IMG/VR virus record: IMGVR_UViG_2740892231_000005 | From: a virus | Taxonomy: Duplodnaviria > Heunggongvirae > Uroviricota > Caudoviricetes | Strand: one strand, 5' to 3' | Length of the DNA: 49,646 nt | Shown here: positions 1-49,646 of the stretch, one piece after another | Layout: every line of letters begins with the position of its first letter | Position numbering within the stretch: the stretch's first letter is position 1 | The notes under the pieces: model-generated | What the model was told of the DNA's origin: nothing | Databases searched by the model: none | Seen by the model: only the letters and a program-made list of their open reading frames with translations | Made by a program: the position numbers and the translations under genes

Positions 1-55
1 GACAAAAGTCGGGCGGGATATTCTTGCGAAATCGACCGTTGCTGCCGTTATCGAA
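1..55 (+). repeat. Inverted duplicate of the 3' end of the tail-fibre constant region (reverse complement of 2955..3009), encoding [18 protein letters not shown]
   Basis: Exact match by eye to the reverse complement of 2955..3009; translation identical to residues of the 1929..4310 fibre. Confidence 0.8.
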
Positions 56-190
56 TTTTTTTTTTTTGTAGAACTCGGCACAAGCGGGGAGAAAATACCG
101 TTACTCAGTACAGCGAATACCTGGNNNNNNNNNNGAGAACTCGGCACAAGCGGGGAGAAAATACCGTTACTCAGTACAGCGAATACCTGG
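56..190 (+). other. Anomalous junction: T12 homopolymer (56..67), 55-bp exact direct repeat (70..124 and 136..190) flanking an N10 gap (125..134)
   Basis: Seen directly in sequence; the reading frame stays open across it (FFFF, VELGTSGEKIPLLSTANTW). Confidence 0.9.
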
Positions 191-835
191 ACTAATAGAC
201 AAACATTCAGCGGTGGCCTTTCTGGGGAACTGTCCGGCAATGCCGCTACTGCAACAAAGCTGAAAACAGCACGAAAAATTGCTGGAGTTGGTTTTGATGG
301 TTCTAGCGATATTTCAATTAGTGCCAAAAATGTCAATGCATTTGCACTCCGACAAACAGGTAATACTGTTAATGGTGATACATCCGTTGGATGGAATTGG
401 GATAGTGGTGCATATAACGCCCTGATTGGTGGTGCATCTGCATTAATTCTTCACTTTAATATAAATGCTGGTAGCTGTCCTGCCGTACAATTCCGTGTGA
501 ATTATAAAAATGGTGGCATTTCCTACAGGTCGGCTCGTGATGGTTATGGGTTTGAATTAGGTTGGTCAGATTTCTATACCACGACACGAAAACCTTCAGC
601 GGGAGATGTTGGTGCATATACGCGGGCAGAATGTAACTCAAGGTTTATTACAGGTATTCGCCTTGGCGGTCTGTCATCTGTTCAGACATGGAATGGTCCC
701 GGCTGGTCTGACAGGTCAGGTTATGTCGTTACGGGTTCAGTTAACGGAAACCGTGATGAATTAATTGATACAACACAGGCAAGGCCAATTCAGTATTGCA
801 TTAATGGGACGTGGTATAACGCGGGGAGTATTTAA
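191..835 (+). CDS. Tail-fibre variable C-terminal cassette (Sv'-like), no start codon of its own; in frame with the upstream Sc fragment from position 2
   Basis: Frame-2 ORF open from position 2 to stop at 835; ends ...QYCINGTWYNAGSI, paralogous to the C-terminus of the 1929..4310 fibre (...[13 protein letters not shown]); SGGL motif near the N-terminus. Confidence 0.6.
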   Translation, partial: TNRQTFSGGLSGELSGNAATATKLKTARKIAGVGFDGSSDISISAKNVNAFALRQTGNTVNGDTSVGWNWDSGAYNALIGGASALILHFNINAGSCPAVQFRVNYKNGGISYRSARDGYGFELGWSDFYTTTRKPSAGDVGAYTRAECNSRFITGIRLGGLSSVQTWNGPGWSDRSGYVVTGSVNGNRDELIDTTQARPIQYCINGTWYNAGSI

Positions 836-837
836 CG

Positions 838-1371
838 ATGATGCACTTAAAAAACATTACTGCTGGCAACCCTAAAACAAAAGAGCAATACCAGCTAACA
901 AAGCAATTTAACATCAAATGGCTTTATTCAGATGATGGAAAAAACTGGTATGAGGAACAAAAGAATTTTCAGCCAGACACTTTGAAAATGGTCTATGACC
1001 ATAACGGCGTTATTATTTGTATTGAAAAGGATGTTTCAGCAATTAATCCGGAAGGCGCAAGCGTCGTTGAATTACCTGATATTACAGCAAATCGCCGGGC
1101 TGATATTTCGGGGAAATGGTTGTTCAAAGATGGCGTAGTGATAAAGCGAACTTATACCGAGGAAGAGCAGAGGCAACAAGCGGAAAATGAAAAGCAAAGC
1201 CTGTTGCAACTTGTCAGGGATAAAACCCAGCTATGGGACTCACAGCTACGGCTGGGCATCATTTCCGACGAGAATAAACAAAAATTAACCGAGTGGATGC
1301 TCTATGCGCAGAAAGTCGAATCTACAGACACCTCCAGCCTGCCAGTAACATTTCCCGAACAACCTGAATGA
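838..1371 (+). CDS. Tail fibre assembly chaperone (Tfa/gpU family), partner of the Sv' cassette
   Basis: 177 aa starting MMHLKNITAGN; full-length paralogue of the 1400..1927 product; sits directly after a fibre C-terminal cassette. Confidence 0.8.
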   Translation: MMHLKNITAGNPKTKEQYQLTKQFNIKWLYSDDGKNWYEEQKNFQPDTLKMVYDHNGVIICIEKDVSAINPEGASVVELPDITANRRADISGKWLFKDGVVIKRTYTEEEQRQQAENEKQSLLQLVRDKTQLWDSQLRLGIISDENKQKLTEWMLYAQKVESTDTSSLPVTFPEQPE

Positions 1372-1399
1372 GACAAGGCCCGATAGCGGGCCTTAATTT

Positions 1400-1927
1400 T
1401 TATTCAGGCTTTTGTGGCCATTCAGGATTTGCCGTATCCACACGGCTGACCAGAACACTGTAGCGTTCCCATGCTTCCAGTCGTGTGCGTTCCTCATCCG
1501 TTGCCATATTCAGCCTGACAGCGCGTTCCAGTGGCTGAATAACGCTTTCTGCTTCGGAAAGTAACGCGGCCTTTTGTGATTCGGCCTGTTGTTGCTGTTC
1601 ATCTGCCGTATAAATCCGTTTAACCACAGCTCCGTCCTTAAACATCCACTTACCGGAATCATCGGCCCGACGATTGGCCGTTATATCGGGAACCTCAACG
1701 ACGCTAAAACCTTCAGGGTTAAGCGTGGATGCATCTTTGGTGATGGCGACAATAATATTATTTTCATCGTAAACAATCTTTATTGTGTCTGGCTGAAAGT
1801 TTTTTAATTCCTCATACCAGTTTTTTCCGTCCTCAGAGTAAAGCCAGATAACTCCGTGTTTCTTTGTTAACTCATACTGTTCCAGTGTTTTAGCGTTACC
1901 CGCTTTTATGTTCTTTAAGTGCATCAT
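1400..1927 (-). CDS. Tail fibre assembly chaperone (Tfa/gpU family)
   Basis: 175 aa starting [11 protein letters not shown]; immediately downstream of the tail fibre gene; convergent with the 838..1371 paralogue as in Mu G or P1 C segments. Confidence 0.85.
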
Positions 1928-1928
1928 A

Positions 1929-4310
1929 TTAAACGCTCGCTACATTATACCAGGTGCCATTTATATACTTTTGAACGGGTCTGTAATAAACGCCCGCTAT
2001 ATTATCGGCAGAGTTGGACCCTGTATCCTGAACATTAATACCAGACAATACATGACCTGACGGGCACTGGAAATTCCATGTTTGCCAGTTGTTCACTCCA
2101 TAATATTGCTGTGAACCAAGTCGAACATCTTTCACATATCTGGAATCAAAATTGCCATAGTTGCCGGGAATAACTTGCGAGCCGCAAAGCCAGTTCCCGT
2201 TATTATCCATGTACGCCTGACCATCGGTACCATTGGCTGTCCTTGAGTTATTAATCATGTAGATGCCAAATTGCTTATTTCCCAGCCCACCAATCATAAA
2301 TTTGCGATCAGCATGGTCCTGACGAAGTAATGCCTGCGCACCATCGGTGGATACCGCATTGCGTCCCAAAATAACATTCTGGTCACGCATATGAATCCAC
2401 ATGCCGGTACTACTGTTAATTGCAAAACGGTTTGCAAATATATCCCCTGTAACATCAAGACCATGCCCCATGCTTATCCGACCAGTTCTAAGATTAAGCG
2501 TAAAGGGGCGTAGTGGCCCTATATCACCATTTTCTCCCTCGTTCTCTCGTGTAGGGATGATATGCAGGCATTCTTCAGAACGGCGAAAAATGGCACCAAA
2601 AGATGAATTAAATATCCTCAGTGCATTGACTGTCGATATTTTTACTTCACTGCTGAAAAGGGCTTTAACAAGAACAGACAAAGCATCCCATTTAAGATTC
2701 ATCAGGTCTTTTGTTGTGGTGCTTTGTTTGCTTCTCCATTTGAAATATTCATTGCCGTTGTCGCCTGTTTCAAACCACATGTATGAATCAGTGTCGCTGT
2801 CGGCATCATTTTTAAATCCAATCTTTGCCCAGTCAGTATTTCGAATCCAGGCAAGAATTGAGTCATTTTCAAAAGTAAGCCCACCGGACAAGGTATCGCC
2901 TGTCTTTTGAACAGCGTTACCAGCCTTGTTTACCGTTTCCTGTAAACCGAGGTATTCGATAACGGCAGCAACGGTCGATTTCGCAAGAATATCCCGCCCG
3001 ACTTTTGTCAGGGTTGCCAGGCTAGCGACATCATTCCCCGTAAAATACGGAAACTTGTCTGCCGCAGTAGCAAGCCCGGCCAGCGCCGTCAGGGTGGCAT
3101 CTTTCGGTTGCTTACCCGCAAGCGCGTTAGTCATGGTGGTCGCAAAATTCGGGTCGTTTCCCAGCGCCGCCGCTAACTCGTTCAGCGTATTCAGTGCGTC
3201 AGGTGACGAGTCCACGAGGGCAGCGATCGCAGCCATAACGAAAGCCGTGCTTGCGATTTGGGTATTATTCGTTCCCTGTCGCGCAGTTGGCGTTGTTGGC
3301 GTTCCGGTCAACGCAGGACTGTTTAAGGGCGCTTTCTTGTTCGTTTCATCCATTACCGCCTTGACCGCTTTCGATGTCGCGGCCAGTGTTTCAGACGTGC
3401 TGTTGGTGGAACTACTGAGCTGAGTTATTCCCCTTACAGTCAGTGAAGCTACAGGCACATTTGTTATCTGCTCCCACGAATGCGTGTGATTGGACGGAGC
3501 CTTTCCGGCCGCAAGATCATACGCTGCCTTAACAGCCTTTGGTGTTGCTGCTAGCGTTTCAGACGTGCTGTTGGTGGCACTACTGAGCTGAACAATCCCT
3601 TTTCGCGCTGTGGTAGCGTCCTGTGCGGTGTATTTGCCATTAGCCAGGTCATATGCTGCCTTAACAGCCTTAGGCGTCGCAGCAAGCGTTTCAGACGAGC
3701 TATTGGTGGCGCTGCTAAGTTGAACAAAGCCTTTTGAGGTTAAAGTTGCATCAGGATGATTACGTGATTGTTCATGTTTCACAATGGCTTGCTTAAGCCG
3801 CTTTGCTGAAACAGCAAGGGAATCATCTGTACCGTCATCAATTTCTTGTTCATTGGCAAATCTTGCAACCCCAACAACAGTTTCGGTTGCGGGAGGATTA
3901 ATAAACTCAATATCACCAAATGTAATATTTTTAGTATCAAGAGTCTTGATTGCTATGTCACTTGATATTAAAGCAATAGTAGATGATGCTTTATTTATTA
4001 TTGCTTGTTCTTGCGAGTATACAGCAAACAACGTTCCCTTATTTGTATACAATCCTATTGTATGGACAACATACTCATCTTTACTATCATCCTTCGCCGT
4101 TACATGAATTGTATCAGGGGAAACAACTTTGCCACCTATTGTGGTAAGTCGTTTTATTTCGTTTGTTATATTTGTTTGTGAAGTTGACGTGACATAATAT
4201 CTACTACCTAAACCAACAGAAACAATCTCAACTTTATTTGTTCCTGTTTTGTTGGCATTAACCAGCTCCTGACGCCCGGCGTCAGTCATCGTAAATAATA
4301 ATTTACTCAC
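1929..4310 (-). CDS. Tail fibre protein (constant N-terminal part 2963..4310, variable C-terminal part 1929..2936)
   Basis: 793 aa; three copies of the fibre repeat (QLSSATNS[ST][18 protein letters not shown]); crossover site embedded at codons AAVIE|[10 protein letters not shown]. Confidence 0.9.
2886..2952. repeat. Inverted repeat, copy A (matches the reverse complement of 49580..49646)
   Basis: 67-bp exact inverted identity checked by eye; encodes the shared N-terminus of the variable cassettes ([20 protein letters not shown]). Confidence 0.85.
2937..2962. promoter_or_regulatory. gix/cix-like 26-bp invertase crossover site A (ttcctgtaaacc ga ggtattcgataa)
   Basis: Near-identical to the known Gin crossover site (TTCCTGTAAACCGAGGTTTTGGATAA, recalled from memory); lies at the constant/variable junction of the fibre gene. 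Confidence 0.7.
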
Positions 4311-4340
4311 GCTTAATTCCTTGAATTAACAAATTGCGAA

Positions 4341-4922
4341 TTAGCACTCGCCAATTAATCGTACATAAGACACAGGCTGACAAGCACCAACAATACCGAC
4401 ACCACCAGAAACATTGGCTGCTTGCGAAAATGTAAATAATGTTCTTGCCGACTTTGCGCTCTTGATACTTCTTAACGTATCTTCCAACATCTCTTTCGAA
4501 GGAACGGCACCATCAAAAGAGTTAATCGAAGCAACAATTGAGGCTGTATATGGTTCGCCAGGTGGTGATGTTTCAAACCATTCTGTTATGTTTACCTCTC
4601 CACCCAAGCTATTTACTACATCTTCAACCGCTGCCCTTGTACCCTTTATTCGCTTTGTTCGTATTATTGATTTAAAAACAGAACGCTTTAACGATACAGG
4701 CCAACTATCCCTCCATGTATCAGCATTCCATTGCCAAGCTAAATGATCGAGAACAACTGAGTCCAGGTTATCAACAACGCTATATATTTCTGTCTTATAT
4801 ATTAAATTGTTAATTGCTTGTAGTTCATCATCAATAGCTTTCGACATAGCTATCACGTTGGGATCTCTAGCTAAGTTAGGAGGTAAAACATCCAACAAGC
4901 TAACATTAAAGATATCAGCCAT
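4341..4922 (-). CDS. Baseplate/tail protein, P2 gpI family
   Basis: 193 aa; motif LAWQWNADTW...NITEWFETSPPGEPY resembles P2 gpI (recalled); synteny J-I-H. Confidence 0.8.
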   Translation of the reverse strand: MADIFNVSLLDVLPPNLARDPNVIAMSKAIDDELQAINNLIYKTEIYSVVDNLDSVVLDHLAWQWNADTWRDSWPVSLKRSVFKSIIRTKRIKGTRAAVEDVVNSLGGEVNITEWFETSPPGEPYTASIVASINSFDGAVPSKEMLEDTLRSIKSAKSARTLFTFSQAANVSGGVGIVGACQPVSYVRLIGEC

Positions 4923-6039
4923 CCTCTAACCCCGCATACTGGCAATTTATATTTCTCTCTCTGGCGACCTGCGTCTCTCCAACTACAGTAAATACAGGAC
5001 TTGATATTTCTAATCTTTTAGCCCCGGCATTTTTTAAACGTTGAATAATTTCATCTGGATTTATATCTCTTCCCATAACCGAACGTTGCCATTGTTTATA
5101 CTCATCAAGAGCTTTCTCAACCTCACTTTGAATTAACGTTGTTCTGTTTTTGTCCGATGAGTTAATCCAGTATTTAATTATTATATCGTATTCAATGCTC
5201 TCTGGTTTCTTAACAAGAACTTTATCTGTGAATGGTCGAATATTAGTTGCAGAGAGAACGCTATTTATCTGCTCTAATAGTTCATCAGAAGGTATATCCC
5301 CGTTCTCTAACAAAGAACGGATTTCTACAGTTCCGGGCGATGGTGTATATACATTCACATCTTTTATATTCTGATTGGCTGTTCTTGTCCAATATTTATA
5401 AGAATCCTCCGGCCCTGCTGTAGACAGTTTTTCCGGCGACAGTTTTATTCTTTCAGCATAATTATCATCTGACTCTGTATCAGCACCAGAATTAGATGTT
5501 GTTAGATTCCTTACGCTGGAAACATACGGCAACGGAGTCACCAACTCGTTTATTTGCCCAGGTAAAAATCCATTCCCCGATAAGCCAGGTATAACAGCAT
5601 ATCCTGAGACTGTACCAACTGTTTTCCCAGCTGGTATTTCCAACAAAACATCTGTTTGGAAAATAACACTATTTCCAGTTGAAATTTGAGTGCCAGCAGG
5701 TATTGTATATATCCCCGATAATTTTGTTGACAGATTAAACTCAAATGTAGTCAAGGCAGATTGAGCTTCCAGCCTAGGCGTATCCGTCAGATAGCCTATA
5801 TGGTCGAGATATTCACCCCCACCATATGTAAGAAGGTTTTGTTTTGCAGAAAAATCGATAGCTTTTCTTTGCTGTATAATAATCTCACACAATGACAAGA
5901 TGAATAATCTACGTGGATCAGCAGGTGCTAATGTTTCACCTGTTATACTCTCAAAAGCCCTGATTGAACGAGTTGTTATATCAGTCGGGTTAGAATCTGC
6001 GAAAGTAATATCTGGCAAACCACCGCGCGGCAACGTCAT
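4915..6039 (-). CDS. Baseplate protein J-like (P2 gpJ / Mu gp47 family)
   Basis: 374 aa; position between the W-like and I-like genes; baseplate_J-like sequence features. Confidence 0.75.
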   Translation of the reverse strand: MTLPRGGLPDITFADSNPTDITTRSIRAFESITGETLAPADPRRLFILSLCEIIIQQRKAIDFSAKQNLLTYGGGEYLDHIGYLTDTPRLEAQSALTTFEFNLSTKLSGIYTIPAGTQISTGNSVIFQTDVLLEIPAGKTVGTVSGYAVIPGLSGNGFLPGQINELVTPLPYVSSVRNLTTSNSGADTESDDNYAERIKLSPEKLSTAGPEDSYKYWTRTANQNIKDVNVYTPSPGTVEIRSLLENGDIPSDELLEQINSVLSATNIRPFTDKVLVKKPESIEYDIIIKYWINSSDKNRTTLIQSEVEKALDEYKQWQRSVMGRDINPDEIIQRLKNAGAKRLEISSPVFTVVGETQVARERNINCQYAGLEDG

Positions 6040-6356
6040 TCTCTAACTCCTATCACAAGTTTTGGCCTAATAAAACCATCAGAAACGTCCGTTCTTTCAA
6101 AAGTAACAGAATGGATAATCGCTCTAGGCTCAAACTCACTAATTTTTTGAATTATTTCTCGTGTTGCTGTAGCAATAAAAATTGGGCTAGGGCTATCAAC
6201 AAGACTTGAATTAACTCCTAATTTTCTGGCATATGGTACAGTGCCAATCTGAGTATTAATAATAGTAGAGACATTTTGCAAAACTTCTTCTACAACTGTT
6301 TTGGGCGACCAATCAATCGAGTAAGAAGGTGATGATATGGTAAACGTATTATTCAT
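6036..6356 (-). CDS. Baseplate wedge protein, gp25/P2 gpW-like
   Basis: 106 aa; size, synteny and a TQIGTVPYARKLG motif similar to the gp25-family signature. Confidence 0.6.
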   Translation of the reverse strand: MNNTFTISSPSYSIDWSPKTVVEEVLQNVSTIINTQIGTVPYARKLGVNSSLVDSPSPIFIATATREIIQKISEFEPRAIIHSVTFERTDVSDGFIRPKLVIGVRE

Positions 6357-6820
6357 AATAATTTACCTAACGCACTTCTAGTTTTTGACTCTATATTGCC
6401 AGCAATATCAACTAATGCTTCTTTCAGAGAGGTCTGTCCGACTTCCTGTAATTTAATGCCGACGATAATCACTCGTGGATTCCCAGTTGGACCGAAATAA
6501 GTCCATGATTCCTCTATATCTGTAATTATAAAATTACCAAAATACTGAATACCAATTACAACAGGATTTACTTCCTGAATTGATTGCATTGTCCTAAGTA
6601 ATGAAAGCGCAGCCAATGGAACAATGCCAAGTGTTGTATCCAACCGCATATTAAAACTAACTTCATCCAGATCTGGACCTATATCCTCCAGAACAGGTTT
6701 AAGCCCAATAACATCATGGCGCGCTACACGACGCTTTGACGTCCTTTTAAAATTGTTGAACGTATTCACCACTATTGATGAGGCAACAAAAGGCATTGTA
6801 CCAAGCATACCCACAATCAT
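6353..6820 (-). CDS. Tail protein, P2 gpU-like (tentative)
   Basis: 155 aa; LRTMQSIQEVNPVVIG...FGPTGNPRVIIVGIKLQEV resembles the remembered P2 gpU pattern; located between V and W. Confidence 0.45.
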   Translation of the reverse strand: MIVGMLGTMPFVASSIVVNTFNNFKRTSKRRVARHDVIGLKPVLEDIGPDLDEVSFNMRLDTTLGIVPLAALSLLRTMQSIQEVNPVVIGIQYFGNFIITDIEESWTYFGPTGNPRVIIVGIKLQEVGQTSLKEALVDIAGNIESKTRSALGKLL

Positions 6821-7437
6821 GCCTGAGCCTCCGTTGTCGGAGCGTATTCCCCCTGAGCCGTGTGATGGTGGCCTTTAGATTTAATCCCATCAACATCTAT
6901 ATCACCACCAACAACCTTAACATCCCCAGAAATTGTAGCTGCAACACCTCCAGCAGAAGATCCTTTCATTCCACCTTTGAAGGTTAGTAATCCTTCAACT
7001 GTAGCATTTCCGGTAATGATGGTTTCTGGAGCATCAATAGTTACGGTTCCTGTAGCCTTAACGGTTACATCTCCGACAGCATCAACAAGGAGTAAATTAG
7101 ATTCTCTGTCTACCTCAATACGAGTTCCGTTATTAAATCTAATGACGCGTTTATTAACAGTATTAGATGGCGGCTTCTGTGTTTCATCATAAAAACTACC
7201 AAGAATAAAACCTTGTTGCGGCCCTGCGGGATGAAAGATACACAAAACTTGCTCACCAATATCTGGCATCCAGTAATCAGCATTCTTATCCGTATTTTTC
7301 ACAATAACTGATAACTTTGCCGAAGTGACGTTATCCTGATCATCGAAAGTAACTCTTGCTGTAACATCACCATCATCAATATCAGAAACAACGCCAACTC
7401 TTATAGTCTGACGTAATAATGTTTCTAAATCATTCAT
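6817..7437 (-). CDS. Baseplate spike/assembly protein V (P2 gpV / Mu gp45 family)
   Basis: 206 aa; His-rich C-terminal tip (GHHHT); synteny D-V-W-J-I. Confidence 0.75.
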   Translation of the reverse strand: MNDLETLLRQTIRVGVVSDIDDGDVTARVTFDDQDNVTSAKLSVIVKNTDKNADYWMPDIGEQVLCIFHPAGPQQGFILGSFYDETQKPPSNTVNKRVIRFNNGTRIEVDRESNLLLVDAVGDVTVKATGTVTIDAPETIITGNATVEGLLTFKGGMKGSSAGGVAATISGDVKVVGGDIDVDGIKSKGHHHTAQGEYAPTTEAQA

Positions 7438-7439
7438 AA

Positions 7440-8441
7440 TTAATACCCATTAATTACTCTTCGGACATCAATCGAGGTGGTATAACCACTAGCCCCAATT
7501 GAATGCACAGCTTTCGATATAAGATATTTTCCAGAAAATGAACCGAATCCGTCCAGATTTATAGTTACACCAGCTACCAATCTGGTGTCTCCAACCAATA
7601 CTAAAGATCCTGTATTTTGATATCTATTTTTAAGCCGCAAAGCAGCCTTTGCCTTACGTTTTGCTTCATCTAAATTAGCTACCAGTTTTCTTATCTTAAG
7701 ATTCGACCCTTCTTCTACGGATGGATCTACCCAAGTATACGAAAGCGACTTTCTTTTTTTAGGTACGCGATATTTGCACGTGCAACTTTTATACAAATCT
7801 GTAGATTGTGTGCTAAAGCTATATCTGATTATCTCATCAATACCTAACGTAAGCGTAGCGATAGGATCTTTTTGCTCAAACATCTCTTGAGCAAATATTA
7901 TTAATTGGCTATCAGTGACCTTTAACGACAACCCTTCATCCTGGCATAGTCGATGGAGAAATTTTAAATCGCTTTCCTCCATTTGATCTTCACGCGCATA
8001 ATATGGATTACTATCACCATCAATAAGAAACAACAGTTCAAGGTTAGCTAATTTAGCTATAGAGGTTGCTATATCTTTAAGAGTTGTTTTTTCCCATGCA
8101 TTACTTTTTAAATCACGTCTAATGCCTGATGAAACAGGAACAGAAACAGCAGTCACCTCAACAACAGAAGGTGGTCCAGAGCAAGTTATGCCATCTACCT
8201 GGAATTTCCCGCACTCAAGGACGATTTGATTTATAGGCTTAAAGCTCAAATCAATAAAATCACCCTTTTTAGGTGTCCAGTCTCCAGACCATTTCCCATC
8301 ATCATTTTTTAATATAATAGAAATATCATCGACCTGACCATCTTCATTATCTGTATAAGACATTGACAAAACATCAGGTGACATATGAGCGGTAATATTT
8401 ACATTCTGATATATAACATCAAAAAGCGTTTTACGTAACAC
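7440..8441 (-). CDS. Baseplate hub / late control D protein family (P2 gpD-like)
   Basis: 333 aa; position after tape measure and X; gpD-like length and sequence character. Confidence 0.7.
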   Translation of the reverse strand: MLRKTLFDVIYQNVNITAHMSPDVLSMSYTDNEDGQVDDISIILKNDDGKWSGDWTPKKGDFIDLSFKPINQIVLECGKFQVDGITCSGPPSVVEVTAVSVPVSSGIRRDLKSNAWEKTTLKDIATSIAKLANLELLFLIDGDSNPYYAREDQMEESDLKFLHRLCQDEGLSLKVTDSQLIIFAQEMFEQKDPIATLTLGIDEIIRYSFSTQSTDLYKSCTCKYRVPKKRKSLSYTWVDPSVEEGSNLKIRKLVANLDEAKRKAKAALRLKNRYQNTGSLVLVGDTRLVAGVTINLDGFGSFSGKYLISKAVHSIGASGYTTSIDVRRVINGY

Positions 8442-8649
8442 TATTGCGTCTCCACGGAGGCAAATTGTTTACTGATATTGGCATAACCGGAGCATCAGGA
8501 ACTTTAAGAATAATTCCCGCAGAAAAAAGCACCGTAAAGCGGTGCTCAGTATTAGCATCAATAAGAAGATAAGACAGGTACTCATTACCATACAACTTTA
8601 ACGCGATACTATCCCATGAGTCCCCTTGAACCGTTCTATAATCATCCAA
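8431..8649 (-). CDS. Tail protein X-like (LysM-like)
   Basis: 72 aa; VQGDSWDSIALKLYGNE resembles P2 gpX (QGDTLDAICVRYYG, recalled). Confidence 0.55.
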   Translation of the reverse strand: MDDYRTVQGDSWDSIALKLYGNEYLSYLLIDANTEHRFTVLFSAGIILKVPDAPVMPISVNNLPPWRRNSVT

Positions 8650-11434
8650 AACTTAATCTCCGTTGTTGGAACATATGAGCACTCAATTTCTTCTCAAAAT
8701 CAGAATATCCCGCATCTAATGCTCTTTTAGCTGCCGCCTCAGTTTCCTTTGGTGAACCAGCCGGAAGATTGATTACAGGTGAATAGGTTATTCCACCAGT
8801 CACAGCATTAACGTTCTGGCGAGGTCCAGAAGTCCCGGCGGCAGATATCCCGTGAGGTGATAAATTTGATTGCCCGAACTTGGTTGCTATTGCATTCTGT
8901 AAGCTGTTATTCCTGCTAACGCCTGATGCCAGAGTAGTCATTATTGCACCACCTGACTTTGTTAGCTGTGAGAATGGACCTTTTTTCGCGTCAGAGAACG
9001 GTAAATACTCACGTACAGAAGAAAAAACGCCTTTCACTTCATTAATTAAAGCATTTGCTTTTGATTTTATCCCAGTGATTAACGTCTCAATTATTTTTGC
9101 GCCTGACTCACTCCAGTTTATTCCAGACAAATAAGCCGTTACAGATTGGAATGCTCTTATAAAGAGTCCAACTGGTGAAAAACGCATAAAAACAGATACC
9201 AGTGTATCTATGATTTTCTTTCCTGTTTCGCTCCAGTTAATACCAGAAAGGTAATTTGTTGTAAGTTTAAATGCTTTAATTAAGAACGGAAGCGGAGACA
9301 TCCATTTAAAAGCACTAATTAATGTACTGTAAATTCTTACTCCTGCCGAACTCCAGTTTATGTTGGAAAGATAATCCCATGCTTTACCAAACATAGATAT
9401 AATCCATCCATTGAGATCAAAGTTTAAGATAAAGTTTTTTATAGCTTCAAACGATTTAACTGTATATTCCTTAACAGAAGGCCAAACTCTGACAGCATAA
9501 TCTCTGATCTTATCCCAGTTCTGATAGAGCAATATTCCTGCGGCAACCAGCGCAGATATAGCCATCTGAATCCACCCGAAGGGTGTTAGCTTTGTCGCTA
9601 CAGATAAAGCCAGCATAGCTACCCTACACGCTATAACCACACTTTTCATGGTTAGAAACGCACCTGCCGCCATCACAACCTGAGACACAAAATTGGGGTT
9701 GTTAGCTACAAATTCACTAATTTTTGTAATCAGCGGAACCAAAACACTAAGCGCGGCATTCAAAGCAGGTTGCAAGGCCTGACCAAAACTTAATGATGCA
9801 TTGCTAGCCTGAATACGTAATTGTTTCAATCGCTCCGCATTGTCTTTCGTTATGTTGGCAAAATCGCGGTCAATAACAGCACTTCCAGCACCAAGAGATG
9901 TTGCTTTGATTCTCTGGTATTCCTTCCAGTTTTGAATCATCGGACGAACAAAGTTCTGAACCTGCATATCGCCAAATAGCTCACCAAGTAACTTCTGATC
10001 TCCGTTCTTAGTCATTTTCATGACAGAATGCATTGCAGCTTCGAATGGATTCTTCCCTTTTTTCTGCGCTGTTGTGACAATTTTATATAAATCTACACCG
10101 AAATTTTTCTTTGCTTTTTTTAGTGTTTCAGGGGAAAGTATTTTCGCCAAAAAGTTGTTCATATTATTAGCAGCCTCATCCGAAGTTGCAGCACCTTTGC
10201 GAGCTATCTGCAAAGCTGCCCCCATCGTCGCGGCGGCTTCTTTACCTCCCATTTTTAATGCCTGGAACTGAGCACCAAGCACAGGAAGATTTTTGGCCAT
10301 ATCTTTAAATTCAAAGTTTCCCTCTTTCCCTGCCTGAACCAGAATCCCCATTGCAGACTTCATTTGAGATGGATCAATCTTCAATGAGTCACTTAATGTA
10401 AATGATGCTTTCGAGACATCGAGGATATCAGAGCCAGTAGCTGTAGCTGTTCGCCCAATAGTTAGTAGATTCGCCTGAGCCTCTTTATAATCCTGCCCAG
10501 CAGCGACGAGAAAACCCTGAGCGGCCTGAATATCAGATGCAAACTGGTTGGTGGCCGTTCCGGTAACAAGCATCGCCTGCCCCATCGCCTGAACTTCTTC
10601 CGGCTTCATATCTGCCGTAAGACCAATCATTTTGTTTTCACGATTGAAATTTGCTGCATTGTTAGCAGCAGCAAATGCACCAGCCGCTACAGCACCAGTT
10701 TGTAATCCTGACCTTACAAGTTGACTCTTTGCCTCACCAAGATGCTCTCGCTTCAATTCACGCTGCCTTTCCAACGCGCGGTTTAACTCCTCCTGAGCAC
10801 GTTTTACTGCAAGAACATTTTTCCGTGCTTCAGCCAACGCATTTTTATAGCTGTTAATTTTATCAATACGTTGTTTTTCTAATGCCCGGTTAAGTTCCTC
10901 CTGCTGTTTTTTCACTTGCTGAACATTTGCTCTGGCTAAAGCCAAAGCCGTTCTGTAGCGGTTAACCTGCTCAACGCTACGGACCTGAGCCTCACGATTA
11001 CGATCAATGCTGGCTTTAAGCTCTTTCTCTCTTGAGGCCAAAGCTCTGGCAGATGTATCAGCTCCCTGATAGGCAGACTTTAAAGCGGCCAGTTCTTCAC
11101 GCTGAGAACGTAGTGATGCTCGTAAATTCGATGAATGTGTTTTTGCCTTCTCAAAGTCACGAAGCATCGCTCTGGTTGGATTGGCCGTGTTTTTTATTTG
11201 CTTCTGTAACTCTTCAACGCGAGCGGCAGCTTTATGATATTCGAGGGCAGTCTGTCCAACCTTTACTTTTACAGATTGTAGCTTTTGAATTTCCCCATGT
11301 TCTTTCGTTAATCCAGCAAGCTCGGCATTTAATTTAGCAACAGCCTGATTAGCTGTAGTAAAACTTTTGGGGAGAGAGGCGGCAACTTTGCCGCCAATTT
11401 CAAAAGCCAGCTTAAAGTTCTTATTGCTGGCCAT
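8642..11434 (-). CDS. Tail tape measure protein
   Basis: 930 aa; long coiled-coil N-terminal half, Gly/Ala-rich and hydrophobic segments; downstream of the frameshifted chaperone. Confidence 0.9.
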   Translation of the reverse strand: MASNKNFKLAFEIGGKVAASLPKSFTTANQAVAKLNAELAGLTKEHGEIQKLQSVKVKVGQTALEYHKAAARVEELQKQIKNTANPTRAMLRDFEKAKTHSSNLRASLRSQREELAALKSAYQGADTSARALASREKELKASIDRNREAQVRSVEQVNRYRTALALARANVQQVKKQQEELNRALEKQRIDKINSYKNALAEARKNVLAVKRAQEELNRALERQRELKREHLGEAKSQLVRSGLQTGAVAAGAFAAANNAANFNRENKMIGLTADMKPEEVQAMGQAMLVTGTATNQFASDIQAAQGFLVAAGQDYKEAQANLLTIGRTATATGSDILDVSKASFTLSDSLKIDPSQMKSAMGILVQAGKEGNFEFKDMAKNLPVLGAQFQALKMGGKEAAATMGAALQIARKGAATSDEAANNMNNFLAKILSPETLKKAKKNFGVDLYKIVTTAQKKGKNPFEAAMHSVMKMTKNGDQKLLGELFGDMQVQNFVRPMIQNWKEYQRIKATSLGAGSAVIDRDFANITKDNAERLKQLRIQASNASLSFGQALQPALNAALSVLVPLITKISEFVANNPNFVSQVVMAAGAFLTMKSVVIACRVAMLALSVATKLTPFGWIQMAISALVAAGILLYQNWDKIRDYAVRVWPSVKEYTVKSFEAIKNFILNFDLNGWIISMFGKAWDYLSNINWSSAGVRIYSTLISAFKWMSPLPFLIKAFKLTTNYLSGINWSETGKKIIDTLVSVFMRFSPVGLFIRAFQSVTAYLSGINWSESGAKIIETLITGIKSKANALINEVKGVFSSVREYLPFSDAKKGPFSQLTKSGGAIMTTLASGVSRNNSLQNAIATKFGQSNLSPHGISAAGTSGPRQNVNAVTGGITYSPVINLPAGSPKETEAAAKRALDAGYSDFEKKLSAHMFQQRRLSFG

Positions 11435-11439
11435 TAGTA

Positions 11440-11622
11440 TTAATCCTCATTAAACACATCAATCCATGCGACGATTCGCCTCAACCGAAGCGAAAGCCAG
11501 TAGGATATAGGTGTTGATTGAGATGATTGAGATAGAGAACTCGCGGCCCTCATTATTTGCTTATCAATAGGTTTTTGCTCATCAAAACCTACGAGAGCAA
11601 AAAATTCTGTACCTTTTGACAA
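11440..11622 (-). CDS. -1 frameshift extension of the tail assembly chaperone (E'-like)
   Basis: ORF overlaps the 3' end of 11589..11870 in the -1 frame; slippery TTTTTTG (plus-strand caaaaaa, 11598..11604). Confidence 0.6.
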   Translation of the reverse strand: MSKGTEFFALVGFDEQKPIDKQIMRAASSLSQSSQSTPISYWLSLRLRRIVAWIDVFNED

Positions 11623-11870
11623 ACTTTAACAAAGTCTTTCGCTGGCAATCCATTCAGATACTCTATTGGACGGCCAATACAGCGAGCAGCCAAGGCTGCA
11701 TGGACTTTATTATCAAGTGATGTTTGAACTGAAACATGCCCTTGAGATTGCAGTAAGTCCGATACCTCTAAAATATCACTGCCTTTTAGGTTGTCTAAAT
11801 CAAGGTTGAGTTCAGTCACCGGCTCAAAGTCTTCAAAACGATATTCTTTACTTAATTTAACGGTTTCCAT
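11589..11870 (-). CDS. Tail assembly chaperone (P2 gpE / Mu gp41-like)
   Basis: 93 aa acidic protein between tube and tape measure genes, with a downstream overlapping frameshift ORF. Confidence 0.7.
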   Translation of the reverse strand: METVKLSKEYRFEDFEPVTELNLDLDNLKGSDILEVSDLLQSQGHVSVQTSLDNKVHAALAARCIGRPIEYLNGLPAKDFVKVCQKVQNFLLS

Positions 11871-11879
11871 TTTGTCACC

Positions 11880-12401
11880 TTATAAACCTAAATCATCACG
11901 AACGCTTTTTAATATATCTTCACCATCAAAGATACAAATAAAGTTCAACTTATCAATTTCCAAGACTTCTTTTCCATCAATAAATAATTTGATATAGAGA
12001 ACTTCAAATTCATTCTCTGAATCAGTAGCCTTTGCCACCTGTAGCGAACCTAAATCCAGTTTTTTAGGGTTTAGCTTCATTGAAGCCCGAATAGGAACCG
12101 TTTTATATTTTCCTGTTCCTGCATCATAAACCTGCTGGCTACCGCGAAAATCTACCTGATGCGATGAGGATAGAAATAATTTTGTACCAGCAGAGGTCAG
12201 AGTTCGCCATTTAAGAGAGACAGTCATTGGTTTGAAATGCCCCAGCGTTCCGCTCTCAAGCTCTCCAGCGATACCTGCACCACTAACAGTTTCTGTCATC
12301 ATCTCAATTGATGGCAGCTTTGCGTCAGCAACACCGATAATACGGTTTCCCTCACCGTATACTGTAAAGTTAATAAGTCTCTCAGGAATTTGATTGCTCA
12401 A
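11880..12401 (-). CDS. Tail tube protein (P2 FII / Mu M family)
   Basis: 173 aa; directly downstream of the sheath gene. Confidence 0.8.
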   Translation of the reverse strand: MSNQIPERLINFTVYGEGNRIIGVADAKLPSIEMMTETVSGAGIAGELESGTLGHFKPMTVSLKWRTLTSAGTKLFLSSSHQVDFRGSQQVYDAGTGKYKTVPIRASMKLNPKKLDLGSLQVAKATDSENEFEVLYIKLFIDGKEVLEIDKLNFICIFDGEDILKSVRDDLGL

Positions 12402-12417
12402 AGCAACCTCCTATTAT

Positions 12418-13881
12418 TTATTCAGAAAACAAGTTCAGCAGATAATCAGGATTATATTCCATGACGAACTCTATATCTCTGGCAGGTGAGAATGGTGTCA
12501 TTTTTACATGGAATTTAACAATCCCGTCCATCAATGACGTAATCGTGTTTTCAGATTGATCAAAGGTAACAACACCACCTGCAATATCCTGATTACCTGT
12601 GAGGCCGTTAAGCCAAATATTCGCACTTGTAACAATCGATTCAATTAATCGACGGTTTGCAGGATTGTCTATTTTTGACCAATGCGAAAGAATTAACGTA
12701 TTACCCACCCAGTTAAACATACGTCGGCAAACACGAAATGCGTCTTTGGGGTCTGTAGATGTTGGATAAATAGCATTACGGTTTCCCCATGATTTCCAAC
12801 CATCAAAATTAAGGCTTGTTACAATCCCCTGTCCATTTAAGTAGTTTGCCTGGCTAATGTTAAGCCATACTTCACTGCCATCTTTACGTACAGCACCGTC
12901 CATCTGTAGTTTTATATTTGACGGAGAACGTGATGGAATATCACCATACTGACTATCCAGCAAGCATGTTGCGGCCGCTAAATGGGTTGAGTGATGGTAA
13001 ATATTGTCACCAAGTTTCACCATCGGCCAGCACACTGTCTGGTTAGCGGCCATGTGATTATTGTTCTGTTTCCATTCAGGAACAGCCGAGTAATCACTGA
13101 TAGTAGATTTATCGGTCGGTGCATCAGTTATGGCTTCTGCTTTGAACAATTCACTAATCAACGCGGCTTTAGCCGCCATTAGCTGACCAACTTCACTATC
13201 AGAACTAAATCCAGGCGCAATCACTTGTCCAGGAACCAACTTGAAGCGGGGATACACATCAGACAGTAACTCAAGCCCTGTATTGGCTTTAGTGTTGGAA
13301 TCCACACCACCGATAATGTCATTTTTAGTTACGGCACCGGGATCAAGATGCGTATAACTAACCTTAAGAGTAGCGTCTTTTTCGGTAATTTTTCCTCCGC
13401 TAATAGCGGTAATGACCGTATAGCCATTATCATCCAGCGCCAGCACATAATCGGTGTCAACCGTTAATCCTGCCGAATCACCATCTGCTTTTTTCACAAC
13501 AACAGATTTATATAAGACACCATCGTTAGAGAGCGTACCTTTCCCGCCAGAAAGTTTTACTACCTCATCAGTTACGTCTTTCTTATGCTTTGCTGGATCA
13601 AGCACATTAATAAATACAACTGGCGCAACACCATATATTCCAAATGCGACTTTAATTACTTCGCTTAAAGTATATTTCTCGAAGTTTGTGCTATATCCTA
13701 TTTTAGATACGGCCTCTGCGTATGTATAAGCAATGATAGGTTTATTTACCGCTGAGGCTGGATCTTCTAACTGATTAACAGGAGCTGTACCAAATGCGAC
13801 AATCAACCCAGCACTAACTTGTACTGGAGGAGTTATAGATGTAGCCAGCTCAGATATATAAATACCGTGGCGATATCCCAT
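12418..13881 (-). CDS. Contractile tail sheath protein
   Basis: 487 aa; sheath-typical length and position upstream of the tube gene. Confidence 0.85.
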   Translation of the reverse strand: MGYRHGIYISELATSITPPVQVSAGLIVAFGTAPVNQLEDPASAVNKPIIAYTYAEAVSKIGYSTNFEKYTLSEVIKVAFGIYGVAPVVFINVLDPAKHKKDVTDEVVKLSGGKGTLSNDGVLYKSVVVKKADGDSAGLTVDTDYVLALDDNGYTVITAISGGKITEKDATLKVSYTHLDPGAVTKNDIIGGVDSNTKANTGLELLSDVYPRFKLVPGQVIAPGFSSDSEVGQLMAAKAALISELFKAEAITDAPTDKSTISDYSAVPEWKQNNNHMAANQTVCWPMVKLGDNIYHHSTHLAAATCLLDSQYGDIPSRSPSNIKLQMDGAVRKDGSEVWLNISQANYLNGQGIVTSLNFDGWKSWGNRNAIYPTSTDPKDAFRVCRRMFNWVGNTLILSHWSKIDNPANRRLIESIVTSANIWLNGLTGNQDIAGGVVTFDQSENTITSLMDGIVKFHVKMTPFSPARDIEFVMEYNPDYLLNLFSE

Positions 13882-14171
13882 TATTTAATCTCCATGATAG
13901 AAGAAGAAACTCTAGAGTACATTACATACTCGACACTGGTTTTATCAGAAAGTCTTTTTTCTGCATCTGCAAAATCACTGGTTGCCACAAACAAACACTT
14001 TGCACCAGGAATATGTGATATTAATTTTTTACACTCTGGAGATAAACCATTCTTAAATAGTTTATGCTTCAAAATTGAGAGTTGAGGGATTGTTGGTCCT
14101 ATATATACAAATGTTTGAGCAACATCTTCCTTCTTTTCTATATCTTCTTTACTACTTTTCTTATTAGCCAT
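13881..14171 (-). CDS. Hypothetical protein (neck/tail completion region)
   Basis: 96-aa ORF, start overlaps the stop of the upstream gene. Confidence 0.35.
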   Translation of the reverse strand: MANKKSSKEDIEKKEDVAQTFVYIGPTIPQLSILKHKLFKNGLSPECKKLISHIPGAKCLFVATSDFADAEKRLSDKTSVEYVMYSRVSSSIMEIK

Positions 14172-14657
14172 TTAGATAAACTCCTGAGACTGAATATTCT
14201 GAGGCTTTAATACTAGCCACGTTCCAGTTGCTTCCGTTATCCAATATGGATATGGTTGATCATCAAACATTCGCCATCTGATATCACCCTGAAAGAGAAA
14301 TTTCTCTTCAAGTAAAGGCTTCTCCTGAAAATGAAACATCATCCTTTCAAGAAGAGCCATTACCCATTCATATCCAGTATGGTCCTCACAAAAACCACCT
14401 AGAAGAAACTTAACCTTAACTTCATCCGTTTCAGGCTGCATTCCTCCTTCCGTGGGCCTGATAATCACATGAGGAAATTCTGGCGGTTTATCTGGAGATG
14501 GTTGTGATTTAGGAGGCAAGTACCCTTTAAATATTGTTGGAACAAACAATTTAATATCGCTGTCTGTTTCATCATAAGGAGGTCCCTGCACTAATAAATC
14601 ATGGAAAACCTCATGTTCCAACCGATTTTTTATTGCATCTATCAAAAGATTAATCAA
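14172..14657 (-). CDS. Putative tail completion / neck protein
   Basis: 161 aa; synteny between head and sheath genes only. Confidence 0.35.
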   Translation of the reverse strand: MINLLIDAIKNRLEHEVFHDLLVQGPPYDETDSDIKLFVPTIFKGYLPPKSQPSPDKPPEFPHVIIRPTEGGMQPETDEVKVKFLLGGFCEDHTGYEWVMALLERMMFHFQEKPLLEEKFLFQGDIRWRMFDDQPYPYWITEATGTWLVLKPQNIQSQEFI

Positions 14658-14998
14658 ATCGGCATTCCTCTGTTAGTATTAACAGTGAGAGTTATTTCCA
14701 ATACACCAACATTATCTGATACTTCATCAACAATATAATTTTTACCGTTGATTTTCATTGACTGGTCTTTGACAGGGAGAACAGGAAAATCTTTTCTTGA
14801 AACAAATAATATTATTTGCCCCTGATTTATTCCCTCTGCAAACTCAGCATATGAGCGTTTATTCCGCTCATGAATAAGGTCTGTATCAATAACGGCAAGG
14901 ATATCCTTGCCGTCTATGTTATATGTATCGGCAAACTCTTTTTCATTGAGGAATATTGCAGAAATATCTTGCGCTATAACCTCTTTGAAGGAGTTCAT
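14654..14998 (-). CDS. Putative head-tail connector protein
   Basis: 114 aa; synteny only. Confidence 0.35.
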   Translation of the reverse strand: MNSFKEVIAQDISAIFLNEKEFADTYNIDGKDILAVIDTDLIHERNKRSYAEFAEGINQGQIILFVSRKDFPVLPVKDQSMKINGKNYIVDEVSDNVGVLEITLTVNTNRGMPI

Positions 14999-15390
14999 TA
15001 CTTCTTATTACCTTTTTTTTGCGTTGATTTTTTCGCATTACTGGTATCAGAAGTAGCTACAGATTCAGATGAATCATCAGCAACCGTTTCCTCATTGCCG
15101 CCATCATCCTCAAACTCAACCTCGAATACACAGCTACCCGCCTCCGTTCGCGTAATCAACCCCGCGTCCACAGCATCATTAACAGCAGATGCGTATCCAT
15201 GCTCAAAAGCTAACTTAGCAGCATCATAGCCCCCGGCCGATGCCAAATCACCATCCTCTTCGGTGGCAATAGCATGTCCTGACGCAATCAGTTCGGCAAT
15301 TCTGGAGTTATCCATTAGCCCATTAAGCAAACGGCCCGCTTTTAGCGAGCCGTGGCTTATCGTATCAATGTTTTTAATCAGTCTGGCCAT
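14998..15390 (-). CDS. Hypothetical acidic protein downstream of the major capsid gene
   Basis: 130 aa; acidic C-terminal half; position analogous to lambda FI/FII. Confidence 0.35.
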   Translation of the reverse strand: MARLIKNIDTISHGSLKAGRLLNGLMDNSRIAELIASGHAIATEEDGDLASAGGYDAAKLAFEHGYASAVNDAVDAGLITRTEAGSCVFEVEFEDDGGNEETVADDSSESVATSDTSNAKKSTQKKGNKK

Positions 15391-16434
15391 TTAAACCACC
15401 TTAGCCACCAGATAGGCATCAGCCACACCAGGATTAGGCAGTGGAGATGACTTCATGGCAACATAACGGCCAGCCGGCTTACGAGTTACCCAGGTGTCTG
15501 GAACTCGTGGTGACTCAACAATCGTTAGAGTCTTTTCGGCGTCATCTACAAGCTCTACAGCACCATACAGCATCGTTCCTCGACCAGGAGAGCCAAAGAG
15601 GATCTTATCTTCCGGTACTAATGGTTCTGGTTTTCCTGTTTTATCATTGCGAATAAGTTCGTCGTAACCATAAAAATCGACACCTTCAAGATTGCCATAA
15701 TGAGTTACGCCTTCTTCTAACTCCTTAGGCTCAATATACCCAAGCTCTTTTCGGCGATTATCAAGATATTTAGTTACTGCTTCATTTTTAACGAAAGCAT
15801 CAACAACTTTTGCGCCCATTACGGCAACACGAGGTGTAAAACCTGAAGTTAGTGATACCCGACGTTTCCAGTTGCGAACATTGACCAACGGATCTGATTT
15901 TGCAGCACTCCATAAATCATCACCTGTCAGTTCAAGATATGGTTTATCTCCTTCCTCTTCAGGCCAAAAATAAACTGTGTCATCCACACCTTCACCAACA
16001 ATATCAACCTGCCCCGTAAACAAGACTTGTGCACACATCCATTCTTCACGGCGGTTAACCATTTCATCAAGCTCAAGCAAATCTTTACCTAATTGCTCGG
16101 CGGCTCGTTCTGCTGGCGATTTTGCGTTGTAAATATTCTCACCCGGAAGCCTGTTTAAAAGCAGCTCTGCTGTTGTTACCAAATCAGGTGCAACAAGTGG
16201 TGGCTCCAGAGTTCTCGTTACAAAGCCGCGTCGCTCAACGGTTTTTGAGCCAAAACCTTTACCAACAAACGGAGCCATAGTACGGCCACCGCGAACAAAA
16301 TCCAGATCAACTTTCTTTGTATTAAAGGTCTGAACACCAGGAAAAAAGGTACGAAGAAGAAAACGACGAGCCTTGAAATTCTGAATAACAGGCTCAAGCA
16401 TTGTACGTCGTTCAAAAATATCAATATTCGGCAT
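15391..16434 (-). CDS. Major capsid protein, lambda gpE family
   Basis: 347 aa; segments resemble lambda E (FLLRTFFPG, NRREEWMCAQVLFTGQ); synteny portal-protease-D-E. Confidence 0.85.
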   Translation of the reverse strand: MPNIDIFERRTMLEPVIQNFKARRFLLRTFFPGVQTFNTKKVDLDFVRGGRTMAPFVGKGFGSKTVERRGFVTRTLEPPLVAPDLVTTAELLLNRLPGENIYNAKSPAERAAEQLGKDLLELDEMVNRREEWMCAQVLFTGQVDIVGEGVDDTVYFWPEEEGDKPYLELTGDDLWSAAKSDPLVNVRNWKRRVSLTSGFTPRVAVMGAKVVDAFVKNEAVTKYLDNRRKELGYIEPKELEEGVTHYGNLEGVDFYGYDELIRNDKTGKPEPLVPEDKILFGSPGRGTMLYGAVELVDDAEKTLTIVESPRVPDTWVTRKPAGRYVAMKSSPLPNPGVADAYLVAKVV

Positions 16435-16454
16435 AAAAATACGACCTCTTTATA

Positions 16455-16838
16455 TTATGCAGATGGATTTTGTTGTGCGGTGTTAAGGAATATCCCAACC
16501 TTCCGGCAAGCCAGATATACATCGGCAATCTTTGCTGATTCAGGAAGGATAACCGCATGTGCATTGAACATTCCGGTCAGCCATGCTGTTCCAACTTGCG
16601 CTGAATCAGTCGCATCAATACTGTGTTGAGCGATACAATACGGTTCTTTTGCCACCCCCTCACCAGAGAGATTTATTGGTGCTACAGTGACAACATTTGT
16701 TGTCTGATCAATACTGACAAAAGCAAGCAACTCACCTCGATTTACTTTACCGCTGGCAAGTTTAATACTTGTTGTAATTGCTGGCATACCACCAGAAATA
16801 ATCAGATTATCTGGTTCAAATGAAAAAGACTCTCGCAT
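16455..16838 (-). CDS. Head decoration protein (gpD-like, by synteny)
   Basis: 127 aa between the protease/scaffold gene and the major capsid gene. Confidence 0.55.
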   Translation of the reverse strand: MRESFSFEPDNLIISGGMPAITTSIKLASGKVNRGELLAFVSIDQTTNVVTVAPINLSGEGVAKEPYCIAQHSIDATDSAQVGTAWLTGMFNAHAVILPESAKIADVYLACRKVGIFLNTAQQNPSA

Positions 16839-16847
16839 AAACTCACC

Positions 16848-17936
16848 TTAATTTTTATCGCGGTTTTTAAATACTGACCCAATAACATTTTTTACTACTT
16901 CAGCTTGTTTATCTCCGTTGTTTTCTGGTTGATTAACATCAACTGAATCATTCACCTCATTTGCGTCTTCTTGCCGTTGATTAAGAAAGTTTTTGTTACG
17001 CGCTCGCTCTGCATTCATAATTTCCAAAGCAAGTTCAGCCGCAGAAACTCCCGTTTTGAATTTTGCATTCTTAACCAGGTCGTCATGACCTGGAATCACG
17101 CTATTCTCGATTGTTTCAATGCGCTCGCGTTCTGATTTAACGCCCTCGTCTTTACCAGCATTAAAAACCTGATTGTATAATTCTGGATGTTTATTTTTTA
17201 ATTCATCAAGAGTCACAACATCGTCCTCATTTTGTTCATTTAATTCAGTAGATAATTCATTTTTATTTTGTGGCAACTTTGCGAGCGAATCAGGTAATTT
17301 TGAAAACCTTGATGCTTCAAAAGTTATTCCATTGAGCGAAAGCATCCCTTCCTTTATAGAAGCGGATAAGCGCATTGGTTTTTCAACTTCGTCAGCAAAT
17401 CCAAGCTCTACAGCCTCTTCTGCATTTAGCCATGTTTCCTGATCCATTAGTTCAATTAATTTATCCTCAGAAAGCCCTGTTTTCTCCTTATATGCAGATA
17501 AAATACTATCTCGTATCTTATCCATCATCTCAGCAATATCACGTAGTTCATCCGCATCACCAGCAGCAAATGTCCACGGATTATGGATCATCATCATAGC
17601 ATTAGATGGGATAACAACTTTATCACCTGCCATTGCAATAATGGTTGCAGCCGATGCAGCAATACCATCAATATAAACAGTAATATTAGCCTTATGACGT
17701 TTTAATGAAGAAAGAATAGCTTGAGCAGTAAAAACAGAACCACCATAACTATTAATTTTTACGTTGATAGCATTTGATGATATATCCTTTAATTTATTAA
17801 CTATGTCAGAAGAAGAAACCTCATCAAATTCGCCAATATATCCGTAGATTAAAAGTTCAGCCGGAGAGTCATCTTCACCCGTGCTATTTTTTATTTCCCA
17901 CCAATTAGGCATCATCTGTCTCCATATTTTGTTCAT
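16848..17936 (-). CDS. Head maturation protease (ClpP/S49-like) with C-terminal scaffold-like region
   Basis: 362 aa; ClpP-like core (SYGGSVFTAQAI...IDGIAASAATIIAMAGD); follows the portal gene. Confidence 0.8.
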   Translation of the reverse strand: MNKIWRQMMPNWWEIKNSTGEDDSPAELLIYGYIGEFDEVSSSDIVNKLKDISSNAINVKINSYGGSVFTAQAILSSLKRHKANITVYIDGIAASAATIIAMAGDKVVIPSNAMMMIHNPWTFAAGDADELRDIAEMMDKIRDSILSAYKEKTGLSEDKLIELMDQETWLNAEEAVELGFADEVEKPMRLSASIKEGMLSLNGITFEASRFSKLPDSLAKLPQNKNELSTELNEQNEDDVVTLDELKNKHPELYNQVFNAGKDEGVKSERERIETIENSVIPGHDDLVKNAKFKTGVSAAELALEIMNAERARNKNFLNQRQEDANEVNDSVDVNQPENNGDKQAEVVKNVIGSVFKNRDKN

Positions 17937-19479
17937 TTACCTCAGAAACAGGAGGCGTAATCAGCCCCAACTCACGGCGAGCATTCTCTTCTCTGCCACA
18001 AATTTGTGCGGTTTCTTCCCAGTTAAGACCTGACATTTCAGCCGCTTCCTTTTCACGGGTAGAGAATGTTTCCTCAACACGCAGTTTTGCAGCTTTGACT
18101 TCTTTAAGGGGATCTAATTGGCCTTGTGATGGGCCATACCATTGAGCGCCACTCCATGCAGCGCGATATTCAGGCCCATAAAAAAAACCAGGGGCAATAA
18201 CACGACCTTTAGCAACGGCTTCGGCCAACCATTCCTCATAGATCGGTTGGCAAAATGACTGAACCATCCAGTCACGTCGCATACGGAACATTTTCCAGGC
18301 TTCAAGTAATGCGGCCCTGCTTGCGCTATAACTTGCTGTAAAATGCTTTACCAAGAGTTCGTAAGGGAGTTCTAAAGCAGCCCCAATTTGACGGCATATG
18401 GCGACAACAAAACCATCAAATGCCGTATTTGGTCGCCCGGGATTTGCTGTATCTATCGACTCACCTTCACCCAAACTTACTATGGAGCCATTCCCCATTT
18501 CTTGGGTGTTATCATCATGGTTATCGATCTGCTCGTACTGAGGGATACCCGATTCACCGACTGGTCCATCAGGAGCGTCTGTTTTAATAAAGACAGTAAA
18601 CATCCCTGACACAACCGCAGCAACCAATTCAGCATCGGTGTATCGTCCTAACTGCTTCAATGCTTCAATAACAGGAGCAAGGACAGGAACGCCACGACGT
18701 TGCCCAGGCCTTTCAAAATCCTGCATGACATGCAGAATATTTCTTCTTCCTGTTTTACTCCCATATGCGGGAATACGTTCCCACTTGCGGGTTACAAAAC
18801 CAGAAGTCCCGGCTGGGTGATGTTTTGCAACCCAGTACGCCACAGGCTCGCTAAATTCACCAACCTCTACGCCACCGTAAAGATTTGGTATAAAACGATC
18901 CTCTGGATTGCAAACACGATCACCTTCAATTAAATAGACGCACAAATCATATATAACACCCTTACGCTTAATAACTGGTAGCGCAGCAAATATATCGCCA
19001 GATGTTAACGCAGATATTTGGACCAATGATTGCAATTGTCCAAAAGTACACATTCTTGATGCATCACAATTTGGAGAATCAGCCCATAATCTAAACTCAC
19101 GCTCAACATGCTTTTCCCATGCTCGCGCTTCTTCCTGCGTCATCCCCAAGAAATCGGCATCAATGTTCGCATTTAGTTTTAAACCGGAACCAACAACGTT
19201 TGTCCTGATAGTTTTTATTGCGCCAACCGATAGCGGGTTTCCCATGAAGAGATCACGAGAACGCTCACGCAATTTATCTATATTTTTAACAATATCATCA
19301 TCAGGAGAACCAGCTTTACTAAACCAACCCCTTAATGATTTTTTATGAGTGCTTGCACCATGACGTGAATATCCAAGGTTATTAATACCTTCAAGTGCTT
19401 CTAACCGTTTTCTTGCCAAAGCTCGATTTAATGCCCTCTGAGGTGAAAACGGCGCAATAACTCGATCAAGAATATTCAT
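17905..19479 (-). CDS. Portal protein, lambda gpB family
   Basis: 524 aa; directly downstream of the terminase large subunit and gpW-like genes. Confidence 0.85.
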   Translation of the reverse strand: MNILDRVIAPFSPQRALNRALARKRLEALEGINNLGYSRHGASTHKKSLRGWFSKAGSPDDDIVKNIDKLRERSRDLFMGNPLSVGAIKTIRTNVVGSGLKLNANIDADFLGMTQEEARAWEKHVEREFRLWADSPNCDASRMCTFGQLQSLVQISALTSGDIFAALPVIKRKGVIYDLCVYLIEGDRVCNPEDRFIPNLYGGVEVGEFSEPVAYWVAKHHPAGTSGFVTRKWERIPAYGSKTGRRNILHVMQDFERPGQRRGVPVLAPVIEALKQLGRYTDAELVAAVVSGMFTVFIKTDAPDGPVGESGIPQYEQIDNHDDNTQEMGNGSIVSLGEGESIDTANPGRPNTAFDGFVVAICRQIGAALELPYELLVKHFTASYSASRAALLEAWKMFRMRRDWMVQSFCQPIYEEWLAEAVAKGRVIAPGFFYGPEYRAAWSGAQWYGPSQGQLDPLKEVKAAKLRVEETFSTREKEAAEMSGLNWEETAQICGREENARRELGLITPPVSEVNEQNMETDDA

Positions 19480-19715
19480 AAATCTCTTATCACCACTCGT
19501 TTAATTCGTGGGCCTCGGCGTATACCTGCTGATAATCTTTCTACTTCATTACGCCAGTAATCCATCTCTTTTCTGACTTCTGATAAATCCGCACGAGTTA
19601 ACTGCCGCGTACCAAATTTATATGACTGACCGCCAATAGCAATAGCGCGATATGCTTCCCGCCAGACAGATAACATCTCTCTGGCTTCAGTCAGAGAAAA
19701 TGCTTCATTGTTCAT
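19476..19715 (-). CDS. Head-tail joining protein, lambda gpW-like
   Basis: 79 aa; pattern resembles lambda W; located between terminase and portal as in lambda. Confidence 0.65.
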   Translation of the reverse strand: MNNEAFSLTEAREMLSVWREAYRAIAIGGQSYKFGTRQLTRADLSEVRKEMDYWRNEVERLSAGIRRGPRIKRVVIRDL

Positions 19716-19726
19716 TTATATTTCCT

Positions 19727-21583
19727 CTATATGGTTACGCCTTTACTTATAACTCTACGGCGTCTTCTACGTATACCTGACGAGTTCTGCACATACACAT
19801 TACCTCGCATTTCCTGTTCGGCAAGCCAGTTAAAATTAGGGTTCAGAATTTCCATCGCGGCAGTTGCATAGTTACGGCAATCAAGAGGCTCGTTACGCTC
19901 GTAGACTTTCACCCACTTTTCTTTTGTCTGCCCATTTTTATATTCAAATATTTTCTTCTCTGATAATAATCCTTTAAAGTATTCGGTATCATATCCTCTG
20001 TCAGAATCTAATGGGAAATGCATATAACCAGGACCAGGATCATGTAGTTTAATTCTTGCCATGATGGTCCCTTTACCATCATCAACCCCCAAATTAAACA
20101 ACATAGCACCCACACGGTTATTATTACTTGGCTTTCCTATAAATGGTAAACCTACCCCACCACGCCCCCTGATAGAGTATATTCGCCTTGATTCTCTCGG
20201 CTTAGTAAAGCGATATACCTCTGTCGTAAAATGCCCACCAGAGTCAATACAAACGGAAGAAATCTGTAATTTTCGACCGTCACGGAATGACCAGCTACGG
20301 AGTAAGTATTCATCAAGTTGTTTCCAGACAACATCTTGTGCGGGATCACCTGGGAATATTTTATATTCTATCCCCCATGACTCCTTACCTTTTCCCCAAC
20401 CGACCAATTCACAAACTAAATACGTGTCCTGTACGTCAACACCAGCACTTAACAATAAAACATCATCTGGTAAAAACTCTTCAAACCTTATTCTGCGTTG
20501 CAACAAGTATTCAGGATCGATATCGTCTTTAGCATCCTCTTTCCATGGCTCACCCAGCTTAAGGTTAATAAACTCCATTAATCCATTTTTATCGCGGTTT
20601 CTGGTTGCTTCCGTAAATTCTTCAACCAGCTCTGACAATGCAACCCACGGGGAGTAAAGACTGTTAATATGAAAACCAACAATACCTTTAACTCCAGTAT
20701 GTTCAGCTATCCATACCCCCTTCGCCAACCAATCAACGTCTGGTTTACCAGATCCGCGCATAATCCCGCCGCACTCACAGCACTCATATCTGGCCGTTTC
20801 CGGTAACGCCTCACCTGAATCGCTCTTATCCCATCTGACTTGCGACCATTTCATCACCTGCATGGTGCCACAACATGGGCAAGGAACATGGTAGTAACGC
20901 TGATCGGAGAGCTTAAACCACTTGTGGATTTTGCTCGTTTCCTCCAAAACAGGAGTAGAAACAAAAACTTTCTTACGATTATGAAAGTTGGTAGTACGCT
21001 GAATACCTAGTTTTAGTGGGTCGCCCTCCTGCGTCACACCGTAACGATCAATCTCATCAGCTAACAGTATTCGAATTGGCCTGGATGCAAGACCTGCTGG
21101 GGAATTAGCACCAACAAGTGCTATATATCCACCAGCGTAATGCTTCATACGTATAGTCGTGCTGGACTTTTTGGCTGCACCGCGCCCCTCTTTCCCTTCA
21201 TGCAGCTTGTGTTTCAAACCAGGGGAATATTTGAACGTCGGATCAATACGCTCTTTTGAAAAAGCCTCAGCCGCCTCTACCGTTGGATAAATCATCAACT
21301 GAGGAGATGGCTCCTGATCTGCAAAGTAACCCATAACATTTAGCTGTAATTCGGATTTACCAATTTGCGAGCTACATTGCATCACTACTGTTTCTGTATC
21401 AGCGTCACCAATAACATCCATTGGTTCACGCAAATATGGCACTCGGCTTGTACGCCACGGCCCTGGCTCTGGAGACGTTCCCGGCGCTACATGACGATAC
21501 TTATCAGCCCATTCGGAAACAGTTAGCCGTGATTTAGGGCGAAGCGCACGGAAAAAAGCGGTGCTCCATACTGTTTCGCCCAT
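19727..21583 (-). CDS. terL: Terminase large subunit, lambda GpA family
   Basis: 618 aa; Cys cluster (CPCCG...CCECG) and overall GpA-like organisation. Confidence 0.9.
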   Translation of the reverse strand: MGETVWSTAFFRALRPKSRLTVSEWADKYRHVAPGTSPEPGPWRTSRVPYLREPMDVIGDADTETVVMQCSSQIGKSELQLNVMGYFADQEPSPQLMIYPTVEAAEAFSKERIDPTFKYSPGLKHKLHEGKEGRGAAKKSSTTIRMKHYAGGYIALVGANSPAGLASRPIRILLADEIDRYGVTQEGDPLKLGIQRTTNFHNRKKVFVSTPVLEETSKIHKWFKLSDQRYYHVPCPCCGTMQVMKWSQVRWDKSDSGEALPETARYECCECGGIMRGSGKPDVDWLAKGVWIAEHTGVKGIVGFHINSLYSPWVALSELVEEFTEATRNRDKNGLMEFINLKLGEPWKEDAKDDIDPEYLLQRRIRFEEFLPDDVLLLSAGVDVQDTYLVCELVGWGKGKESWGIEYKIFPGDPAQDVVWKQLDEYLLRSWSFRDGRKLQISSVCIDSGGHFTTEVYRFTKPRESRRIYSIRGRGGVGLPFIGKPSNNNRVGAMLFNLGVDDGKGTIMARIKLHDPGPGYMHFPLDSDRGYDTEYFKGLLSEKKIFEYKNGQTKEKWVKVYERNEPLDCRNYATAAMEILNPNFNWLAEQEMRGNVYVQNSSGIRRRRRRVISKGVTI

Positions 21584-21588
21584 GAGGT

Positions 21589-22149
21589 TTATTCTTCCTG
21601 CTTAATAAATCGGGATTCCTGGAGCGCCTGAAGCGCAAAATTAATCTCGTCTTCAATAATGCGTTCGATCTCCCTGGCTGTTTTGCCTTCACAACGGGGA
21701 GCTGCTCTTGGAGCAATACTAAATAAGCGGCTACGCAATTCATTAGCTGCCAGAAATGCATCATCCCTGACCGCATCTTTAGCGATGAGAGAGCCTTCCT
21801 TTTCTTCAAATTCAAGGCGTTTCAGCTTTGCCTGATAAATTTTTTCTGCGGTCTTAGCCTTGTTGAATTGCACCGCAACACCGGAAGTACCACCAGCTAA
21901 TCCGGCATCATCAGCGGGTAACTCTGGTTGTTCCGAAGATATCCCATGCCCTCTTTTTCCATTTTCAGCAGATACCTCACGACCAACCTGTCGGCTCGCT
22001 TCATAAGCCGCACTGGCTTTATCAAAATCCAGCTTGCCGCTTTTCAGCACTGGAATGCGACCGGAACGACAGAGCTTCGTAACCATTGCCGGAGAAATAC
22101 CTTTCCGGCGAGCAAACTCTGACTTACTGACGATGGCCATTACTTGCAA
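21589..22149 (-). CDS. Terminase small subunit (Nu1-like, HTH)
   Basis: 186 aa; N-terminal HTH (SKSEFARRKGISPAMVTKLCRSGRIP); immediately upstream of terL. Confidence 0.65.
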   Translation of the reverse strand: MQVMAIVSKSEFARRKGISPAMVTKLCRSGRIPVLKSGKLDFDKASAAYEASRQVGREVSAENGKRGHGISSEQPELPADDAGLAGGTSGVAVQFNKAKTAEKIYQAKLKRLEFEEKEGSLIAKDAVRDDAFLAANELRSRLFSIAPRAAPRCEGKTAREIERIIEDEINFALQALQESRFIKQEE

Positions 22150-22730
22150 CCATTAGCAAGATACTGAACAAATCCCTCATGCGTTTCATGCGCGTCGTGG
22201 TACTGACGATAAACATCCAGCAACAATGCAATTTCCATATCCGTCGCGGGAATACGTTCTTTATCAATAGCCAGGTACTTAATTTGAACAACAGGGGAAG
22301 AATTATCGTCTTCTTCCTGCGGCTGTTCATCGCTTAACATTTCGTCAAGCTCTGCATCATTAAACCCAAGCAGATCAATATCAAAATCATCATCCATTAA
22401 CTCTTTGACTTCTTCGGCCAGAAGCTGCATATCCCAGCCAGCATTTAAGGCCAGCTTGTTATCTGCAATCCTGTAAGCCTTCTTCTGTTTTTCAGAAAGG
22501 TTACTCAACCGAATCGCCGGAACTTTATCCATTTCCAGAATTTCGGCTGCTGCAAGCCGACCATGCCCCGCAATCAGTTCATTCTTTTCATCGATCAGCA
22601 CAGGATTAGTGAAACCGAACTCACGGATACTGTTCACCAACTGTTCAACCTGCTCATCTGAATGAGTCCGTGAATTTTTGGCGTATCTGAGCAGCTTACC
22701 GACTGGTAAATATTCGATTTTTAGAGCCAT
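22140..22730 (-). CDS. ParB-like nuclease-domain protein (ParB/Srx fold)
   Basis: 196 aa; ParB N-domain motifs (LIAGHGRLAAA, KKAYRIADNKLALNAGW); paralogue of 25397..26020. Confidence 0.75.
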   Translation of the reverse strand: MALKIEYLPVGKLLRYAKNSRTHSDEQVEQLVNSIREFGFTNPVLIDEKNELIAGHGRLAAAEILEMDKVPAIRLSNLSEKQKKAYRIADNKLALNAGWDMQLLAEEVKELMDDDFDIDLLGFNDAELDEMLSDEQPQEEDDNSSPVVQIKYLAIDKERIPATDMEIALLLDVYRQYHDAHETHEGFVQYLANGCK

Positions 22731-23287
22731 TTTTTAACCGCCATAACACAACAGGTTAAAGAAAACTGTTTAACTTATTGATACTAAAAGAGAAAAATGA
22801 CGATCTTTTTACTCATAAAAAATCACACAAACCAGCATAATCATCTGATTTTATTAAGTTTTTATAAGTAAAAAGGATCTTGAGATGGTGTTTTGGTTAA
22901 AAGATTGGATGTATTTGCATGATTTATAACGATTTTTATCAGAACAACATCACATTGGTTAAAGATCTGCGCGTATCTTGATGATCTAAAAGAAAATTTT
23001 CTACTTTCTTTTTACCAGCACAAATACAGCAAAAAATCACGTTTTCCCGATATTTTTCAATGAGATGAGTAAATTTCTTTTACCGCAACTTTTAACCTAA
23101 CTTTTTTCACGTTTAGCTAGCCGAACATCGGGGTTCGAATGACCCGCATCCAACGCTTTTGGCCAGAAGGACCCAATTCTGCCGGACGATGAAACGATGC
23201 TCGTGCTCCCCCACAGACAGCCAGCGAGCGACGCTACAGAACACAGTGAATACACTCTGCATAACAACACCATCAACCACACGATGA

Positions 23288-24007
23288 TTAACGAGAGAAG
23301 GTCTTAGAAAGAATGTCATCAATAGCCTTTGTGACTTCATCAGCAAACGCATCCTCACCAGCACGCAGCGCCACGCCATGCCAATCAAGACGCTGCGAAT
23401 AGTTAGGTTGCTGGATAAACGTAAGGATCAACGTAGGACGCCGCCCAACGCGCTGCCAGACGCCTGGTTGAAGCGGGTTACTTGTACCAGGTCGAACAAC
23501 AAAAAACTCCGTAGGCTTGCCCTGACGGCGATTTTGATGCGCATCTCGCTGAACTCTTAGGCCAGATAAGACCTGCTGTAATTGCCCCCGCGAAATATTC
23601 CCGTATTTATCCAGCTTTGCGCCGGGACCAGGAGCAAGCTGCCAGCCGTTAGGCAAATATCCACCAGCCCTTAGCGCCCCTTCTGAGCGTTTGTACTGTC
23701 GTTGGCCACCTTCGATTTGCGGAGTCAACGTTACAGGGGCTGGCGTTCCTCCCCATTCACGAGCATACACAATGGCTGTAGGATCACTCTTCTTTGCGGC
23801 CAAAACGTAAGTAGAGTTCTGAATCCACGGCGTGGGCCTGTCAAATACCCGATTAATTTCATTCTTAATCGCAGCCTGAGAAGCCTTTGCCGTTCTGGTT
23901 GCCGCAAGCGCCATTGCGAACGGCAATTCGCGTTCTTCAAGGCGCTGGAGTTGTCGTTGAATATCCTGAGAAGAAAAATCCATCTTTATCTCAATTCTGT
24001 CAGCCAC
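23288..24007 (-). CDS. Hypothetical protein
   Basis: 239-aa ORF embedded in the ParB-like cluster; no recognisable domain. Confidence 0.45.
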   Translation of the reverse strand: MADRIEIKMDFSSQDIQRQLQRLEERELPFAMALAATRTAKASQAAIKNEINRVFDRPTPWIQNSTYVLAAKKSDPTAIVYAREWGGTPAPVTLTPQIEGGQRQYKRSEGALRAGGYLPNGWQLAPGPGAKLDKYGNISRGQLQQVLSGLRVQRDAHQNRRQGKPTEFFVVRPGTSNPLQPGVWQRVGRRPTLILTFIQQPNYSQRLDWHGVALRAGEDAFADEVTKAIDDILSKTFSR

Positions 24008-24023
24008 CAGCGCCTCCTACACA

Positions 24024-25403
24024 CTACTTAATCAACGGCCGGAAAGCCGCCAGCACATCATCAGATCGTCCGATTGTTGAACCACCAGGCAACGGCAACT
24101 CAAACTCAAAACGAACAGCTTTCTCCAGACTCGCCCAACTAAGGGAATCATCGTTAATGACGTGCAAATACCAGCTCTTACAGTTGAATATTGACCGCTT
24201 AATCCTGAAACCATGTACACGACACAACTGCTTCACTTCATCATCAGAATGAAACTTCTGGTAAAACCAGTGCCCCTTCCGGTACAACGCGGTAAAACCG
24301 TTATGATCAATAAAATAAAGCCGGCTTTTGGAACTCGCCGCTTGTGTTTGCTTCAGGACTGTTTCCAGCTCTCCACGGCTACGGCCAGAAAAGAATATTG
24401 ACCCACCAGCTTTACACAGGCCTTTCAGAACCGTCAGAACGGACCATTCAGCCTCGACACTATCGACCGAGTTCAAAACGCTATCGCAAATCACGTAGTC
24501 GTAACGCCCTCGCGTTTTTAAGTCGTCCACCAGCGTATCAATCATTCGGTTTGTTGCAGCCCTATCCAGAGTGTTTCCAGCGCCCTTACGGCGGAAAAGC
24601 TCGAGATCATGCAGGTTATATCCCTTTGCCCTGAGCATTCGCGCGTAGTCTCCCTGCCCCGAACCAAAATCAATTCCTCTTGGCGTCTTGGCAATAATCG
24701 GGAGGATCAACGACTCATACAGATTTGATTTCAGGCTGCCACCATTACGCAACCGCATAAGCTGCGCATACGTCTGGATGTATGTTGTTTTCTCCAGATG
24801 AGAATACTCAAATACACCATAAGTTTTATTCAGATAACTTTGGTATTTTTCCTTCTCAACATCAGGGATCACAAACACCGTTAGCGGTGTGCGCGTCATT
24901 TTCGCTGCTAATGCATACTGAGCACAGTGAATAACCTCACCAGACTGAGTAGCAACACAACCACCCCACGGACCATACTTGATAACCAGTTCCGCTATGT
25001 TCTTTCGAACATATGCCATTTTCGCGCGCATATTGCCTGAGATCTGGCTTGCCGATACCTGAACAAAACCATGCTTATCTTCCAGACCGGACACCCTGCA
25101 ACGCTCATCTCCGCTATCAAAATCCGTTCCGTTATGCAGTTGGTTAAACCGTACTTCGTCGTATACCGTCGTTTCACAGGGCAACACATACACCGCAGCA
25201 CGCGTTATTCCCAATTTACGTAGCGCCTTCGTCCTTTGGTGTCCCGCCACCAGCAAATCGCCGCGCACTATCAATGGCTTCACAAGCCCCAGCTCCCTGA
25301 CGCTTTCCGCCAGCCTCGCAAGATCATCCTCACCGATAAAACGCGGGTTATATTCCGCGCCGCGTAGGTGCGTTATGTCGTAATTGAGGTGAAGCATCAG
25401 CAC
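24024..25403 (-). CDS. ParB-like N-terminal domain fused to a class I SAM-dependent methyltransferase domain
   Basis: 459 aa; N-terminus LVAGHQRTKALRKLG (ParB-like); C-terminal half with GIDFGSGQGDYARML (motif I) and DYVICDSVLNSV; no DPPY/NPPY motif seen. Confidence 0.7.
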   Translation of the reverse strand: MLMLHLNYDITHLRGAEYNPRFIGEDDLARLAESVRELGLVKPLIVRGDLLVAGHQRTKALRKLGITRAAVYVLPCETTVYDEVRFNQLHNGTDFDSGDERCRVSGLEDKHGFVQVSASQISGNMRAKMAYVRKNIAELVIKYGPWGGCVATQSGEVIHCAQYALAAKMTRTPLTVFVIPDVEKEKYQSYLNKTYGVFEYSHLEKTTYIQTYAQLMRLRNGGSLKSNLYESLILPIIAKTPRGIDFGSGQGDYARMLRAKGYNLHDLELFRRKGAGNTLDRAATNRMIDTLVDDLKTRGRYDYVICDSVLNSVDSVEAEWSVLTVLKGLCKAGGSIFFSGRSRGELETVLKQTQAASSKSRLYFIDHNGFTALYRKGHWFYQKFHSDDEVKQLCRVHGFRIKRSIFNCKSWYLHVINDDSLSWASLEKAVRFEFELPLPGGSTIGRSDDVLAAFRPLIK

Positions 25404-26020
25404 ACCTCCCCAGCCAGCAATGCGGATACAAATCCGATATAGCTGCCATTATCATCAACATAACGAGACACCGCGCAGTCAAAACGATCCGCTTCCTCAT
25501 CCGTTGCCGGGATTTTATGACCTCCAAATGACAGGTACTGAACTTTTACGCCTGATTTGGCCTCATCCTTCTCAAATGGGATATCCATACCTTCTGTGTC
25601 ATCGTAGACCGCCACACTCAATAAGTTATCCAGTTCGCGCTGAGTAAAACCAATTGAGTCCAGAGCAAAATCATCGGCCGCAAGATCTGCAAGCTCCGCG
25701 CTTAACAACTCTTCATCCCAACCAGCATTCAGCGGAATACGGTTGTCGGCCAGACGATATGCCTTCTTCTGATTCTCCGTTAGCCCAGCCAGAACAATGC
25801 AGGGAACATCATCCATCCCCAACTGAGTGGCCGCAGCAATTCGACCATGACCAGCAATTACAACGTTGTTCTCGTCTATCAGGATCGGATTAGTCCATCC
25901 GTACTCCTGTATGCTGGCAACAATCTGATCTACCTGCTCCACGGAGTGTGTGCGAGCGTTCTTTTCATAACCAATCAACACAGAAAGTGGTAAAGAAACC
26001 ACATTAAGTTGTTTTGTCAT
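25397..26020 (-). CDS. ParB-like nuclease-domain protein, paralogue 2
   Basis: 207 aa; VIAGHGRIAAA, KKAYRLADNRIPLNAGW; about 50 percent identical by eye to the 22140..22730 product. Confidence 0.75.
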   Translation of the reverse strand: MTKQLNVVSLPLSVLIGYEKNARTHSVEQVDQIVASIQEYGWTNPILIDENNVVIAGHGRIAAATQLGMDDVPCIVLAGLTENQKKAYRLADNRIPLNAGWDEELLSAELADLAADDFALDSIGFTQRELDNLLSVAVYDDTEGMDIPFEKDEAKSGVKVQYLSFGGHKIPATDEEADRFDCAVSRYVDDNGSYIGFVSALLAGEVC

Positions 26021-26254
26021 GCCGTTTATCCGCTAAAATCCCCTCGCTTGTGCAAGCAAGTGGGCCTCGGTTTGTATCCACGGCACCCTGTGGGTATGAA
26101 TGACTGTCGTCAGGTCGCAACTGACGGCGGTCGCCCACCTTCCAGTAATAAAAAAGCCACCAGCATTAACTCCACAATGAGCTGGAGTTAATGAGGCAGC
26201 TTTGGTTTGCGCATTATCGCAGCCCCTGATAAGCACAAGAGCTGCTGTAATGCG

Positions 26255-26968
26255 TTACTCTGGTATCAAACAGATGTGGCCGTTATTTACCTCAATGCGA
26301 GAGTATCTCGGCTTACCATCCACGATTCCGGTAATGACAAGTTCGCCATCAGGCGACCATTCTTCTTTGTCGTCTTCAAGTACCGCGCCTTCTGGCAGAT
26401 CAATACAGGCAAAAACAGGACAGCCAGGATGACGTTTATCCTCCATCGCAATCAGCATCGACTCACCGAACCACTCTGTAGTAGCACGGCCATCAGCCGC
26501 CTGATAGTGAATCAGATACTGGTTTTCGCCATTTGCATACTGAGCACGGGCTTGAACTTCTCCCCATTCGTCACTGATACGCATTGTTACCAGTTGGGAT
26601 AATTCAAACTTAAACGGAACAGACTCTGCACCAATAGATATCGGTGAGTTTTCTCGCTGCTCTGGACCTTCACGCTTCACAATTTGAACATCTTTGACGA
26701 GCCAATCACCTGTGTTATCTACTTTTCGATACTCATCGGTATCAGGTAACTCAATAACACTCATCCCATCCGGGCAAAGCAACGATACATCTTTCGAAAC
26801 ACTGCGGATAATGCCGTTATTGTCATACATCATCTTTAAAGTGTGAGGCTGAAATTTCTTCTGCTCCTCATACCAATTTCTTCCGTCTTCAGTAAAAAGC
26901 GGTAGCACATCTGGATGTTTGCCGCGGGGATCAATAAGCGGCGCACTGATATTTTTTAAATGCATCAT
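26255..26968 (-). CDS. Orphan protein with tail-fibre-assembly (Tfa) N-terminal domain and an unrelated 130-aa C-terminal domain
   Basis: 237 aa; first ~105 aa align with both Tfa paralogues (MMHLKNI...GRNWYEEQKKFQPHTLKMMYD...SVIELPD). Confidence 0.6.
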   Translation of the reverse strand: MMHLKNISAPLIDPRGKHPDVLPLFTEDGRNWYEEQKKFQPHTLKMMYDNNGIIRSVSKDVSLLCPDGMSVIELPDTDEYRKVDNTGDWLVKDVQIVKREGPEQRENSPISIGAESVPFKFELSQLVTMRISDEWGEVQARAQYANGENQYLIHYQAADGRATTEWFGESMLIAMEDKRHPGCPVFACIDLPEGAVLEDDKEEWSPDGELVITGIVDGKPRYSRIEVNNGHICLIPE

Positions 26969-26984
26969 ATAAATAACCCTACAT

Positions 26985-27149
26985 CTATCTCATTGACTTG
27001 AATGAAACGCACCCTGACCGCAATTGCTCCCGCTTACGCCGAAAAGCTCTCTGCGCCACTAAGATGCGCCACAGGACACCAGCAATAACCACCAGCGAGA
27101 TACAAAAACACACGGCCACAACCATCAGAAAAATGCCAACACCATTCAT
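26985..27149 (-). CDS. Small hydrophobic peptide (54 aa), not in the ORF track
   Basis: Hand translation gives MNGVGIFLMVVAVCFCISLVVIAGVLWRILVAQRAFRRKREQLR...; ATGA start/stop overlap with the upstream ORF. Confidence 0.3.
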   Translation of the reverse strand: MNGVGIFLMVVAVCFCISLVVIAGVLWRILVAQRAFRRKREQLRSGCVSFKSMR

Positions 27150-27352
27150 GAAACTATCCATTCTTCAATGAATATCTCCAGTAATGTCAAGAGATACGCC
27201 GTCCCCAGCGCGGTTCCTACCGATATAGCTAAAACAAACCTCAAAGATAACGAGGTGTCTTTCGCTTTTCTCCAGACGTAAGCGCCAGCCAGAAATACCA
27301 ACAAATCTCTTATTGGAAGCGGAAACCAGAACAAATCACTCGGCAAGTCCAC
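27146..27352 (-). CDS. Small membrane protein
   Basis: 68 aa with two hydrophobic segments. Confidence 0.45.
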   Translation of the reverse strand: MDLPSDLFWFPLPIRDLLVFLAGAYVWRKAKDTSLSLRFVLAISVGTALGTAYLLTLLEIFIEEWIVS

Positions 27353-27354
27353 GG

Positions 27355-27810
27355 TTATATCCTTCCATTCATTTTTATCGGATGACCAGATAGCCTTACG
27401 CAGTTGAGCTGTAAAGCTCCGGTATCAACTAAATAATCAACTAACATGATTAGAGATTCATATTCAGCCAGATAGCTAACCTGACGCATTCGACCGCCGT
27501 TGTTCTCCAGAATGTCGGCCACCTTTGCAGCCAACTCGCTTAGACAGGAGAACTTATTCCCATATATCGTTTTATACTCGCGCTTCTGGCATTCTTCGGC
27601 TTGCGGCTGGTTATCGAGAGCTATCAGCGACCGATAACTATCAAGGAAGTCCACAATCTCATTCAGGCACTCTTTGGCTGCCTCATCGTGACTTTTTCCG
27701 TATGCTTCATGGAGGACTTTCATCCTCATCATTGCTCCGTCACACATAATCGAAAGCGCGTAAAGCACATCACTAATCGCCATTTCTTTTTTGGTGCTTG
27801 TCGAAGGCAT
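27355..27810 (-). CDS. Hypothetical protein
   Basis: 151-aa ORF; tightly packed operon context. Confidence 0.45.
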   Translation of the reverse strand: MPSTSTKKEMAISDVLYALSIMCDGAMMRMKVLHEAYGKSHDEAAKECLNEIVDFLDSYRSLIALDNQPQAEECQKREYKTIYGNKFSCLSELAAKVADILENNGGRMRQVSYLAEYESLIMLVDYLVDTGALQLNCVRLSGHPIKMNGRI

Positions 27811-27884
27811 CCCATGTTCTCCTTTGTCTGGATGTAAAAAAGCCCCGGCAATTGCCGAGGCTCGTTGTTCGTTATCGTTACGGT

Positions 27885-28085
27885 TTAATGCTCGCGTCGT
27901 CCGGCGACAACTTCGGATTTGTATTTCAGGTCGCCCAGCAAGAATTGCAGTTTAAGCATCTTTGCCGCCGTGTAGTTCCCTGATTCCACAACCTCTTTCA
28001 TGAGGTCATAAACGGCCGCTACATCATCAGCCAGGAACTCTTTGCGTTGCTGCTCAGTCGCACGTTTGAAGGAAATACGCATCAC
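27885..28085 (-). CDS. Hypothetical protein
   Basis: 66-aa ORF overlapping the stop of the upstream ORF. Confidence 0.4.
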   Translation of the reverse strand: MMRISFKRATEQQRKEFLADDVAAVYDLMKEVVESGNYTAAKMLKLQFLLGDLKYKSEVVAGRREH

Positions 28086-28351
28086 TCATCATCTCCTGCC
28101 GCACATACAACCTCACAAAAAACATCAGCGGAATGTTTCTTTTTGAATGAATGGCGCTCAAAACCGCACTCAATATCAGGCGCAAAAACATCCACCACAT
28201 ACGGTCTTTCAGAATGTTTGTTTTCCCAACGATAAACCGTAGTGACGTTGAAATGTTTTAACGCTTCACGGAACTCAACGCTGCCAGTCAGGTTTTTTGA
28301 GGTCAGGTATTGCAGGAGGTTTTTTACTACTTCACGGTCTTGTACTTTCAT
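28082..28351 (-). CDS. Hypothetical protein, first gene downstream of promoter cassette copy 1
   Basis: 89-aa ORF; start preceded by the conserved leader. Confidence 0.5.
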   Translation of the reverse strand: MKVQDREVVKNLLQYLTSKNLTGSVEFREALKHFNVTTVYRWENKHSERPYVVDVFAPDIECGFERHSFKKKHSADVFCEVVCAAGDDE

Positions 28352-28466
28352 CGGGTTATCTCCGGTTTAACCAGGGCGGGTATCGCTCGGTTTCGGTTAT
28401 AACCTTAGGAAATTTTTTCCCACCCGTAAAGCACTTTTTATATAAATCTATAATTATATAATTCTA
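28352..28466 (-). promoter_or_regulatory. Repeated promoter/operator/leader cassette, copy 1
   Basis: About 110 bp near-identical to 35372..35490 and 45515..45630; ends in the TATAATTATA palindrome (28449..28458). Confidence 0.6.
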
Positions 28467-29051
28467 TGACACTTGCCAGAGAGCATCATGCAACTGGATA
28501 CCTCCGTTGCACTGGTTGCCCCAGCCATGCCAGCCATCAGGTAAATCACCGCGAGCAAACAGCTCAATACGAGGAACATCACCTAACAGTCTTACCAGCT
28601 TGTCACGAACCACATCAGGCTTCCGTGAATGTTCCAGACGAGGCGATGTAAACGACTGAATGATCCCCGCATCAAGGCGAGTCGGCAGTTTGCCTTTTAC
28701 CGCAAACAAGCAATCTTCACTGTTCGCACGAGTCATATGCCCCATCCCCATCACCAGCTTATCTGGCTGTCGGCTACCACATTTGTTCCATGTGAAGCCC
28801 TTCATGGTCATCAGCCTGAATCCCCATGCTTTCACCACCAGCAACGCTTCTTCTGGCTGAGTCGGAACCCACCACATGGCCAACAAACACGATTCAGGAT
28901 TAGCAAGCTGCCAGACAGGAATACGAGCAATCTCCTCAGCTTTCATCGTTGGATACTTAAAACCAGCTCCACGATTCCCATCCTTACACTTGTCTTTGTA
29001 TTCCCAGGGGGGATCTGCATAAATCAGATTAAACAATGCAATTGCCTCCAT
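28464..29051 (-). CDS. N6-adenine DNA methyltransferase, MT-A70 family
   Basis: 195 aa; DPPW motif in the N-terminus (LIYADPPWEY). Confidence 0.8.
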   Translation of the reverse strand: MEAIALFNLIYADPPWEYKDKCKDGNRGAGFKYPTMKAEEIARIPVWQLANPESCLLAMWWVPTQPEEALLVVKAWGFRLMTMKGFTWNKCGSRQPDKLVMGMGHMTRANSEDCLFAVKGKLPTRLDAGIIQSFTSPRLEHSRKPDVVRDKLVRLLGDVPRIELFARGDLPDGWHGWGNQCNGGIQLHDALWQVS

Positions 29052-29349
29052 GTTAGTTGTGCCTCCGGCGCTTATCTCCGGCAGTCATAACGCTGGCCAG
29101 CTCTACAGCAAACACAACGAAAAGGGCACTAACCAGACTGATTAATGCCCTTGCCTGTTGTGTGCCTGATATCGCCCGACAACGCTGTTTTGGTAACACG
29201 GCTACAGTTCCGCGCCGCTCCAGCTTTTACCCCTTTGCGGATAACAGGCCCTGCCTGTAACTTAGCCCCACGTTCGCCCGAAATGCGCACCAGGCACGCA
29301 TAAAGATGAGCACGAAGGAAGTAACTCCACCGCGCTTATCTTTATGTGT

Positions 29350-29425
29350 GAGAGTGAATTGGTGGCCCCTACCGGATTTGAACCGATGACCGTGCGATTA
29401 TGAGTCGCCTGCTCTAACCACTGAG
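29350..29425 (-). tRNA. tRNA with CAU anticodon (Ile2/ileX-like, or Met)
   Basis: 76 nt; cloverleaf folds by hand (acceptor GGCCCCT/AGGGGCC, D-stem GCTC/GAGC, T-stem ATCGG/CCGGT, CCA end); one mismatch at the top of the anticodon stem. Confidence 0.8.
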
Positions 29426-29604
29426 CTAAGGGGCCATATTTGATCTGTTTGTCTGGTGTGGCGCCGCGCACGAAAATCCCAGCCAATAAATTCAGGATTT
29501 TTGGGCGCGGCGGCATATCAGACAAACATGGTTGATGCATGCGCTAATGAGAAAAGCGCATAGAATGTTGTAACTATATATTTATATAATTATAGAAATA
29601 TATA

Positions 29605-29814
29605 TTACTTTGGACAGTTGATTTCCCATGCCCTGTTATGAGCCAGAATATCTTTCTTTGTCTGGCGGTCCATAACATCGATATCGTGATCAGTCAGGTA
29701 GATGGGCTTTACCCAATCACAGGCGGTATCAACCACCACCGGGACGCTTCCACGACTCCCGCAGCTCGCGATCAACATCGTCATCAGCCATATGGTTAAC
29801 ACTCTGCTGTACAT
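29605..29814 (-). CDS. o-spanin (Rz1-like outer-membrane lipoprotein)
   Basis: 69 aa; signal peptide with lipobox-like LIASC; overlaps the 3' end of the i-spanin gene in another frame. Confidence 0.65.
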   Translation of the reverse strand: MYSRVLTIWLMTMLIASCGSRGSVPVVVDTACDWVKPIYLTDHDIDVMDRQTKKDILAHNRAWEINCPK

Positions 29815-30007
29815 TGCCCACCTCTTTTGTCACTTCTATACGCCGCTCCGCAGTGGCTTTTACGGCGGCTGCATTCTCATTAATGCGCTGCTTTTCAGCT
29901 TCATCTTCGGCCTTTTCTCGCCCCTTCATACGACCAAAACCAAACGCGCCGAATGCAACCAATATAATTGTGCCAATAAATGACAAAACGGCCTTCAAAC
30001 CAGTCAT
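29729..30007 (-). CDS. i-spanin (Rz-like)
   Basis: 92 aa; N-terminal transmembrane segment then charged coiled-coil; follows the endolysin gene. Confidence 0.65.
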   Translation of the reverse strand: MTGLKAVLSFIGTIILVAFGAFGFGRMKGREKAEDEAEKQRINENAAAVKATAERRIEVTKEVGNVQQSVNHMADDDVDRELRESWKRPGGG

Positions 30008-30546
30008 ACCACCACTCGCTCTTTCATCCAGCCGTAGACAAACGACTCATTCGCCTCGCGCTTCTCCGCCAACTCCAGATAGCGTTCGCCCTGCGTACAG
30101 TTCAGCGACGTCAGCATCACCCGTTCGCCGTCTTTTCCCCGATTCCCAAGATAAGCACGCAGCGCATTAATGGTACGTGGACCGATTCGTCCATCTGCAT
30201 CCAAATCGGGATACAGCTTCCCACGCAGATTGAACACATTCAGCCAGCGTTGAAGCATTTTGGACGCCACTGTTGGCCCCATATTCACACCGGTATCACA
30301 CAGCTCTGCCGCAATATCAGAGGATAATGCGGCCACCTGATCAAAGCGTGGTCCGTACCAGTAATCAGCCTCAAGGATTTCTAGTGCCTGTTCGCGGGTT
30401 AAATCGCGCATATCGCCACGGTATCCATGAGCACGGGCAGTGTTCTGAGTAATGCCCCACTTTGTTGGGCCTCCCTTGTCGTCAGGGTGATCCACATAGC
30501 CGCCCTCTTTTCCAAGAATGCTGTTAAAAATCTCATCTTTGGTCAT
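30004..30546 (-). CDS. Endolysin, GH108 muramidase with peptidoglycan-binding domain
   Basis: 180 aa; EGGYVDHPDDKGGPTKWGIT matches the GH108 signature (recalled). Confidence 0.8.
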   Translation of the reverse strand: MTKDEIFNSILGKEGGYVDHPDDKGGPTKWGITQNTARAHGYRGDMRDLTREQALEILEADYWYGPRFDQVAALSSDIAAELCDTGVNMGPTVASKMLQRWLNVFNLRGKLYPDLDADGRIGPRTINALRAYLGNRGKDGERVMLTSLNCTQGERYLELAEKREANESFVYGWMKERVVV

Positions 30547-30865
30547 GATTAAATCCTAATGCGTCAACTATCCGCGCCAGATTGCCCCTGAAATACAGAA
30601 CAACGATGCAGATAATCAGATTTCCAATAACCACCAGCCAGTGGGATTCTTGATAAAGACCGAACACATAACGGAAGGGAACATTGGCGTATACAATGAC
30701 GTAGATATAAGCCAGAAAGGAAACAAATGGACGATGCCTGGAGTCTTTCCGTCGATAAAGCATCAGCGCCATTACTATTACTGTGCAAAGCACCGCATTA
30801 ATCAGTGCTGACGGGTCACTGCTTACCATTTGAACCCCCTCCACGTAAGCGGGAAAGCATTCCAA
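30533..30865 (-). CDS. Membrane protein, putative holin or antiholin
   Basis: 110 aa with about three hydrophobic segments between the holin and endolysin genes. Confidence 0.45.
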   Translation of the reverse strand: MECFPAYVEGVQMVSSDPSALINAVLCTVIVMALMLYRRKDSRHRPFVSFLAYIYVIVYANVPFRYVFGLYQESHWLVVIGNLIICIVVLYFRGNLARIVDALGFNHDQR

Positions 30866-31211
30866 AGATGCTACCGAGATCCTGGCTGTTTACGAACGTG
30901 AGGATTTTAATTGTCAATGCAGCCACAATAACCGCACCAAGCGCATCAAGAGGTCGATCGTTGTAGCTGGTCCATTTGGCAAGAAATGAGCCAACTAACG
31001 GCGCTCCAATCACTCCAACAATGAACGATGTAAAGAAATAGCCAATCAGCTTGAGACGGCTAATATTCACCGCTGTAGCAACATAGAAAACAGCGCCAGC
31101 AAATGCCCCGAATACAACGCCGTAATCAATACCAGTTGCAATACCAAAAACGCTGGCACCCATCAGGCCACCAGCAGCAACGGCCGTACCGGAAATTGGT
31201 TCTGCTGACAT
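30816..31211 (-). CDS. Putative holin
   Basis: 131 aa; multiple Gly/Ala-rich transmembrane segments; first gene of the lysis cassette. Confidence 0.55.
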   Translation of the reverse strand: MSAEPISGTAVAAGGLMGASVFGIATGIDYGVVFGAFAGAVFYVATAVNISRLKLIGYFFTSFIVGVIGAPLVGSFLAKWTSYNDRPLDALGAVIVAALTIKILTFVNSQDLGSIFGMLSRLRGGGSNGKQ

Positions 31212-31223
31212 TGAAATCCTCGT

Positions 31224-31255
31224 TAAAAAAAAAGCCCCGCCGAAAAAGGCAGGGC
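31224..31255 (-). terminator. Intrinsic terminator-like hairpin with U-run, 13 nt upstream of the holin start
   Basis: Minus strand: GCCCTGCC-UUUUUC-GGCGGGGC followed by nine U. Confidence 0.55.
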
Positions 31256-31763
31256 TTCATAAAGCAACAAATTACGCGGTAATCGCTTAACGCAGTTTTA
31301 CTACGTTAAATGAAACACTACACCCAGTTACCACCTAAAACAAGGTTTTTCCATAAAAAAAACCTTCATATCGTGGTTAATCGATCAATAAAAAAGCAAT
31401 GTTCAACTTTTTACCAACCGAACATCCCGACCTGGACTTCCATAATATTCGCCGATATGCCACTGCTTAAGTTGAGTAATCTTCTCCAACTTAACTCCCA
31501 TAGAGTCCAGTTTCTGCCATGTTTTCGGTTGTATGTGCTTCATTACCCGCTCTGAATATCTGAATACTGCTCGTAAGCGCATGGTTTCTCACTACAGCTT
31601 ATATAAGTGGTTTTTCCAGCGGTTTTGCGCCGCGCTGCGCTTCTCTTTTACTCCCTCTCTGGCAATTCCAGAAAATGAGAACAACACCACACGGCGATTG
31701 CTAACTCTCAACCACTGGCTGGGATAGCAAAGTCTGTATACACGGGAGATAAGCATCTTAGCT

Positions 31764-32372
31764 TTACGGTTTTTCATCGTTTTGCTCTCCTGCGTCTCCT
31801 TTGGTGCGAATTCCAGCGGCGCGCTCGGCTTCACTTTGTTCCCAAAACCACTTGTGAAGCTCCATGAGCTTTTCGTCAATCGGTGCATATTTGCGATTAA
31901 AGTAGGCCTGAGCATCTTTCTCAGATTCGTCCGGCAATTCGCCTGGACCAAACAGTGTGTTATAAATCCATGCCAGTCCGCTTTTAGCGTCGCCAGTCGA
32001 TTGCCATTCGATAATGGCAGCCTGCATGACCAGAATGTTTTTCCCGATTAATAGGTCCAGTTCTTTGTACCTGTTGCGGATGTATGCATTCTCGCTTTGT
32101 AATTTTGCGTTGCGCTTCTCTGCGGCTTCCAGCTCAACACGCAGCTTCCCTACCGTTAGCGCAATTTCCTCGTTCTCCTGGTCACGGCGTTTTATGTATT
32201 GCTGGTTTCTTTCCCGTTCATCCAGAAGCCCCAGCACAATGTGTGGCGTTATCAAGGACTCAAATTCGGCAACAGCTTGCTCGCCTCGCTTGTAATTCTT
32301 AATCCCACCTAAATCTTTCGCGTTCTGTGCCGCCTCACGCAGTGCCTGATAGTTAATTGCTGTGCTGTTAGT
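31764..32372 (-). CDS. Coiled-coil phage protein (Ea22-like?)
   Basis: About 200 aa from MTNSTAINYQ; heptad-rich central region. Confidence 0.35.
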   Translation of the reverse strand, partial: TNSTAINYQALREAAQNAKDLGGIKNYKRGEQAVAEFESLITPHIVLGLLDERERNQQYIKRRDQENEEIALTVGKLRVELEAAEKRNAKLQSENAYIRNRYKELDLLIGKNILVMQAAIIEWQSTGDAKSGLAWIYNTLFGPGELPDESEKDAQAYFNRKYAPIDEKLMELHKWFWEQSEAERAAGIRTKGDAGEQNDEKP

Positions 32373-32712
32373 CATTCCAGGCCTCCAGCTCGTTCTGAAT
32401 CTCCTCGTCAACCTCGTCATTGGTGGCGTCTTCGTTCAGATGGTCGCGCGCCTCTTTGAGATACTGTTCACGGCGTTCGTGGTACCAGGCAGAGAACTCC
32501 GGCGACCATCCTCGATTAGCCCCCTGAAAATCTACCATCGCATTATCCTCAGCCATACGCTCGACCATGCAATCCGCGGTGGTCAGTGCAACCTCACGGA
32601 TGTACCCCCGCAGGTCACGCTTACGCCAATACGGGCTATATTTTGAGTCGCAGCGACCTTTAAATTCGACGGTCCAGCGACGGATGCAGCGTGCGTTAAG
32701 TGATTTGCTCAT
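32368..32712 (-). CDS. Hypothetical protein
   Basis: 114-aa ORF. Confidence 0.4.
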   Translation of the reverse strand: MSKSLNARCIRRWTVEFKGRCDSKYSPYWRKRDLRGYIREVALTTADCMVERMAEDNAMVDFQGANRGWSPEFSAWYHERREQYLKEARDHLNEDATNDEVDEEIQNELEAWND

Positions 32713-32714
32713 AG

Positions 32715-33398
32715 TTATGCTTCCTGAATACGCTTAAACTCAATTACCCATACCCACGGGTTAGATAGCCAGTTCTCTTGCCCGTAAATACCGCGCCAGA
32801 TATCACCAAAGCCAACGCGATAAACAGCTTCAGGTGGCGTAATCTTGTACGTCGCCGGAGTTGCGCCTTCTGCTTTAGCATCTGCCTCGCTCATGTCATG
32901 CAGCCGCTCCACACGCACGTCGGTAATTTCCAGCAAAATACGCGAAGCCCAGCGCGGCATGTGAATTGATGGACACCACCCGCCATCAAACTTTTCATTC
33001 ACAGTGTGAGGCTTCCAGTCGGCATCATCGGGTATCGACCATAAGCCATAATCCCCCGGTTTTTGCTCACAACTGGCCCGATAAATCCTTGCTGCGTTCT
33101 TCTCATCGCCACGACAAAGGTTGTCGTTCCAGTCCACACTGCAACCATCCTCATTGCCTAATATCGCCCACGCTTCACGGACCCATATGCGATCACCAAC
33201 GTTACCGAACGGGCATAAACCATGTTCAGGTGCATCCATAACGTGGGTATAGACACCATTGCGTTTCTTTGTCGGTTTACGGATAACCAGGCAGTTATCG
33301 GCCCTGACATTTTTTACAGGTCGGCGAGTCTGCGTCTTCCTTCCTTCGAGGATGGCCCTAACCATATCGTCATTAAAAACAACACCACGTTCTTTCAT
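32715..33398 (-). CDS. Hypothetical phage protein (ASCH/PUA-like?)
   Basis: 227 aa; N-terminus MVRAILEGRKTQTRRP typical of a prophage protein family (recalled). Confidence 0.45.
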   Translation of the reverse strand: MKERGVVFNDDMVRAILEGRKTQTRRPVKNVRADNCLVIRKPTKKRNGVYTHVMDAPEHGLCPFGNVGDRIWVREAWAILGNEDGCSVDWNDNLCRGDEKNAARIYRASCEQKPGDYGLWSIPDDADWKPHTVNEKFDGGWCPSIHMPRWASRILLEITDVRVERLHDMSEADAKAEGATPATYKITPPEAVYRVGFGDIWRGIYGQENWLSNPWVWVIEFKRIQEA

Positions 33399-33553
33399 TT
33401 AGAAGCCACCTTGTTCAATTTCCGGCGACAAGACACGCAATCATCAGGACTCTCAAAAGTGTCTGGCTCACGGTAATCACCAAAATACATCCAACGGCCG
33501 CAAATGCTGGTCACTTCACCTTCATTAAAATAATGATGTTTATTCGCCTTCAT
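33395..33553 (-). CDS. Small Cys-containing protein (zinc-ribbon-like?)
   Basis: About 52 aa from MKANKHHY; CGRW...CVSC. Confidence 0.3.
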   Translation of the reverse strand: MKANKHHYFNEGEVTSICGRWMYFGDYREPDTFESPDDCVSCRRKLNKVASK

Positions 33554-33582
33554 TGGCCTGACCCATCCGGCATTTTTCTTGC

Positions 33583-33948
33583 TCACTTCAACTCCTCCCG
33601 ACGACGTTCCTGAAGCTCTAGCATTGCGGCTCGGAAATCCTGCCACCATTCTTCATCGGCTACTGGGGTGTTCCGCTCCAGCACCTTGTCCGCATCGGCG
33701 ATCAGGTTTGCCAGACTCTTGTCTGAAATCTTCGTTACCGGAGTCGTTGGTTGCTCAACCTGCCCGATAGGTTTTATCGTGCTCAAAAGGAGGCGACGGC
33801 GGGAAAGTGGTGCCCCACAACGACGGCCATCTTCCTTGCGATATGTTTCTTTCGGACCAACACACCAGGTTGTCGGCGTCTCGCGCAACTTCACTTTTTT
33901 CTCACCATCATTGGTAATGATTATTCCGGTATGTGTTTTGATGCTCAT
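33583..33948 (-). CDS. Hypothetical protein
   Basis: 121-aa ORF. Confidence 0.4.
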   Translation of the reverse strand: MSIKTHTGIIITNDGEKKVKLRETPTTWCVGPKETYRKEDGRRCGAPLSRRRLLLSTIKPIGQVEQPTTPVTKISDKSLANLIADADKVLERNTPVADEEWWQDFRAAMLELQERRREELK

Positions 33949-34247
33949 GCCACAGCCCCTCTCAACGGCTTAACTTTGGCTAATAAGGTGTTAAACAACA
34001 TGGAGTTAGGATTCATGCCAAATGGCAATTCCGGTTTAGCGGAGTAGTACAGGCAACCATTTATTTTCCTGGTTGTTATCTGTCCTTCGGCAACCATGCT
34101 TCTCAGTCTGCAACGCATAGAGTTCTGCGACACACCAATGTGCTCCGCGATTACGTCCACTTTTGAACATGGGTGATCGGTCAGGAAATTAATCACATCT
34201 TGGGGGTTAATAATTTTGCGTTTCATTGTCGAGGCATCCTTATACAT
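33945..34247 (-). CDS. Putative winged-helix DNA-binding protein
   Basis: 100 aa; HTH-like segment VDVIAEHIGVSQNSMRCRLRSMVAEGQI. Confidence 0.45.
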   Translation of the reverse strand: MYKDASTMKRKIINPQDVINFLTDHPCSKVDVIAEHIGVSQNSMRCRLRSMVAEGQITTRKINGCLYYSAKPELPFGMNPNSMLFNTLLAKVKPLRGAVA

Positions 34248-34273
34248 TTATATAAATATATAATTCTATATAC

Positions 34274-34292
34274 GGCGGGAGACGTCCCGCCG
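34274..34292 (-). terminator. GC-rich palindromic hairpin downstream of the 34304..35371 gene
   Basis: cggcggga-gacg-tcccgccg; weak U-tract. Confidence 0.35.
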
Positions 34293-34303
34293 TAGGCTTA
34301 CTG

Positions 34304-35371
34304 TCAGGCTTTCAATAGCGATTCTTTTAGATATCGGGCATCAGCCAGGGCGTTTGGAGTAATCTTGCGAACCCATGCATTACGGGTTGGACTCCACTTA
34401 AAGGCGCGTGATTTAAGCAGCGAACGAATGTTTGCCTCTGGTTTGCCAGGGAAATAAAACAGGATGCGGTTATCCTCTGGATCTATCTCCATAGAAAAGC
34501 CGTCGTATTCTTCGCGCTGTGCTCCTGTTACAGACTTGACCGATTCAAGCTCCTTAATACGGCTCTGTAGTCGTTTGATTTCGGCGTTATTGTTGCTCAG
34601 TGCGTATGAAGGGAATCCGATGCGCCCACAGAAATCTCCGGCCAGTAACTCTTTGGCTTCGCTTTCTGTAAACCTGAGATCGATTAATGCAGAAAGCTGC
34701 TGTAATTGGTCTTTTTTGTATTTGCGAATGGCCTTATTTGCGGCCTTCATTTTGACGTGTGACTTCATGCAGCCTTGCAGCTTACGAAGCAACTTAAATA
34801 GCGCATCAGGATCATCAGACGAAATTCCATTACGACCAACACCTGCGGCTTTGCTCTCGTAGTGTGATGCTTTACTTTCGCATTCAACAAACGCTTTTCT
34901 TAATAACGCATCAGCTTTAGACAAACGGCGGCGATGGCCTTTCGCGCTATAATGGTCAACTAAAATCGGCTGGCCTAACGGGATCACATCCAACAGGTCA
35001 TGCGCTCGCTTATGCGCTACCGCACCTTCTTTTCTGGCTTTTTCTGCACGAGCAATATATCGGGCAAGACGCGCGTTCTGGCGTTCCTGATAGGTGTTTA
35101 CGTAATCATCTCCGCGCTGCTGCTGTTCAAGCCATGCTTTGCGCAGATCTTCTGTTACGTCCACCAGCTCCGCAGGGATACAACCAGTTTGGGCTTCATA
35201 AGAGTAACCATCCTCATAGATACGCCCATCATCTTCAACAAAGAAAAAGGTTTCGTGCTCATCGCTTTTGACCATACGACCATTAACATGGCGTAATAGG
35301 TAGCCAGTATCAGTGCTTAACAGGCTGTTAGGGTTGTTGATCCAGTCAGAAATAATTACTTGTTTATTCAT
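34304..35371 (-). CDS. DUF3560-like protein (tentative), first gene downstream of promoter cassette copy 2
   Basis: 355 aa from MNKQVIISDW (start chosen by conserved leader and RBS); C-terminal FYFPGKP...FKWSPTRNAW motif. Confidence 0.5.
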   Translation of the reverse strand: MNKQVIISDWINNPNSLLSTDTGYLLRHVNGRMVKSDEHETFFFVEDDGRIYEDGYSYEAQTGCIPAELVDVTEDLRKAWLEQQQRGDDYVNTYQERQNARLARYIARAEKARKEGAVAHKRAHDLLDVIPLGQPILVDHYSAKGHRRRLSKADALLRKAFVECESKASHYESKAAGVGRNGISSDDPDALFKLLRKLQGCMKSHVKMKAANKAIRKYKKDQLQQLSALIDLRFTESEAKELLAGDFCGRIGFPSYALSNNNAEIKRLQSRIKELESVKSVTGAQREEYDGFSMEIDPEDNRILFYFPGKPEANIRSLLKSRAFKWSPTRNAWVRKITPNALADARYLKESLLKA

Positions 35372-35490
35372 CAGATTTCTCCGGTTTAACCAGGGCGGGT
35401 ATCGCTCGGTTTCGGGCATAACCTTAGGAAATTTTTTCCCACCTGTAAAGCACTTTTTATATAAATCTATAATTATATATTTATAGATTT
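35372..35490 (-). promoter_or_regulatory. Repeated promoter/operator/leader cassette, copy 2
   Basis: Near-identical to copies 1 and 3; contains TATAATTATA (35468..35477). Confidence 0.6.
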
Positions 35491-35540
35491 TCGATGTTCC
35501 CGATATCTACACACCATCAAAACAGCTCAAAATGACACTT

Positions 35541-35918
35541 TTACTCTCTTCGCTTTTTCAAATAGTCGACAACATACGCCCTAGCTTTTGCCAGCTTCCG
35601 GCGATACTGTCTGAGACTAAGAGAAAGGGCGTGGGCTTTATCAATATGCGGTGCATTTATGTCGAGGCCCCGAATCTCCCACGCCCCGTATTCAATTCGG
35701 ACAACCAGCGCCGCAGTCTCATCAACTACCGTGAGGGCCGTCACCGCTCCCTCGATACTGGTTTCCAGTGAGTCATTTGGTGCGCCGCCCCCTCCGGTAA
35801 ACTGGCAGCGCGTAACCATCATCATTTCTAACATCGACGCGAAACCGCTACGGGCGTTGCAGCCATTGCGCACCCACAGCGCCCATAGCTCAAACAAGCT
35901 ATCCAGATCGCGTCTCAC
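35541..35918 (-). CDS. Q-like late-gene antiterminator (tentative)
   Basis: 125 aa; N-terminus LFELWALWVRNG resembles the antitermination-Q family pattern (LERWGAW...), recalled. Confidence 0.45.
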   Translation of the reverse strand: MRRDLDSLFELWALWVRNGCNARSGFASMLEMMMVTRCQFTGGGGAPNDSLETSIEGAVTALTVVDETAALVVRIEYGAWEIRGLDINAPHIDKAHALSLSLRQYRRKLAKARAYVVDYLKKRRE

Positions 35919-35921
35919 TGT

Positions 35922-36254
35922 TCAGATCTCCCGTATCGTGACGGGATAAAGCGCCTCTACCTGCTTTTTCTTCATGATGTAGACGTCTGTTCGCACACCT
36001 TTAGTGTCGACACAATCAATCGTCCCATCGTCATAAAACACCATGAAATCAAGTTTATAAACGACACCACCTGGCAGATGAAAAGGCACCTGCATAAGAA
36101 ACGTCACAACGCGGCCAGCTTTTCTCAGTAGCTTCAGTTCGCAGTAGTAATCAGCCTCTTTTTTGCTATCAAAAGAGATATCATCGACAACAGTTTTTTT
36201 ATTGCCGTATTTGCTTTTCCTGGTCGCTGGTTTGCGAAAGCCGGTATATCTCAT
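35922..36254 (-). CDS. DUF1064-like phage protein
   Basis: 110 aa; SKYGNKKTVVDDISFDSKKEADYYCELK matches the DUF1064 N-terminal pattern (recalled). Confidence 0.55.
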   Translation of the reverse strand: MRYTGFRKPATRKSKYGNKKTVVDDISFDSKKEADYYCELKLLRKAGRVVTFLMQVPFHLPGGVVYKLDFMVFYDDGTIDCVDTKGVRTDVYIMKKKQVEALYPVTIREI

Positions 36255-36655
36255 TTGGTATCCCCTGGTACTTCACCAAGACTAAGATCAAACCCAATTT
36301 CGTCTTTAACTGACTGCGGCAACAGCTCCCACGTCTGCGCACACAAAAATTCATCGGTGCCATAACGCTCAACAAAGCGAGCACAATTACTCAGGGGAGG
36401 GTGACGAACGGCAATATGCGGAGGCACGCGCCCACCACCAGGCACAACACCGCGATGATGTGGTGCGCACAACCCAAAGCTATGGAAGTGGCAATTCTCA
36501 TCAACGCTGCCGTAATCAGGATCGTGATGTAGCTCCGTCCACAGCTCTGGATTATCAATTTCACGGCCATCAATAATGCAAGCTATGCAACCCACGTGAG
36601 TGAGCACCGCTTGTATATAAAGTTTCTCTTTCTTCGTTGGTGTACGTCCGTTCAT
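36251..36655 (-). CDS. Cys/His-rich protein, possible HNH-like nuclease
   Basis: 134 aa; CIACII...HHDPDYG...CHFHSFGLCAPHH. Confidence 0.35.
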   Translation of the reverse strand: MNGRTPTKKEKLYIQAVLTHVGCIACIIDGREIDNPELWTELHHDPDYGSVDENCHFHSFGLCAPHHRGVVPGGGRVPPHIAVRHPPLSNCARFVERYGTDEFLCAQTWELLPQSVKDEIGFDLSLGEVPGDTK

Positions 36656-36888
36656 CAGCGCCCCTTACCATTGATAAAGAGGTTGAACTCGTTGATTAAC
36701 TGGACATACATGCTTCTGGCCGCGTAGTTCTTTGCCAGCTCTTTACGGGATGAGATCCCGCAAAACTCACGCAGAATCACAGAGGCCTCAGAACTGTTTG
36801 AAACGTTCTTCCCTGTTTTACTGGTCAGAAAGCGCCAGAATTGGGGATTCTGGCAATGCATCGCAGCACCGCGAACATAACCACTCAT
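36655..36888 (-). CDS. Hypothetical protein
   Basis: 77-aa ORF. Confidence 0.35.
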   Translation of the reverse strand: MSGYVRGAAMHCQNPQFWRFLTSKTGKNVSNSSEASVILREFCGISSRKELAKNYAARSMYVQLINEFNLFINGKGR

Positions 36889-37400
36889 TGATGGCCCCCG
36901 TCATTTCTGGTGCTTTTCACCGTGCGGCTGCTTAAAAACCTGCCATCACGAGAAACAGACACATCTCGTTTACCCAACCTCATTTCACGGCGGTAACATT
37001 CAGAAAATGCCTCGTCCGGCAGCATATAAATGCGACGCTTCGCCTCCGTATCCAGAAGAGAACGGCTTGGGGTTACATATAAAAACGACTCATCAATAGG
37101 GACAAAACCACGAGCAAGAATTGCTGGAAGAATGCCTGGAAGAACGCAGAAAACAGCTCCACGATGCAGCAACATCTGGTACTCCATGACCTCCGTTATC
37201 CCCGTGACGACTGTTACGGTGTCACGTCTGTTACGGCTGGCAACCAGCCGCTGCACACGTCCAATTTTCTGCTCTACAGATAGACGTTTACTATCGTTAT
37301 CAATATGATCGATAACAAATCCTTTAATCGTTTGATCAAGGTAGTGCACCACCTGCGATTGAATCTGGTGATTATCACCAAAGAAGGCCAGAATCATCAT
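36885..37400 (-). CDS. Hypothetical protein (nin-region-like)
   Basis: 171-aa ORF. Confidence 0.4.
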   Translation of the reverse strand: MMILAFFGDNHQIQSQVVHYLDQTIKGFVIDHIDNDSKRLSVEQKIGRVQRLVASRNRRDTVTVVTGITEVMEYQMLLHRGAVFCVLPGILPAILARGFVPIDESFLYVTPSRSLLDTEAKRRIYMLPDEAFSECYRREMRLGKRDVSVSRDGRFLSSRTVKSTRNDGGHQ

Positions 37401-37891
37401 TCCTCAAGCCTCCCAAGTGCTGAACGCCGGGCGTTGCTAATCTCCTTATGAATCAGCTCGATATCGCTGGAATCTTTATTCTTAAACTCCAGCACGGCAA
37501 TCGCATCACGAACCTCTGAAACGGTTACGTGTGAGTGTTTCCAGCGAGCAATGAATCGCGGACCGCGTAGATTGCAACGCTCCGCAGGCATCCCCAGCTC
37601 AGAGAAAACCGCTTTCAGCCTTGATAAGCAGTTAACAGGGAGATTCCCTTTGATCTTGTTCTGCCGAACCGATGTGCCATCGCTACGCTGGCGCTGACGT
37701 TCGGCAAAATCTGCCGCCCATTGCTGGACGTTAATCCGGCCTTCTGAATACGCCACCAGCAGCGTCAGGTTATCCGCACGAGGGAATCTCTCGAAGCGAT
37801 ACCAGGCACCAATCAGTGATGACGTAAAGCCAAACTTTCTGGCAACACCAATTTGGCCTCCATTTTCGTCAACCCACTCCTGAAAGGTCAT
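37397..37891 (-). CDS. Cro/YdaS-like HTH protein, divergent from the repressor gene
   Basis: 164 aa; N-terminal DENGGQIGVARKFGFTSSLIGAWY resembles Cro/YdaS-type HTH; start abuts the operator cluster. Confidence 0.5.
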   Translation of the reverse strand: MTFQEWVDENGGQIGVARKFGFTSSLIGAWYRFERFPRADNLTLLVAYSEGRINVQQWAADFAERQRQRSDGTSVRQNKIKGNLPVNCLSRLKAVFSELGMPAERCNLRGPRFIARWKHSHVTVSEVRDAIAVLEFKNKDSSDIELIHKEISNARRSALGRLEE

Positions 37892-37909
37892 TTAACGAAC
37901 TCCAGTTAA

Positions 37910-38027
37910 ACCACGATATGTGGTATTAAACCCACATATCGTGAGTTTTTCAATGGGCGAAACAAAAAATAACCTTCTATTTGTGGTCCACCTCTCGTCT
38001 TACCATGTGAAAACCACTAAATGTGGT
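37910..38027. promoter_or_regulatory. Immunity operator cluster: palindromes ACCAC-N5-GTGGT at 37910..37924 and 38013..38027, partial sites at 37933..37943 and 37983..37991
   Basis: Seen in sequence between the divergent cro-like and cI-like starts. Confidence 0.65.
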
Positions 38028-38064
38028 AATGTATAAATAACCCACCATTCACGATTGATGAGAC

Positions 38065-38721
38065 ATGAAAAGCAACGACGAGAACATCAAGAAAGAAATA
38101 GGTCTGCGCATTCAGACTCTACGGAAACAATCCGGCATGACTGCCGGAGATCTCCAGCAAGTCACTGGAATAGGCTTAAGCACCTTGCAGAACTATGAGG
38201 CCGGATTAAGACAACCATCTATACCTGCCATCAAGAAAATCGCGCACGCCCTGAAAGCATCAGCGCCTTATATCGCGTGCTTAACAGATAACCCGTTCCC
38301 ACCCCAGAATACTAACGCTCCTGTTATTCCTGGGCTTGTAGCTATAAAAAATGACATAGCATCGCACGCCGGAGAAAAGCCAGTGCTGGCGATAGAACAG
38401 GAGATTCTACGAAGCAAGAACATCAACCCATCGTCTCTGTCAGTTCTCCAGAGCAACGATGAGTTAATGTCACCAACAATATCCCCTGGCTCCCAAGTCC
38501 TGATTAATACAGACGATACAGAGATTCATGAGGGGATCTATGCCCTTGAAGACAGAAATGGCCTGGTTGTTTTGAGGCACTGTAGAGTCATACCGGGTGA
38601 CAATGCTGTTATGCTGTCAACCGAAAGGGATGCTGAAATGAACACTAAGCATCTGAATAATGAGGAATTTAAGCGTTATAAAGTTCTTGGCCGCGTAGTT
38701 AGTGTTGTCAACTGGTTATGA
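38065..38721 (+). CDS. cI: CI-like repressor (N-terminal XRE HTH, C-terminal S24/LexA-like domain)
   Basis: 218 aa; HTH (LRKQSGMTAGDLQQVTGIGLSTLQNYEAG); C-terminal domain with S24-like features. Confidence 0.8.
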   Translation: MKSNDENIKKEIGLRIQTLRKQSGMTAGDLQQVTGIGLSTLQNYEAGLRQPSIPAIKKIAHALKASAPYIACLTDNPFPPQNTNAPVIPGLVAIKNDIASHAGEKPVLAIEQEILRSKNINPSSLSVLQSNDELMSPTISPGSQVLINTDDTEIHEGIYALEDRNGLVVLRHCRVIPGDNAVMLSTERDAEMNTKHLNNEEFKRYKVLGRVVSVVNWL

Positions 38722-38813
38722 TACACAGCACGGCGGAAGCCGTGCATTTCTACGCTCAAAAAAACCACATTTTGTGGTTTTGACAACATGTAAAAGTATA
38801 AAAGAGGCTACGC

Positions 38814-39188
38814 ATGGAATTACATACAGCCAATAAAAACGAAACTCTGATCACTGCTGGAATCGAAATCCAAGCGTTGAACATAGCGATTGAGTGTATG
38901 TTATGCCAAATCATTGATAATGAGAAAGATATCGACTGGATAGAATCTATCCTTCATCTGGCATCAGAACAAAAAATCTGCCTCAAAACGGCCTTACAAT
39001 ACGATGTGCCAGCGGTATCGAAGCTGTGCCAACCATTGATGGCATATAACAGAGCTATTATTTCTGTATGCCTCATGATTCTCGATGAAAACACCCCTCT
39101 TAGCGACCGCTCAGAAGCTGCTCTAACCCTCTCACGTAAACAGCGACAGCTAGCAAATCAACTGATATCAACGATAGCTGACCTCTGA
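38814..39188 (+). CDS. Hypothetical protein co-oriented with and downstream of the repressor gene
   Basis: 124-aa ORF; AT-rich by eye; followed by a hairpin. Confidence 0.5.
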   Translation: MELHTANKNETLITAGIEIQALNIAIECMLCQIIDNEKDIDWIESILHLASEQKICLKTALQYDVPAVSKLCQPLMAYNRAIISVCLMILDENTPLSDRSEAALTLSRKQRQLANQLISTIADL

Positions 39189-39192
39189 CTGC

Positions 39193-39212
39193 AAGCGGGC
39201 TAACGCCCGCTT
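39193..39212 (+). terminator. Hairpin (aagcgggc-taac-gcccgctt) closing the repressor operon
   Basis: 8-bp GC stem; weak U-tract. Confidence 0.45.
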
Positions 39213-39320
39213 ATATGATTATAGATTTATATAATTATATAAAACGCTTTTCATCCGCCAAAAAGTTGGTTATGCTTACCTCGTTCTATAAATATAGATT
39301 TATAGAATTATATAATCAAA
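39213..39320. repeat. AT-rich iteron cluster (tatgattatagatttatataattatataa ... tataaatatagatttatagaattatataat) upstream of parA; candidate centromere or operator
   Basis: Contains exact TATAATTATA (39230..39239) and the repeated unit ATAGATTTATA. Confidence 0.55.
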
Positions 39321-39338
39321 CACATGGAGTCTCGACAA

Positions 39339-39992
39339 ATGACTATCTCTGTAGGTATTTTCAACGGAAAAGGCGGCGTAACCAAATCAACAATTGCCCG
39401 TGCTTTAGCAGTTGCTTATGCAAAGGCTGGCTGGAATGTATGCCTGATCGATATGGATGTGCTTAACGGAACGGTAACGCGTTGGGTACAACGCAGAATG
39501 GCCAACAATATCGAACCAGCAATCGCGGCGCAGCCGTGCGGCACACCATCACAAGTCCAGAAAATCATCGAATCAGAAGTATACGACTTGGTTATCGTCG
39601 ATGGCGGTGCCTACGCATCTGAATCAGTACCGAAGCTCTCTGAATTTCTGGATATGGTTATTTTGCCAACCAGATTCTCTACCGATGACCTGGAAACCAC
39701 CGTTAACACAGCTCACGGCATCGTTAAAAAGGGTGTACCAATCAAGAAAATTTGCATGGTGTTTTCCGGCGCGGCTGAAAACGAAGCTGACTATATTGAA
39801 GCCCAAGAGTACCTGGCTAATACGCCATACTTTGTTGTCGATAAGTACATTCCCCACAAGCCAGCTCTGAGCAAAGCTCAGGATAAGGGCTTAAGCCTCA
39901 TTGAGTGCTCATACGTTGCGCCACGCAAAAAGGCAGACGACGTTATTCAGGGGATTATCAACCAGCTTGAGGCTCTGACTACTGCCGCGTAA
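39339..39992 (+). CDS. parA: ParA-family partition ATPase
   Basis: Deviant Walker A GKGGVTKST; start chosen at the second ATG with GGAG RBS (ORF track gives 39324). Confidence 0.8.
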   Translation: MTISVGIFNGKGGVTKSTIARALAVAYAKAGWNVCLIDMDVLNGTVTRWVQRRMANNIEPAIAAQPCGTPSQVQKIIESEVYDLVIVDGGAYASESVPKLSEFLDMVILPTRFSTDDLETTVNTAHGIVKKGVPIKKICMVFSGAAENEADYIEAQEYLANTPYFVVDKYIPHKPALSKAQDKGLSLIECSYVAPRKKADDVIQGIINQLEALTTAA

Positions 39993-40020
39993 TATATAAT
40001 TATAGTTTTATAGATTTATA
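39985..40020. repeat. Second iteron block (aatatataattatagttttatagatttatataa) between parA and the RHH gene
   Basis: Exact TATAATTATA at 39995..40004. Confidence 0.5.
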
Positions 40021-40035
40021 TAAGAGGGGATGCAC

Positions 40036-40284
40036 ATGGCCGCACCATCAAAACCACCAAAGAAGAACAGCAAAGGCGTACCGCCATCGATCGAACAACC
40101 GCAGGTTTTCGACCCGACTGAAACGCCAACCAGAACCAAATCAGGTGGGGCACAAATGGCGTTTAACGTCGACCCTGAATTTAAACGCGAGTACAAAACG
40201 TTCGCCAGCTCAATGGATATGTCATTGAAAGAAGTGCTGACAAAATCTTTTGAGTTACTCAAGGCTCAATACAACCAGAAGTAA
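40036..40284 (+). CDS. ParG-like ribbon-helix-helix centromere-binding protein (type Ib partition)
   Basis: About 82 aa; disordered basic N-tail then RHH-like C-terminus (MAFNVDPEFKREYKTFASSMDMSLKEVLTKSFELL); directly after parA. Confidence 0.55.
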   Translation: MAAPSKPPKKNSKGVPPSIEQPQVFDPTETPTRTKSGGAQMAFNVDPEFKREYKTFASSMDMSLKEVLTKSFELLKAQYNQK

Positions 40285-40313
40285 GAGAAGGTGACGGCCT
40301 CCAGCGCCAACTG

Positions 40314-40496
40314 TTGGCCGTCGCGACACAACAAGGGGAATTTGTTATGTCCGAGCAACAATATACACGGTTACTGAAAACTCGTCTAACCGACCTCAAA
40401 CGGCTGCAAGCTGGTCGCTTATTTGCCCTGCTATCCACCAGGCCAGAATGGGTACGTGAAGCAGTTCTGAAAGGCTTAATGCGCTCCAGCGTTTAA
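40314..40496 (+). CDS. Hypothetical small protein
   Basis: 60-aa ORF downstream of the partition genes. Confidence 0.3.
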   Translation: MAVATQQGEFVMSEQQYTRLLKTRLTDLKRLQAGRLFALLSTRPEWVREAVLKGLMRSSV

Positions 40497-40506
40497 ATTC
40501 AACCAT

Positions 40507-40528
40507 AAAAAAGGCCCCCGAAGGGGCC
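40507..40528 (-). terminator. Intrinsic terminator hairpin (ggccccc-gaa-ggggcc) with U-run on the minus strand; possibly bidirectional
   Basis: A6 run on the plus strand 40507..40512 immediately 5' of the stem. Confidence 0.55.
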
Positions 40529-40537
40529 TAATCGCTA

Positions 40538-40660
40538 CTTGCTGCTAATGTTTATCGTCACATTCAGAGCGTTATCAGTAATCTTCCAACCCTCCCCATG
40601 TGGCGTAAACAAAGCTCCAGTAACAACGATAAAAATACACATACAGTATTTTTTCATTGT
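40538..40660 (-). CDS. Small ORF (40 aa, MKKYCMCIFIVVTGALFTPHGEGWKITDNALNVTINISSK) with signal-peptide-like N-terminus
   Basis: Hand-translated; AAGGG RBS 6 nt upstream; terminator directly downstream. Confidence 0.3.
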
Positions 40661-41054
40661 ATGGCCCTTACAGGCCGTTTCACGGCATCCCCACCGACGA
40701 AAACAACGCGAGAGCAAGCACGGCTGCTTGTGCTTGCATGTACGGCAACGGAGAATCCTCCCCTAAAGTCGGTGCCCGGGTGCGAATCGGCGGGAAGGTC
40801 CACAGGTATTTTACGATTATTTTAAGATTAGTAATAGGAAAGAAATTAAACGAAAAAACTCGTTTATTTTCACAAAATCAGTAACCTACCCACAATCTGT
40901 GAGTTTGCAGGCACAACAAGAACCACAATTTTTTGAAGCATAATAGTGGACTATTATTACCTTTTGGGTAAAATTAACTTGCTGCTTGTGCTTGCGTGGT
41001 TGTTTATACAACAACGTAATGCTGAAAGGACCGCGAATCCGATCAGCACGAAAG

Positions 41055-41082
41055 AACCGTCCTCAAAAGGACGGTTTTTTTG
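41055..41082 (+). terminator. Intrinsic terminator (aaccgtcct-caaa-aggacggtt followed by T7)
   Basis: Seen in sequence; overlaps the stop codon of the convergent 41063..41635 gene. Confidence 0.6.
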
Positions 41083-41635
41083 TTTCTCCCCCTTCCTTCC
41101 CAAATGATTCAAATGTTAATGAGAGAGAATCATTTGATATGTTCGATTTAGCGCCGTTATCGACCCAATTTCTGTATGCTTCATCACAACAGTACCTTAC
41201 GGCAGTTGGAATAACAGGAGAGCCGCCCAGAAATGAAAATCCCATTGAGCTTATGCTAATTCTTTCGAATGGCCTATTTCTCAATGCTTCAAATCCCTTG
41301 CTGTTGAAGTAACTCAGCATCAGAGGTAAAAGGTTATCCTCGTCTTGACTGATTGTTCCCGGGAAAAAGTAGTAACCATGGCGATTAAATTCGGGAATCA
41401 GTTTTTCTACCAACAACATGAAATTCATTGGGGTAATATTAAGGGCAGAGCAAGCACCAAAAAGAGCATCAACCGTTAATACAGACTGTCCGTTCTCTAT
41501 CTTTGTCCATGCGTTTGGTGTTTTTCCAGCAGCTTGAGCCAGCACTCCTTGATGCACACCTCTTTCTAGCCTAAGTTCTTTTATGATCATTAGGTGGATT
41601 GTTGAAAAACATGAGTTTTTTGACGTTTCAGTCAT
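41063..41635 (-). CDS. XRE-family HTH regulator with about 130-aa C-terminal domain of unknown function
   Basis: Start at MTETSKN; HTH (LRLERGVHQGVLAQAAGKTPNAWTKIENGQ). Confidence 0.55.
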   Translation of the reverse strand: MTETSKNSCFSTIHLMIIKELRLERGVHQGVLAQAAGKTPNAWTKIENGQSVLTVDALFGACSALNITPMNFMLLVEKLIPEFNRHGYYFFPGTISQDEDNLLPLMLSYFNSKGFEALRNRPFERISISSMGFSFLGGSPVIPTAVRYCCDEAYRNWVDNGAKSNISNDSLSLTFESFGKEGGETKKPSF

Positions 41636-41772
41636 TTTTTTATCCCCATATTGAATTTTTTCCTTGTTCCCAACTTTAACAAAACACCACAACTCAGGAT
41701 TGAGTCATTCCCTACAGGAACTATACATTCCCGTCTTTGGTATATCAAGAAAATTAAAAGCTCGGCATTCAA

Positions 41773-41789
41773 ACCCACACTATGTGGTT
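41773..41789. promoter_or_regulatory. Additional CI-type operator (cccac-actat-gtggt) in the divergent region between the XRE gene and the antirepressor operon
   Basis: Same ACCAC-N5-GTGGT palindrome as in the immunity region. Confidence 0.55.
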
Positions 41790-42081
41790 TAGTCTGTTAA
41801 AATCCGCCGTATTGACATGAATGCGTCATTGGTGGACACTTTCCGAGCCGTAGCAAAATCTACGGTCGGGATTGGCGTCCCGATTGCACAATGGCGCATA
41901 CCGCGTTAGCGGTTTTTTTATGCGTAAAGCACTGCTACACCCAAATTATGGTGGGGCGTGCGGGGGCGGAGAAATCCGCGCCGGGTTTGTCATTGTGCCG
42001 GTTACGCCAACCCTGTACGTCTCACCACCATATTGATTGGCGTCATTGGTGGTGATAGTTCCTTTAATCGGAGATATCACA

Positions 42082-42273
42082 ATGACAAACCTACCCCATG
42101 ACTATTACGTCAACCTCGTAAAGATCCTTCTCAAGAAAGCCTCATACGCCGATAAATTCCGCCTGGCTGAAATCATCGAGCGCGAAGCTATGCGCATCGC
42201 CAGCAACGATAACGCTGTTTCTGACGCAAAAATCTCCCTCGTAACCAAAGTTGTTATGGGAGGTGCAAAATGA
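42082..42273 (+). CDS. Small protein upstream of, and translationally coupled to, the antirepressor gene (icd-like position)
   Basis: 63 aa from MTNLPHDYY with GGAGA RBS; its stop overlaps the ant start (ATGA). Confidence 0.45.
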   Translation: MTNLPHDYYVNLVKILLKKASYADKFRLAEIIEREAMRIASNDNAVSDAKISLVTKVVMGGAK

Positions 42274-43421
42274 AAACGCTTCCGACCGTTAACACCCTAC
42301 AGCCTATCCTGCATAATCAGATTCCAGTAATCACAACTGAGCTACTCGCCCGCCTTTATGGAACAGAAGCAATCCGTATACAGCAAAATCACCATGAAAA
42401 TAAAACTCGGTTCATTGAGGGGAAGCACTTCTTTAAAGCTGTTGGTGATGAACTCAAAAATTTGCGACTAGTTTTAAACGAGTCACAAAATGAGGTGCAA
42501 ATTTCCCCCAAAACTCGCTCTCTCATCCTCTGGACAGAACGCGGGGCTGCACGTCACGCCAAAATGCTTGAAACTAACCAAGCGTGGGATGTGTTCGAAC
42601 GGCTGGAAGACTGCTATTTCAACCAGAACGCGCAAACGGCCGCGACCGTAACCGTCTCGCCAAACAATGCTCGTGAGGTTGTCGATACGCTCAACGCCAA
42701 ACCGATGTTTTACATTAAGGTGTGCAACAACGAGCCACTCACAACCTCAGCCGATGTTGCCCAGGCATTCAGCACCACAAACAATTCCATCGTTATGGCC
42801 ATCGATGCGTTACGCATTCCTCGCACAGCTGCGGCACGTCATTTCTTTAAAGAGCAACGACCGCTGGAAGGAAGCGACCGCGAAATAACAATCTATCGCA
42901 TGACAAAAGACGGATTTACCTTGCTCATGGAAAGTATCGACGGTCCAGGCGTGAAAGATATCAAGCTGGCCTACATTGAAGCCTTTAACGCTATCAGCAG
43001 CGTGTTAAAAACACAGTACGAGCGTGATCTGGCTAAACGACTGTACCAGGAAAAAACGATTATCCGCGCGGCAACAGAGCATAATCGGCTATTAACGGAA
43101 CCGAACTACAGGAAGGAACTAATCAAGGAGTTTGACAAGGCAACAGGGAAAACCAAAGCGGCGCTAAATCTGCCAGCAATGACTCAGGAAAATGTGATAT
43201 CAGCCTTACTTCTTGATCTGCTCAGAAACGCCAGAGCACTTATCAGCTTTGACGAAAACCTGAATCCTCAGCTCAAGCTACTACCACCGACAGGCAAAGT
43301 AGTCGACCAAGCTGATCACAACAGCATACTCAGCGTTCTGGATGCAAACCTGCCAGCCAGGACACTACAGGATCTGATAAAAACATGTGCTGATAAGCTG
43401 GCACAGAAAAGCAGACCATAA
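42270..43421 (+). CDS. Antirepressor-like protein (ORF6N/Rha-type N-terminal domains)
   Basis: 383 aa; two N-terminal segments resembling ORF6N/Rha-type antirepressor domains (PVITTELLARLYGTEAIRIQQNHHENKTRFIEGKHFF). Confidence 0.7.
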   Translation: MKTLPTVNTLQPILHNQIPVITTELLARLYGTEAIRIQQNHHENKTRFIEGKHFFKAVGDELKNLRLVLNESQNEVQISPKTRSLILWTERGAARHAKMLETNQAWDVFERLEDCYFNQNAQTAATVTVSPNNAREVVDTLNAKPMFYIKVCNNEPLTTSADVAQAFSTTNNSIVMAIDALRIPRTAAARHFFKEQRPLEGSDREITIYRMTKDGFTLLMESIDGPGVKDIKLAYIEAFNAISSVLKTQYERDLAKRLYQEKTIIRAATEHNRLLTEPNYRKELIKEFDKATGKTKAALNLPAMTQENVISALLLDLLRNARALISFDENLNPQLKLLPPTGKVVDQADHNSILSVLDANLPARTLQDLIKTCADKLAQKSRP

Positions 43422-43425
43422 CTAC

Positions 43426-43455
43426 AAGGGGCTACGGCCCCTTACTCTTTTCTCT
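43426..43455 (+). terminator. Intrinsic terminator after the antirepressor gene
   Basis: aaggggc-tacg-gcccctt followed by a T-rich tract. Confidence 0.6.
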
Positions 43456-44157
43456 CTTATCAACACCAGAGACTTTCTGAAAATCCTTTCGAATAGCGTC
43501 AGCGTCACGCGCCAAGCCCATACTGGAACGTGTCGCCATATGACGAAAATGATCAACTGCCGGAAACAAAGAAATAATGGACCCAATAGCTTGCAGCAAA
43601 CTCGCTTTTCTACGCATCATAATTCCACCATAACCGATAACCACCCTTCAGACACAACCCCCCCTCCCCCCATACAGGGTGCCCTTTACCGGAGTTCCGG
43701 CCCCTTCTCAAAAGCATCAAAAAAAGCTCGAGATAGAGTACCGGAACTCATGCCACCAGATAGCTCCACATCGTTTCCAATGCTTCGCCGCCGTGTGCGC
43801 CCTGTGGCCCACAATCATGCCATTGGTCGTCTGATATACCTTCTTCTGCTCATAGAGCACAGGCGAGTTGTCGCACTCCTGCCTTTCTCAGACTCGACTT
43901 AGTTTAGATCGCTGTTCCTGGCTTGCGTCAGCACACTTTCCCCTTGTACGCATACCCGCGCGCCACTTCGCCCAAAAACACCGAACCCAACGAAGTGGCA
44001 AAGACAACGACGCGAGCGTGAGTCTGAAATGGGCACCAGTAAAAAAGGGGTTGCAGGCGCAAAAAGATTTGATTATCTTTAGACGCAAGAAAGCCGCCCC
44101 AATCAAGAGGTGTCTTTTTAAATCCAGCCTACCAAGCAAGATTTAAATTTCAGACTG

Positions 44158-44185
44158 AAAACCGCCCGGCAAGGCGGTTTTTGTC
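44158..44185. terminator. Bidirectional terminator-like hairpin (aaaccgcc-cggcaa-ggcggttt plus T-run)
   Basis: Seen in sequence; downstream of the minus-strand XRE gene and at the end of an ORF-poor region. Confidence 0.55.
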
Positions 44186-44230
44186 TTTCTGGCGCTTACA
44201 TTACACCACCATAAAACGATCCGTAAAGGA

Positions 44231-44503
44231 TCATTTGATCCCTTGTTCCAATTCTGCCGACACTTTAACCTTTTCCCATACAAGGGTTTGCAGCCTTAAC
44301 AGAATCGCATCTTTATCAAGGTGTGAAAGATCCTTAACCATATCGTCAAACGACAGAACGCGAATGGCCATCTCAATGACCCTCGGCGGCTCCCCCTTCT
44401 CATATCGCTTATATGTAGCCAACGATATCCCAAACTCTTCGGCTGCTCGCTCCTGCGTCCAGTTCATCCCACGACGCCATAATTTCAATTCGTAACCCGT
44501 CAT
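44231..44503 (-). CDS. XRE-family HTH regulator
   Basis: 90 aa; HTH (WTQERAAEEFGISLATYKRYEKG). Confidence 0.7.
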   Translation of the reverse strand: MTGYELKLWRRGMNWTQERAAEEFGISLATYKRYEKGEPPRVIEMAIRVLSFDDMVKDLSHLDKDAILLRLQTLVWEKVKVSAELEQGIK

Positions 44504-44604
44504 TACATCCTCTACCTTTCCCTAGATATTCAATAAATTAGACATAGCCACTCACGACAAAATAAGATGTATTAACAATCCAATCTTTAGGCTTTAGGTA
44601 AAAA

Positions 44605-45030
44605 ATGAGTTCATCTGCTTTTGTCACCGTGGTCACTGGTGTAAGTGTTTTTGTTCTAGGCCAACTCATCGTCAAAGGAGCTATTGAGCCTTACATTTCA
44701 TTCAGGGAACAACTAGGGAAAATATCCAATCTGTTATTATGTAACCAAGCAAAAATAGTGAATCCTGGCTCGAACTTAAAGCCAGAAATCATTCATGATC
44801 TAAAAGATTCCGCAGCACAGTTAATGGCGAAATATTCCACTTTACCTTTCTATATCAAAAAGTTACATATCGGCTTTCGTCTTGTTCCATCAGCCACCGA
44901 GATTCTTGGGGCAGCTCAAAATTTGAACTATATAGCGTCAATACATGAAGGTAAGACTGGGGAGAATCCATCTAAGCATCTCGAAGAGATTGGCCATATG
45001 CTCAAAATACCAACTACCTATTCAAGCTAA
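44605..45030 (+). CDS. Hypothetical protein with N-terminal transmembrane segment; AT-rich gene
   Basis: 141 aa; hydrophobic N-terminus (AFVTVVTGVSVFVLGQLIV); visibly lower GC than its neighbours (by eye). Confidence 0.5.
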   Translation: MSSSAFVTVVTGVSVFVLGQLIVKGAIEPYISFREQLGKISNLLLCNQAKIVNPGSNLKPEIIHDLKDSAAQLMAKYSTLPFYIKKLHIGFRLVPSATEILGAAQNLNYIASIHEGKTGENPSKHLEEIGHMLKIPTTYSS

Positions 45031-45133
45031 CCCAATGTAAGTTATCGGCTTGCCCCACAATAAGTTATCTATCTTCAAACGCCCCCTATATTAACACTCG
45101 CAAAGTGTCAAAATGACACTTTGCGCATTGTGT

Positions 45134-45514
45134 TTACTTAACGAGGAATAAAAATGGTTTATTGTTCGGCGGTGTAATCGGGGCTGGCTCGCTTTTGCTC
45201 ATGCGATCAGTGTACCAGGCCAACTCCTTGTCAAAGTAAGCCTGATTAAAATAGGCCATGAATGTAGTTTCAAATCCATAACGACCGCTAATACGCAGCA
45301 TCTGATTGCCGTTCTCTGTTTCCAGATATACCTGGGCACGTTCCTGATTCTCCTTCAGCCAGGTTAAAGCCTCATCGCATGAGGACACACGATACTCATC
45401 ATCGTAGCAGTCATCGATGCGGCTTGAGGAAGAACGGCAAATCACGCCAACAGAACCAGCCAGGATAGTTTGAATTTTAAGGAAAGCGTTTTTGCGGATT
45501 TTAATCATGCTCAT
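45134..45514 (-). CDS. Hypothetical protein, first gene downstream of promoter cassette copy 3
   Basis: 126-aa ORF with the conserved leader and RBS upstream. Confidence 0.5.
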   Translation of the reverse strand: MSMIKIRKNAFLKIQTILAGSVGVICRSSSSRIDDCYDDEYRVSSCDEALTWLKENQERAQVYLETENGNQMLRISGRYGFETTFMAYFNQAYFDKELAWYTDRMSKSEPAPITPPNNKPFLFLVK

Positions 45515-45630
45515 CGGGTTATCTCCGGTTTAACCAGGGCGGGTATCGCTCGGTTTCGGGTATAACCTTAGGAATTTTTTTCCCACCTGTAAAGCACTTT
45601 TTATATAAATATATAATTATATAATTCTAT
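45515..45630 (-). promoter_or_regulatory. Repeated promoter/operator/leader cassette, copy 3
   Basis: Near-identical to copies 1 and 2; TATAATTATA at 45612..45621. Confidence 0.6.
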
Positions 45631-45635
45631 GAGCA

Positions 45636-45662
45636 CAAAAAAGCCCCTTTGCAACAGGGGCT
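45636..45662 (-). terminator. Intrinsic terminator downstream of the HigBA-like operon
   Basis: Minus strand: agcccct-loop-aggggct followed by a U-run. Confidence 0.6.
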
Positions 45663-45677
45663 TATCATTCGTTCTGA

Positions 45678-45977
45678 TCAGATGTTAAACGCTATTCGTT
45701 TTCCTGTGGGAAGCTCAACATCCAGGCTTAATTTGCCTCCCATAGCTTCAACGTAACGCTTTAATGTCGCCAGCTTTAAATCATTTCCGCGCTGCTCCAG
45801 CTTTGTTACTGCTGGCTGGCTTATACCCATCGCCTCAGCAACCTGTTTTTGTGATAACTGGAGTTCTTCACGCATCATCTGCAAGCCGACCTCAAGAATC
45901 ATCTCATCTGCCATTTCTTTAATTCGCGCCTGGCTTTCCGGTGAACGGCTGGCAATCGCCTCATCTAATGTTCTCAT
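45678..45977 (-). CDS. HigA-like antitoxin (XRE HTH)
   Basis: 99 aa; HTH (LSQKQVAEAMGISQPAVTKLEQ); immediately downstream of, and overlapping, the toxin gene. Confidence 0.75.
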   Translation of the reverse strand: MRTLDEAIASRSPESQARIKEMADEMILEVGLQMMREELQLSQKQVAEAMGISQPAVTKLEQRGNDLKLATLKRYVEAMGGKLSLDVELPTGKRIAFNI

Positions 45978-46330
45978 TACTTGCTCTCCAGTGTGTTCAG
46001 ATGTGCTGCAAACTCATCCTCAGCTATACGCACCAGTTTTTCATAAAACCGCTTATCGTTACTTTTGTCTCCTGCACAAAGAACGATGGCCCGGCGAATC
46101 GGATCGAACGCATAAAAGGCTCTTATCGGACGGCCAGAAAACTGAACGCGAAGCTCTTTCATATTTTTGTACCGAGAACCTTTTACGGTATCGGCATATG
46201 GCCTGGGTAACTCAGGTCCGTAAACCTGTAGCTTTTTCAAATCAGCCAAAACCTTTTCCTGAAGAGCGTCTTCTTGCTCATTTAGCCAGTCGTCAAATCG
46301 CTGGCTAAAAAGTACCGTCCACATGCTCAA
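45977..46330 (-). CDS. RelE/ParE-superfamily toxin, HigB-like (toxin-first operon)
   Basis: 117 aa; size, basic character and toxin-antitoxin gene order typical of HigB/HigA modules. Confidence 0.7.
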   Translation of the reverse strand: MSMWTVLFSQRFDDWLNEQEDALQEKVLADLKKLQVYGPELPRPYADTVKGSRYKNMKELRVQFSGRPIRAFYAFDPIRRAIVLCAGDKSNDKRFYEKLVRIAEDEFAAHLNTLESK

Positions 46331-46395
46331 TCCTATAACCTGTAGTTTATATCACTAACTATATAACCTGTGAGTTATAATTTCAAGAAAAACGG
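46331..46395 (-). promoter_or_regulatory. Putative toxin-antitoxin promoter/operator with two TATAACCTGT repeats
   Basis: Direct repeats at 46337..46346 and 46364..46373 just upstream of the toxin start. Confidence 0.4.
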
Positions 46396-46568
46396 GGCTA
46401 TTTAACATAATGGACGTTATCGGCACCACCGGATCACCGTTCATTGTCGGATCTAAAAAATCCGCTCAAAAGATCATGTTTTCCTGGGCGTTTTCCACCG
46501 TTTTTTATGTTGCTTATTTGTTAATGAAATCTCGTTTTCAGTTTCGCCTCATTTTCGACGCGAAAGCC

Positions 46569-46859
46569 CTATTTTTGTGACTTTACTCCTGGCATATGGA
46601 CTTCCCAGCGACGAATCCCCATAGCTGCGCAAAAATCAGCCACATAATTCAATCCCGCCCATTCGCGGATACCACCACGGGCTTTTTCAATGAAAACGGC
46701 AATCCCTTTTTTATTGAGAGCAAAAAGCCGCCAGCTTTTTGTCACTTCGTCCTGGGTAGCCACAACACAAGTGAAAGCTCCCATGCGATACAGGTCCAAG
46801 AACTCTTTGCGTGTTTTGCGTACAAGTTCCATAACAAACCTCATATTTGCATGTTTCAA
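46569..46859 (-). CDS. Hypothetical protein
   Basis: 96-aa ORF; 4-bp overlap with the upstream ORF. Confidence 0.35.
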   Translation of the reverse strand: MKHANMRFVMELVRKTRKEFLDLYRMGAFTCVVATQDEVTKSWRLFALNKKGIAVFIEKARGGIREWAGLNYVADFCAAMGIRRWEVHMPGVKSQK

Positions 46860-47155
46860 ACATCTGTTTTGTTATCAATGAAGATTAACCCTAACCCAGC
46901 GAAGTAACACAGCAGCGCCCAGGCTGCATACGGAATGCTGGATCTGGATGTGGACTCCTTTAACATCTGCCAGTTGCGAACATTGCGACTATCTTTTAAG
47001 CCAAGTTTTTTGGCCAACTGCGAGCCGCTCATTCCGGTCAGGCCAATGACTGCCCGAACTTCTCCACATGTAGGAGATTCCCATTCATCCGCTTTTTTTA
47101 AACAAGCCGGATTCAACATTTTTAAAACAGTATCTTTATCCATAACCATCTCCAT
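46856..47155 (-). CDS. Hypothetical protein with HTH-like segment
   Basis: 99 aa; GLTGMSGSQLAKKLGL. Confidence 0.4.
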   Translation of the reverse strand: MEMVMDKDTVLKMLNPACLKKADEWESPTCGEVRAVIGLTGMSGSQLAKKLGLKDSRNVRNWQMLKESTSRSSIPYAAWALLCYFAGLGLIFIDNKTDV

Positions 47156-47159
47156 TTAT

Positions 47160-47786
47160 TATATCTACGATGGTAGGAAATCTTTTCCTATGTGGCAATA
47201 GAAATTTACTACATTGCGTATAAGACAAGTTTTCTATGTCTAATAGGAAATGATGTTTCTTACGTTTTATCGCGTTCTGATGGCTACTGTGTGCGTATTT
47301 ATCGACGTTTATTGATAAGGCTCGCCCCTTCCTCCTGCAAAGCCTGGCCGTAGGCCTTATTTCGGCCTTATATAAATTGATTTTGTATAGTTCGAAACGC
47401 GCCGTTTCGAAAAGGATGATCAGGCTGCTCCATGCCTCCGGCAAGTGCCGGAGGAGGTATATTTGAGCGTAGCGACTCGAACCGGCGCGAGCTTTAGCTC
47501 GCTGCAAGGGCGAACATATTCACAGGCAAAGCCTGCGTAAGTTAAATAAAGAAAGTTTTAATAAAAGAAAGTGATTTTGCATTTATTTGTTTAGTGCATC
47601 TATTATAAAAAACCATTTGCATATACATATCAAAACTGTGGATAACTTTATTAGCCGATGCCTGTAAAGGCGATATTTTTGCTGTGTTCAGGTTTAGAGA
47701 AAATTAATTTAGATTGTTTTTTGAACAGATATTTTATTGCGACGTAGATAATCCTCCGGTAAAACCGGATTCATCATTCAGGTGGG
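47160..47786. other. Putative replication origin region downstream of repA: AT-rich tracts and a DnaA box (tgtggataa, 47637..47645)
   Basis: Consensus DnaA box seen; AT-rich, ORF-poor; position analogous to oriR of IncFII replicons. Confidence 0.5.
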
Positions 47787-48779
47787 TTAATGTTGGAGTG
47801 ATTTCCAGGTCTTTCTTAGCCTGTTATAACGCTGCTCAACGAGGGAGCGTAAATATGCAAGGTCAGCACCAGGATACATGCCATCAGCAAATTCCTGGCT
47901 AACCTCTCTAGTGATTTGATGGCGAAGTTCGGCCTCTCCCTTTTCCTGAACAAGACGCGCAGCTCTCTCCGCTGCTTTCTGTTTTGCCTTTATCTCTCTG
48001 GCCGTCTTCCTCTGACGCCATACATTCTCCATCTGCTCCTGAATAACAATACGCTTATAATCAGCCTCCGTTATCGCTTTTTTAAGCCGTTCGCTATTCT
48101 TCGCATTGAAGTAATTAAGTTTCTGGCTAACCGCACGTCTCCATGCTTGTTCAGTAATACCAACTGTTTCCAGCAGTTGATCACGAATCTCGATTTTCGC
48201 TGGCCAATACTGTTTATTCACCCGATCCCAGCGACGTTCATAATCAATAAAACCTAACTCTTTCAGTTGCGACAACGCCCTTGTACAGCGCGTTATAGAC
48301 TTGTTCCCAGCTTCGGATACGGTAGACAGGCCGCAAAAATCAGCCAACGCCTCAGCACTGGCCAGAACCCGCTTAGAAATGATGTTTACATGGTGCAAAA
48401 TCGCAGCAATCACAGCATTAATCGCCCGACGACGATGCTCGTTTATCCGGCGTTTCCGCTCTGACGGTTGATTAACGTAGAACGCAACCTCACACGTAAG
48501 ATCACGACCATTAATGCGCTGTAAAGCATCAGATAACACCAGCGGCAGCTTGTGCGTATGGTGCTTTGGAGGCTGGAACTCCGGCGACAAATTACAAACG
48601 TAAGCTGAACGTAGAGACGGCATTGGTCTATCCATATGTTCGCTCTTGCGTCCACGGAAAACCAACGTATAATGGGAGTTGTCGAGGCGCCCATGGTTAG
48701 TTGTTGGTTTTCCTTTCCGTGGATGTCGCAAGAAGCCCGCAGATTTATCTGCGGGCTTTTTGTTTCCATATCTGGTCAC
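47787..48779 (-). CDS. repA: Plasmid replication initiator, IncFII RepA1-like
   Basis: 330 aa; SITRCTRALSQLKELGFIDYERRWD resembles the recalled RepA1 segment SITRATRALTFLSELGLITYQTEYD. Confidence 0.75.
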   Translation of the reverse strand: MTRYGNKKPADKSAGFLRHPRKGKPTTNHGRLDNSHYTLVFRGRKSEHMDRPMPSLRSAYVCNLSPEFQPPKHHTHKLPLVLSDALQRINGRDLTCEVAFYVNQPSERKRRINEHRRRAINAVIAAILHHVNIISKRVLASAEALADFCGLSTVSEAGNKSITRCTRALSQLKELGFIDYERRWDRVNKQYWPAKIEIRDQLLETVGITEQAWRRAVSQKLNYFNAKNSERLKKAITEADYKRIVIQEQMENVWRQRKTAREIKAKQKAAERAARLVQEKGEAELRHQITREVSQEFADGMYPGADLAYLRSLVEQRYNRLRKTWKSLQH

Positions 48780-48950
48780 TTTTCAACCAGACACCCACAA
48801 TCATAACCACGTTACGTGGTTTTAAGAGAACTCTACCACAACACTTTCGGTCATGCACGAAGTCTCTCACTGATCGAACGATAATCCACCAGTAAAAGGA
48901 TCTAAATTGGATCTCGTTTTGCGAGCATCATACTACTGGCCTAACTCCAG

Positions 48951-49505
48951 TCAATGATTCCCAGCCGGAAACCTGCGGTAAAGCGTGGATAAGGTAACAT
49001 CGAAGATAATCGCTATCCGCTTACGTGAAACACCATTCGCAATAAGCCTTCCGATCTGTTCCCATTGCTCTGGTGCCAATTTTGAGCGGCGTCCTCCTAT
49101 CCTGCCGTTAGCCCTTGCCACCGCCAATCCTGCACGCGTTCTTTCAATCATATTTTCCCGCTCCATCTCTGCGACTGCACTCAGCATCGTGTAGGCAAAG
49201 CGGCCAATTGAAGTGCTAATTTTTATCCCTTCCGTAATCGAAATAAACTCAATGTTGTTTGATAAAAAATAGTTTAGTAAATCAACAAGATGAATCAGAG
49301 AACGCCCCATTCGGTCCAGCTTCCAGACAATAACCGTATCGCCCGGCCGTAACACCTTCAGTAGCTTATCAAGTCCTGGTCGTTTTGATTTAGCACCGGA
49401 TATTTTATCTTCAAAAATCCGGTCACATCCTGAACTCCTGAGCGCCTCCAATTGTAATTCCAAATTCTGGTCAAAAGTTGACACCCTCGCATAACCATAT
49501 TGCAT
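48951..49505 (-). CDS. Serine DNA invertase, Gin/Cin/Pin/Hin family
   Basis: 184 aa; N-terminal YARVSTFDQ with catalytic Ser; alignable by eye with Gin along the full length. Confidence 0.95.
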   Translation of the reverse strand: MQYGYARVSTFDQNLELQLEALRSSGCDRIFEDKISGAKSKRPGLDKLLKVLRPGDTVIVWKLDRMGRSLIHLVDLLNYFLSNNIEFISITEGIKISTSIGRFAYTMLSAVAEMERENMIERTRAGLAVARANGRIGGRRSKLAPEQWEQIGRLIANGVSRKRIAIIFDVTLSTLYRRFPAGNH

Positions 49506-49569
49506 ACTTTCTAAACCGCGATTGTTGCTAAAAGCGGGAAAAAATATCGTTCAGACGACACAGAGGCAA

Positions 49570-49595
49570 TTCGCAAAAACCTCGGTTTACAGGAA
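49570..49595. promoter_or_regulatory. gix/cix-like crossover site B (ttcgcaaaaacc tc ggtttacaggaa), inverted relative to site A
   Basis: Shares the half-site ggtttacaggaa and central dinucleotide with 2937..2962; 65 bp upstream of the invertase start. Confidence 0.7.
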
Positions 49596-49646
49596 ACGGT
49601 AAACAAGGCTGGTAACGCTGTTCAAAAGACAGGCGATACCTTGTCC
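49590..49646 (+). CDS. 5' end of a tail-fibre variable cassette (partial; runs off the window end)
   Basis: Translates to [19 protein letters not shown], identical to the N-terminus of the variable part of the 1929..4310 fibre. Confidence 0.6.

Follow-up and report, generated by a model that had tools for sequence, protein, structure and literature searches.

A putative Gin/Cin/Pin-type invertible tail-fibre segment in a circular ~49.5-kb Escherichia coli phage-plasmid

Fibre cassettes, crossover sites and invertase gene

The stretch of DNA analysed here (hereafter the window; 49,646 nucleotides) is the entire contig CCPU01000141.1 of assembly GCA_000752815.1, and the element that it represents is a circular E. 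coli phage-plasmid of ~49.5 kb with a myovirus-type tail, a P2-like baseplate and an IncFII RepA replicon. Tail-fibre genes lie near one end of the window and a serine DNA invertase gene near the other, with the following features.

135..835, plus strand: Sv' cassette, an alternative C-terminal fibre part (frame from 137 to a stop ending at 835; weak Pfam gp37_C match)
838..1371, plus strand: U', tail-fibre assembly chaperone for Sv', 177 aa (Pfam Caudo_TAP, E = 1.1e-36)
1376..1395, no strand assigned: G+C-rich hairpin between the convergent U' and U, AAGGCCCG-ATAG-CGGGCCTT
1400..1927, minus strand: U, tail-fibre assembly chaperone for Sv, 175 aa (Pfam Caudo_TAP, E = 1.5e-37)
1929..2948, minus strand: Sv cassette, the fibre C terminus that is expressed in the window orientation (part of the 793-aa ORF)
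2937..2962, plus strand: crossover site A (Sc/Sv), TTCCTGTAAACC GA GGTATTCGATAA, core at 2949-2950
2949..4310, minus strand: Sc, constant N-terminal fibre part of ~454 aa, common to both fibre forms (Pfam Phage_fiber_2 repeats)
48951..49505, minus strand: gene for a serine DNA invertase of 184 aa, reading outward from the segment (Pfam Resolvase, E = 3.4e-44; HTH_7, E = 2.9e-13)
49421..49483, minus strand: candidate recombinational enhancer, Fis-dependent, within the 5' part of the invertase coding sequence, TGTCAACTTTTGACC and GTTCAGGATGTGACC
49570..49595, plus strand: crossover site B in its gin/Sv recombinant form, TTCGCAAAAACC TC GGTTTACAGGAA, core at 49582-49583

The fibre ORF (1929-4310, minus strand) encodes 793 aa as presented and 689 aa after in silico inversion; the two forms have in common an N-terminal stretch of 456 aa that ends in ...VIEYLGL, and site A lies within this ORF at the VIEYLGL residues (~450-456). 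A Pfam Gp34_trimer domain occupies residues 494-604 of the 793-aa form, and the translation of Sv' reads ELGTSGEKIPLL...NAGSI. The constant fibre part is thus located outside the invertible segment, while the two alternative tips are located inside, in convergent orientation and each with its own chaperone gene. At the DNA level, the cassettes are 88-94% identical to the invertible segments of Mu, D108, P1, P7 and P88-like phages. The hairpin between the two chaperone genes is likely a two-way terminator, and a terminator-like match was also found at the equivalent spot (8917-8936) of the related contig L010. A repeated 122-nt leader showed no significant fold (z = -1.7) and no Rfam match.

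Sites A and B are 26 bp each and inverted relative to each other; read inward from the outer end, both have the core TC. The initial annotation had placed site A in the fibre gene at the constant/variable junction and site B beside the invertase gene, 46.6 kb from site A in the linear sequence; both placements hold, to the base, and site B lies 64 nt upstream of the invertase gene. A comparison of sites across the window and its relatives showed that the TC core is constant and the inner half-sites are conserved, while the outer half-sites vary among element families. A search of the window for further gix-like 26-mers, which the initial annotation had called for, found only these two sites: a 20-nt site pattern with three mismatches allowed matched at sites A and B alone (0.02 matches expected), and with a looser 16-position consensus two places reached a score of at least 13/16 (0.35 in shuffled sequences). 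Exactly two sites were also found in every relative for which both segment ends fell within the DNA examined.

The predicted invertase has the size (184 aa), the N-terminal catalytic domain with its serine and the C-terminal helix-turn-helix domain of a small serine recombinase. It matches the Gin structures 3UJ3 (E = 1.6e-61) and 4M6F over its full length and is 54% identical to Mu Gin, with the catalytic Ser9 in an invariant RVST motif; identity to characterised invertases is only 54-60%, and the exact protein was found in 1,208 blocks of a public gene index. In Hin, Fis is contacted by residues Q151, R154 and L155, whose conservation is restricted to enhancer-dependent invertases (PMC3798978); these residues correspond to Q150, R153 and L154 here, which are invariant in an alignment with Gin and the P88-type invertase. 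In the Hin enhancer, two Fis sites are spaced 47-48 bp apart and lie ~100 bp from one of the crossover sites (PMC3798978). The candidate enhancer reported here, which is defined at the consensus level, comprises two Fis-like 15-mers (49469-49483 and 49421-49435; weak consensus). Their centres are separated by 48 nt and lie at distances of ~107 and ~155 nt from that of site B. By a simple consensus scan, Mu gin and the P88-like invertase gene have a Fis-like pair at matching codon positions, and across eight invertase genes several codons of this region are the same, among them those for Ser9 (TCA), Gln18 (CAA) and Cys27 (TGT). A search for a sigma-70 promoter for the invertase gene yielded no convincing candidate.

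Circular path of the element and the contig ends

Two Logan contigs from runs SRR1643165 (L010) and SRR24257862 (L011), which are independent assemblies of a near-identical plasmid (99.99-100% identity) and encode an identical fibre protein, join window position 135 directly to position 49590. Because of this direct join, the real circle is window 135..49590, with a length of 49,456 bp. Site B in contiguous orientation comprises 49570-49590 plus 135-139, so that the real site ends with the 5 nt GAGAA (135-139), and TTCGCAAAAACC TC GGTTTACGAGAA is found immediately before Sv' in L008, L010 and L011. The invertible segment, from site B to site A, is 2,849 bp long and carries Sv'-U' and U-Sv; the invertase gene is just outside site B rather than within the segment. 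The complete circular genome of Yersinia phage vB_YpM_39 also aligns collinearly with the window all the way round, and the invertase gene adjoins the fibre segment in closed plasmids.

These data support the earlier proposal of a circular genome that was linearised inside its invertible segment, with the true segment running from site B across the contig join to site A. A linear genome with terminal inverted repeats was also considered and is ruled out by the closed circular relatives and by the contiguous path in L010.

The bases that lie outside the circle, together with the irregularities next to them, are as follows.

1..56, plus strand: surplus copy of the Sc end, the Sc side of a flipped Sc/Sv' junction (100% reverse complement of 2954-3009)
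48..73, plus strand: corrupted recombinant crossover site Sc/Sv', TTATCGAATTTT TT TTTTTTGTAGAA (in intact relatives TTATCGAATACC TC GGTTTACGAGAA)
57..69, no strand assigned: anomalous 11 T followed by GT, which substitutes ACCTCGGTTTACG base for base and in frame
125..134, no strand assigned: scaffold gap of 10 Ns, flanked by a 55-nt exact duplication (70-124 = 136-190)
49591..49646, plus strand: surplus gin/Sv junction of the flipped orientation (AGGAA at 49591-49595, the inner end of the recombinant site, then the start of Sv)

Neither 1..56, which is in frame as ...KSTVAAVIE, nor 49591..49646 is on the contiguous path of L010 and L011. In silico inversion at the central TC yielded a sequence identical to the window end, and to the window start apart from 13 bases; bases 1-134 and 49591-49646 are the two junctions (Sc/Sv' and gin/Sv) of the opposite orientation. 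The initial annotation had correctly noted that an inverted copy of the cassette start follows site B, although its length (54 bp) was understated; the inverted repeat between 2886-2956 and 49576-49646 covers 71 nt and is 99% complementary, with 68 nt exact. That both window ends map to 2886..3009 was likewise confirmed; they do not represent a plain circular overlap, however, as the ends do not overlap each other, because both are junctions of the flipped orientation. Given that the surplus ends are junctions of opposite orientation, the sequenced culture probably held both orientations, as judged from the contig ends. The corrupted junction site at 48-73, the 10-N gap with its duplication and the non-overlapping ends are features absent from the initial annotation.

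Comparison of 48..73 base by base with L005 (2548-2573), L016 (3484-3509), L024 (1091-1116) and the in silico inversion located the discrepancy at 57-69. The T at position 56 matches and, together with the 11 T that follow, yields a 12-T run (56-67) that is the sole homopolymer of at least 10 bases in the window. An exact search with the corrupted 35-mer gave no match in viral, genome or metagenome collections. The 13-base stretch is probably a read or assembly artefact. That it is real, i.e., that a subpopulation carries a rewritten Sc/Sv' site with 13 nt replaced in frame (...VIE-FFFFV-ELGTS...), appears exceedingly unlikely; if true, the rewritten junction would abolish the crossover site and fix the fibre in its Sv' version, and would point to aberrant serine-invertase strand exchange or to a site-killing event. 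The corrupted junction is one of the two minority junctions.

Orientation among relatives and alternative explanations

Relatives in the flipped form were searched for with the in silico junctions as BLAST queries, and both orientations were found in assembled sequences, in addition to the reciprocal flipped junctions on the contig ends. The in silico flipped form aligns collinearly with p48, a closed plasmid of E. coli strain 1428, and the order of the chaperone genes in vB_YpM_39 is opposite to that in vB_YpM_44. Relatives that share the invertase and cassettes and are closed or contiguous fall into two orientation groups, with L010, L011 and L021 in one and L016, L023, L024, L026 and L029 in the other; L021 carries the same invertase and cassette pair as L023, L024, L026 and L029, in opposite orientation.

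We conclude, with a probability of roughly 0.93, that the locus is a classical Gin/Cin/Pin-type invertible tail-fibre segment in a circular ~49.5-kb E. coli phage-plasmid. The Gin/Cin-type fibre inversion switch that was proposed at the outset is thus supported by the invertase domains, the match to 3UJ3, the inverted 26-bp sites and the homology of the cassettes. As expected from the established properties of this family, the invertase would bind both sites and assemble with Fis on the enhancer in its own 5' coding region, cut all four strands at the central TC and religate them once one half of the complex has turned through 180 degrees. Inversion would then join the constant 454-aa part either to Sv (793-aa fibre, with U) or to Sv' (689-aa fibre, with U'), and this exchange of tips would switch receptor specificity and hence host range. 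With regard to the contig, the assembler opened the circle within the segment and appears to have attached the two minority-orientation junctions at either end of the contig, which would explain why the sites seem to be 46.6 kb apart.

Two other explanations bear on the irregular contig ends. A Min-like or shufflon-like system with at least three sites and cassettes, in which part of the array was lost in an assembly gap, would be compatible with the 10-N gap and corrupted junction at 48-134 and with the fact that one Sv start is joined to two different flanks in a single contig; L010 and L011, however, span the gap region contiguously and contain nothing extra, and only the two sites described above are present. 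The 49,456-bp circle, moreover, is comparable in size to relatives of 48.4-49.1 kb, and larger relatives owe their extra size to insertions of Tn5403 or IS3 rather than to extra cassettes. A shufflon is further contradicted by the recombinase, which is a serine invertase and not an Rci-type tyrosine recombinase, and by the two 26-bp gix-like sites in place of multiple 19-bp sfx sites. The probability of a multi-site system is therefore next to negligible, and the variant of this reading raised in the initial annotation, a Min-like system with three or more cassettes, is rejected.

It is also conceivable that the surplus ends are purely chimeric products of assembly, e.g., with cassette sequence shared by a co-resident prophage of the Mu, P88 or e14 type, and that the plasmid in the sample was in a single orientation. 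E. coli chromosomes very often carry homologous cassettes (the junction query matched 1,131 of 5,426 genomes), at least one public contig (L027) appears to link two different invertase flanks via a shared segment, and the window start is both corrupted and scaffolded with Ns. Against this, the window end links the plasmid-specific invertase flank to 68 nt of the plasmid's own Sv exactly at the core, and at the window start all 56 nt of Sc match the plasmid's own copy to 100%, while the prophage copies examined differ at several bases. As the two ends are, in addition, together the reciprocal products of one inversion, chimeric ends are very unlikely, and we favour the two-site invertible segment. 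In assemblies of this very common phage-plasmid family, the invertible segment is a place where contigs are broken or mis-scaffolded.

Comparison with known systems

Closest to the element described here are Yersinia phages vB_YpM_39, vB_YpM_41 and vB_YpM_44 and the ~48-kb E. coli plasmids ATCC 25922 unnamed_1, p48 of strain 1428 and pAPSLC-48K, which belong to the same element family. The DNA of these relatives is ~92-99% identical in aligned blocks that cover most of the genome, their invertases are identical or 99% identical, and their crossover sites are identical; cassette content, on the other hand, is mosaic between members. The invertible segment carries no annotation in the records of this family, and a literature search for a family name found no paper that mentions vB_YpM_39, 41 or 44. 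Two further candidates for membership were rejected, namely pSLy3, which is SSU5-related, and the phage-like plasmids of an ETEC paper, which are of P1 and pHCM2 type.

In mechanistic terms there is little news here, as the arrangement corresponds to a textbook Gin/Cin host-range switch. The G segment of Mu and D108, with Gin, has the same layout of Sc with Sv/Sv', U/U', two inverted 26-bp sites and an invertase gene located outside the segment and transcribed outward; the cassettes are 88-90% identical in DNA, Mu gix has the same inner half-site GGTTTACAGGAA and TC core, and candidate Fis sites occur at the same invertase codons. By contrast, the outer half-sites here are TTATCGAATACC and TTCGCAAAAACC as compared to TTATCCAAAACC in Mu, and the inner half-site at Sv' is GGTTTACGAGAA. 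Mu is also a transposable phage, whereas the element described here is a circular IncFII-RepA phage-plasmid with a P2-like baseplate, and its invertase is only 54% identical to Gin.

The C segment of P1, P7 and D6, with Cin, and 'pin' of Salmonella phage SJ46 likewise belong to plasmid prophages with an invertible fibre segment, and the cassettes of this group are ~90% identical to those described here in DNA; the invertase gene of SJ46 shows 89.8% DNA identity to the gene described here. P1-type genomes differ, however, in their size (90-100 kb) and replicon, and the Cin-like invertase of D6 is 57% identical. The P1 C segment has 0.6-kb inverted repeats, whereas divergence between the cassettes here begins immediately beyond the 26-bp site. 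P88-like Peduoviridae (Xuanwuvirus P88, P884B11 and phages 520873 and 503458) have the same Sv' cassette, inner half-site GGTTTACGAGAA and Sc half-site TTATCGAATACC, and both orientations occur among their records; they are integrated prophages, though, with an invertase of another lineage (199 aa, 55% identical) and the gin-side half-site TTATTTAAAACC.

The Hin/hix flagellar switch of Salmonella shares the recombinase family, the 26-bp sites and the Fis-contact residues, and has an enhancer in the recombinase gene ~100 bp from the nearest site, where the element described here has a candidate; Hin, however, flips a promoter rather than coding cassettes, and its gene lies within the inverted segment. 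Min of plasmid p15B is a serine invertase of the same family that also acts on fibre-gene cassettes; the Min system has six crossover sites and many cassettes, as compared to only two sites and two cassettes here. Fibre cassettes with conserved inner half-sites are thus common to Mu-like, P1-like and P2-like phages and to this phage-plasmid family, while the invertases that accompany them differ by ~45%.

Crossover sites and contig ends

All of the sequence features described in the initial annotation were found in the window. As that annotation held, site A, a crossover site, is embedded in the fibre gene, and site B, its counterpart, adjoins the invertase gene, from whose start it is separated by 64 nt.

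Crossover sites and the genes that carry or adjoin them
2937-2962, site A, TTCCTGTAAACC GA GGTATTCGATAA, within the tail-fibre ORF
1929-4310, minus strand, tail-fibre ORF (793 aa)
49570-49595, site B, TTCGCAAAAACC TC GGTTTACAGGAA, upstream of the recombinase gene
48951-49505, minus strand, recombinase (invertase) gene (184 aa)

A repeat finder returned a 71-nt inverted repeat (99%; 2886-2956 versus 49576-49646) as well as a second of 56 nt (100%; 1-56 versus 2954-3009). Sites A and B are the only matches in the window to the 20-nt site pattern at up to 3 mismatches (0.02 expected), and the looser 16-position palindromic consensus gave two matches that agree at no fewer than 13 of the 16 positions (0.35 in shuffles). 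Two features had been overlooked, namely a third, corrupted site-like junction at 48-73 and an N10 gap at 125-134 lying between exact 55-nt duplicates (70-124 = 136-190).

After in-silico inversion of the segment, with exchange at the central dinucleotide, the junction predicted between the invertase-gene flank and the variable fibre part Sv (gin|Sv) was identical to the window end up to base 49646, and the predicted junction between the constant N-terminal fibre part Sc and the alternative variable part Sv' (Sc|Sv') was identical to the window start except at 13 positions (57-69), where T11GT stands in place of ACCTCGGTTTACG with length unchanged and frame kept. A single inversion thus accounts for both contig ends, which are its reciprocal products. 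The assembler would have attached these ends to a backbone whose internal arrangement (Sc|Sv at site A) is that of the opposite orientation, and the simplest explanation is a sequenced culture in which both orientations were present.

On either side of the T-run at 57-69 the sequence is perfect, over 56 nt before it and 55 nt after it. Counted from base 56, the run comprises 12 T (56-67, the only homopolymer of at least 10 bases in the window) and GT, which together (56-69) substitute base for base for the inner portion of the Sc|Sv' site that would be expected there; the sequence did not occur in the three public collections scanned. It probably arose as an artefact, in a read or during gap filling, where a minority junction had low coverage, though it is odd for an artefact. 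The pieces on either side of the N10 gap share an exact 55-nt overlap and differ at the preceding base (T69 versus G135), a pattern characteristic of scaffolding after k-mer assembly, and the first 124 nt of the window are a separate small contig.

The circular genome and its invertible segment

Two Logan assembly contigs (L010 and L011; runs SRR1643165 and SRR24257862), both of which encode an identical 793-aa fibre, run from window position 10310 down to 135, with 99.99-100% identity over this stretch, and then directly from 49590 down to 45581. The proposal of a circular genome opened inside the invertible segment is thus borne out by the joining of 135 to 49590, with the refinement, from the in-silico inversion, that the contig ends are junctions of the flipped orientation. 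In the orientation of these contigs the true circle is window 135..49590 (49,456 bp), to which bases 1-134 and 49591-49646 are surplus. The true site B comprises 49570-49590 plus 135-139 (TTCGCAAAAACC TC GGTTTACGAGAA), and an identical site is found in the closely related plasmid CP099184. Counted with both sites in full, the segment measures 2,849 bp.

Order of features in the segment (U and U', chaperones of Sv and Sv')
135-835, plus strand, Sv'
838-1371, plus strand, U'
between U' and U, G+C-rich hairpin
1400-1927, minus strand, U
1929-2948, minus strand, Sv

In the constant fibre part, three direct repeats of ~93 nt (3343-3735; 132-168 nt spacing) correspond to Pfam Phage_fiber_2 repeats.

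Both orientations are represented among relatives. Alignment of the closed plasmid p48 (E. coli 1428) with the flipped form is unbroken, whereas the unflipped form can be aligned only with the middle inverted, and the Sc|Sv' site of p48 is intact (TTATCGAATACC TC GGTTTACGAGAA). Among relatives with an identical invertase, L021 shows Sc|Sv and gin|Sv', and L023, L024, L026 and L029, with the same cassette pair, show Sc|Sv' and gin|Sv; chaperone gene order is opposite in vB_YpM_39 versus vB_YpM_44. A Min-like multi-site system with three or more cassettes, the alternative initially put forward, was rejected because two sites and no more, each with core TC, occur in every relative examined that has both segment ends within the fetched DNA, and the extra size of larger relatives comes from insertions of Tn5403 or IS3 into the segment. 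The IS3-family element lies in Sv (L008 10465-11693) and Tn5403 in Sv' (L014 10422-13319), and each should knock out one fibre form. In one contig of GCA_026235235.1 (L027 188-4555), the segment lies between two different invertase genes, one P88-like (199 aa) and one of the plasmid type (184 aa); the contig is probably chimeric, assembled across cassettes common to a prophage and the phage-plasmid.

Invertase, candidate enhancer and proposed inversion

The recombinase carries Resolvase and HTH_7 domains, can be aligned from end to end with the solved structure of Gin (3UJ3; E = 1.6e-61) and is 54% identical to Mu Gin, with Ser9 kept. Also kept are Q150, R153 and L154, corresponding to Hin Q151, R154 and L155; these Hin residues make contact with Fis, and their conservation is restricted to enhancer-dependent invertases (PMC3798978). 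Within the 5' portion of the invertase coding sequence is a pair of Fis-like 15-mers (49421-49483) whose centres are 48 nt apart, at ~107 nt from that of site B; in the Hin enhancer, the two Fis sites are separated by 47 bp and lie ~100 bp from hixL (PMC3798978). The pair occupies codon positions matching those of the equivalent pair in Mu gin, and several codons in the region are identical across eight invertase genes, consistent, at the sequence level, with a candidate enhancer.

In Gin and Hin inversion, dimers at two sites assemble with a Fis-bound enhancer, the 2-bp core is cut, and 180-degree rotation precedes religation. By analogy, invertase dimers on sites A and B would assemble with the Fis-bound enhancer, cleave the DNA in the 2-bp core, swap strands through a 180-degree rotation and religate. 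One outcome would be a 793-aa fibre (Sc plus Sv) with chaperone U and the other a 689-aa fibre (Sc plus Sv') with chaperone U', the two having their first 456 residues in common. From Mu and P1, we infer that inversion may change host range.

The phage-plasmid and comparison with known systems

The window is the entire contig CCPU01000141.1 (49,646 bp) of assembly GCA_000752815.1. Yersinia phage vB_YpM_39 (circular, 49,027 bp) is collinear with it around the circle (~92-99% identity in aligned blocks), and the alignment break falls exactly in the invertible segment; closed circular plasmids of ~48-50 kb in many E. coli, such as ATCC 25922 plasmid unnamed_1, p48 of strain 1428 and pAPSLC-48K, are the same element. 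The immediate neighbour of the invertase gene encodes an IncFII-type RepA (47787-48779, minus strand), ParA and a RelE/HigB toxin-antitoxin pair occur in relatives as well, and the tail is encoded by P2-like genes; these features make the element a phage-plasmid, and it belongs to a common ~48-kb family that includes the ATCC 25922 plasmid and vB_YpM_39/41/44.

Elsewhere in the window are three copies of a 122-nt repeat (28348-28469, 35367-35488 and 45511-45632; 87-97% identity), with more AT-rich blocks at 29566, 34232, 39211, 39284 and 39992. On the minus strand, an AT-rich block of 8-bp-periodic TTATATAA/TCTATAAT units is followed by a ~90-nt conserved leader, a ribosome-binding site and ATG. 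The repeat has no match in Rfam and a fold z-score of only -1.7, and resembles a promoter/operator with its leader, repeated ahead of three operons. Rfam matches above gathering score are C4 antisense RNA, the P1/P7-type immunity RNA (41944-42032), isrK (41847-41919), ryfA (40507-40803) and one tRNA (29363-29435).

The literature yielded no paper on the switch of this ~48-kb family, which is of a textbook kind. The recombinase domains, the Gin structure match, the two core-TC sites and the alternative fibre cassettes uphold its assignment to the Gin/Cin type; every testable feature that defines that family is present, the enhancer being a sequence candidate, and the switch is ordinary and well understood. 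Its invertase is 99% identical to that of vB_YpM_39, 99.5% to that of vB_YpM_44 and 55-60% to other phage invertases, and the gene has 89.8% DNA identity to 'pin' of the P1-like Salmonella phage SJ46. At the DNA level the cassettes share 88-94% identity with the invertible segments of Mu, D108, P1, P7, D6, SfMu and P88-like phages. In a site table across the loci L001-L030, the inner half-sites GGTTTACAGGAA, GGTTTACGAGAA and GGTTTGCAGGAA and the core TC are common to Mu, P88-like phages and the phage-plasmid family, whereas outer half-sites and invertases differ between them. Cassette content is mosaic among otherwise near-identical plasmids, suggesting that whole cassettes are exchanged as modules delimited by the crossover sites.

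Follow-up and report, generated by a model that had tools for sequence, protein, structure and literature searches.

The question raised by this locus is why a gene that opens like a tail fibre assembly (tfa) gene lies far from the fibre genes of its replicon, and what the unrelated second half of its product is. The window, the whole stretch of 49,646 nucleotides that was analysed, is essentially a whole circular ~49-kb IncFII phage-plasmid that carries a myovirus-type tail and a lambda-like GpA terminase. In the ~4-kb region searched around the gene it is 97-98% identical to the plaque-forming Yersinia phages vB_YpM_41/44, and related non-mobilizable E. coli plasmids of ~47-50 kb carry either the fused gene or an unfused allele. 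The gene and the surrounding features of the replicon are as follows:

26255..26968, minus strand: complete ORF of 237 aa, Tfa-N-derived domain, linker and L33-like domain (ORF list)
26985..27352, minus strand: small hydrophobic ORFs of 68 aa and 58 aa that overlap each other, 16 nt upstream of the fused gene (ORF list)
26147..26254, minus strand: pair of strong hairpins immediately behind the stop codon, with a U-run behind the second as in intrinsic terminators (RNA fold)
1400..1927, minus strand: comparator, bona fide Tfa of 175 aa, directly downstream of the fibre gene 1929-4310 (Caudo_TAP over its full length, E 1.5e-37)
838..1371, plus strand: comparator, second bona fide Tfa of 177 aa, inside the invertible fibre segment, in which the alternative fibre-tip arm ends at 835 (+) (Caudo_TAP over its full length, E 1.1e-36)
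1-56 and 2954-3009: 56-bp perfect inverted repeats flanking the invertible fibre-tip/Tfa segment
48951-49505: Gin/Cin-type invertase
47787-48779: IncFII RepA
39324-39992: ParA
38065-38721: cI-like repressor

The ORF at 26255-26968 (-) has an ATG start, and an identical or near-identical 237-aa ORF is found in vB_YpM_41/44, in six PLSDB plasmids and in many draft assemblies. Its public annotation takes two forms. In GenBank drafts the 237-aa product is named 'tail fiber assembly protein', and in RefSeq the PGAP annotation has two features in its place, a tfa pseudogene ('tail fiber assembly protein, incomplete, missing C-terminus') and, from the GTG codon 97 onward, a hypothetical protein of 141 aa. 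If the fusion is functional, both labels stand corrected; they mislead predictions of host range and receptor-binding proteins for this plasmid family.

As the original prediction stated, the gene is remote from the fibre locus (~1-4310, 22-25 kb away either way round the circle) and no fibre gene adjoins it; two small membrane-protein ORFs lie upstream and ParB/Srx-type genes downstream, and MT-A70 and ParB-methyltransferase genes are also in the neighbourhood. The 68-aa and 58-aa ORFs, kept in L005, L007 and L008 and giving no family match, are probably co-transcribed with the fused gene. The hairpins that follow the stop codon (-54 kcal/mol, z = -7.0 against shuffles) are kept in sequence in fused and unfused alleles, and the fused gene probably ends a short late-region transcription unit. 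A promoter scan gave matches no commoner than in shuffled sequence.

Domain architecture of the 237-aa protein

The protein is divided into four parts:

26672..26968, minus strand: Tfa N-terminal (fibre-tip-binding) domain, residues 1-99 (phrog_136, PDB 5yvq_B, AF2, alignment and tree)
26618..26671, minus strand: linker with the fusion joint, residues 100-117 (pLDDT and protein/DNA alignments against unfused alleles)
26408..26617, minus strand: conserved L33-like beta-barrel core, residues 118-187 (phrog_8618 core; SH3/Tudor-like, nearest HspQ/YccV)
26255..26407, minus strand: variable C-terminal extension of the 130-aa L33-like subfamily, residues 188-237 and stop (phrog_8025 tail)

The predicted alignment of the first ~105 residues with both resident fibre chaperones was borne out, and so was the unrelatedness of the remainder. 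In BLASTP the N-terminal part shares 40% identity with the Tfa protein encoded at 1400-1927 (-) (E 6e-34) and 47% with that encoded at 838-1371 (+) (E 5e-35); the similarity to both stops near residue 100-105, and residues ~103-237 have none to either. The same portion matches phrog_136 (residues 1-103, E 1e-29) and the Mu gpU chain PDB 5yvq_B (residues 1-~100, E 9e-25). With Mu gpU (TfaMu, Pfam Caudo_TAP PF02413) the protein has in common about 50% identity over these residues, the MMHLKNI start and a tfa-type ribosome-binding region; unlike Mu gpU, it has an unrelated domain in place of the conserved helical region at the C-terminus (Pfam positions 54-131), and its gene has no fibre gene beside it. 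The resident Tfa proteins match Caudo_TAP over positions 2-131 with 126-129 bits, whereas the fused protein matches only positions 2-53 of the 131, with 25 bits. The conserved C-terminal chaperone region of Tfa has been lost.

The N-terminal domain also departs from Mu gpU, and from true Tfa proteins generally, in two segments. Seven residues are deleted within the 'NPKTxEQYxLTKxxxVxW' / 'EQYxLTKxxxVxW' segment, and a second segment of 10 residues is rewritten to 'PDTDEYRKVD'; both changes are present in all three fused lineages, and both segments are near-invariant in the 12 true Tfa proteins of the alignment. The deleted segment would correspond to helix alpha1 and the rewritten one to alpha4. 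In the tree and alignment the fused N-domains of the three lineages are monophyletic and have the indel and the motif changes in common, which shows a single origin of the lineage. No recent donor tfa gene for this block was found in the phage, plasmid and IMG/VR collections: every true Tfa is at most 53% identical to the fused N-domain by tblastn (334 plasmid and 188 phage records) and at most 56% in the alignment, so that a recent donor is not indicated. The same Mu-type N-domain is joined to another module in Tfa variants of the P0036 type (Tfa-N, DUF4376 and Caudo_TAP C-terminal region), which shows it to be a mobile building block; these variants keep the C-terminal chaperone region and the adjacency to a fibre gene, whereas the fused protein has neither.

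In the full-length AF2 model the N-domain is confidently folded (pLDDT 77-92, residues 11-20 excepted), and the pLDDT of 28-37 at residues 100-117 indicates a flexible linker. The fused protein is modelled as two independently folding domains.

The C-terminal domain, which had been called novel, is by its sequence no new domain and belongs to the widespread uncharacterised phage family PHROG 1935/8618. Residues 103-222 match phrog_1935 from end to end (positions 2-116 of 116, E 2e-63), the core lies in PHROG 8618, and hundreds of homologues exist; as a full-length family member with conserved homologues, the domain is not the frame-shifted debris that the original prediction had allowed for. 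The core carries the conserved residues F119, S132, E134, G136, R141, Y151, Y155, G160 and W166 (pattern F, S-x-E-x-G, R, Y, Y, G, W), and the extension at residues 188-237, modelled with low confidence, is absent from family members of 60-100 aa. Stand-alone homologues of 60-130 aa are abundant (322 representative clusters in an exhaustive search) and are all named 'hypothetical protein'; for the domain itself there was no match in Pfam, NCBIfam or PADLOC. The C-terminal tail also gave matches to giant proteins with WD40 or Ig repeats; these depend on a short 'SPDGxLVTGxxDG' motif and were rejected as spurious.

Among the members of the L33-like family are L33 of phiP27, the 'L33' of P2-like ESSI2 phages and gp32 of Bcep176, and sipho-, myo- and P2-like phages have stand-alone copies that lie apart from the fibre genes. 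Both in phiP27 and in four unrelated lambdoid prophage types the L33-like gene follows holin, endolysin and spanin and stands just before terS. The gene order of the window agrees, with holins and endolysin at 30004-31211, then the fused gene, then terS/terL at 19727-22149. The likeness to phiP27 L33 and PHROG 1935, which is found in lambdoid, P2-like and Burkholderia phages, thus extends over the whole profile, the conserved residues and the position between lysis genes and terminase. Only 3 of the 228 family clusters compared have the fused architecture, and the fusion is a new domain architecture made from known modules.

The C-terminal half of the full-length AF2 model has a pLDDT below 50, and a second model was built from a 119-sequence alignment of the C-terminal part. 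This model, which supplies the structure prediction called for earlier, contains a small SH3/Tudor-like barrel and a low-confidence hairpin. HspQ/YccV (PDB 5ycq) is the top match by two structure-comparison methods, and the five/six-stranded SH3-like barrel can be superposed on HspQ. Alignment of the L33-like family with the HspQ family by hhalign gave 63% probability (E 7e-5) with an HspQ profile that is shallow because the HspQ relatives listed are all at least 78% identical to HspQ. The L33-like barrel nevertheless differs from HspQ/YccV (PF08755) in being only about 20% identical to it, without an HMM-level match, and in lacking the ~16-residue insertion of HspQ. None of the 119 L33-like members matched PF08755, and no YccV proteins were among the profile-search hits. 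Searched as a profile against PDB sequences, the family alignment returned chance matches only (E at least 0.38), the BFVD fold matches were solely uncharacterised small phage proteins, and no gp38 structure of T2/T6 stood among the top fold matches listed.

Fused and unfused alleles of one locus

In most sister plasmids the same slot holds an unfused L33-like gene. Its protein is 90-95% identical to the L33-like part of the fused protein, and its flanks are the same, with two small membrane-protein ORFs upstream and the ParB/Srx, ParB-methyltransferase and 239-aa genes downstream. The two forms, fused and unfused, are allelic, and two features distinguish the fused form:

26650..27018, minus strand: block of ~370 bp in fused alleles only (window aligned at the DNA level with unfused L005 and fused L007)
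26969..26985, minus strand: translation-initiation region from a tfa gene, with AGGG at 26977-26980, an 8-nt spacer and ATGATG (sequence)

The block runs from the final codons of the 58-aa ORF through the ribosome-binding region of tfa to the sequence that encodes Tfa-N, and the unfused alleles have in its place ~75 bp with a terminator-like hairpin, an SD and an ATG. In the DNA alignment the window and an unfused allele are 97% identical upstream of the block and 98% identical in the barrel core. The whole stand-alone L33-like ORF is kept in the fusion, its ATG being replaced by CCA and its SD by Tfa-N coding sequence; unlike the stand-alone L33-like proteins, the fused copy has no start codon and SD of its own and is expressed as the C-terminal part of a fusion. 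At the joint, PEQRENSPISIG of the fused protein corresponds to MEKKEDKPIAIG of the stand-alone protein in the alignment with unfused alleles, and the joint coincides with the Tfa domain boundary. The SD and spacer of the fused gene align with the regions upstream of both resident tfa genes, and a diverged copy from E. albertii has the same ribosome-binding arrangement upstream.

The N-block is found on two L33 backbones: between two fused alleles it is 95% identical and the barrel core only 81%, and the barrel core of a fused allele is 98% identical to that of an unfused one. We propose that a ~370-bp tfa block, comprising the ribosome-binding region and the N-domain, was inserted in frame before a complete phiP27-L33-like gene. 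The insertion site would be an accessory slot of variable content that lies between lysis genes and terminase, and the insertion would have replaced the upstream terminator, SD and start codon of the L33-like gene. That the slot is variable is seen in the plaque-forming vB_YpM_39, in which it is occupied by an unrelated DUF2513-like gene. The fused allele is in the minority: of 5,426 complete E. coli genomes, 62 are carriers, and 6 of these have it. Singleton, junk-like chimeras were also observed at L33-like loci (P0006, P0025, P0047 and P0048).

Selection on the N-terminal domain and the pseudogene annotation

The E. albertii fused copy sits in a non-phage plasmid region; its N-domain, 55% identical to that of the window, is encoded by about 100 stop-free codons of AT-rich DNA. 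Between the two copies the dN/dS of the N-domain is 0.12, and synonymous changes per site exceed non-synonymous ones (Fisher p 2e-10). Two close fused alleles gave a dN/dS of 0.54, calculated from only 13 substitutions. The ORF is uninterrupted in every fused allele examined. Purifying selection acts on the N-domain, and the fusion very probably makes a functional protein that selection has kept.

The RefSeq annotation implies something else, namely a truncated tfa pseudogene that reads in frame into an independent L33-like gene, with only the L33-like product functional and the N-terminal part either passive baggage or bypassed by an internal start at GTG codon 97. The PGAP calls of an 'incomplete' tfa and a 141-aa hypothetical protein agree with such an arrangement, as do a recombination-prone slot that yields other chimeras, the minority status of the fused allele, the value of 0.54 between close fused alleles and the degradation of segments that are conserved in true Tfa. 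We nonetheless consider it unlikely. GTG97 is not preceded by an SD, and the SD and ATG of the stand-alone gene are gone; every fused allele is one uninterrupted ORF with its joint at the Tfa domain boundary; the N-domain is modelled confidently as folded; and the E. albertii copy, AT-rich and 45% diverged, keeps the tfa ribosome-binding region and its stop-free codons together with the low dN/dS.

The same results bear on the suggestion that the gene is a remnant of a third fibre cassette. One part of it holds, in that the 5' module including the ribosome-binding region does come from a tfa gene. That the gene is a decaying remnant does not hold, because the flanks are conserved and unrelated to fibres, the difference from the unfused allele is an indel, the identity to true Tfa reaches at most 56%, and the N-domain is under purifying selection. 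Should the fusion be functional, which the selection signal suggests, it would be a natural experiment in which a Tfa N-domain works apart from the chaperone region.

Possible roles of the fused protein

The explanation that we favour, with confidence slightly better than even, is a functional two-domain accessory protein in which the L33-like, HspQ-like barrel is still the effector and an exapted Tfa-derived domain serves for targeting or binding. HspQ/YccV is a Lon specificity factor and a hemimethylated-DNA-binding protein, and HspQ/YccV domains modulate AAA+ proteases. The L33-like barrel is probably an adaptor that binds protein or DNA in the cytoplasm; that its action resembles that of HspQ, with which the model associates it, is a tentative suggestion that we would rather doubt.

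For the N-terminal half, the nearest guide is Mu Tfa. In PMC9608196, which cites North et al. 2019, the N-domain of Mu Tfa is described as binding the distal fibre and remaining on the virion, and trimerisation and fibre assembly are attributed to the conserved C-terminal helical region; TfaMu is also reported to bind LPS (PMC10579305). The part missing from the fused protein is the one to which PMC9608196 assigns trimerisation and assembly in Mu, so that the fused protein would be unable to act as a Tfa-type chaperone, and the proposal of a domain-swapped chaperone falls with it. Not one of the three roles finds support in the form proposed.

A partner of the N-domain in the distal part of a Mu/P2-type fibre, own or foreign, is possible without being probable. 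The partner could instead be new, because the two segments that are most conserved in true Tfa have been deleted or rewritten; by the correspondence given above, these would be among the helices reported to take part in binding the fibre. In mechanistic terms the protein could dock on fibre tips, but such docking is unsupported. Of the 6 fused plasmids, 5 have Mu-type Tfa genes, as do 22 of the 44 unfused ones (one-sided p 0.135, from samples that are not independent); in this comparison the association of the fused allele with Mu-type fibres falls short of significance. In pEC488-4 the fusion stands alongside a different fibre/Tfa module. With an unrelated gene in its slot, vB_YpM_39 still forms plaques, and the fused protein is thus dispensable.

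Several observations were counted against the two-domain accessory protein: the pair with a dN/dS of 0.54, the minority status of the allele, the junk-like chimeras, the want of support from co-occurrence, the fibre module of pEC488-4, the non-phage context in E. albertii, the apparent loss or alteration of the helices reported to contact the fibre, and the slot of vB_YpM_39.

Some of these would be expected if the protein were an anti-fibre decoy, whose Tfa-N domain binds the fibre tips or Tfa sites of co-assembling Mu/P2/P1-type phages in favour of the resident phage-plasmid, and whose barrel blocks the maturation of competitor fibres or passes them to a host protease in the manner of an HspQ-like Lon adaptor. 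The gene occupies an accessory slot that is hypervariable and can hold other, unrelated cargo, it shows no coupling to the type of the resident fibre, and a diverged copy is found on a non-phage plasmid; the N-domain diverges exactly in the putative fibre-contact segments, as would be expected of a changed specificity, and the barrel has the fold of a family that acts on AAA+ proteases. We still regard a decoy as unlikely, since no family of the PADLOC-DB defence models was matched at E <= 0.01, the gene lies behind late-region genes with no convincing promoter of its own in the promoter scan, and homology to HspQ is unproven. A more specific scheme, in which the repurposed client-binding domain would deliver the HspQ-like barrel to fibre tips, so that virions are decorated or the fibres of competitors are sequestered or degraded by Lon, seems quite improbable; if true, fibre assembly would be subject to a novel form of phage-encoded interference, located in a swappable slot of a phage-plasmid.

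A role on the fibre itself, as a client-swapped chaperone or a gp38-like virion adhesin serving one of the two invertible tips or a lost third fibre, is very improbable in our estimate. In its favour, the N-domain shares homology with the domain of Mu gpU that binds the fibre, and Mu gpU is reported to be retained on the fibre tip, the gene is a late-region gene, and five of the six fused plasmids have Mu-type fibre modules. However, that association is the non-significant one given above, both resident fibres already have a cognate full-length Tfa, and vB_YpM_39 plates on the same host without the fused protein. The region reported to be needed for trimerisation and assembly is missing, and a tip adhesin in the manner of T2 gp38, which had also been proposed, is not what the C-terminal domain resembles: glycine-rich adhesin motifs are absent, and the small SH3/Tudor-like barrel is of cytoplasmic type and occurs in stand-alone form, away from fibre genes, in phages of different tail types.

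Under the favoured reading of an accessory protein with an exapted binding module, a functional fusion would offer a first experimental handle on the L33-like family, which is found beside packaging genes in hundreds of enterobacterial prophages, and the binding target of residues 1-100 would indicate where the barrel acts. The plasmid family is present in about 1% of complete E. coli genomes, including that of ATCC 25922, which carries the unfused allele.

The slot, its occupants and the L33-like module

The fused ORF (26255-26968, minus strand), which encodes a Tfa-N-derived domain joined through a linker to an L33-like barrel, stands at a position that in the sister phage vB_YpM_39 is taken by an unrelated gene for a 135-aa protein (1814-2221 of the compared locus L055, minus strand), which makes it a slot for interchangeable accessory genes. 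The 135-aa product shows a weak match to DUF2513 (E 1.5e-3, below Pfam's cut-off). The L33-like domain itself is a promiscuous module that extends far beyond the Tfa fusion, occurring as tandem duplicates, in fusions with Lcl_C (PF07603) domains and as the N-terminal part of longer proteins that contain repeats (family members P0026 (L015 232-903), P0055, P0370-P0375, P0096 and P0114).

Public names for the fused ORF, also present at NZ_CP023368.1 20980-21690, disagree among databases. In RefSeq it is two separate features, a tfa pseudogene ('missing C-terminus') and a 141-aa hypothetical protein; GenBank drafts label the 237-aa fused protein 'tail fiber assembly protein', and phage records give the same 237-aa product as hypothetical.

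Upstream of the fused gene lie two overlapping hydrophobic small ORFs:

26985-27161, minus strand, 58 aa
27146-27352, minus strand, 68 aa

Both are kept in fused and unfused relatives alike and are left without annotation in RefSeq plasmids; a search for a family match to either found none. The imported block, which carries the tfa ribosome-binding region and Tfa-N, begins within the 58-aa ORF, so that this ORF has a different 3' end in fused alleles than in unfused ones.

Other carriers of the fused allele

Escherichia albertii plasmid CP117576 (L006, region 2254-4729) has a diverged fused copy in a non-phage context, with IS66 elements close by and a gene for a 459-aa radical-SAM/SPASM protein 520 bp upstream. 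The match of this protein to prokaryotic viperin models is partial (E 2e-15, ~120-190 residues) and probably reflects generic radical-SAM similarity. In pEC488-4 (NZ_CP109878.1; L056, region 442-2401), an IS5 element adjoins a short (~240-aa) CDS of the VgrG/Pvc8 family (baseplate hub), which may be interrupted. This plasmid has one fibre/Tfa module, of another type and without an invertase, and may be a defective phage-plasmid.

The phage-plasmid and its neighbouring genes

The window represents a whole circular phage-plasmid, with the following replicon and regulatory genes:

47787-48779, minus strand, IncFII-family RepA
39324-39992, plus strand, ParA
38065-38721, plus strand, cI-like repressor

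E. coli ATCC 25922 carries a member of the same family, a plasmid of 48.5 kb, and among 5,426 complete genomes of E. coli the family is found in 62; vB_YpM_39, vB_YpM_41 and vB_YpM_44, obtained as plaque-forming 'Yersinia phages', also belong to it.

The stretch from the lysis genes to terminase holds a cluster of three proteins with a ParB/Srx N-domain, joined in one case to a SAM methyltransferase domain, and one MT-A70 methyltransferase; the gene of a 239-aa protein and a tRNA gene lie in this stretch too:

22140-22730, minus strand, cluster member
24024-25403, minus strand, cluster member
25397-26020, minus strand, cluster member
28464-29051, minus strand, cluster member
23288-24007, minus strand, 239-aa protein matching PHROG 1924
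29360-29435, minus strand, single tRNA-Met (CAT), between the MT-A70 gene and the lysis genes

This density of ParB-like and DNA-modification genes beside packaging genes is unusually high. The match of the 239-aa protein is to PHROG 1924 (E 2.5e-97), which bears the label 'minor tail protein', yet its gene sits amid the ParB-like genes, upstream of terminase and far from the tail genes; the label may be wrong.

The fibre module of the window resembles the Mu G segment and is invertible:

1-56 and 2954-3009, 56-bp perfect inverted repeats flanking two alternative fibre tips
497-835, plus strand, part of the module
838-1371, plus strand, part of the module
1400-1927, minus strand, part of the module
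1929-4310, minus strand, fibre gene
48951-49505, minus strand, Gin/Cin-type serine invertase (Resolvase and HTH_7 domains)

One repeat falls inside the fibre gene; the other occupies the first bases of the window and so is possibly cut. Each alternative tip has its own Tfa, and the invertase lies across the circular junction from the module.

Follow-up and report, generated by a model that had tools for sequence, protein, structure and literature searches.

Promoter-leader cassettes repeated on an Escherichia coli phage-plasmid probably belong to a KorC-type repressible regulon of the IncP-1 kind

Abstract

Three near-identical cassettes precede short leftward gene units in the virus sequence IMGVR_UViG_2740892231_000005, which was analyzed over its whole length of 49,646 nucleotides (the window). 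They are probably composite repressible promoter and leader modules of the kind found in the kil-kor regulon of IncP-1 resistance plasmids (RK2/RP4), with a KorC homologue and a partition protein shutting genes that fire on entry. In this E. coli phage-plasmid, a few short "arrival" genes are probably under a control circuit already known from plasmids.

Results

When aligned with MAFFT, the three copies are conserved without a break, starting at the AT-rich repeats and continuing to the ATG. A repeat search of the whole window placed the copies at 28348-28469, 35367-35488, and 45511-45632 with 87–97% ungapped identity, and identity was 92–94% between the −35 hexamer and the ATG. All copies lie on the minus strand (Table 1). 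The three near-identical blocks of the preliminary description are present where it placed them, with a length of 115–122 nt instead of 110 bp. Each ends, as described, in a GGAG ribosome-binding site, which is followed by 5–8 nt and an ATG (3/3), and homology stops abruptly at the ATG. The start codon after cassette 2 matches the RefSeq annotation of a relative. Each cassette has four parts: an array of 8-bp units, a sigma-70-type promoter with a palindromic spacer, a hairpin leader, and the GGAG site. The reading as a promoter/operator/leader cassette is supported, with two predicted operator types and a covarying leader hairpin.

Three leftward units follow the cassettes, as had been proposed. 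The term "operons" fits them less well, as each has only one or two genes and is closed by a terminator or a terminator-like hairpin. Their first genes encode 89, 355 (DUF3560), and 126 aa, so that "small unknown proteins" was partly right. No unit encodes a virion or lysis function.

The cassette promoter reads TTTACA, 17 nt, TAAGGT, and the spacer is a 17-bp palindrome, TGGGAAAAAATTTCCTA, in 3/3 cassettes. A fourth promoter of this class precedes the korC homologue and has neither the 8-bp array nor the hairpin leader. The total of four palindrome promoters in the window is far above chance. Hexamers are nearer to consensus in IMG/VR relatives, where the 17-nt spacing is kept (TTGCAT-17-TATTAT), and the IncP-1 equivalents read TTGACA-17-TAATAT. 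A generic promoter scan of the window did not call the cassette promoter, and its −10 hexamer is weak, which leaves room for an activator. An intrinsic terminator stands directly upstream of cassette 3, so transcription must start inside that cassette.

The candidate repressor for the spacer palindrome is an unannotated helix-turn-helix (HTH) protein of 95 aa. It matches KorC of IncP-1 plasmids with 53% identity over 77 aa (tblastn, E = 3.5e-19), and the matching gene is annotated korC within klcA-klcB-korC-kleA. A PDB profile search linked it to AcrIF24, at the C-terminal HTH domain (E = 8e-7); a match to Aca1 fell far below significance (E about 0.7). The homologue is encoded in all relatives, behind a palindrome promoter or within a cassette-driven operon. 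A cassette profile searched with nhmmer matched, in its promoter and leader part, sites beside korC in proteobacterial plasmids, IncP-1 among them. In IncP-1-like loci, these matches had E = 1e-10 to 1e-5, and the spacer palindrome there, TAGGACATTTTGTCCTA or TAGGGCATTTTGCCCTA, has the same form as those of the cassettes and of the korC promoter. Judged from sequence, the palindrome, promoter, and leader of the cassette are homologous to the klcA and kleA upstream regions of IncP-1. KorC controls the klcA, kleA, and kleC promoter regions, and in pOXA-48, a KorC site lies between −35 and −10 (PMC12365149). Co-regulation by a shared repressor, as first suggested, is supported by this homology to KorC-repressed promoters. 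The regulators then listed were an RHH protein, CI, and a winged-helix protein. The RHH protein is a likely second regulator, CI and the winged-helix protein are not implicated, and the main candidate, the KorC homologue, was not on that list.

The 24-nt core of the leader hairpin occurs exactly three times in the window (0 expected). In the aligned leaders, 92.7% of hairpin cells are paired and five pairs are changed on both sides, a covariation score reached in 0/500 shuffles; the signal comes from few independent lineages, and the sequence is nearly constant in the IncP-1-like majority. One pair is G-U in 35/62 sequences, which suits an RNA and not a DNA palindrome. A search for the cassette elsewhere had been recommended. 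The leader covariance model (R1) gave 83 matches in 46 sources, which include IncP-1 and other proteobacterial plasmids, with matches of 45–64 bits. A TAGG-N9-CCTA palindrome stands at a fixed distance before the leader in 70 of the 73 strongest matches. The leader motif is composed of a hairpin at the predicted extreme 5′ end, then ACCGGAGA...CCGAUG.

In place of the palindromic motif first described, the AT-rich start of each cassette holds four 8-bp units (TTATAKAW) in an array. Such arrays occur at eight loci in the window, the three cassettes already noted and five others that had been missed. A 24-nt pattern of three units has 29 matches, all inside these eight loci (0 expected). Two four-unit arrays bracket the parA promoter in all lineages, each lineage with its own unit type. 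The order of the ParA gene followed by an 82-aa open reading frame is kept in relatives. The 82-aa, ParG-like protein has a basic disordered N-terminus and a strand-helix-helix C-terminus; in its AF2 monomer, residues 1–40 are disordered and helices span residues 47–59 and 62–79. The window protein had no Pfam match, and Foldseek and PDB HMM searches with it found nothing. A faint Pfam HicB match was seen in 2/7 relatives, and hhalign placed the protein in register with residues 35–70 of ParG (1P94; P = 6.7e-4, probability only 27%). On these sequence comparisons, its RHH-type assignment is weak. The unit sequence switches at all sites of a genome together, parA-flanking sites included, and the three unit types pair with three predicted beta-strand variants of the ParG-like protein, a correlation across three lineage types. 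A 124-aa protein, another conserved neighbor, could alternatively bind the arrays.

Relatives carry two to four cassettes per genome, in some cases in tandem with one gene after each, and the gene families behind the cassette differ between relatives. Identity between cassettes is higher within a genome (0.79–0.94) than between lineages (0.43–0.71). Recent spread by recombination had been offered as one explanation. The sequences point to a conserved, co-evolving module common to many plasmids, and not only to recent duplication.

Table 1. Features of the cassettes, their units, and associated loci in the window
Feature	Coordinates	Strand	Details
Cassette 1	28349..28469	−	Array, promoter, leader hairpin, SD, ATG of 89-aa gene
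Four-unit array, cassette 1	28438..28469	−	TCATAGAA TTATATAA TTATAGAT TTATATAA; ends 7 nt before −35
−35 hexamer, cassette 1	28425-28430	−	
−10 hexamer, cassette 1	28402-28407	−	
KorC-type operator (predicted), cassette 1	28406..28422	−	17 bp; fills −35/−10 spacer
Leader RNA hairpin, cassette 1	28369..28392	−	AACCGAGCGAUACCCGCCCUGGUU; starts about 1–3 nt from predicted 5′ end
SD, cassette 1	28360-28363	−	GGAG
Cargo, cassette 1	27885..28351	−	89-aa gene (28082-28351) and 66-aa gene (27885-28085)
Intrinsic terminator	27840-27863		Closes cassette 1 unit
Cassette 2	35369..35488	−	Ends at ATG of 355-aa DUF3560 gene
Array, cassette 2	35457-35488	−	
17-bp palindrome, cassette 2	35425-35441	−	
Leader hairpin, cassette 2	35388-35411	−	
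SD, cassette 2	35379-35382	−	GGAG
Cargo, cassette 2	34304..35371	−	355-aa DUF3560 protein
Cassette 3	45512..45632	−	Ends at ATG of 126-aa gene
Array, cassette 3	45601-45632	−	
17-bp palindrome, cassette 3	45569-45585	−	
Leader hairpin, cassette 3	45532-45555	−	
SD, cassette 3	45523-45526	−	GGAG
Cargo, cassette 3	45134..45514	−	126-aa protein, phrog_8090, no assigned function
Palindrome	45099-45125		After cassette 3 cargo
Intrinsic terminator	45641-45663		Directly upstream of cassette 3
KorC homologue	46856..47143	−	95 aa, HTH
Fourth palindrome promoter	47170..47198	−	TTGCCA, 17 nt including TAGGAAAAGATTTCCTA, TACCAT
parA promoter between two arrays	39211..39315	+	Arrays 39211-39242 and 39284-39315
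Small Walker-type ParA	39324..39992	+	222 aa; Pfam CbiA/ParA/MipZ
8-bp array	39992..40023	+	Directly before RBS of ParG-like gene
ParG-like protein	40036..40284	+	82 aa; candidate centromere- and operator-binding protein
8-bp array	34240..34271	−	No cassette promoter; after GC-rich hairpin closing DUF3560 unit
MarR/winged-helix-like gene	33945-34247		100 aa; preceded by array 34240-34271
8-bp array	29574..29605	−	No cassette promoter; upstream of tRNA-Met and MT-A70 gene
124-aa protein	38814-39188		Candidate array binder
OB-like site	26025-26037		Outside cassettes

Discussion

In the proposed circuit, host sigma-70 RNA polymerase would begin transcription about 7 nt past TAAGGT. Initiation would be blocked by a KorC-homologue dimer on the spacer palindrome, and the same protein would repress its own promoter, which also has the palindrome. 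The ParG-like protein may bind the four 8-bp units that lie just ahead of −35. The arrays flanking parA would presumably autoregulate its promoter and could also act as centromeres. Those in the cassettes stand where IncP-1 promoters carry KorA and KorB (ParB) operators, a position from which the levels of KorC and of the partition protein would jointly set expression. The transcript is predicted to open with the conserved hairpin, and the GGAG after it would be exposed. This structure most likely shields the 5′ end and makes translation uniform for any gene that follows. Naked phage-plasmid DNA would meet no repressor at entry, and so a burst from the 89 + 66 aa, DUF3560, and 126-aa units is expected, to be throttled as KorC and the partition protein build up.

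The closest known counterparts are the klcAp, kleAp, and kleCp promoters of IncP-1 plasmids (RK2/RP4/R751). Both systems have a homologous repressor, a 17-bp TAGG-N9-CCTA palindrome in the −35/−10 spacer, a homologous 5′ leader with the hairpin and the ACCGGAGA...CCGAUG stretch, and several near-identical copies per replicon. Just upstream of −35, IncP-1 promoters carry operators for a second regulator and a partition protein (OA and OB), and comparable binding is likely here; the flank AAAGTGCTT before −35 is common to both. Steady-state expression of the IncP-1 units is tightly repressed, and entry induces them (PMC7314908, PMC12365149). When the plasmid enters a new cell, the antirestriction gene klcA rises about 120- to 220-fold and kleA-F rise 16- to 50-fold (PMC7314908). 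The element studied here differs in being a roughly 49-kb myovirus-type phage-plasmid with an IncFII-type RepA. No OA was found in the window with up to one mismatch allowed; OB is absent from the cassettes, with a single OB-like site elsewhere, and the 8-bp arrays replace both beside the promoter. The E. coli hexamers are weaker, and the cargo is unrelated to klc and kle. When IncP-1 Klc and Kle proteins were compared with the window and the cassette cargo by blastp and tblastn, KorC alone matched. An establishment or anti-defense role of the cargo, raised in the preliminary description, is suggested by analogy only.

Other systems share parts of this design. The type Ib partition proteins omega and ParG/parH are RHH centromere-binding proteins that also repress promoters. 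As in omega (pSM19035) and ParG/parH (TP228), the gene for a small ParA stands ahead of one for a small protein whose N-terminal tail is flexible, and short direct repeats are arrayed at the par promoter in a 7–8 bp register; further arrays precede several other promoters of the replicon, a feature shared with omega (PMC3130281, PMC9499535). The present system differs in its unit sequence, in the absence of a significant sequence match to omega or ParG, and in the fusion of arrays to a KorC-type promoter. Aca-controlled anti-CRISPR promoters are similar in that the KorC-family profile matches the AcrIF24 HTH domain. In the Aca logic, as proposed here, a strong promoter active on entry is turned off when a small HTH autorepressor binds an inverted repeat within it. 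No cargo gene here was identified as an anti-CRISPR, which sets the two apart.

The cassettes could also be activator-dependent middle or late phage promoters, at which a phage activator on the spacer palindrome turns on lytic genes, a reading we consider quite unlikely. The palindrome is centered near −19 to −22, the −10 TAAGGT is weak in E. coli terms and was missed by a consensus scan, and cassettes 1 and 2 lie in a long leftward gene block that includes lysis genes. Against this, the promoters have a −35 hexamer and come close to consensus in relatives, the palindrome and leader share homology with KorC-repressed promoters, the element encodes a KorC homologue, and each unit stops after one or two genes at a terminator or terminator-like hairpin, with no virion or lysis function encoded. 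P1 Lpa late promoters, which are not known to have a −35 hexamer, carry an inverted repeat near −22 and drive late genes. The cassettes do not fit the Lpa type, since their −35 hexamer is present and conserved and the cargo forms short terminator-closed units. Still less probable is a leader targeted by a small RNA of the element (C4, isrK-like, or ryfA-like) or acting as a riboswitch or attenuator. Three small-RNA genes lie nearby, and the leader hardly varies between the copies. In duplex predictions, however, C4, isrK, and ryfA pair with the leaders no more stably than with shuffled ones. At only about 45 nt, the leader has no terminator and no Rfam match even at E ≤ 1, and it is the same in IncP-1 plasmids, which do not carry these small RNAs.

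Sequence identity could instead reflect mobility, with a portable boundary element shuffling small genes through homologous recombination and gene conversion keeping copies alike. The variable cargo families, the two to four and sometimes tandem copies, the higher identity within genomes, and the sharp stop at the ATG all fit this. There is a precedent in the PeSLs of T4-type phages, which are repeated short cassettes of a sigma-70 promoter and a stem-loop that flank variable small genes (PMC2839356). In PeSLs, the stem-loop acts as a terminator beside an early promoter, whereas the hairpin here belongs to the 5′ UTR, downstream of the promoter, and precedes an SD without any U-tract; PeSLs also lack operators and have no sequence relation to the cassettes. 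Mobility is compatible with regulation and does not exclude it. As the explanation in place of shared regulation it is improbable: operator symmetry, hexamer spacing, hairpin covariation, and the SD are each constrained, the elements are conserved across proteobacterial plasmids, and no recombination product was observed. We hold it similarly unlikely that the arrays are AT-rich UP elements, curved DNA, or sites for CI, H-NS, or IHF, with KorC as the sole cassette regulator. They are very AT-rich, cover about −43 to −75 (the UP-element range), and contain many TATAAT-like hexamers, and the RHH assignment of the 82-aa protein is weak. However, within a genome all eight loci keep the unit sequence and the 8-bp register, coordinated changes of unit between lineages accompany changes in the small protein whose gene follows parA, and the cI-proximal intergenic region has a different palindrome. 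The arrays also bracket the parA promoter as in type Ib autoregulation by ParG/parH (PMC3130281).

The reading as KorC-type repressible modules leaves room for a further step, which we put forward tentatively and think somewhat doubtful. The leader of about 45 nt may be an undescribed cis-acting RNA motif with a specific regulatory role beyond that of a generic stabilizer, tied obligatorily to KorC-operated promoters across proteobacterial plasmids that range from IncP-1 to the present phage-plasmid lineage. It might bind a plasmid or host factor, or time the translation burst after DNA entry. If so, the cargo would be a pool of exchangeable entry-phase (anti-defense) genes common to plasmids and phages.

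Results

Three cassettes of promoter, operator and leader, each upstream of a leftward operon, had been proposed in the preliminary description. Alignment confirmed the three blocks as an unbroken conserved stretch of about 120 nt, and a repeat search recovered the copies at 87–97% identity. All three lie on the minus strand, and their homology ends within a few bases of the ATG. The 24-nt hairpin core occurs exactly 3 times in the window, with 0 expected. Beyond the window, the cassette is present three times in each of about 60 related non-mobilizable plasmids of about 47–50 kb from E. coli, E. fergusonii, E. albertii, Klebsiella and Salmonella.

The 49.6-kb window represents in essence a complete phage-plasmid. 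It is 96–97% identical across long stretches to Yersinia phages vB_YpM_39, 41 and 44 (49 kb) and encodes an IncFII-type RepA (Pfam). In RefSeq, a near-identical plasmid is annotated with myovirus head, tail and lysis genes, a CI-like repressor, ParA, a Rha-type antirepressor and a RelE/HTH toxin-antitoxin pair. We take the SSU5 supergroup to be a different kind of element; membership of the pSLy3 group was dropped, as the literature places pSLy3 in that supergroup. PLSDB plasmid NZ_CP032086.1 has six cassette copies in 94 kb, about twice the usual size, so the element may be present there as a dimer or cointegrate.

Features of the window (arrays consist of 8-bp units)
Feature	Position	Strand	Remarks
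Direct repeat	70–124 and 136–190		Exact, 55 nt, 66 nt apart; outside cassettes
Repeats	3343–3735		93 nt, three copies, 72–83% identity to reference copy; outside cassettes
Repeats	9093–9377		45 nt, 120-nt period; outside cassettes
ParB/Srx-domain gene	25397–26020		
KorB-operator-like palindrome	26025–26037	-	TTTAGCGGATAAA, one mismatch to TTTAGCSGCTAAA; directly before start of ParB/Srx-domain gene
Strong terminator	27840–27863		After cassette 1 genes
Cassette 1	28348–28469	-	89-aa (28082–28351) and 66-aa genes
tRNA-Met	29363–29435		
Array	29574–29605		No KorC-type promoter; upstream of tRNA-Met and MT-A70 methyltransferase gene
100-aa MarR/winged-helix-like gene	33945–34247		
Array	34240–34271		No KorC-type promoter; between GC-rich hairpin and RBS of MarR/winged-helix-like gene
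Cassette 2	35367–35488	-	355-aa DUF3560 protein (34304–35371), then GC-rich hairpin
Palindrome	37912–37943	+	32 nt, 12-bp arms CACGATATGTGG...CCACATATCGTG
CI-like gene	38065–38721		
124-aa protein	38814–39188	+	phrog_7632; between CI-like gene and parA in all relatives
Arrays	39211–39242 and 39284–39315		Bracket parA promoter
Array	39992–40023		Directly before small gene after parA
82-aa ParG-like gene	40036–40284	+	After parA
ryfA RNA	40507–40803	-	Full-length Rfam match, 142 bits (gathering score 80)
Tandem isrK-like RNA and C4 antisense RNA, with ORF6N/Rha-type antirepressor gene	41847–42032 and 42270–43421	+	RNAs lie upstream of the antirepressor gene
Cassette 3	45511–45632	-	126-aa protein (45134–45514), then palindrome with 12-bp stem
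Intrinsic terminator	45641–45663		Directly upstream of cassette 3
95-aa korC homologue	46856–47143	-	
Fourth KorC-type palindrome	47174–47190		Upstream of 95-aa gene

From 5′ to 3′ along the minus strand, every cassette begins with an array of four 8-bp units (TCATAGAA TTATATAA TTATAGAT TTATATAA). Next come 7 nt (AAAGTGC) and the −35 hexamer, which is TTTACG in copy 1 and TTTACA in the others. The 17-nt spacer is taken up almost entirely by the palindrome TGGGAAAAAATTTCCTA, which overlaps the first bases of the −10 hexamer, TAAGGT. The hairpin AACCGAGCGAUACCCGCCCUGGUU sits in the leader (about 45 nt), after which come AAACCGGAGA, 5–6 nt and ATG. The cassette promoter was not called by a generic promoter scan because TAAGGT is a poor −10. 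It is predicted from the −35/−10 spacing, which is constant at 17 nt, from hexamers near consensus in relatives, and from the terminator before cassette 3, which means that the gene behind it requires a promoter within the cassette. A P1 Lpa-like late promoter was rejected as the identity of the cassettes.

Pairing is conserved in both operator and leader. Among 26 distinct cassettes of the phage-plasmid lineage, the operator palindrome is 92% paired with three pairs changed on both sides, and the leader hairpin is 97% paired with four; the covariation score was reached by 0 of 500 shuffles, slid controls were 23–47% paired, and among 46 leaders including IncP-1-like ones the hairpin is 92.7% paired with five pairs changed on both sides, figures that, coming from few independent lineages, support the structures without proving them. 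Of 62 distinct sequences, 35 have G-U, 19 G-C and 8 A-U as the second pair of the outer stem, a mix in keeping with an RNA helix, not with a DNA palindrome. Operator symmetry is almost purely Watson-Crick, which is what a DNA site bound by a dimer should show.

A covariance model of the leader has 83 matches in 46 sources, and its only matches in the window are the three cassettes. A KorC-type palindrome ends 4–7 nt before the model start in 70 of the 73 strongest matches, so the predicted transcript always has the hairpin at its extreme 5′ end. The hairpin loop varies even among the copies of a single genome. Conserved stem, variable loop and 5′-end position together argue against a sequence-specific loop binder and favor a structural role, which may be, for example, 5′-end protection or insulating translation from the downstream gene. 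Targeting of the leader by small RNAs was rejected, as duplex energies for C4, isrK and ryfA are no better than with shuffled leaders. The leader has no Rfam match at the gathering score or at E≤1, and a widely conserved 5′ leader absent from Rfam is brought to light.

The spacer palindrome points to a KorC homologue as the putative regulator. A fourth palindrome, TAGGAAAAGATTTCCTA, lies in the spacer of TTGCCA-17-TACCAT before the 95-aa gene, and every relative has a homologue of this gene behind the same promoter type or inside a cassette-driven operon. Searched against the PDB, the profile of the 95-aa family hits the C-terminal HTH domain of AcrIF24 (E 8e-7). A scan with one genome per species placed its relatives at 48 loci, many on plasmids of Burkholderiales and other Proteobacteria; at one of these (L027) the gene lies within an IncP-1 block annotated klcA-klcB-korC-kleA, and the window protein shares 53% identity with this KorC. 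The HigA antitoxin was rejected as palindrome binder, given that Pfam puts the toxin-antitoxin pair at 45678–46330 and the palindrome promoter drives the 95-aa gene. An extra KorC-operator promoter in IMG/VR relative L017 (~20543–20579, minus strand) has TTTACA, a spacer with CAGGACCTTTAGTCCTA and ATAT; like the korC promoter of the window, it is without the hairpin leader.

The cassette profile matches the promoter-plus-leader part, without arrays, beside korC in most of the 48 loci, usually in 2–3 copies. The order in the IncP-1 region is OB TTTAGCGGCTAAA, OA GTTTAGCTAAAG, TGCTTGACA, GGT, TAGGACATTTTGTCCTA, ATAT and leader GAAGGCCGGGCAUGUCGCCCAGGUCAACUACCGGAGAGUUCCGAUG; we take OB and OA to be the KorB and KorA operators of RK2. 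IncP-1 KorC promoters and the window cassettes both have AAAGTGCTT as the flank preceding the −35 hexamer, agree in where the palindrome lies and in its outer bases, and share the leader hairpin and the translation start ACCGGAGA...CCGAUG. They differ upstream, where the former carry OA and OB and the cassettes carry 8-bp arrays instead. No OA is found in the window, and its sole OB-like site lies away from the cassettes; one such match arises by chance in 7 of 100 shuffles.

The 8-bp arrays are a separate, plasmid-wide system. The triple-unit pattern matches eight loci in the window and none elsewhere, with 0 expected. In its upstream half, the parA promoter looks like the cassette, with the array followed by AACGCTTTTCA in the former and by AAAGTGCTTTACA in the latter. 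A Serratia plasmid and IMG/VR relatives, with ParA only 52–56% identical, have arrays at the same positions built from different units: TTAAAGAW/ATCTTTAA in Serratia and L020, and GATATAAA/TATATATT in L015–L019. The cassette unit type equals that around parA in every lineage. In the Salmonella relative, both arrays without KorC-type promoters keep their positions, as does the array before the winged-helix-like gene in Serratia.

The 82-aa protein encoded after parA co-varies with the arrays. Its predicted strand differs by the three unit types: QM(A/S)FNV, (A/L)MNFNV and QLLLRL. The N-terminal half is basic and disordered, and the C-terminal half has a strand-helix-helix pattern. The architecture is like that of the type Ib ParF-ParG/parH partition system of TP228, where the centromere consists of tetramer boxes and AT-rich spacers (PMC3130281), and like that of pSM19035 omega, for which repeat arrays lying before several promoters act as centromeres (PMC9499535). 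PDB HMM searches and Foldseek with an AF2 monomer gave no match; Pfam gave a faint HicB match, and hhalign aligned the protein with ParG in register over residues 35–70 at a probability of only 27%, which lends weak support to a ribbon-helix-helix fold. The 124-aa protein encoded before parA is an alternative candidate array binder.

Other elements adjoin these loci. The ryfA match is just downstream of the ParG-like gene, adjoining the partition locus, and might be a type I toxin-antitoxin-like stabilizer. The isrK-like/C4/antirepressor region resembles the immI-like immunity region of P1/P7. The 32-nt palindrome and further ATGTGG-type repeats, in the divergent region between the CI-like gene and leftward genes, are likely CI operators unrelated to the cassette operators.

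Cassette-driven units are short, with one or two genes each. No function was assigned to any cargo protein using Pfam, PHROGs and NCBIfam, and homology to Klc/Kle proteins was sought and not found. Cargo families vary among relatives (126/98-aa, DUF3560, DUF1391 and 103-, 86-, 191-, 137- and 61-aa families). Cassette identity is 0.79–0.94 within a genome versus 0.43–0.71 between lineages. L015–L019 have three or four cassettes in tandem within about 2.5 kb, about 3–6 kb from parA, each before a single small gene; a korC homologue follows one of them, behind a terminator. Copy identity, differing cargo and tandem copies indicate that the module behaves as a portable regulatory cassette, like the PeSL cassettes of T4-type phages in portability only (PMC2839356).

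Discussion

On sequence grounds, the cassettes are of a known kind and fall within the KorC branch of the kil-kor regulon; their setting is undescribed, and the upstream operator is swapped. The earlier interpretation as co-regulated cassettes was largely right. In RP4, KorC regulates the klcA, kleA and kleC promoter regions, and in the korC operon promoter of pOXA-48 a KorC site lies between −35 and −10 (PMC12365149). KorA and KorC keep klcA among the weakest-expressed RP4 genes at steady state; in fresh transconjugants klcA rises about 120- to 220-fold and kleA-F about 16- to 50-fold (PMC7314908). RA3 has KorC as its main global regulator (PMC7414963), and KorA and KorB co-repress cooperatively (PMC2665229, PMC2680271, PMC11790492). 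Loss of korC is reported to be toxic or destabilizing in pOXA-48. The literature searched held no paper substantively linking KorC to phage-plasmids.

We propose a model with predicted binding partners, sign of regulation and transcription start sites. On DNA entry, KorC and the partition protein would be absent, and the cassette and korC promoters would fire. KorC would then fill the spacer palindromes, and the ParG-like protein would fill the arrays at the cassettes and around parA. In plasmid-state lysogeny the short units would be kept at a low level. The few short units are thereby marked as likely entry-phase genes and so as good candidates for anti-defense screens; they may serve in establishment or anti-defense. 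The reference strain E. coli ATCC 25922 carries a family member (plasmid NZ_CP009073.1), which makes experimental work straightforward.

The 95-aa gene, annotated only as "hypothetical protein" in 66 plasmids of E. coli, Salmonella, Klebsiella and Serratia and in three Yersinia phages, can now be given a name and a function to test. Most worth following are the leader RNA, which is conserved and unannotated, and the cargo genes of unknown function. Through the cassettes, a phage-plasmid is connected with the best-studied global control circuit of plasmids: a temperate myovirus living as a plasmid appears to reuse the repressor KorC together with the operator, promoter and leader of the IncP-1 klc/kle operons. 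The exchange of the partition-protein operator to suit the element's own partition system would be a clear modular rewiring of a regulatory region.

Follow-up and report, generated by a model that had tools for sequence, protein, structure and literature searches.

The 49,646-nt stretch of DNA analyzed here (referred to as the window; IMG/VR virus record IMGVR_UViG_2740892231_000005) carries a 10-bp perfect palindrome, TATAATTATA, in intergenic sites spread over 17 kb. This distribution raises two questions: does the palindrome recur by chance in AT-rich DNA, and, if not, which protein reads it? The window belongs to a widespread family of ~48-kb phage-plasmids found in E. coli, E. albertii, E. 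fergusonii, Salmonella, Klebsiella, and Serratia, which also includes phages infecting Yersinia pestis. The original prediction, made from the window alone, proposed that the palindrome is the binding site of a ribbon-helix-helix (RHH) partition protein acting as a wider regulator or of another phage regulator.

Arrays of 8-bp units and the recurring palindrome

Exact copies of TATAATTATA begin at positions 28449, 29585, 35468, 39230, 39995, and 45612, precisely as predicted, and the two reported variants are also real (34259 and 39303, both within one mismatch). The six exact copies compare with ~0.07 expected from dinucleotide shuffles, and 17 sites with at most one mismatch compare with 2.35 expected, in agreement with the claim that the motif is too frequent for chance. 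The window is 44% GC and not approximately 50% as first described, and every copy lies within a tract of at least 85% AT, as expected if the motif were a chance product of AT-rich, low-complexity intergenic DNA. Local AT content had been set beforehand as the control that could overturn the excess. We therefore took the 15 AT-richest tracts of the window, for which local shuffling and a first-order Markov model, itself trained on these 15 tracts, predict 0.09 and 0.22 copies, respectively. The excess holds at ~30-fold over this expectation, and in 5,000 AT-matched simulations the count never rose as high as that observed, which rules out a chance origin. The seven AT-rich tracts outside the arrays all contain no copy, the units described below are strictly phased at 8 bp, and array positions are kept in Salmonella, Serratia, and metagenomic relatives. 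We consider the probability of a chance product to be practically nil.

The real element is a tandem array in which about four 8-bp units of the consensus TAKAWTTA follow one another in phase (Table 1). The 10-mer singled out in the original prediction is not the functional unit but a by-product of these repeats: the spacing of TAKA starts peaks at lags of 8, 16, and 24, and the palindrome appears because a TATAATTA unit abuts the TA of the next unit. One TATAATTA unit is present in six of the eight arrays; those at 34237 and 39287 have TAGAATTA in its place and therefore read as variants. A PWM scan against an AT-rich background identified exactly eight arrays in the window (scores of 20 to 27; next best, ~10); the 28 kb of structural genes contain none. 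Three arrays lie at the par locus and five at the heads of other transcription units, a gene start follows every one of the eight, and four abut putative -35 boxes (at the parA promoter and at each of three modules described below). The placement first noted, at operon starts and around parA, holds, with five arrays at unit heads and two flanking the parA promoter.

Table 1. Repeat arrays, putative promoters, and par genes, by position in the window
Feature	Position	Strand	Details
Module 1 promoter and leader (putative)	28349..28430	-	-35 TTTACG 28425-28430; -10 TAAGGT 28402-28407
Module 1 leader		-	Hairpin 28369-28392; SD 28359-28363; ATG 28349-28351
Module 1 spacer	28408-28424	-	Imperfect palindrome
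Module 1 array	28435..28466	-	Units TAGAATTA TATAATTA TAGATTTA TATAAAAA (minus strand); ends 4 nt before -35
Dispersed array	29577..29608	.	Units TATATTTA TATAATTA TAGAAATA TATATTAC; orientation ambiguous
Dispersed array	34237..34268	-	Units TAGAATTA TATATTTA TATAAATG TATAAGGA (minus strand)
Module 2 promoter and leader (putative)	35369..35449	-	-35 35444-35449; -10 35421-35426; hairpin 35388-35411; ATG 35369-35371
Module 2 array	35454..35485	-	Units TATAAATA TATAATTA TAGATTTA TATAAAAA
par array 1	39214..39245	+	Units TATGATTA TAGATTTA TATAATTA TATAAAAC
parA promoter (putative)	39248..39276	+	-35 TTTTCA 39248-39253; 17-nt spacer; -10 TATGCT 39271-39276
par array 2	39287..39318	+	Units TATAAATA TAGATTTA TAGAATTA TATAATCA
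parA	39339..39992	+	217 aa; small Walker-type ParA ATPase, type Ib
par array 3	39995..40026	+	Units TATAATTA TAGTTTTA TAGATTTA TATAAGAG
Small partition protein gene	40036..40284	+	82 aa; proposed array reader
Module 3 promoter and leader (putative)	45512..45593	-	-35 45588-45593; -10 45565-45570; hairpin 45532-45555; ATG 45512-45514
Module 3 array	45598..45629	-	Units TAGAATTA TATAATTA TATATTTA TATAAAAA

The par locus and its small ribbon-helix-helix protein

The par locus has the organization of a type Ib system. ParA contains GKGGVxKS, matches Pfam CbiA, ParA, MipZ, and AAA_31 from residue 10 onward, and has no N-terminal site-specific DNA-binding domain, as is typical of this type. The first par array follows a terminator hairpin (39191-39212) and ends 2 nt from the parA -35 box, the second begins 10 nt past the -10 box and ends right before the parA ribosome-binding site, and the third fills the interval from parA to the small gene, which starts 44 nt after parA. 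These are the usual places of type Ib centromere/operators, and in all four classes of relatives introduced below two four-unit arrays bracket the putative parA promoter. This promoter-like pair keeps its position between the two arrays in every class, and we placed it by that conservation; a consensus promoter scan did not flag it (8/12 matches) and found no overall enrichment of promoter-like sites in the region (21 versus 26.8 expected).

Directly downstream of parA, as in other type Ib systems, is the gene for a small protein with a predicted RHH fold. Its 82 residues comprise a disordered, basic N-terminal tail, conserved as MA..KPPKK.N.KG.PP, and a C-terminal domain with a predicted strand (AQMAFNV) and helices at residues 47 to 59 and 64 to 80. 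The protein family has ~60 cluster representatives; 17 of 48 members match Pfam RHH_10 (best E value, 8.8e-6) and others match Antitox_RHH or 56B_RHH, while the window's own protein has no Pfam match. Its AlphaFold model reaches a pLDDT of 92 to 97 over residues 41 to 80, and the best 38 Foldseek matches are nearly all RHH DNA binders (1.0 to 2.3 Å over 41 to 46 residues). The family matches, the model, and the Foldseek list thus agree with the original assignment of the partition protein to the RHH fold. No ParB domain was found in it, which sets it apart from the type Ia KorB/ParB proteins. Pfam and PDB searches gave no match to Omega_Repress or omega, and Pfam ParG matched none of the 48 family members; the family profile aligns with ParG (1P94) in register but weakly (E value, 0.58). 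The system appears to work like ParG, and membership in the ParG family is not demonstrable from sequence.

We estimate a probability of roughly 0.6 that this 82-aa protein is the cognate binder of the arrays. By analogy with omega of pSM19035, it may best be read as a type Ib centromere binder with a second role in regulating several operons. As in ParG and omega, each 8-bp unit would receive the beta-ribbon of one RHH dimer in its major groove, and about four dimers would coat one array cooperatively. The arrays around the parA promoter and the third before the small gene would form the partition complex, in which the basic N-terminal tails would stimulate ParA, and the same arrays would autorepress the par operon.

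Dispersed arrays, repeat dialects, and their possible readers

Three of the five dispersed arrays belong to a triplicated promoter-leader, in which each array abuts the -35 box. The three modules are paralogous (87 to 97% identical), and their arrays are therefore not independent observations within one genome. Their promoters, like that of parA, are putative and placed by positional conservation; the consensus promoter scan did not flag them. Downstream of module 1, on the same strand, are genes leading into ParB/Srx-like, terminase, and structural genes. Module 2 precedes a DUF3560, primase-like gene, and module 3, whose array follows a toxin-antitoxin operon terminator (45641-45663), precedes the gene for a 126-aa protein without an assigned function. 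The array at 29577 lies ~140 nt upstream of a minus-strand tRNA-Met (29360-29435) and an MT-A70 methyltransferase gene (28464-29051). The array at 34237 lies between a hairpin (34273-34292) and the ribosome-binding site of a 93-aa MarR-like gene (ATG at 34226), followed on the same strand by a small-gene and lysis cluster; the leader of the MarR-like gene (...CTCGACAATG) is similar to that of parA, and the array leaves no room for a separate promoter. Contiguous short-repeat arrays are thus found at several putative promoters of one replicon, as in omega-type systems.

If the RHH protein also binds these five arrays, its targets would be the structural-gene cluster, the primase-like gene, the tRNA/methyltransferase unit, the small-gene/lysis cluster, and the 126-aa gene. 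At the three modules the array lies 4 nt from the -35 box, in an arrangement matching that of the parA promoter, and its occupancy would most likely repress by blocking upstream RNA polymerase contacts, jointly with a second regulator reading the promoter-spacer palindrome. The dispersed arrays may at the same time be extra centromeres.

Comparison among relatives connects the arrays with the small protein. Relatives carry four versions of it (classes A to D; the window is class A), and its predicted DNA-facing strand residues vary between classes. In classes A to C, the dialect of a replicon's par arrays is also that of its dispersed arrays. Counts of TAGA/TCTA (par/dispersed) are 5/7 in the window, 4/6 in Salmonella, and 0 to 1 in class B and C replicons; those of TATC/GATA are 4 to 6/11 to 13 in class C and 0/0 in the window; and those of WWTCTTTA are 6 to 7/7 to 9 in class B and 0 in class A. 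The dialects, all AT-rich 8-mers, overlap, such that class A arrays score 25 to 31 bits with class C/D PWMs and 28 to 33 with the class A PWM. An array is present in all 24 leader-bearing modules from eight replicons, with its own-class PWM scoring best in 20, and its position is fixed a few nucleotides upstream of -35 in each, as at the parA promoter. The spacer palindrome TAGGAC-N5-GTCCTA is the same in classes B and C though the array unit switches, and palindrome-only promoters (n = 4) lack arrays, scoring -20 to +6; the two elements therefore appear to have different readers, and the palindrome looks like the site of a second regulator.

Apart from its par genes, the conjugative plasmid NZ_CP037908 has only a toxin-antitoxin segment of recent exchange and a weakly matching RepA in common with the window. 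Its par locus and its T4SS operon both carry arrays, the one in the operon filling a gap between genes; arrays thus move together with the par cassette to an otherwise unrelated plasmid. In class D replicons, arrays flank the par operon and one lies between virB10 and virB9, internal to an operon. The cassette and its arrays are present on conjugative resistance plasmids, including a cfr plasmid, and the regulon idea therefore extends to those plasmids.

These comparisons bear on whether another factor reads the arrays, be it a phage regulator, IHF/Fis/H-NS, or RNA polymerase itself (through UP elements or clustered -10-like TATAAT). The arrays are ~90% AT, contain TATAAT, and occupy UP-element positions, and a 124-aa protein whose gene lies upstream of parA differs from class to class as well. 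However, class B arrays (AATCTTTA) contain no TATAAT-like hexamer and occupy the same positions. Host nucleoid proteins are, as far as is known, highly conserved among Enterobacterales, and lineage-specific dialects are therefore not expected from them. NZ_CP037908 bears arrays although it lacks homologues of the CI-like repressor, the 124-aa protein, and Rha, and the cI/cro-like region has different repeats and no array. The palindromic operator in the same promoters, separable from the arrays, is plausibly the site of another regulator, which also disfavors the second option of the original prediction. A reader other than the partition protein is, in our judgment, very improbable.

The dispersed arrays might instead serve only as extra centromeres, to which the RHH protein binds to build or spread a partition complex over the 49-kb genome while transcription is unaffected; they would be intergenic because coding sequence cannot hold them. 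Phage-plasmid N15 is said to provide a precedent for dispersed centromere sites, and the class D arrangement and the array at 34237, without a separate promoter, point the same way. Omega's promoter sites, moreover, all function as parS (PMC9499535). The array at 34237 and the intra-operon array of the conjugative plasmid could equally be operators, roadblocks, or sites with a centromere function only. This account is nevertheless unlikely, given the one fixed place near -35 in 24 of 24 modules, the gene starts after all eight window arrays, and the repression by known RHH centromere-binding proteins of promoters that their sites overlap. The proposed binding site of an RHH partition protein thus gains support from the predicted fold, the parA-flanking arrays, the dialect match, and transfer with par, while binding itself and a regulatory rather than purely centromeric role of the dispersed sites are what we infer.

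A farther-reaching version, in which the partition protein is a copy-number-sensing lock on lytic development, is distinctly unlikely as a whole. In a plasmid prophage, the autoregulated protein level would keep ~32 unit sites per genome filled, and the structural, lysis, primase-like, and methylase/tRNA units would be cosilenced with the palindrome-binding regulator. Lytic replication would multiply arrays faster than protein, and titration would free the promoters. If so, one RHH protein would connect plasmid segregation with the choice between lysis and lysogeny, and array dialect would also set incompatibility and immunity groups among related phage-plasmids.

Comparison with known partition systems

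If the RHH protein sits at phage operon heads, one small protein would couple plasmid inheritance to phage expression, a design worked out only for the Firmicute resistance plasmid pSM19035; the literature searched contains no description of operon starts under a partition protein in this phage family. The four beta-strand variants paired with four dialects form a natural specificity series, which could help decode how RHH beta-ribbons read near-pure A/T DNA, and the dialects predict incompatibility groups.

KorB of RK2, to which the partition protein was first compared, proved the wrong comparator, the close analogues being omega of pSM19035 and ParG of TP228. KorB belongs to the large, helix-turn-helix ParB proteins of type Ia and recognizes a 13-bp palindrome; it is a partition protein and global regulator with operators scattered over the IncP replicon. 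Its scattered sites are mentioned in PMC5016525. The role proposed here is similarly that of a partition protein with scattered operators, but for an 82-aa RHH protein and tandem 8-bp units. Linear phage-plasmid N15, reportedly shown by Grigoriev and Lobocka in 2001 to have dispersed sopC-like centromeres, likewise has partition sites scattered through the genome and not clustered beside the par operon, but its system is type Ia SopA/SopB with single inverted repeats, unlike the RHH protein and tandem arrays here. ArtA of Staphylococcus aureus pSK41, an RHH protein encoded on that plasmid, exerts global control over several plasmid operons (PMC2777438). It thus resembles the proposed role as an RHH regulator of several plasmid operons. 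To our knowledge, ArtA is not the centromere-binding protein of pSK41's partition system.

ParG, which acts with ParF at parH-OF of TP228, is closer: it is a type Ib protein of an enterobacterial plasmid, with a flexible N-terminal tail and a C-terminal RHH domain. Its sites consist of 4-bp boxes alternating with AT-rich spacers of 4 bp, each box taking one dimer; they occur in mixed orientation upstream of the ATPase gene and are both centromere and operator (PMC3130281). The 8-bp period is common to both systems, whereas ParG's box is ACTC, which is absent from the TAKAWTTA units, and its 20 boxes lie at one locus in contrast to the near-pure AT units dispersed over 17 kb here.

Omega (ParB) of Streptococcus pyogenes pSM19035, which acts with Delta (ParA), likewise pairs a small RHH centromere binder with a small ParA, binds one dimer per repeat, and has short contiguous repeat arrays at several promoters, and is therefore both a centromere binder and a multi-operon regulator. 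Its binding sites, arrays of 7-bp repeats, overlap three promoters, and full ParA activation needs at least four contiguous repeats (PMC9499535), a minimum to be compared with the approximately four units per array here. Omega's units are 7-bp WATCACW heptads in arrays of 7 to 10, whereas those of the window are 8-bp TAKAWTTA in arrays of about four. pSM19035 is a Firmicute plasmid on which omega targets copy number, partition, and a toxin-antitoxin system, whereas the window is an enterobacterial phage-plasmid in which the proposed targets are phage operons.

Phased 8-bp arrays in the window

The original prediction singled out a 10-bp palindrome, TATAATTATA, as recurring in the window more often than chance allows. 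All six exact copies are present at the coordinates given, against 0.07 expected from dinucleotide shuffles, and the variants noted around 34259 and 39300 are recovered at 34259 and 39303, among 17 sites with at most one mismatch (2.35 expected). The window is 44% GC overall rather than about 50%. Local AT content, named beforehand as what might undo the excess, leaves it standing: shuffling each AT-rich tract (at least 28 of 32 bases A/T; 15 distinct tracts) internally gives 0.09 expected copies, a first-order Markov model trained on these tracts gives 0.22, and none of 5,000 simulations matches the observed count. TATAATTATA is absent from all seven non-array AT-rich tracts of the window.

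The repeating unit is not the palindrome, however, as its flanks reveal an 8-bp tandem unit instead. Inside AT-rich tracts, the spacing of TAKA starts shows peaks at 8, 16, and 24, and repeat finding returns a family (D1) with start-to-start spacings of 8. Each array comprises about four phased units with the consensus TAKAWTTA, the final one always TATAA-. In six of the eight arrays one unit is TATAATTA, and TA supplied by the following unit completes the apparent palindrome; the remaining two contain TAGAATTA. Scanning with a PWM against a 90% A/T background identifies exactly eight arrays, with scores of 20 to 27 compared to about 10 for the next best site, and none in the 28 kb that hold the structural genes. 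A partial match at 10081 (TTTTATATAAATCTA) was rejected, having only one and a half units.

The arrays lie at operon starts and flank parA, as first described: three are at the par locus, three in promoter modules, and the others upstream of genes (see the table of features). We rejected a role as replication-origin iterons, since none of them is close to repA and the replicon belongs to the IncFII RepA type. The parA and MarR-like genes have a common start region, [array]-GGAG/GGAT-N-CTCGACAA-ATG, which is kept in classes A to C (relatives grouped by the small par protein, see below), and their sequences look as though a single array-plus-leader cassette had been used more than once. The 92-aa ORF that overlaps tRNA-Met matches a PHROG family and may be spurious.

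Essentially a whole phage-plasmid of about 49 kb, the window combines myovirus structural genes with an IncFII-type RepA, a CI-like HTH/S24 repressor, and a small ParA. Its identity to Yersinia phages vB_YpM_39, 41, and 44 is 97%, and to plasmids of about 48 kb from E. coli (including ATCC 25922), E. albertii, E. fergusonii, and Klebsiella it is 96 to 100% over this region. Membership in the pSLy3 group was dropped since that group belongs to the ~100-kb SSU5 supergroup, and phage vB_YpM_HQ103, considered as a possible described relative, has 32 kb and is unrelated. Other direct repeats lie in the structural region: a perfect 55-nt duplication with 66-nt spacing, three copies of 93 nt, and copies of 45 nt spaced 120 nt apart. 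Repeated domains of tail-fibre-type genes probably account for them. The ORF6N/Rha gene is preceded by Rfam matches to isrK and C4 antisense RNA, an arrangement known from the P1/P7 immI region.

Positions of arrays and other features (window coordinates unless a relative is named)
Feature	Position	Strand	Context
par array 1	39214		After terminator hairpin; ends 2 nt before -35-like TTTTCA
par array 2	39287		Begins 10 nt past -10-like TATGCT
par array 3	39995		Occupies gap between parA and small gene
Array	34237		Between hairpin and ribosome-binding site of MarR-like gene; then same-strand small-gene and lysis cluster
Array	29577		Upstream of tRNA-Met and MT-A70 methyltransferase gene
Module 1 array	28435	minus	Precedes first gene of run into ParB/Srx-like, terminase, structural genes
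Module 2 array	35454	minus	Precedes DUF3560, primase-like gene
Module 3 array	45598	minus	Precedes 126-aa gene
Spacer palindrome	28408-28424, 35427-35443, 45571-45587		Modules
Spacer palindrome, array-less	47174-47190		
Spacer palindrome, relatives	L002 29090; L003 27003; L017 13498		
99-aa gene	46856-47155		Downstream of array-less palindrome
Leader hairpin	28369-28392, 35388-35411, 45532-45555	minus	Just upstream of Shine-Dalgarno sequence
Common start region	39326-39341; 34224-34240		parA; MarR-like gene
Small par protein (82 aa)	40036-40284		
tRNA-Met (anticodon CAT)	29360-29435	minus	Downstream of array 29577
92-aa ORF	29262-29540		Overlaps tRNA-Met
CI-like region repeats	37912-37943, 37970-38030		Divergent intergenic region
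ryfA sRNA homologue	40507-40803	minus	Full-length, 142 bits; ~1.1-kb gene-poor stretch after par operon
isrK and C4 matches	41847-41919, 41944-42032	plus	Just upstream of ORF6N/Rha gene
ORF6N/Rha antirepressor-like gene	42270-43421		
Toxin-antitoxin pair and module fragment	~45560-46580; L004 1444-2872		HigB2/RelE-type
Class D arrays in T4SS operon	L004 11981-12018, 13756-13793		Short gaps, e.g., virB10/virB9
Structural-region direct repeats	70-190, 3343-3735, 9093-9377		

Predicted module promoters and a putative second operator

Three of the dispersed arrays belong to a 122-nt direct repeat (family D2), each making up the upstream end of one copy. The three copies are 87 to 97% identical, and these promoter-leader modules of the window are paralogues. 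On the minus strand, each runs from the array through 4 nt, a -35 element (TTTACA), a 17-nt spacer that contains an imperfect palindrome, and a -10 element (TAAGGT) into a conserved leader that extends to the ATG. We infer these promoters and that of parA from their conserved position in the sequence; a consensus promoter scan flagged none of them and detected no enrichment.

The 17-bp palindrome fills the spacer of every module promoter, reading as imperfect GGGAAAAAATTTCC in the window and TAGGAAAATATTTCCTA in Salmonella. It keeps the form TAGGAC-N5-GTCCTA across classes B and C although the array unit differs between them, and one further promoter per replicon carries it without an array. 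These two observations indicate that palindrome and arrays have different readers; the palindrome is a putative second operator in the module promoters. The 99-aa gene downstream of the array-less copy in the window has no Pfam match and may encode an autoregulated palindrome-binding regulator. Every leader-bearing module in eight replicons has an array (24/24), for which the best-scoring PWM is that of its own class in 20 cases, the exceptions being mostly in the class C contig L018; scores for the four promoters that have the palindrome alone range from -20 to +6. The module leaders also contain a hairpin whose outer stem is unbroken in all 18 distinct leaders from three classes, with compensatory double changes in four of seven predicted pairs. 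Possible roles are in RNA stability or processing, or as a binding site for a protein.

Array dialects and the small partition protein

We grouped the relatives into four classes according to the beta-strand predicted for the small par protein, the 82-aa product of the gene after parA. Each class has its own version, or dialect, of the 8-bp unit.

Strand and array unit in the four classes
Class	Replicons	Strand	Unit
A	Window, Salmonella, L013, L014	AQM[AS]FNV	TAKAWTTA
B	Serratia marcescens plasmid, L017	K[AL]MNFNV	AATCTTTA
C	Five viral contigs	KQLLL[RQ]L	ATATAAAT / ATATCTTT
D	cfr conjugative plasmid; Pectobacterium, Shimwellia, Erwinia, Pantoea, and Serratia grimesii contigs	AQLNLY[VI]	TATAATTA / TATTTTTA

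In classes A to C, the parA region is ordered as hairpin, array, promoter, array, and ribosome-binding site. Class D, too, has arrays ahead of parA and between parA and the small gene. The original prediction looked to homologous phage-plasmids for conservation, and classes A to C do have dispersed arrays at homologous positions, in the same dialect as the par arrays of their own replicon. Diagnostic tetramers, counted as par-proximal/dispersed, illustrate the match. TAGA/TCTA occurs 5/7 times in the window and 4/6 in Salmonella but only 0 to 1 times per set in class B and C replicons; TATC/GATA occurs 4-6/11-13 times in class C, 0/0 in the window, 1/0 in Salmonella, 4/0 in L003, and 0/1 in L017; and WWTCTTTA occurs 6-7/7-9 times in class B, 0/0 in class A, and 1-2/2-3 in class C. 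PWMs built from par-proximal arrays only, on a genomic background, give near-diagonal matches across classes at a strict threshold; the dialects overlap in score. A lag-8 self-similarity scan misses the Serratia arrays, which were found by reading homologous positions directly. The class C par locus has no megablast match among plasmids, and a genome scan with the ParA alignment returned class D loci only.

The small par protein itself has no Pfam match. An exhaustive search recovered a family of about 60 cluster representatives of 74 to 90 aa, with a common basic N-terminal motif (MA..KPPKK.N.KG.PP) and the C-terminal pattern LNFKV..EF.RE.K.FA...DMSM.ELL...FELYK. Among 48 members, 17 match Pfam RHH_10 (best E 8.8e-6), ten Antitox_RHH, and four 56B_RHH. 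AlphaFold with a deep alignment predicts helices at residues 47 to 59 and 64 to 80 preceded by an extended segment (pLDDT 92 to 97 at residues 41 to 80) and a low-confidence tail; with a shallow alignment, pLDDT is 65 and the resulting Foldseek search is uninformative. RHH DNA binders make up nearly all of the top 38 Foldseek matches to the deep-alignment model (CdbA, StnY, AmrZ, CopG, CopA, ORF56, ParD, MatP, PutA, AtaR, Arc, MazE6, and NikA), superposing at 1.0 to 2.3 A over 41 to 46 residues with single E-values of only 0.6 to 5. At the level of the fold, we regard RHH with a ParG-like flexible tail as established for this protein. The family profile aligns with ParG (1P94) in register, but at an E-value of only 0.58, which does not establish homology. 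Given the RHH fold, alternate strand positions are predicted to face the DNA: Q-A-N in class A, A-N-N in B, Q-L-R in C, and Q-N-Y in D. L018 has the strand KQLLLQL instead of KQLLLRL (R to Q), and its arrays have no C-bearing ATATCTTT units, only ATATAAAT/ATATATTT/ATATAAAA; these sequences may reflect a single-residue specificity shift.

The conjugative cfr plasmid of class D (NZ_CP037908; 28.5 kb) resembles the window in ParA (45%) and the small protein (41%), with a weak RepA match, and lacks homologues of the CI-like repressor, the 124-aa protein, and Rha. It nevertheless carries arrays, both at par and in two gaps between genes of the T4SS operon, a distribution suggesting that transfer genes, too, are marked or regulated by the small par protein in this plasmid. 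The two replicons further share a toxin-antitoxin segment of ~97% identity with a module that, in the conjugative plasmid, IS26 cuts inside the promoter spacer, indicating recent exchange between phage-plasmid and resistance plasmid.

The dialect match, the separable palindrome, the consistent presence of arrays in modules, the conjugative plasmid, and the array-less cI/cro-like region together favour the small par protein as array reader. The proposal that the RHH partition protein acts at these sites is retained, with the 8-bp array replacing the 10-bp palindrome as its site. We rejected the CI-like repressor as the reader: the repeats in its own intergenic region are of the CCAC-N5-GTGG type, with no array among them, and the conjugative plasmid has arrays without the repressor. 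Between the repressor gene and the leftward early genes lie a palindrome with 12-bp arms, CACGATATGTGG...CCACATATCGTG, and further CCAC/GTGG repeats, which are candidate operators of the CI-like repressor.

Comparison with known partition systems

Our searches of the literature on the motif, RHH global regulators, and phage-plasmid partition returned no description of this family's partition system or motif. N15 provides the phage-plasmid precedent for dispersed centromeres, but as a type Ia system. KorB, suggested originally as a comparator, has only the idea of scattered operator sites in common. ParG binds as one dimer per 4-bp box, each with a 4-bp AT-rich spacer, at sites that are both centromere and operator (PMC3130281), and omega recognizes 7-bp repeats at three promoters, with at least four contiguous repeats needed for full ParA activation (PMC9499535).

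By analogy with ParG and omega, each 8-bp unit would take one dimer, so that about four dimers would cover an array. The par-proximal arrays would serve both to build the partition complex and in autorepression of parA. Those dispersed elsewhere, which abut the predicted -35 element in the geometry of the parA promoter, would repress the module promoters along with the palindrome-binding regulator and may double as extra centromeres. The system would connect partition with phage gene control in a way that can be tested, and it gives a natural series of specificities for studying how RHH proteins read A/T-rich DNA. It would work like the systems of TP228 and pSM19035, but membership in the ParG or omega sequence families is not demonstrable. 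By the features tested here, the par locus of the window is a type Ib system.

Follow-up and report, generated by a model that had tools for sequence, protein, structure and literature searches.

A predicted CI operator family in a roughly 49-kb phage-plasmid and its accessory member upstream of an RNA-guarded antirepressor operon

The intergenic region at positions 37892..38064 of the window (the whole 49,646-nucleotide stretch of viral DNA analysed here) separates a cI-like gene from a divergent cro-like gene and carries palindromic sites of the form ACCAC-N5-GTGGT, and a similar sequence lies ahead of an antirepressor operon elsewhere in the window. This raises the question of whether the repressor of the switch also acts directly on the expression of the antirepressor. 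In the present work we have examined the distribution of the operator motif in the window, its conservation in related elements and its position relative to the promoters and RNAs of the antirepressor operon. The features on which the analysis rests are collected in Table 1.

Table 1. Genes, promoters, RNAs and predicted operators of the window considered in this work (matrix, score by the 25-nt weight matrix).
Feature	Coordinates	Strand	Sequence	Basis or context
cro-like early gene, 164 aa	37397..37891	-		phrog_7452, full length; first gene of leftward early operon
O1	37910..37924		ACCACGATATGTGGT	exact match; matrix 26.6; kept in all relatives
Leftward early promoter (PR-like), inferred	37925..37953	-		-35 TTGAAA 37953..37948, 17-nt spacer, -10 TTTAAT 37930..37925
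O2	37931..37945		CCCACATATCGTGAG	degenerate copy; matrix 22.3
Hybrid half-palindromic element CCTTC-N5-GTGGT	37973..37987		CCTTCTATTTGTGGT	core invariant in relatives 60-66% identical in CI
O3	38013..38027		ACCACTAAATGTGGT	exact match; matrix 25.4; conserved; 38 nt upstream of cI start codon
CI-like repressor, 218 aa	38065..38721	+		Pfam HTH_3 4.5e-11; phrog_4 transcriptional repressor
Post-cI operator	38764..38778		ACCACATTTTGTGGT	exact match; matrix 33.7 (top score); in every relative
XRE protein, 190 aa	41063..41635	-		HTH_3 and an uncharacterised C-terminal domain
ant operator in question (predicted)	41774..41788		CCCACACTATGTGGT	one mismatch; matrix 26.8
Putative upstream promoter, extended -10 TGtTAAAAT	41795..41803	+		inferred from sequence; TG 41795..41796, TAAAAT 41798..41803; invariant in E. 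coli-type loci
isrK promoter	41812..41840	+		-35 TTGACA 41812..41817, 17 nt, -10 GACACT 41835..41840; invariant in all lineages
IsrK-type sRNA with own terminator	41847..41919	+		Rfam RF01394, 67.3 bits (gathering score 50)
C4-type antisense RNA	41944..42032	+		Rfam RF01695, 72.3 bits (gathering score 45)
Small ORF (orf63), 63 aa	42082..42273	+		phrog_7886; ATGA overlap with ant at 42270..42273
Antirepressor Ant, ORF6N and pRha domains	42270..43421	+		Pfam; PHROG anti-repressor families
IncFII-type RepA	47787..48620	-		NCBIfam NF040977, 233 bits (cut-off 70)
repA operator	48806..48820		ACCACGTTACGTGGT	exact match; matrix 32.6

The element and its relatives

The presence in the window of tail, capsid and lysis genes together with genes for a ParA-type partition ATPase and an IncFII-type RepA identifies it as a roughly 49-kb phage-plasmid. 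Three Yersinia phages with circular records of about 49 kb (viz. vB_YpM_41, 44 and 39) are 95-96% identical to the window with a 7-kb query (37000..44000), and near-identical genomes are on record as Yersinia pestis phage isolates. With a 5-kb query (37300..42300), non-mobilizable plasmids of ~48 kb from E. coli, E. albertii and E. fergusonii (including that of ATCC 25922, of 48,488 bp) and one plasmid from Klebsiella aerogenes gave identities of 94-99%; for a Salmonella relative at greater distance, the figure for this region was about 75%. The family of ~48-kb phage-plasmids occurs in 72 of 5,426 complete E. coli genomes (roughly 1.3%) as well as in Salmonella, Citrobacter, Klebsiella and Yokenella, and our search of the literature found no description of its immunity circuit. 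Two candidate affiliations were rejected, viz. that of the window to the pSLy3 family (pSLy3 belongs to the SSU5 supergroup) and that to Yersinia phage HQ103, an unrelated 32-kb phage.

Relatives for the comparative work were gathered by a search for proteins homologous to CI, followed by retrieval of the contigs that encode them. Those in which CI is 60-66% identical to that of the window comprise Salmonella pAR-0407-1, C. freundii, C. amalonaticus, K. aerogenes, Yokenella and a second Salmonella lineage. More remote is the Serratia plasmid pJSRIV006_2 (L008), a siphovirus-tailed phage-plasmid whose CI is only 35% identical to that of the window and whose operators have diverged to TAACC[A/T]C-N5-G[A/T]GGTTA; in its interval 14832..24024, the repA, ant, parA, cI, cro backbone has the same order as in the window. 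The regulatory backbone is common to different virion modules in these two elements.

The cI-cro switch and its operator family

The domain matches in Table 1 bear out the divergent cI-like and cro-like genes described in the initial annotation, and also the XRE gene and the antirepressor that it had named as the other flanking genes. The C-terminal domain of CI is a degenerate S24-like domain (Peptidase_S24, 18.4 bits, under the 23.3 cut-off), in which Leu and Arg align with the catalytic Ser and Lys of LexA and lambda CI. The self-cleaving S24 domain with a Ser/Lys dyad that characterizes lambda-type repressors was not recognized in it, a provisional result at an alignment identity of 16-17%. 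Control of ant by LexA was rejected, a LexA box being absent near the operon, and this absence, together with that of the dyad in the alignment, fits induction through an antirepressor. Judged from these sequence comparisons, the CI repressor is probably non-cleavable and induced in that way. A search for a close CI relative of solved structure found none, the best PDB match (E=2e-4) covering the HTH only. The cro-like gene adjoins cI in all relatives, and the N-terminus of its product looks by eye like a Cro/YdaS-type HTH; the protein has no match in Pfam or NCBIfam.

The four palindromic or half-palindromic sites that had been placed between the two genes are likewise found there, viz. two exact copies of the motif (O1 and O3), one degenerate copy (O2) and one hybrid. 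The inferred PR-like promoter of the cro-like gene matches the consensus at 10/12 positions, and both of its hexamers are conserved in the alignment of relatives; our consensus promoter scan passed over it, its -10 being without A at position 2. O1 adjoins this -10 and covers the probable start site, and O2, at a distance of 21 bp centre to centre that is constant in all relatives, fills the promoter spacer exactly. Because O1 and O2 sit exactly on this promoter, the motif is read as the operator of the switch. The geometry of the region (O1 and O2 21 bp apart, O3 adjoining cI) is retained in the relatives with only 60-66% identity in CI, and the OR, post-cI and rep sites are all kept in these relatives from Salmonella, Citrobacter, Klebsiella and Yokenella. 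The region has the organization of a lambda-type switch, in which divergent cI and cro genes are accompanied by several operators overlapping the lytic promoter. For cI and orf124, no promoter could be convincingly assigned from the sequence. O1 and O2 are in addition mirror images of each other including their spacers (37912..37943, with the 12-bp arms CACGATATGTGG and CCACATATCGTG), a symmetry that is probably incidental because the relatives do not retain it in their spacers.

The hybrid element joins one consensus operator half-site to a different half. Exactly two copies per plasmid are present in the window and in 5/5 scanned relatives of the same operator type, one of them in OR and the other (31363..31377 in the window) upstream of the holin/lysis genes, and no match was found in the scanned Serratia plasmid. 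This element may serve a second regulator, or it may, as an asymmetric site for CI/Cro, tie the switch to the late genes.

A scan of the whole window for ACCAC-N5-GTGGT, the check that the initial annotation had asked for, found 4 exact copies in 49.6 kb against 0.02 expected from shuffles. Two of these are O1 and O3 in the intergenic region; the other two, located just after cI and upstream of repA, had been overlooked. For degenerate copies, a 25-nt weight matrix was derived from the window and its relatives, with their OR, post-cI and rep sites as the training set and the ant site left out. The highest scores in the window belong, in descending order, to the post-cI, repA, ant, O1, O3 and O2 sites (Table 1), followed by a score of 19.7 at 25998 and a next best of 12.4. 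The ant site ranks third by this measure, above both exact OR sites, and its score was reached by 0/200 Markov-random 49.6-kb sequences. The initial annotation had reported an operator of the same type at 41773..41789; its membership in the family stands on this rank and on the random sequences, but the match is not exact, the site reading CCCAC...GTGGT and departing from ACCAC-N5-GTGGT by one mismatch. The CCCAC half-site variant is also present in undoubted OR sites of relatives. By its matrix score, the ant site is a statistical member of the same predicted operator family as the OR sites, and AAACCAC-N5-GTGGTTT would be the sequence that the CI-like repressor recognizes.

Two further observations were made in these scans. 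At 25977..26012 there are two adjacent near-matches to the operator, AACACAGAAAGTGGT and ACCACATTAAGTTGT (score 19.7), which fall in coding sequence at the very start of a ParB/Srx-like gene (25397..26020, - strand); relatives keep only the first, AACACAGAAAGTGGT. A weak operator-like sequence, CCCACAATCTGTGAG (40889..40903, score 8.7), resembles O2 and is located ~90 nt from the 5' end of ryfA.

The post-cI operator, which is the best-scoring site in every relative, is located between the conserved cI terminator and the RBS of orf124, a gene followed by that for ParA and then by a ParG-like gene. The product of the latter (84 aa, 40030..40284) is a ParG-like ribbon-helix-helix protein on our own reading of its sequence, and Pfam has no family for it. 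The repA operator is kept in all relatives whose contig extends to repA; it is found directly upstream of a TATGAT -10 (- strand) and 186 nt upstream of repA. The position of this predicted operator is that of the switch-repressor operators at the rep promoter in N15-type elements. On the opposite strand, 48650..48765 (+) contains a long hairpin and a strong terminator antisense to the repA leader, which are highly conserved in relatives and resemble the CopA-type countertranscript of IncFII replicons; comparison of the repA leader with Rfam gave sub-threshold hairpin matches only.

The antirepressor operon and the conservation of its upstream site

Downstream of the ant site, the operon consists in order of isrK, a C4 antisense RNA, a small ORF and the antirepressor gene. 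The isrK promoter puts +1 at about 41847, which is the start of the Rfam isrK model, and the Rfam match stands at the head of a small-ORF/antirepressor operon, as is characteristic of the IsrK family. The C4-family RNA lies upstream of the antirepressor in the same operon, an arrangement also seen at the ant operon of relatives, and the small ORF is coupled to ant and preceded by sequence complementary to C4, viz. TTGGCGTCATTGGTGG at 42037..42052, which is complementary to ACGCCAA and CCACCA in C4. The sequence GCGTCATTGGTGG is repeated at 41823..41835 and 42040..42052. Its second copy, which directly precedes the orf63 RBS, belongs to the C4 target; its first copy lies inside the spacer of the isrK promoter and is therefore transcribable from an upstream promoter only. 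The antirepressor operon is immI-like and RNA-guarded, and it is related to isrK-orf45-anrP of Gifsy-1 and to c4-icd-ant of P1. Repression of ant by CI had been put forward in the initial annotation as a second immunity layer; that layer is primarily the IsrK/C4 RNA system, of which the annotation made no mention.

The ant site occupies -73..-59 relative to the isrK start (centre ~-66) and ends 23 nt upstream of the -35, and therefore it would not occlude the isrK promoter. Repression would in consequence require a second promoter farther upstream, for which the extended -10 TGtTAAAAT is a candidate. This motif ends 8 nt before the isrK -35, has no recognizable -35 of its own, differs in sequence between the E. 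coli-type lineage and the second lineage described below, and was not picked up by the consensus scan; the ant site would cover its -35 and spacer region. Of the immI arrangement in which an operator lies on the first of two tandem promoters, the operon has a conserved site of the operator family, and an upstream promoter represented by the TGnTAnnnT motif only.

Comparison of the left-hand flank of the ant site in different elements allows its ownership to be assigned. In the E. coli-type lineage, the site is kept in about 25 loci (plasmids, phages, IMG/VR and metagenomes), and the block always reads AAACCCAC[A/G]CTATGTGGT, then TGtTAAAAT, then TTGACA. To the left of it, three contexts are found. 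The first is the XRE cassette of the window; in the second (ATCC 25922), the same XRE gene is separated from the site by another segment; in the third (L004, L006 and many metagenome loci), there is no XRE gene and a + strand terminator abuts the site. A recombination breakpoint is located immediately left of AAACCCAC. The persistence of the site with the XRE cassette, with another segment, or without XRE indicates that it belongs to the ant side and not to the XRE gene, and the latter was rejected as its owner. What had seemed a second XRE variant was also rejected: the protein is the same (84% identity), and it is the intervening segment that differs. The XRE cassette is optional: plasmids that are near-identical in other respects may have it or lack it at its place between terminator and ant operator. 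Within the E. coli-type block, 0/10 half-site columns vary in comparison to 6/22 neighbouring columns (one-sided p=0.08), which is only suggestive of selection on the half-sites and not significant alone.

A second lineage (C. amalonaticus, Yokenella and one Salmonella lineage) has the counterpart site ACCACAATGYGTGAT, in which ACCACAATG[C/T]GTGAT stands 24 nt before TTGACA, the distance in the E. coli type being 23-24 nt. A site of this score has a chance expectation of about 1e-4 per 60 bp. In this lineage, a NinX cassette or a ryfA module takes the place of the XRE gene, and the sequence between site and promoter is unrelated to that of the E. coli type apart from TGgTAGATT, which is two nt further from the site than TGtTAAAAT; the TGnTAnnnT motif is thus found 7-9 nt after the site in both lineages. 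In a third lineage (Salmonella Concord pAR-0407-1, C. freundii and one metagenome contig), the ant operon is without the site. The operators of its members at OR and post-cI, and those at rep in contigs that extend so far, are of the same type; their small ORF runs up to TTGACA, and the ryfA/terminator module is absent. The ant site is found only in lineages with this module, and so it could have come with it. The absence of the site from relatives of the same operator type (L002, L009 and L028) indicates that this control is dispensable and an accessory feature. The ryfA-family RNA itself (Rfam, 142 bits; 40507..40803, - strand) is located between the partition genes and the ant operon, with a + strand terminator to its right at about 41056..41082; RNAs of this family are mRNAs of the type I toxin timP (PMC7667032).

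Scans with TTGACATNAATGCGNCATTGGTGGACAC gave 7 viral-contig loci and 13 metagenome-contig loci, all in elements of the same immunity, and no match in genome contigs. No heteroimmune relative with an ant site was found in the viral, metagenome and genome contigs scanned, and the Serratia relative, with its diverged operator specificity, has no site at its ant operon. Taken on its sequence and distribution, the predicted ant operator is a real, conserved and lineage-specific accessory operator.

A proposed CI regulon and its counterparts in other phages

The best explanation of these results, which we hold with moderate confidence, is that a single CI regulon covers the switch, post-cI, repA and ant sites, and that the ant site is comparable to Oc4 of P1. 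Such a regulon would comprise three symmetric sites and one hybrid between cI and cro, one site between the cI terminator and the orf124-parA-parG operon, one on the repA promoter of the IncFII-type replicon and, in this lineage, one somewhat weaker site before the isrK-C4-orf63-ant operon. The last would work like P1 Oc4 (Op51) by overlapping the upstream promoter TGtTAAAAT, which would stand in tandem with a constitutive isrK promoter. With CI bound there in a lysogen, the presumed upstream promoter would be shut and the isrK promoter would stay on, IsrK and C4 RNAs holding antirepressor translation off. Once some Ant was made, CI would be inactivated and the upstream promoter would open, yielding more ant mRNA. 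Since induction of CI is probably through the antirepressor, repression of ant by CI would close a self-reinforcing, double-negative loop between Ant and CI that commits the element to lytic growth. Direct repression of antirepressor expression by CI is on this analysis plausible.

A variant of this scheme, which we consider quite unlikely, is that the CI-controlled upstream promoter switches the operon to a leader isoform containing a cis decoy that unlocks ant translation. Only transcripts started upstream would contain the first GCGTCATTGGTGG repeat, which resembles the C4/IsrK target before orf63; upon loss of CI, this long leader would act as a cis decoy for the antisense lock, and RNA polymerase at the upstream promoter would occlude the overlapping isrK promoter. 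Folding of the short and long leader isoforms showed no clear switch in terminator or RBS accessibility. If the decoy reading were true, transcriptional derepression would be converted into translational unlocking of the antirepressor, and lysogeny, plasmid copy number and the antagonist of the repressor would all be coordinated by one non-cleavable repressor.

The position of the ant site also bears on an unlikely but more serious alternative, that CI binds there for a purpose other than repression of ant. The site could, as an auxiliary operator, take part in long-range looping to the OR and post-cI operators over 3-3.9 kb, in the manner of lambda OL/OR; it could, as a roadblock, shield the ant operon from transcription arriving from upstream; or it could serve activation, keeping the isrK/C4 promoter on in lysogens. 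The centre at ~-66 without overlap of the conserved promoter is in keeping with such roles, as are the constant location of the site just downstream of a + strand terminator, at an insulation point, the weak -10 of isrK (GACACT) and the activity of the Gifsy-1 isrK promoter in lysogens (PMC4825925). A single imperfect site would, however, be a weak looping partner, and the P1 precedent is one of repression of an upstream promoter. In both lineages, the site is directly followed by a TGnTAnnnT motif. The classical class I activator positions are moreover out of phase with a centre at -66.

Two remaining alternatives concern whether the site is a CI operator at all, and we regard both as very unlikely, to a similar degree. 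It could be used by the 190-aa XRE protein, in autoregulation of a divergent promoter, or by the Cro-like protein, instead of by CI: it lies in the divergent region adjoining the XRE gene, a - strand promoter-like sequence (TTGATA-17-TATAGT) is located 26 nt to its left, and Cro-type proteins of lambda-type switches usually use the operators of CI as well. Against ownership by XRE, the site is unchanged in plasmids that lack the gene, where it fits the consensus of their OR, post-cI and rep sites, and it is retained in the second lineage, where the gene is replaced; use by Cro would be compatible with binding of CI. Alternatively the site could be non-functional, a chance near-match or a weak hairpin or terminator remnant carried with the ryfA/terminator module, as its mismatch, its flagging as a weak terminator-like hairpin, its absence from one lineage and its correlation with the inserted module would allow. 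What speaks against this is the matrix score never attained in random sequence, the low chance expectation of the second-lineage site, and the retention of half-sites and position while the 23-24 nt up to the promoter diverged completely; the stem has only 5 bp, and a strong terminator is already present upstream.

The preferred scheme of a CI-controlled upstream promoter has its closest counterpart in immI of P1. In the annotated P1 record, the C1 operator Oc4 (former Op51, 48140..48156) overlaps the -35 of P2c4 (former P51a), P1c4 (P51b) follows 11 nt after the P2c4 -10, and then come a1/b1, the c4 RNA, a2/b2, icd, and ant1 overlapping icd by 4 nt. The P1 antirepressor is under double control, with C1 repressing transcription of the c4-icd-ant operon and C4 antisense RNA, which acts on translation, also required for the block (PMC8198154). 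The window resembles P1 in being a phage-plasmid and resembles immI in the order of its parts, viz. a predicted operator for the primary repressor that would lie on the first of two tandem promoters (this first promoter being putative in the window), a C4-family RNA, C4-complementary repeats and a small ORF overlapping ant by 4 nt; its GCGTCATTGGTGG repeats are comparable to the a1/b1 and a2/b2 sites. It differs from P1 in its lambda-type HTH_3/S24-like repressor with a symmetric 15-bp site, whereas P1 C1 has asymmetric 17-bp operators; in an IsrK-type sRNA ahead of C4; and in the position of the first target-like repeat, which is in the spacer of the downstream promoter and in P1 is downstream of both promoters. 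Homology to the P1 Icd and Ant1/2 proteins was not found (orf63 gave no BLASTP alignment with Icd, and Ant matched Ant1 at E=4.7), and the ant operon, as far as its sequence indicates, works like immI without protein-level homology to Icd/Ant1.

The CB repressor of N15 binds three OR operators and two at the repA promoter, by which it also governs plasmid replication, and the icd and ant genes of N15 form an anti-immunity locus of their own, in which N15 is like the window (PMC4488713). N15 and phiKO2 share with the window a lambda-like cI/cro switch with three operators and operators for the same repressor at the repA promoter. N15 is a linear plasmid with its own RepA, whereas the window has an IncFII-type replicon with a countertranscript-like hairpin. 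In the literature, we found no description of a CB operator at the N15 ant operon; N15 AntC, which we take to be under LexA control, contrasts in this respect with the antirepressor of the window, which has no LexA box. In Gifsy-1, an IsrK-family sRNA likewise heads a small-ORF and antirepressor-like operon, isrK-orf45-anrP, the promoter of which is on in lysogens with AnrP translation blocked until IsrK in trans unlocks it, and no repressor operator upstream of isrK is described (PMC4825925). DNA similarity of the window to Gifsy and Stx phages begins only at 41864, downstream of the promoter and operator. With lambda, the window shares divergent cI/cro genes, a pair of neighbouring operators on the lytic promoter at a distance of two helical turns, a third operator adjoining cI and a further operator downstream of cI; it differs in a repressor that is probably not self-cleaving, in the extra operators at the rep and ant promoters, and in the extra hybrid element in OR and at the lysis operon.

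The wiring proposed here is already known from phages P1 and N15, and it contains no new principle and no surprise to the specialist. The element appears to combine a P1 immI-like function with an N15-style control of repA, built from different parts. That a P1-style layout, viz. an antirepressor operon guarded by C4 RNA and with a repressor operator on its upstream promoter, can be built from a lambda-type repressor and proteins without homology to those of P1 argues for selection on the design more than on the parts. With the operator consensus and the six or seven positions at which it occurs, a concrete regulon map is available for a common family of phage-plasmids, and this map shows how one repressor may link the lytic genes, plasmid replication and the antirepressor.

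Follow-up and report, generated by a model that had tools for sequence, protein, structure and literature searches.

A small uncharacterised immunity-region gene under a putative repressor operator in a family of IncFII-type phage-plasmids

The genome of a phage-plasmid has to serve both a phage switch and a plasmid replicon. In lambda, rexA and rexB lie on the PRM transcript together with cI, and a terminator follows only after rexB. Expression of P1 Coi is under the repressor's own operators. The N15 repressor CB has as its targets OR1-3 and, downstream of cB, a pair of OL sites that overlap the repA promoter (PMC4488713).

In this study we analysed orf124, a gene of 124 codons that lies behind a cI-like repressor gene in a viral sequence of 49,646 nt; this whole stretch of DNA is referred to below as the window. 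Annotation and comparison with related elements suggest that orf124 is an uncharacterised small immunity-region gene under the repressor's operator.

The phage-plasmid family and its repressor

The window (about 49 kb) encodes an IncFII-type RepA, ParA with a small ParG-like protein, an isrK/C4/Ant module and a myovirus-type tail, together with lysis and terminase genes. The 2.5 kb surrounding orf124 are 99% identical to the Yersinia phages vB_YpM_39/41/44, which are circular records of 49 kb. The sequences indicate that the window belongs to an active phage-plasmid family. This family is widespread and unstudied: it occurs in about 60 complete plasmids of E. coli, Salmonella and Klebsiella (one of them from the reference strain ATCC 25922) as well as in Yersinia phages that form plaques, and literature and accession searches found no paper on it.

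A cI-like prophage repressor gene of 218 codons (38065..38721, + strand) is divergent from the leftward early operon. Its product carries an N-terminal HTH_3 domain (E 4.5e-11) and a C-terminal S24-like domain and matches PHROG 4, "transcriptional repressor" (E 1e-26), with the Peptidase_S24 match falling below threshold (18.4 bits, cut-off 23.3). Among relatives the HTH domain of cI is kept and the C-terminal domain has diverged. At the position of the LexA active-site motif GMSM the protein shows DELM, suggesting that it is probably not self-cleaving and that the antirepressor Ant is the evident induction route; the repressor may be non-cleavable and Ant-dependent for induction. BLASTP of cI against LexA, run as a check of the catalytic Ser/Lys, gave no usable alignment.

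On the leftward side, the gene at the Cro position (37397-37891, − strand) encodes a protein of 164 aa with no Pfam domain, which is assigned to PHROG 7452 and has only a weak N-terminal repressor-like match. Second in local evolutionary rate is the next gene (36885-37400, − strand; 171 aa, PHROG 7047); its pairwise distances follow those of orf124 with a partial r of 0.75 that, with only 8 taxa, is not interpretable.

A P1/N15-type secondary immunity module is located at 41774-43421 and comprises isrK (41847-41919), a C4 antisense RNA (41944-42032), a small ORF and the ORF6N+pRha antirepressor Ant (42270-43421, 383 aa). A divergent HTH gene (209 aa; 41063-41692, − strand) is separated from this module by an interval that holds an operator-like site with one mismatch (41774-41788). 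The variable region after the partition genes holds a full-length match to ryfA RNA (Rfam RF00126, 142 bits; 40507-40803, − strand). Elsewhere in the window are a HigB-like toxin with an HTH antitoxin (45678-46330, − strand), a Cin/Gin-type DNA invertase adjoining tail-fibre genes (48951-49505, − strand) and a tRNA gene (29363-29435, − strand).

Gene structure, divergence and distribution of orf124

A preliminary description of this DNA had reported an AT-rich ORF of 124 aa after the cI-like gene, on the same strand and closed by a hairpin. The ORF and the hairpin are both confirmed. orf124 extends from an ATG at 38814 to 39188 (+ strand), 92 nt downstream of the cI-like gene, which is also on the + strand, and a Shine-Dalgarno sequence, AGAGG (38803..38807, +), is positioned 6 nt 5′ of the start. 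The GAGAGGC Shine-Dalgarno region is identical in seven closer relatives (alignment A2), and more distant relatives have GAGG/AGAGG-type sequences with unchanged spacing to the orf124 start. The closing hairpin (39193..39212, +) is GC-rich with an 8-bp stem and stands just ahead of the par centromere-like repeats; it has a dG of −14.9 kcal/mol (z −3.7 vs shuffles) and lacks a canonical U-tract, and it was missed by the terminator scan. A GCGGGC/GCCCGC hairpin is also found 3′ of the orf124 homologues of two relatives, L014 and L016. The description of the ORF as AT-rich holds only marginally, with a GC content of 42.1%, where the window as a whole has 44.4% and cI and parA have 46-48%.

In close pairs the dN/dS of orf124 is 0.26-0.27, the highest among the local genes, compared with 0.12-0.14 for the cI C-terminal domain and 0.013-0.019 for ParA. 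A value of about 0.26 indicates that orf124 is under purifying selection. The strong ribosome-binding site, the existence of homologues and the purifying selection together indicate that orf124 is a real gene. Amino-acid identity between the window and its relatives is lowest for orf124 (27-60%), followed by cI (28-65%), the Cro-position protein (47-76%), Ref and DUF1064 (61-91%) and finally ParA and ParG, which remain 89-96% identical; the quickest local divergence is that of orf124 and the cI C-terminal domain. A mirror-tree test of orf124 against the cI C-terminal domain gave no co-evolution signal.

Homologues of orf124 range from 97% identity down to about 19-29%. A profile search of 1.84 billion representative proteins recovered only 7 orf124 clusters, all from the phage-plasmid lineage, and the family therefore appears confined to it. 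In PLSDB, orf124 is present in 61 plasmid records, and homologues of cI and of ParA with at least 60% identity are likewise each present in 61. The 61 orf124 plasmids are non-mobilizable, nearly all 44-52 kb in size, with Escherichia, Salmonella and Klebsiella as hosts; E. coli ATCC 25922 is among them, and on its record CP009073.1 orf124 is at 22,192-22,566 and cI at 22,659-23,321. The gene order of a leftward cro-side operon and rightward cI, orf124, parA and parG-like genes is shared by the window and every sufficiently long locus, and the shorter loci keep at least cI followed by orf124 (set examined: L002-L014, L016, L017 and L019). Genes in the same slot were found in Citrobacter, Yokenella, Salmonella and Serratia as well as in metagenome contigs, the most distant case being the Serratia plasmid p2, whose cI has an identity of 33%. 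Vibrio plasmids with a distant cI were rejected as relatives, their architecture being different.

Among relatives with readable context, no absence or replacement of orf124 was seen; the cargo that does vary consists of NinX, toxin-antitoxin modules, a DGQHR protein and the stretch after parG. An accessory moron or defence cargo was considered and rejected, as no presence/absence or replacement polymorphism was detected among related elements. Judged from this distribution, orf124 is a core gene of the lineage and not a variable moron.

These data bear on an explanation close to that of the preliminary description, in which orf124 would be a lysogen-expressed accessory gene, transcribed by read-through from the repressor promoter, that excludes or aborts superinfecting phages in the manner of Rex, SieB or Nun. 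Such a role would be consistent with the position of orf124 directly 3′ of cI on the same strand, with its being the fastest-evolving local gene (dN/dS 0.26-0.27), as in an arms race, and with a lineage-restricted family without known homologues, a frequent situation among exclusion genes. That the gene is dispensable for maintenance would further be suggested by possible frameshift alleles (P0008, P0009, P0011 and P0017). However, these frameshifts are at an A-run and are maybe sequencing errors, and orf124 is found in every relative while genuine accessory loci of the same elements vary. We regard an exclusion function as the main alternative, unlikely but still deserving real weight.

As for the alleles themselves, several public assemblies carry a shortened orf124 of 60-78 aa (P0008, P0009, P0011 and P0017; plasmid CP042622.1). 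One of these sequences, P0009, was read, and it changes frame at the A-run within orf124 that corresponds to window positions 38969-38977. The shortened versions may be genuine loss-of-function alleles or homopolymer sequencing errors.

Downstream of orf124, parA (39324/39339..39992; 217-222 aa) and the gene for the small ParG-like protein (40030/40036..40284; 82-84 aa) are accompanied by AT-rich repeats of 8-bp period that flank parA (39211-39323 and 39992-40031; TTATAGAT / TTATATAA). The repeats look like the split centromere and operator of a type Ib ParA/ribbon-helix-helix partition system. orf124 is immediately 5′ of the centromere-like repeats and parA, an adjacency kept in all relatives, and it might accordingly be asked whether it is an accessory of the partition locus, e.g., by regulating ParA or the ParG-like protein or by acting as an adaptor for either. 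Type Ib partition, however, needs only ParA, a small ribbon-helix-helix protein and repeats, and all three components are already present in the window. In relatives whose orf124 has an identity of 49-60%, ParA and ParG retain 89-96%, and there is therefore no matched divergence. orf124 is also bounded by hairpins, one of which separates it from the par unit. In an RNA-seq study of ATCC 25922 that lists differentially expressed genes only, parA was up 3.2-fold with gentamicin, and neither orf124 nor cI was among the genes listed. A partition accessory is thus given a very small chance.

The cI–orf124 gap and the operator motif

The preliminary description had further called orf124 co-transcribed with the repressor, which was an interpretation and not an observation, and the content of the gap argues against its simple form. 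Following cI is an intrinsic-terminator-like hairpin, GCACGGC-GGAA-GCCGTGC followed by ATTTCT (38728..38751, +), with a dG of −15 kcal/mol (z −3.3). A GC hairpin with a T-tract is present in all 11 diverged relatives examined, and in the alignment the hairpin is found in 10/10 aligned relatives with 95.7% of cells paired. The stem includes one compensatory change from A:U to G:C, a covariation that is not significant by itself. The T-tract is T6-7 in relatives and the weaker ATTTCT in the window lineage. The hairpin looks like an intrinsic terminator of cI that would be strong in relatives and leakier in the window lineage, where the weak T-tract leaves read-through from cI possible.

Between this hairpin and orf124 lies an operator-type palindrome, AACCAC-ATTTT-GTGGTT (38763..38779), that ends 35 nt 5′ of the orf124 start. 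Its position, about 35 nt from that start, is fixed among relatives and compares with the 37 nt between O3 and the start of cI. Among relatives, and already between one E. coli plasmid and another, the 5-nt spacer changes and the arms are constant. The gaps of L012 and L016, which are the most distant relatives, each contain a tandem pair of AACCAC half-sites whose right arms have ceased to pair; the persistence of the half-sites where complementarity is lost points to a protein-binding site and not an RNA hairpin. An RNA hairpin or terminator at the palindrome was also rejected on its weak stem (dG −9.3, z −2.1) and on the occurrence of the motif at promoters.

A PWM scan of 11 orthologous gaps found no conserved sigma-70 promoter: the best scores were 2.7-7.5 against a shuffled median of 5.7, at varying positions, with weak candidates in some relatives only. 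A perfect TTGACA at 38780-85 was rejected as a promoter, since it is specific to the window lineage and has no proper −10 partner. With no standout sigma-70 promoter in the gap, the orf124 transcript would therefore come from cI read-through or from a weak or factor-dependent promoter.

For an exclusion gene expressed in lysogens, the weak ATTTCT tract of the E. coli lineage and the lack of a recognisable promoter of its own are favourable, and read-through would then be the simplest source of the orf124 transcript; the strong T6-7 terminator and the operator that stand between cI and orf124 in relatives argue against it. We consider that the arrangement of a hairpin and T-tract, followed by an operator copy, between cI and orf124 would make orf124 a gated gene and not one passively coupled to cI.

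The palindrome belongs to a motif that recurs in the window. ACCAC-N5-GTGGT is present in four exact and five one-mismatch copies, against 0.7 expected by chance with up to 1 mismatch. The exact copies are at 37910 and 38013 in the cI/cro region, at 38764 in the gap and at 48806 in the repA leader, and only two sites, those of orf124 and repA, are perfect 17-mers (AACCAC-N5-GTGGTT). In the divergent cI/cro control region (37910..38027), O1 (37910-24), the degenerate O2 (37931-45), a half-site near 37983 and O3 (38013-27) were identified. The best sigma-70 match of this region is the leftward promoter TTGAAA-17-TTTAAT (PR), with O2 within its spacer and O1 at +1. The second perfect palindrome (48805..48821) is in the leader 5′ of the IncFII-type repA (47787..48779, − strand; NCBIfam NF040977, E 8e-69).

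At the leftward PR, the cI promoter and the repA leader promoter alike, an operator is found within the spacer or at +1, and this placement at recognisable promoters is a repressive geometry as predicted from the sequence. The Salmonella plasmid pAR-0407-1 (L020), whose orf124 is 60% identical, again has the motif at the cI/cro region, in the cI–orf124 gap and upstream of repA, the last at L020 position 14712.

Taken as a sequence motif, the palindrome is probably a repressor-type operator, and we infer that cI binds it in the gap and that binding lowers expression. Repressor bound at the gap site is expected to lower orf124 expression whichever transcript source is used, and the site may instead act in activation. 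In this family a single operator sequence seems to connect orf124 with the lytic promoter, with that of the repressor and with the leader of the IncFII-type repA.

In the repA leader, the palindrome at 48805-48821 is followed by a stem-loop and a terminator-like hairpin (48757-48730). The leader possibly holds a CopA/CopT-like antisense element, and the operator site suggests that the prophage repressor has taken a CopB-like role at the repA promoter. Two more one-mismatch operator-like sites, 21 bp apart (25977-26012), fall within the first ~17 codons of a ParB/Srx-like gene (25397-26020, − strand), and one of the two is kept at the orthologous place in pAR-0407-1 (L020 36201); these sites could reflect late-region control or mere coding constraint.

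It is also conceivable that the palindrome at 38763-38779 is a distal auxiliary operator only, which loops to the cI/cro operators ~750-850 bp away and so makes repression tighter, so that its position by orf124 is incidental and orf124 is constitutively low with an unrelated function. Looping from distal operators is established for lambda (OL–OR) and 186 (flanking sites), and a single high-affinity-looking site 3′ of the repressor gene, with no partner promoter detectable, would suit this arrangement; its distance is conserved because the length of cI is conserved. The other perfect copy, however, is in the repA leader, where direct regulation is the obvious reading. Moreover, the fixed ~35 nt to the orf124 start is near the 37 nt from O3 to cI, and the most distant relatives have two tandem sites, as at the N15 OL. 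We accord looping alone little probability.

The predicted product and comparison with known systems

Searches of Pfam, NCBIfam, PADLOC and PDB-sequence profiles with the orf124 family gave no significant or consistent match. Weak matches, each in a single member, were to NucC (E 0.036), PDC-S57 (E 0.008) and Phage_RpbA (E 0.031). The sole assignment from PHROGs is family 7632, which has no assigned function.

An AlphaFold2 model of the protein (pLDDT 91.7, pTM 0.85) is an up-down four-helix bundle with helices at residues 2-36, 40-61, 66-91 and 96-123. The family is acidic throughout, with a pI of 4.5-5.0 and a net charge of −6 to −12. The Kyte-Doolittle maximum over 19 residues is 1.51 for the window protein, under the usual ~1.6 cut-off, and 1.0-1.8 across the family; with hydropathy and a soluble bundle in the AF2 model, no convincing transmembrane segment was found in the family.

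The fold matches of the model are generic up-down four-helix bundles at 4-15% sequence identity, with designed proteins on top. Designed bundles, cytochrome b562, the talin rod, CheA P1/HPt and chemoreceptor sensor domains resemble it and have no functional residues in common with orf124. For this predicted structure the matches are a matter of topology alone and uninformative about function, and the fold supports at most a soluble protein-binding module. No nucleic-acid-binding or enzymatic features were detected in orf124, and a soluble, acidic protein of this kind most likely acts by binding another protein.

Remote homology and structure prediction, which the preliminary description had proposed as a check, thus gave a four-helix bundle and detected no resemblance to Rex/SieB-type proteins, and there was no sequence or profile match to Rex, SieB or the PADLOC defence models. 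The lack of a convincing membrane segment, an enzymatic motif or a consistent PADLOC, Pfam or NCBIfam match also speaks against an exclusion function. Should orf124 nevertheless function in exclusion, it would encode a new defence protein, soluble and very small.

The reading that we favour, with confidence a little short of even, is that orf124 is a repressor-gated cistron whose product rises with RepA as repressor occupancy falls and acts through protein binding to modulate the switch that governs lysogeny or establishment. The mRNA of cI would run into the conserved intrinsic terminator, and repressor (probably Cro too) on the gap palindrome would prevent either read-through or transcription from a weak promoter nearby. 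In an established lysogen orf124 would be kept low, and it would go up when repressor occupancy drops, as might happen during infection of a naive cell, upon induction by the Ant antirepressor or with a dip in copy number, and orf124 and RepA would rise in parallel. The product would then bind another protein and modulate the lysis/lysogeny or plasmid-establishment decision. Its target can only be proposed from these features, an antagonist of the repressor similar to P1 Coi being one concrete version.

In IncFII-type phage-plasmids, orf124 might further define a new family of factors for commitment or establishment that are gated by the repressor, released with RepA and bound to a switch component, and that couple copy number or entry to lysis–lysogeny. 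We offer this as a speculation of low probability; candidate partners would be a replication or partition protein, Ant, or the presumably non-cleavable cI. As a repressor-gated modulator, orf124 would provide a handle on the sensing of repressor dose or copy number in such elements.

Similar to lambda cI-rexA-rexB, and also to sieB and HK022 nun, orf124 is a gene 3′ of the repressor, on the same strand and in the immunity region. To this extent the rex/sieB-like position given by the preliminary description stands: a small gene does lie behind the repressor. Different from such genes, orf124 appears to be a gated core gene encoding a soluble acidic bundle. Unlike the lambda rexAB arrangement, the window has a terminator and an operator ahead of orf124, and whereas RexB and SieB are membrane proteins, orf124 is predicted to be soluble and acidic. 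In the overall layout, the location of orf124 is that of OL/PL and N in lambda, but its acidic and folded product sets it apart from N.

P1 Coi, VP882 Qtip and similar antirepressors offer another comparison. No sequence relationship to P1 Coi or Qtip is detectable, and an interaction between orf124 and the repressor is hypothetical. Like these antirepressors, orf124 is a small lineage-specific protein from an immunity region, and the setting is also alike in that the window encodes an Ant module and a repressor seemingly devoid of the usual self-cleavage motif.

The immB regions of N15 and phiKO2 share more of the architecture. The gene behind OL in N15 is repA, whereas in the window it is orf124, encoding a 124-aa helical protein. 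The repA of the window is of IncFII type, unrelated to N15 RepA, and lies ~10 kb from orf124 with its own site; the window element is circular in public records and has a type Ib ParA/ParG system, not SopAB. In both cases, however, a phage-plasmid has operators at divergent cI/cro promoters and extra copies 3′ of the repressor gene before the next gene, and the repressor regulon reaches the replication gene, which in the window would be achieved via the separate repA-leader site.
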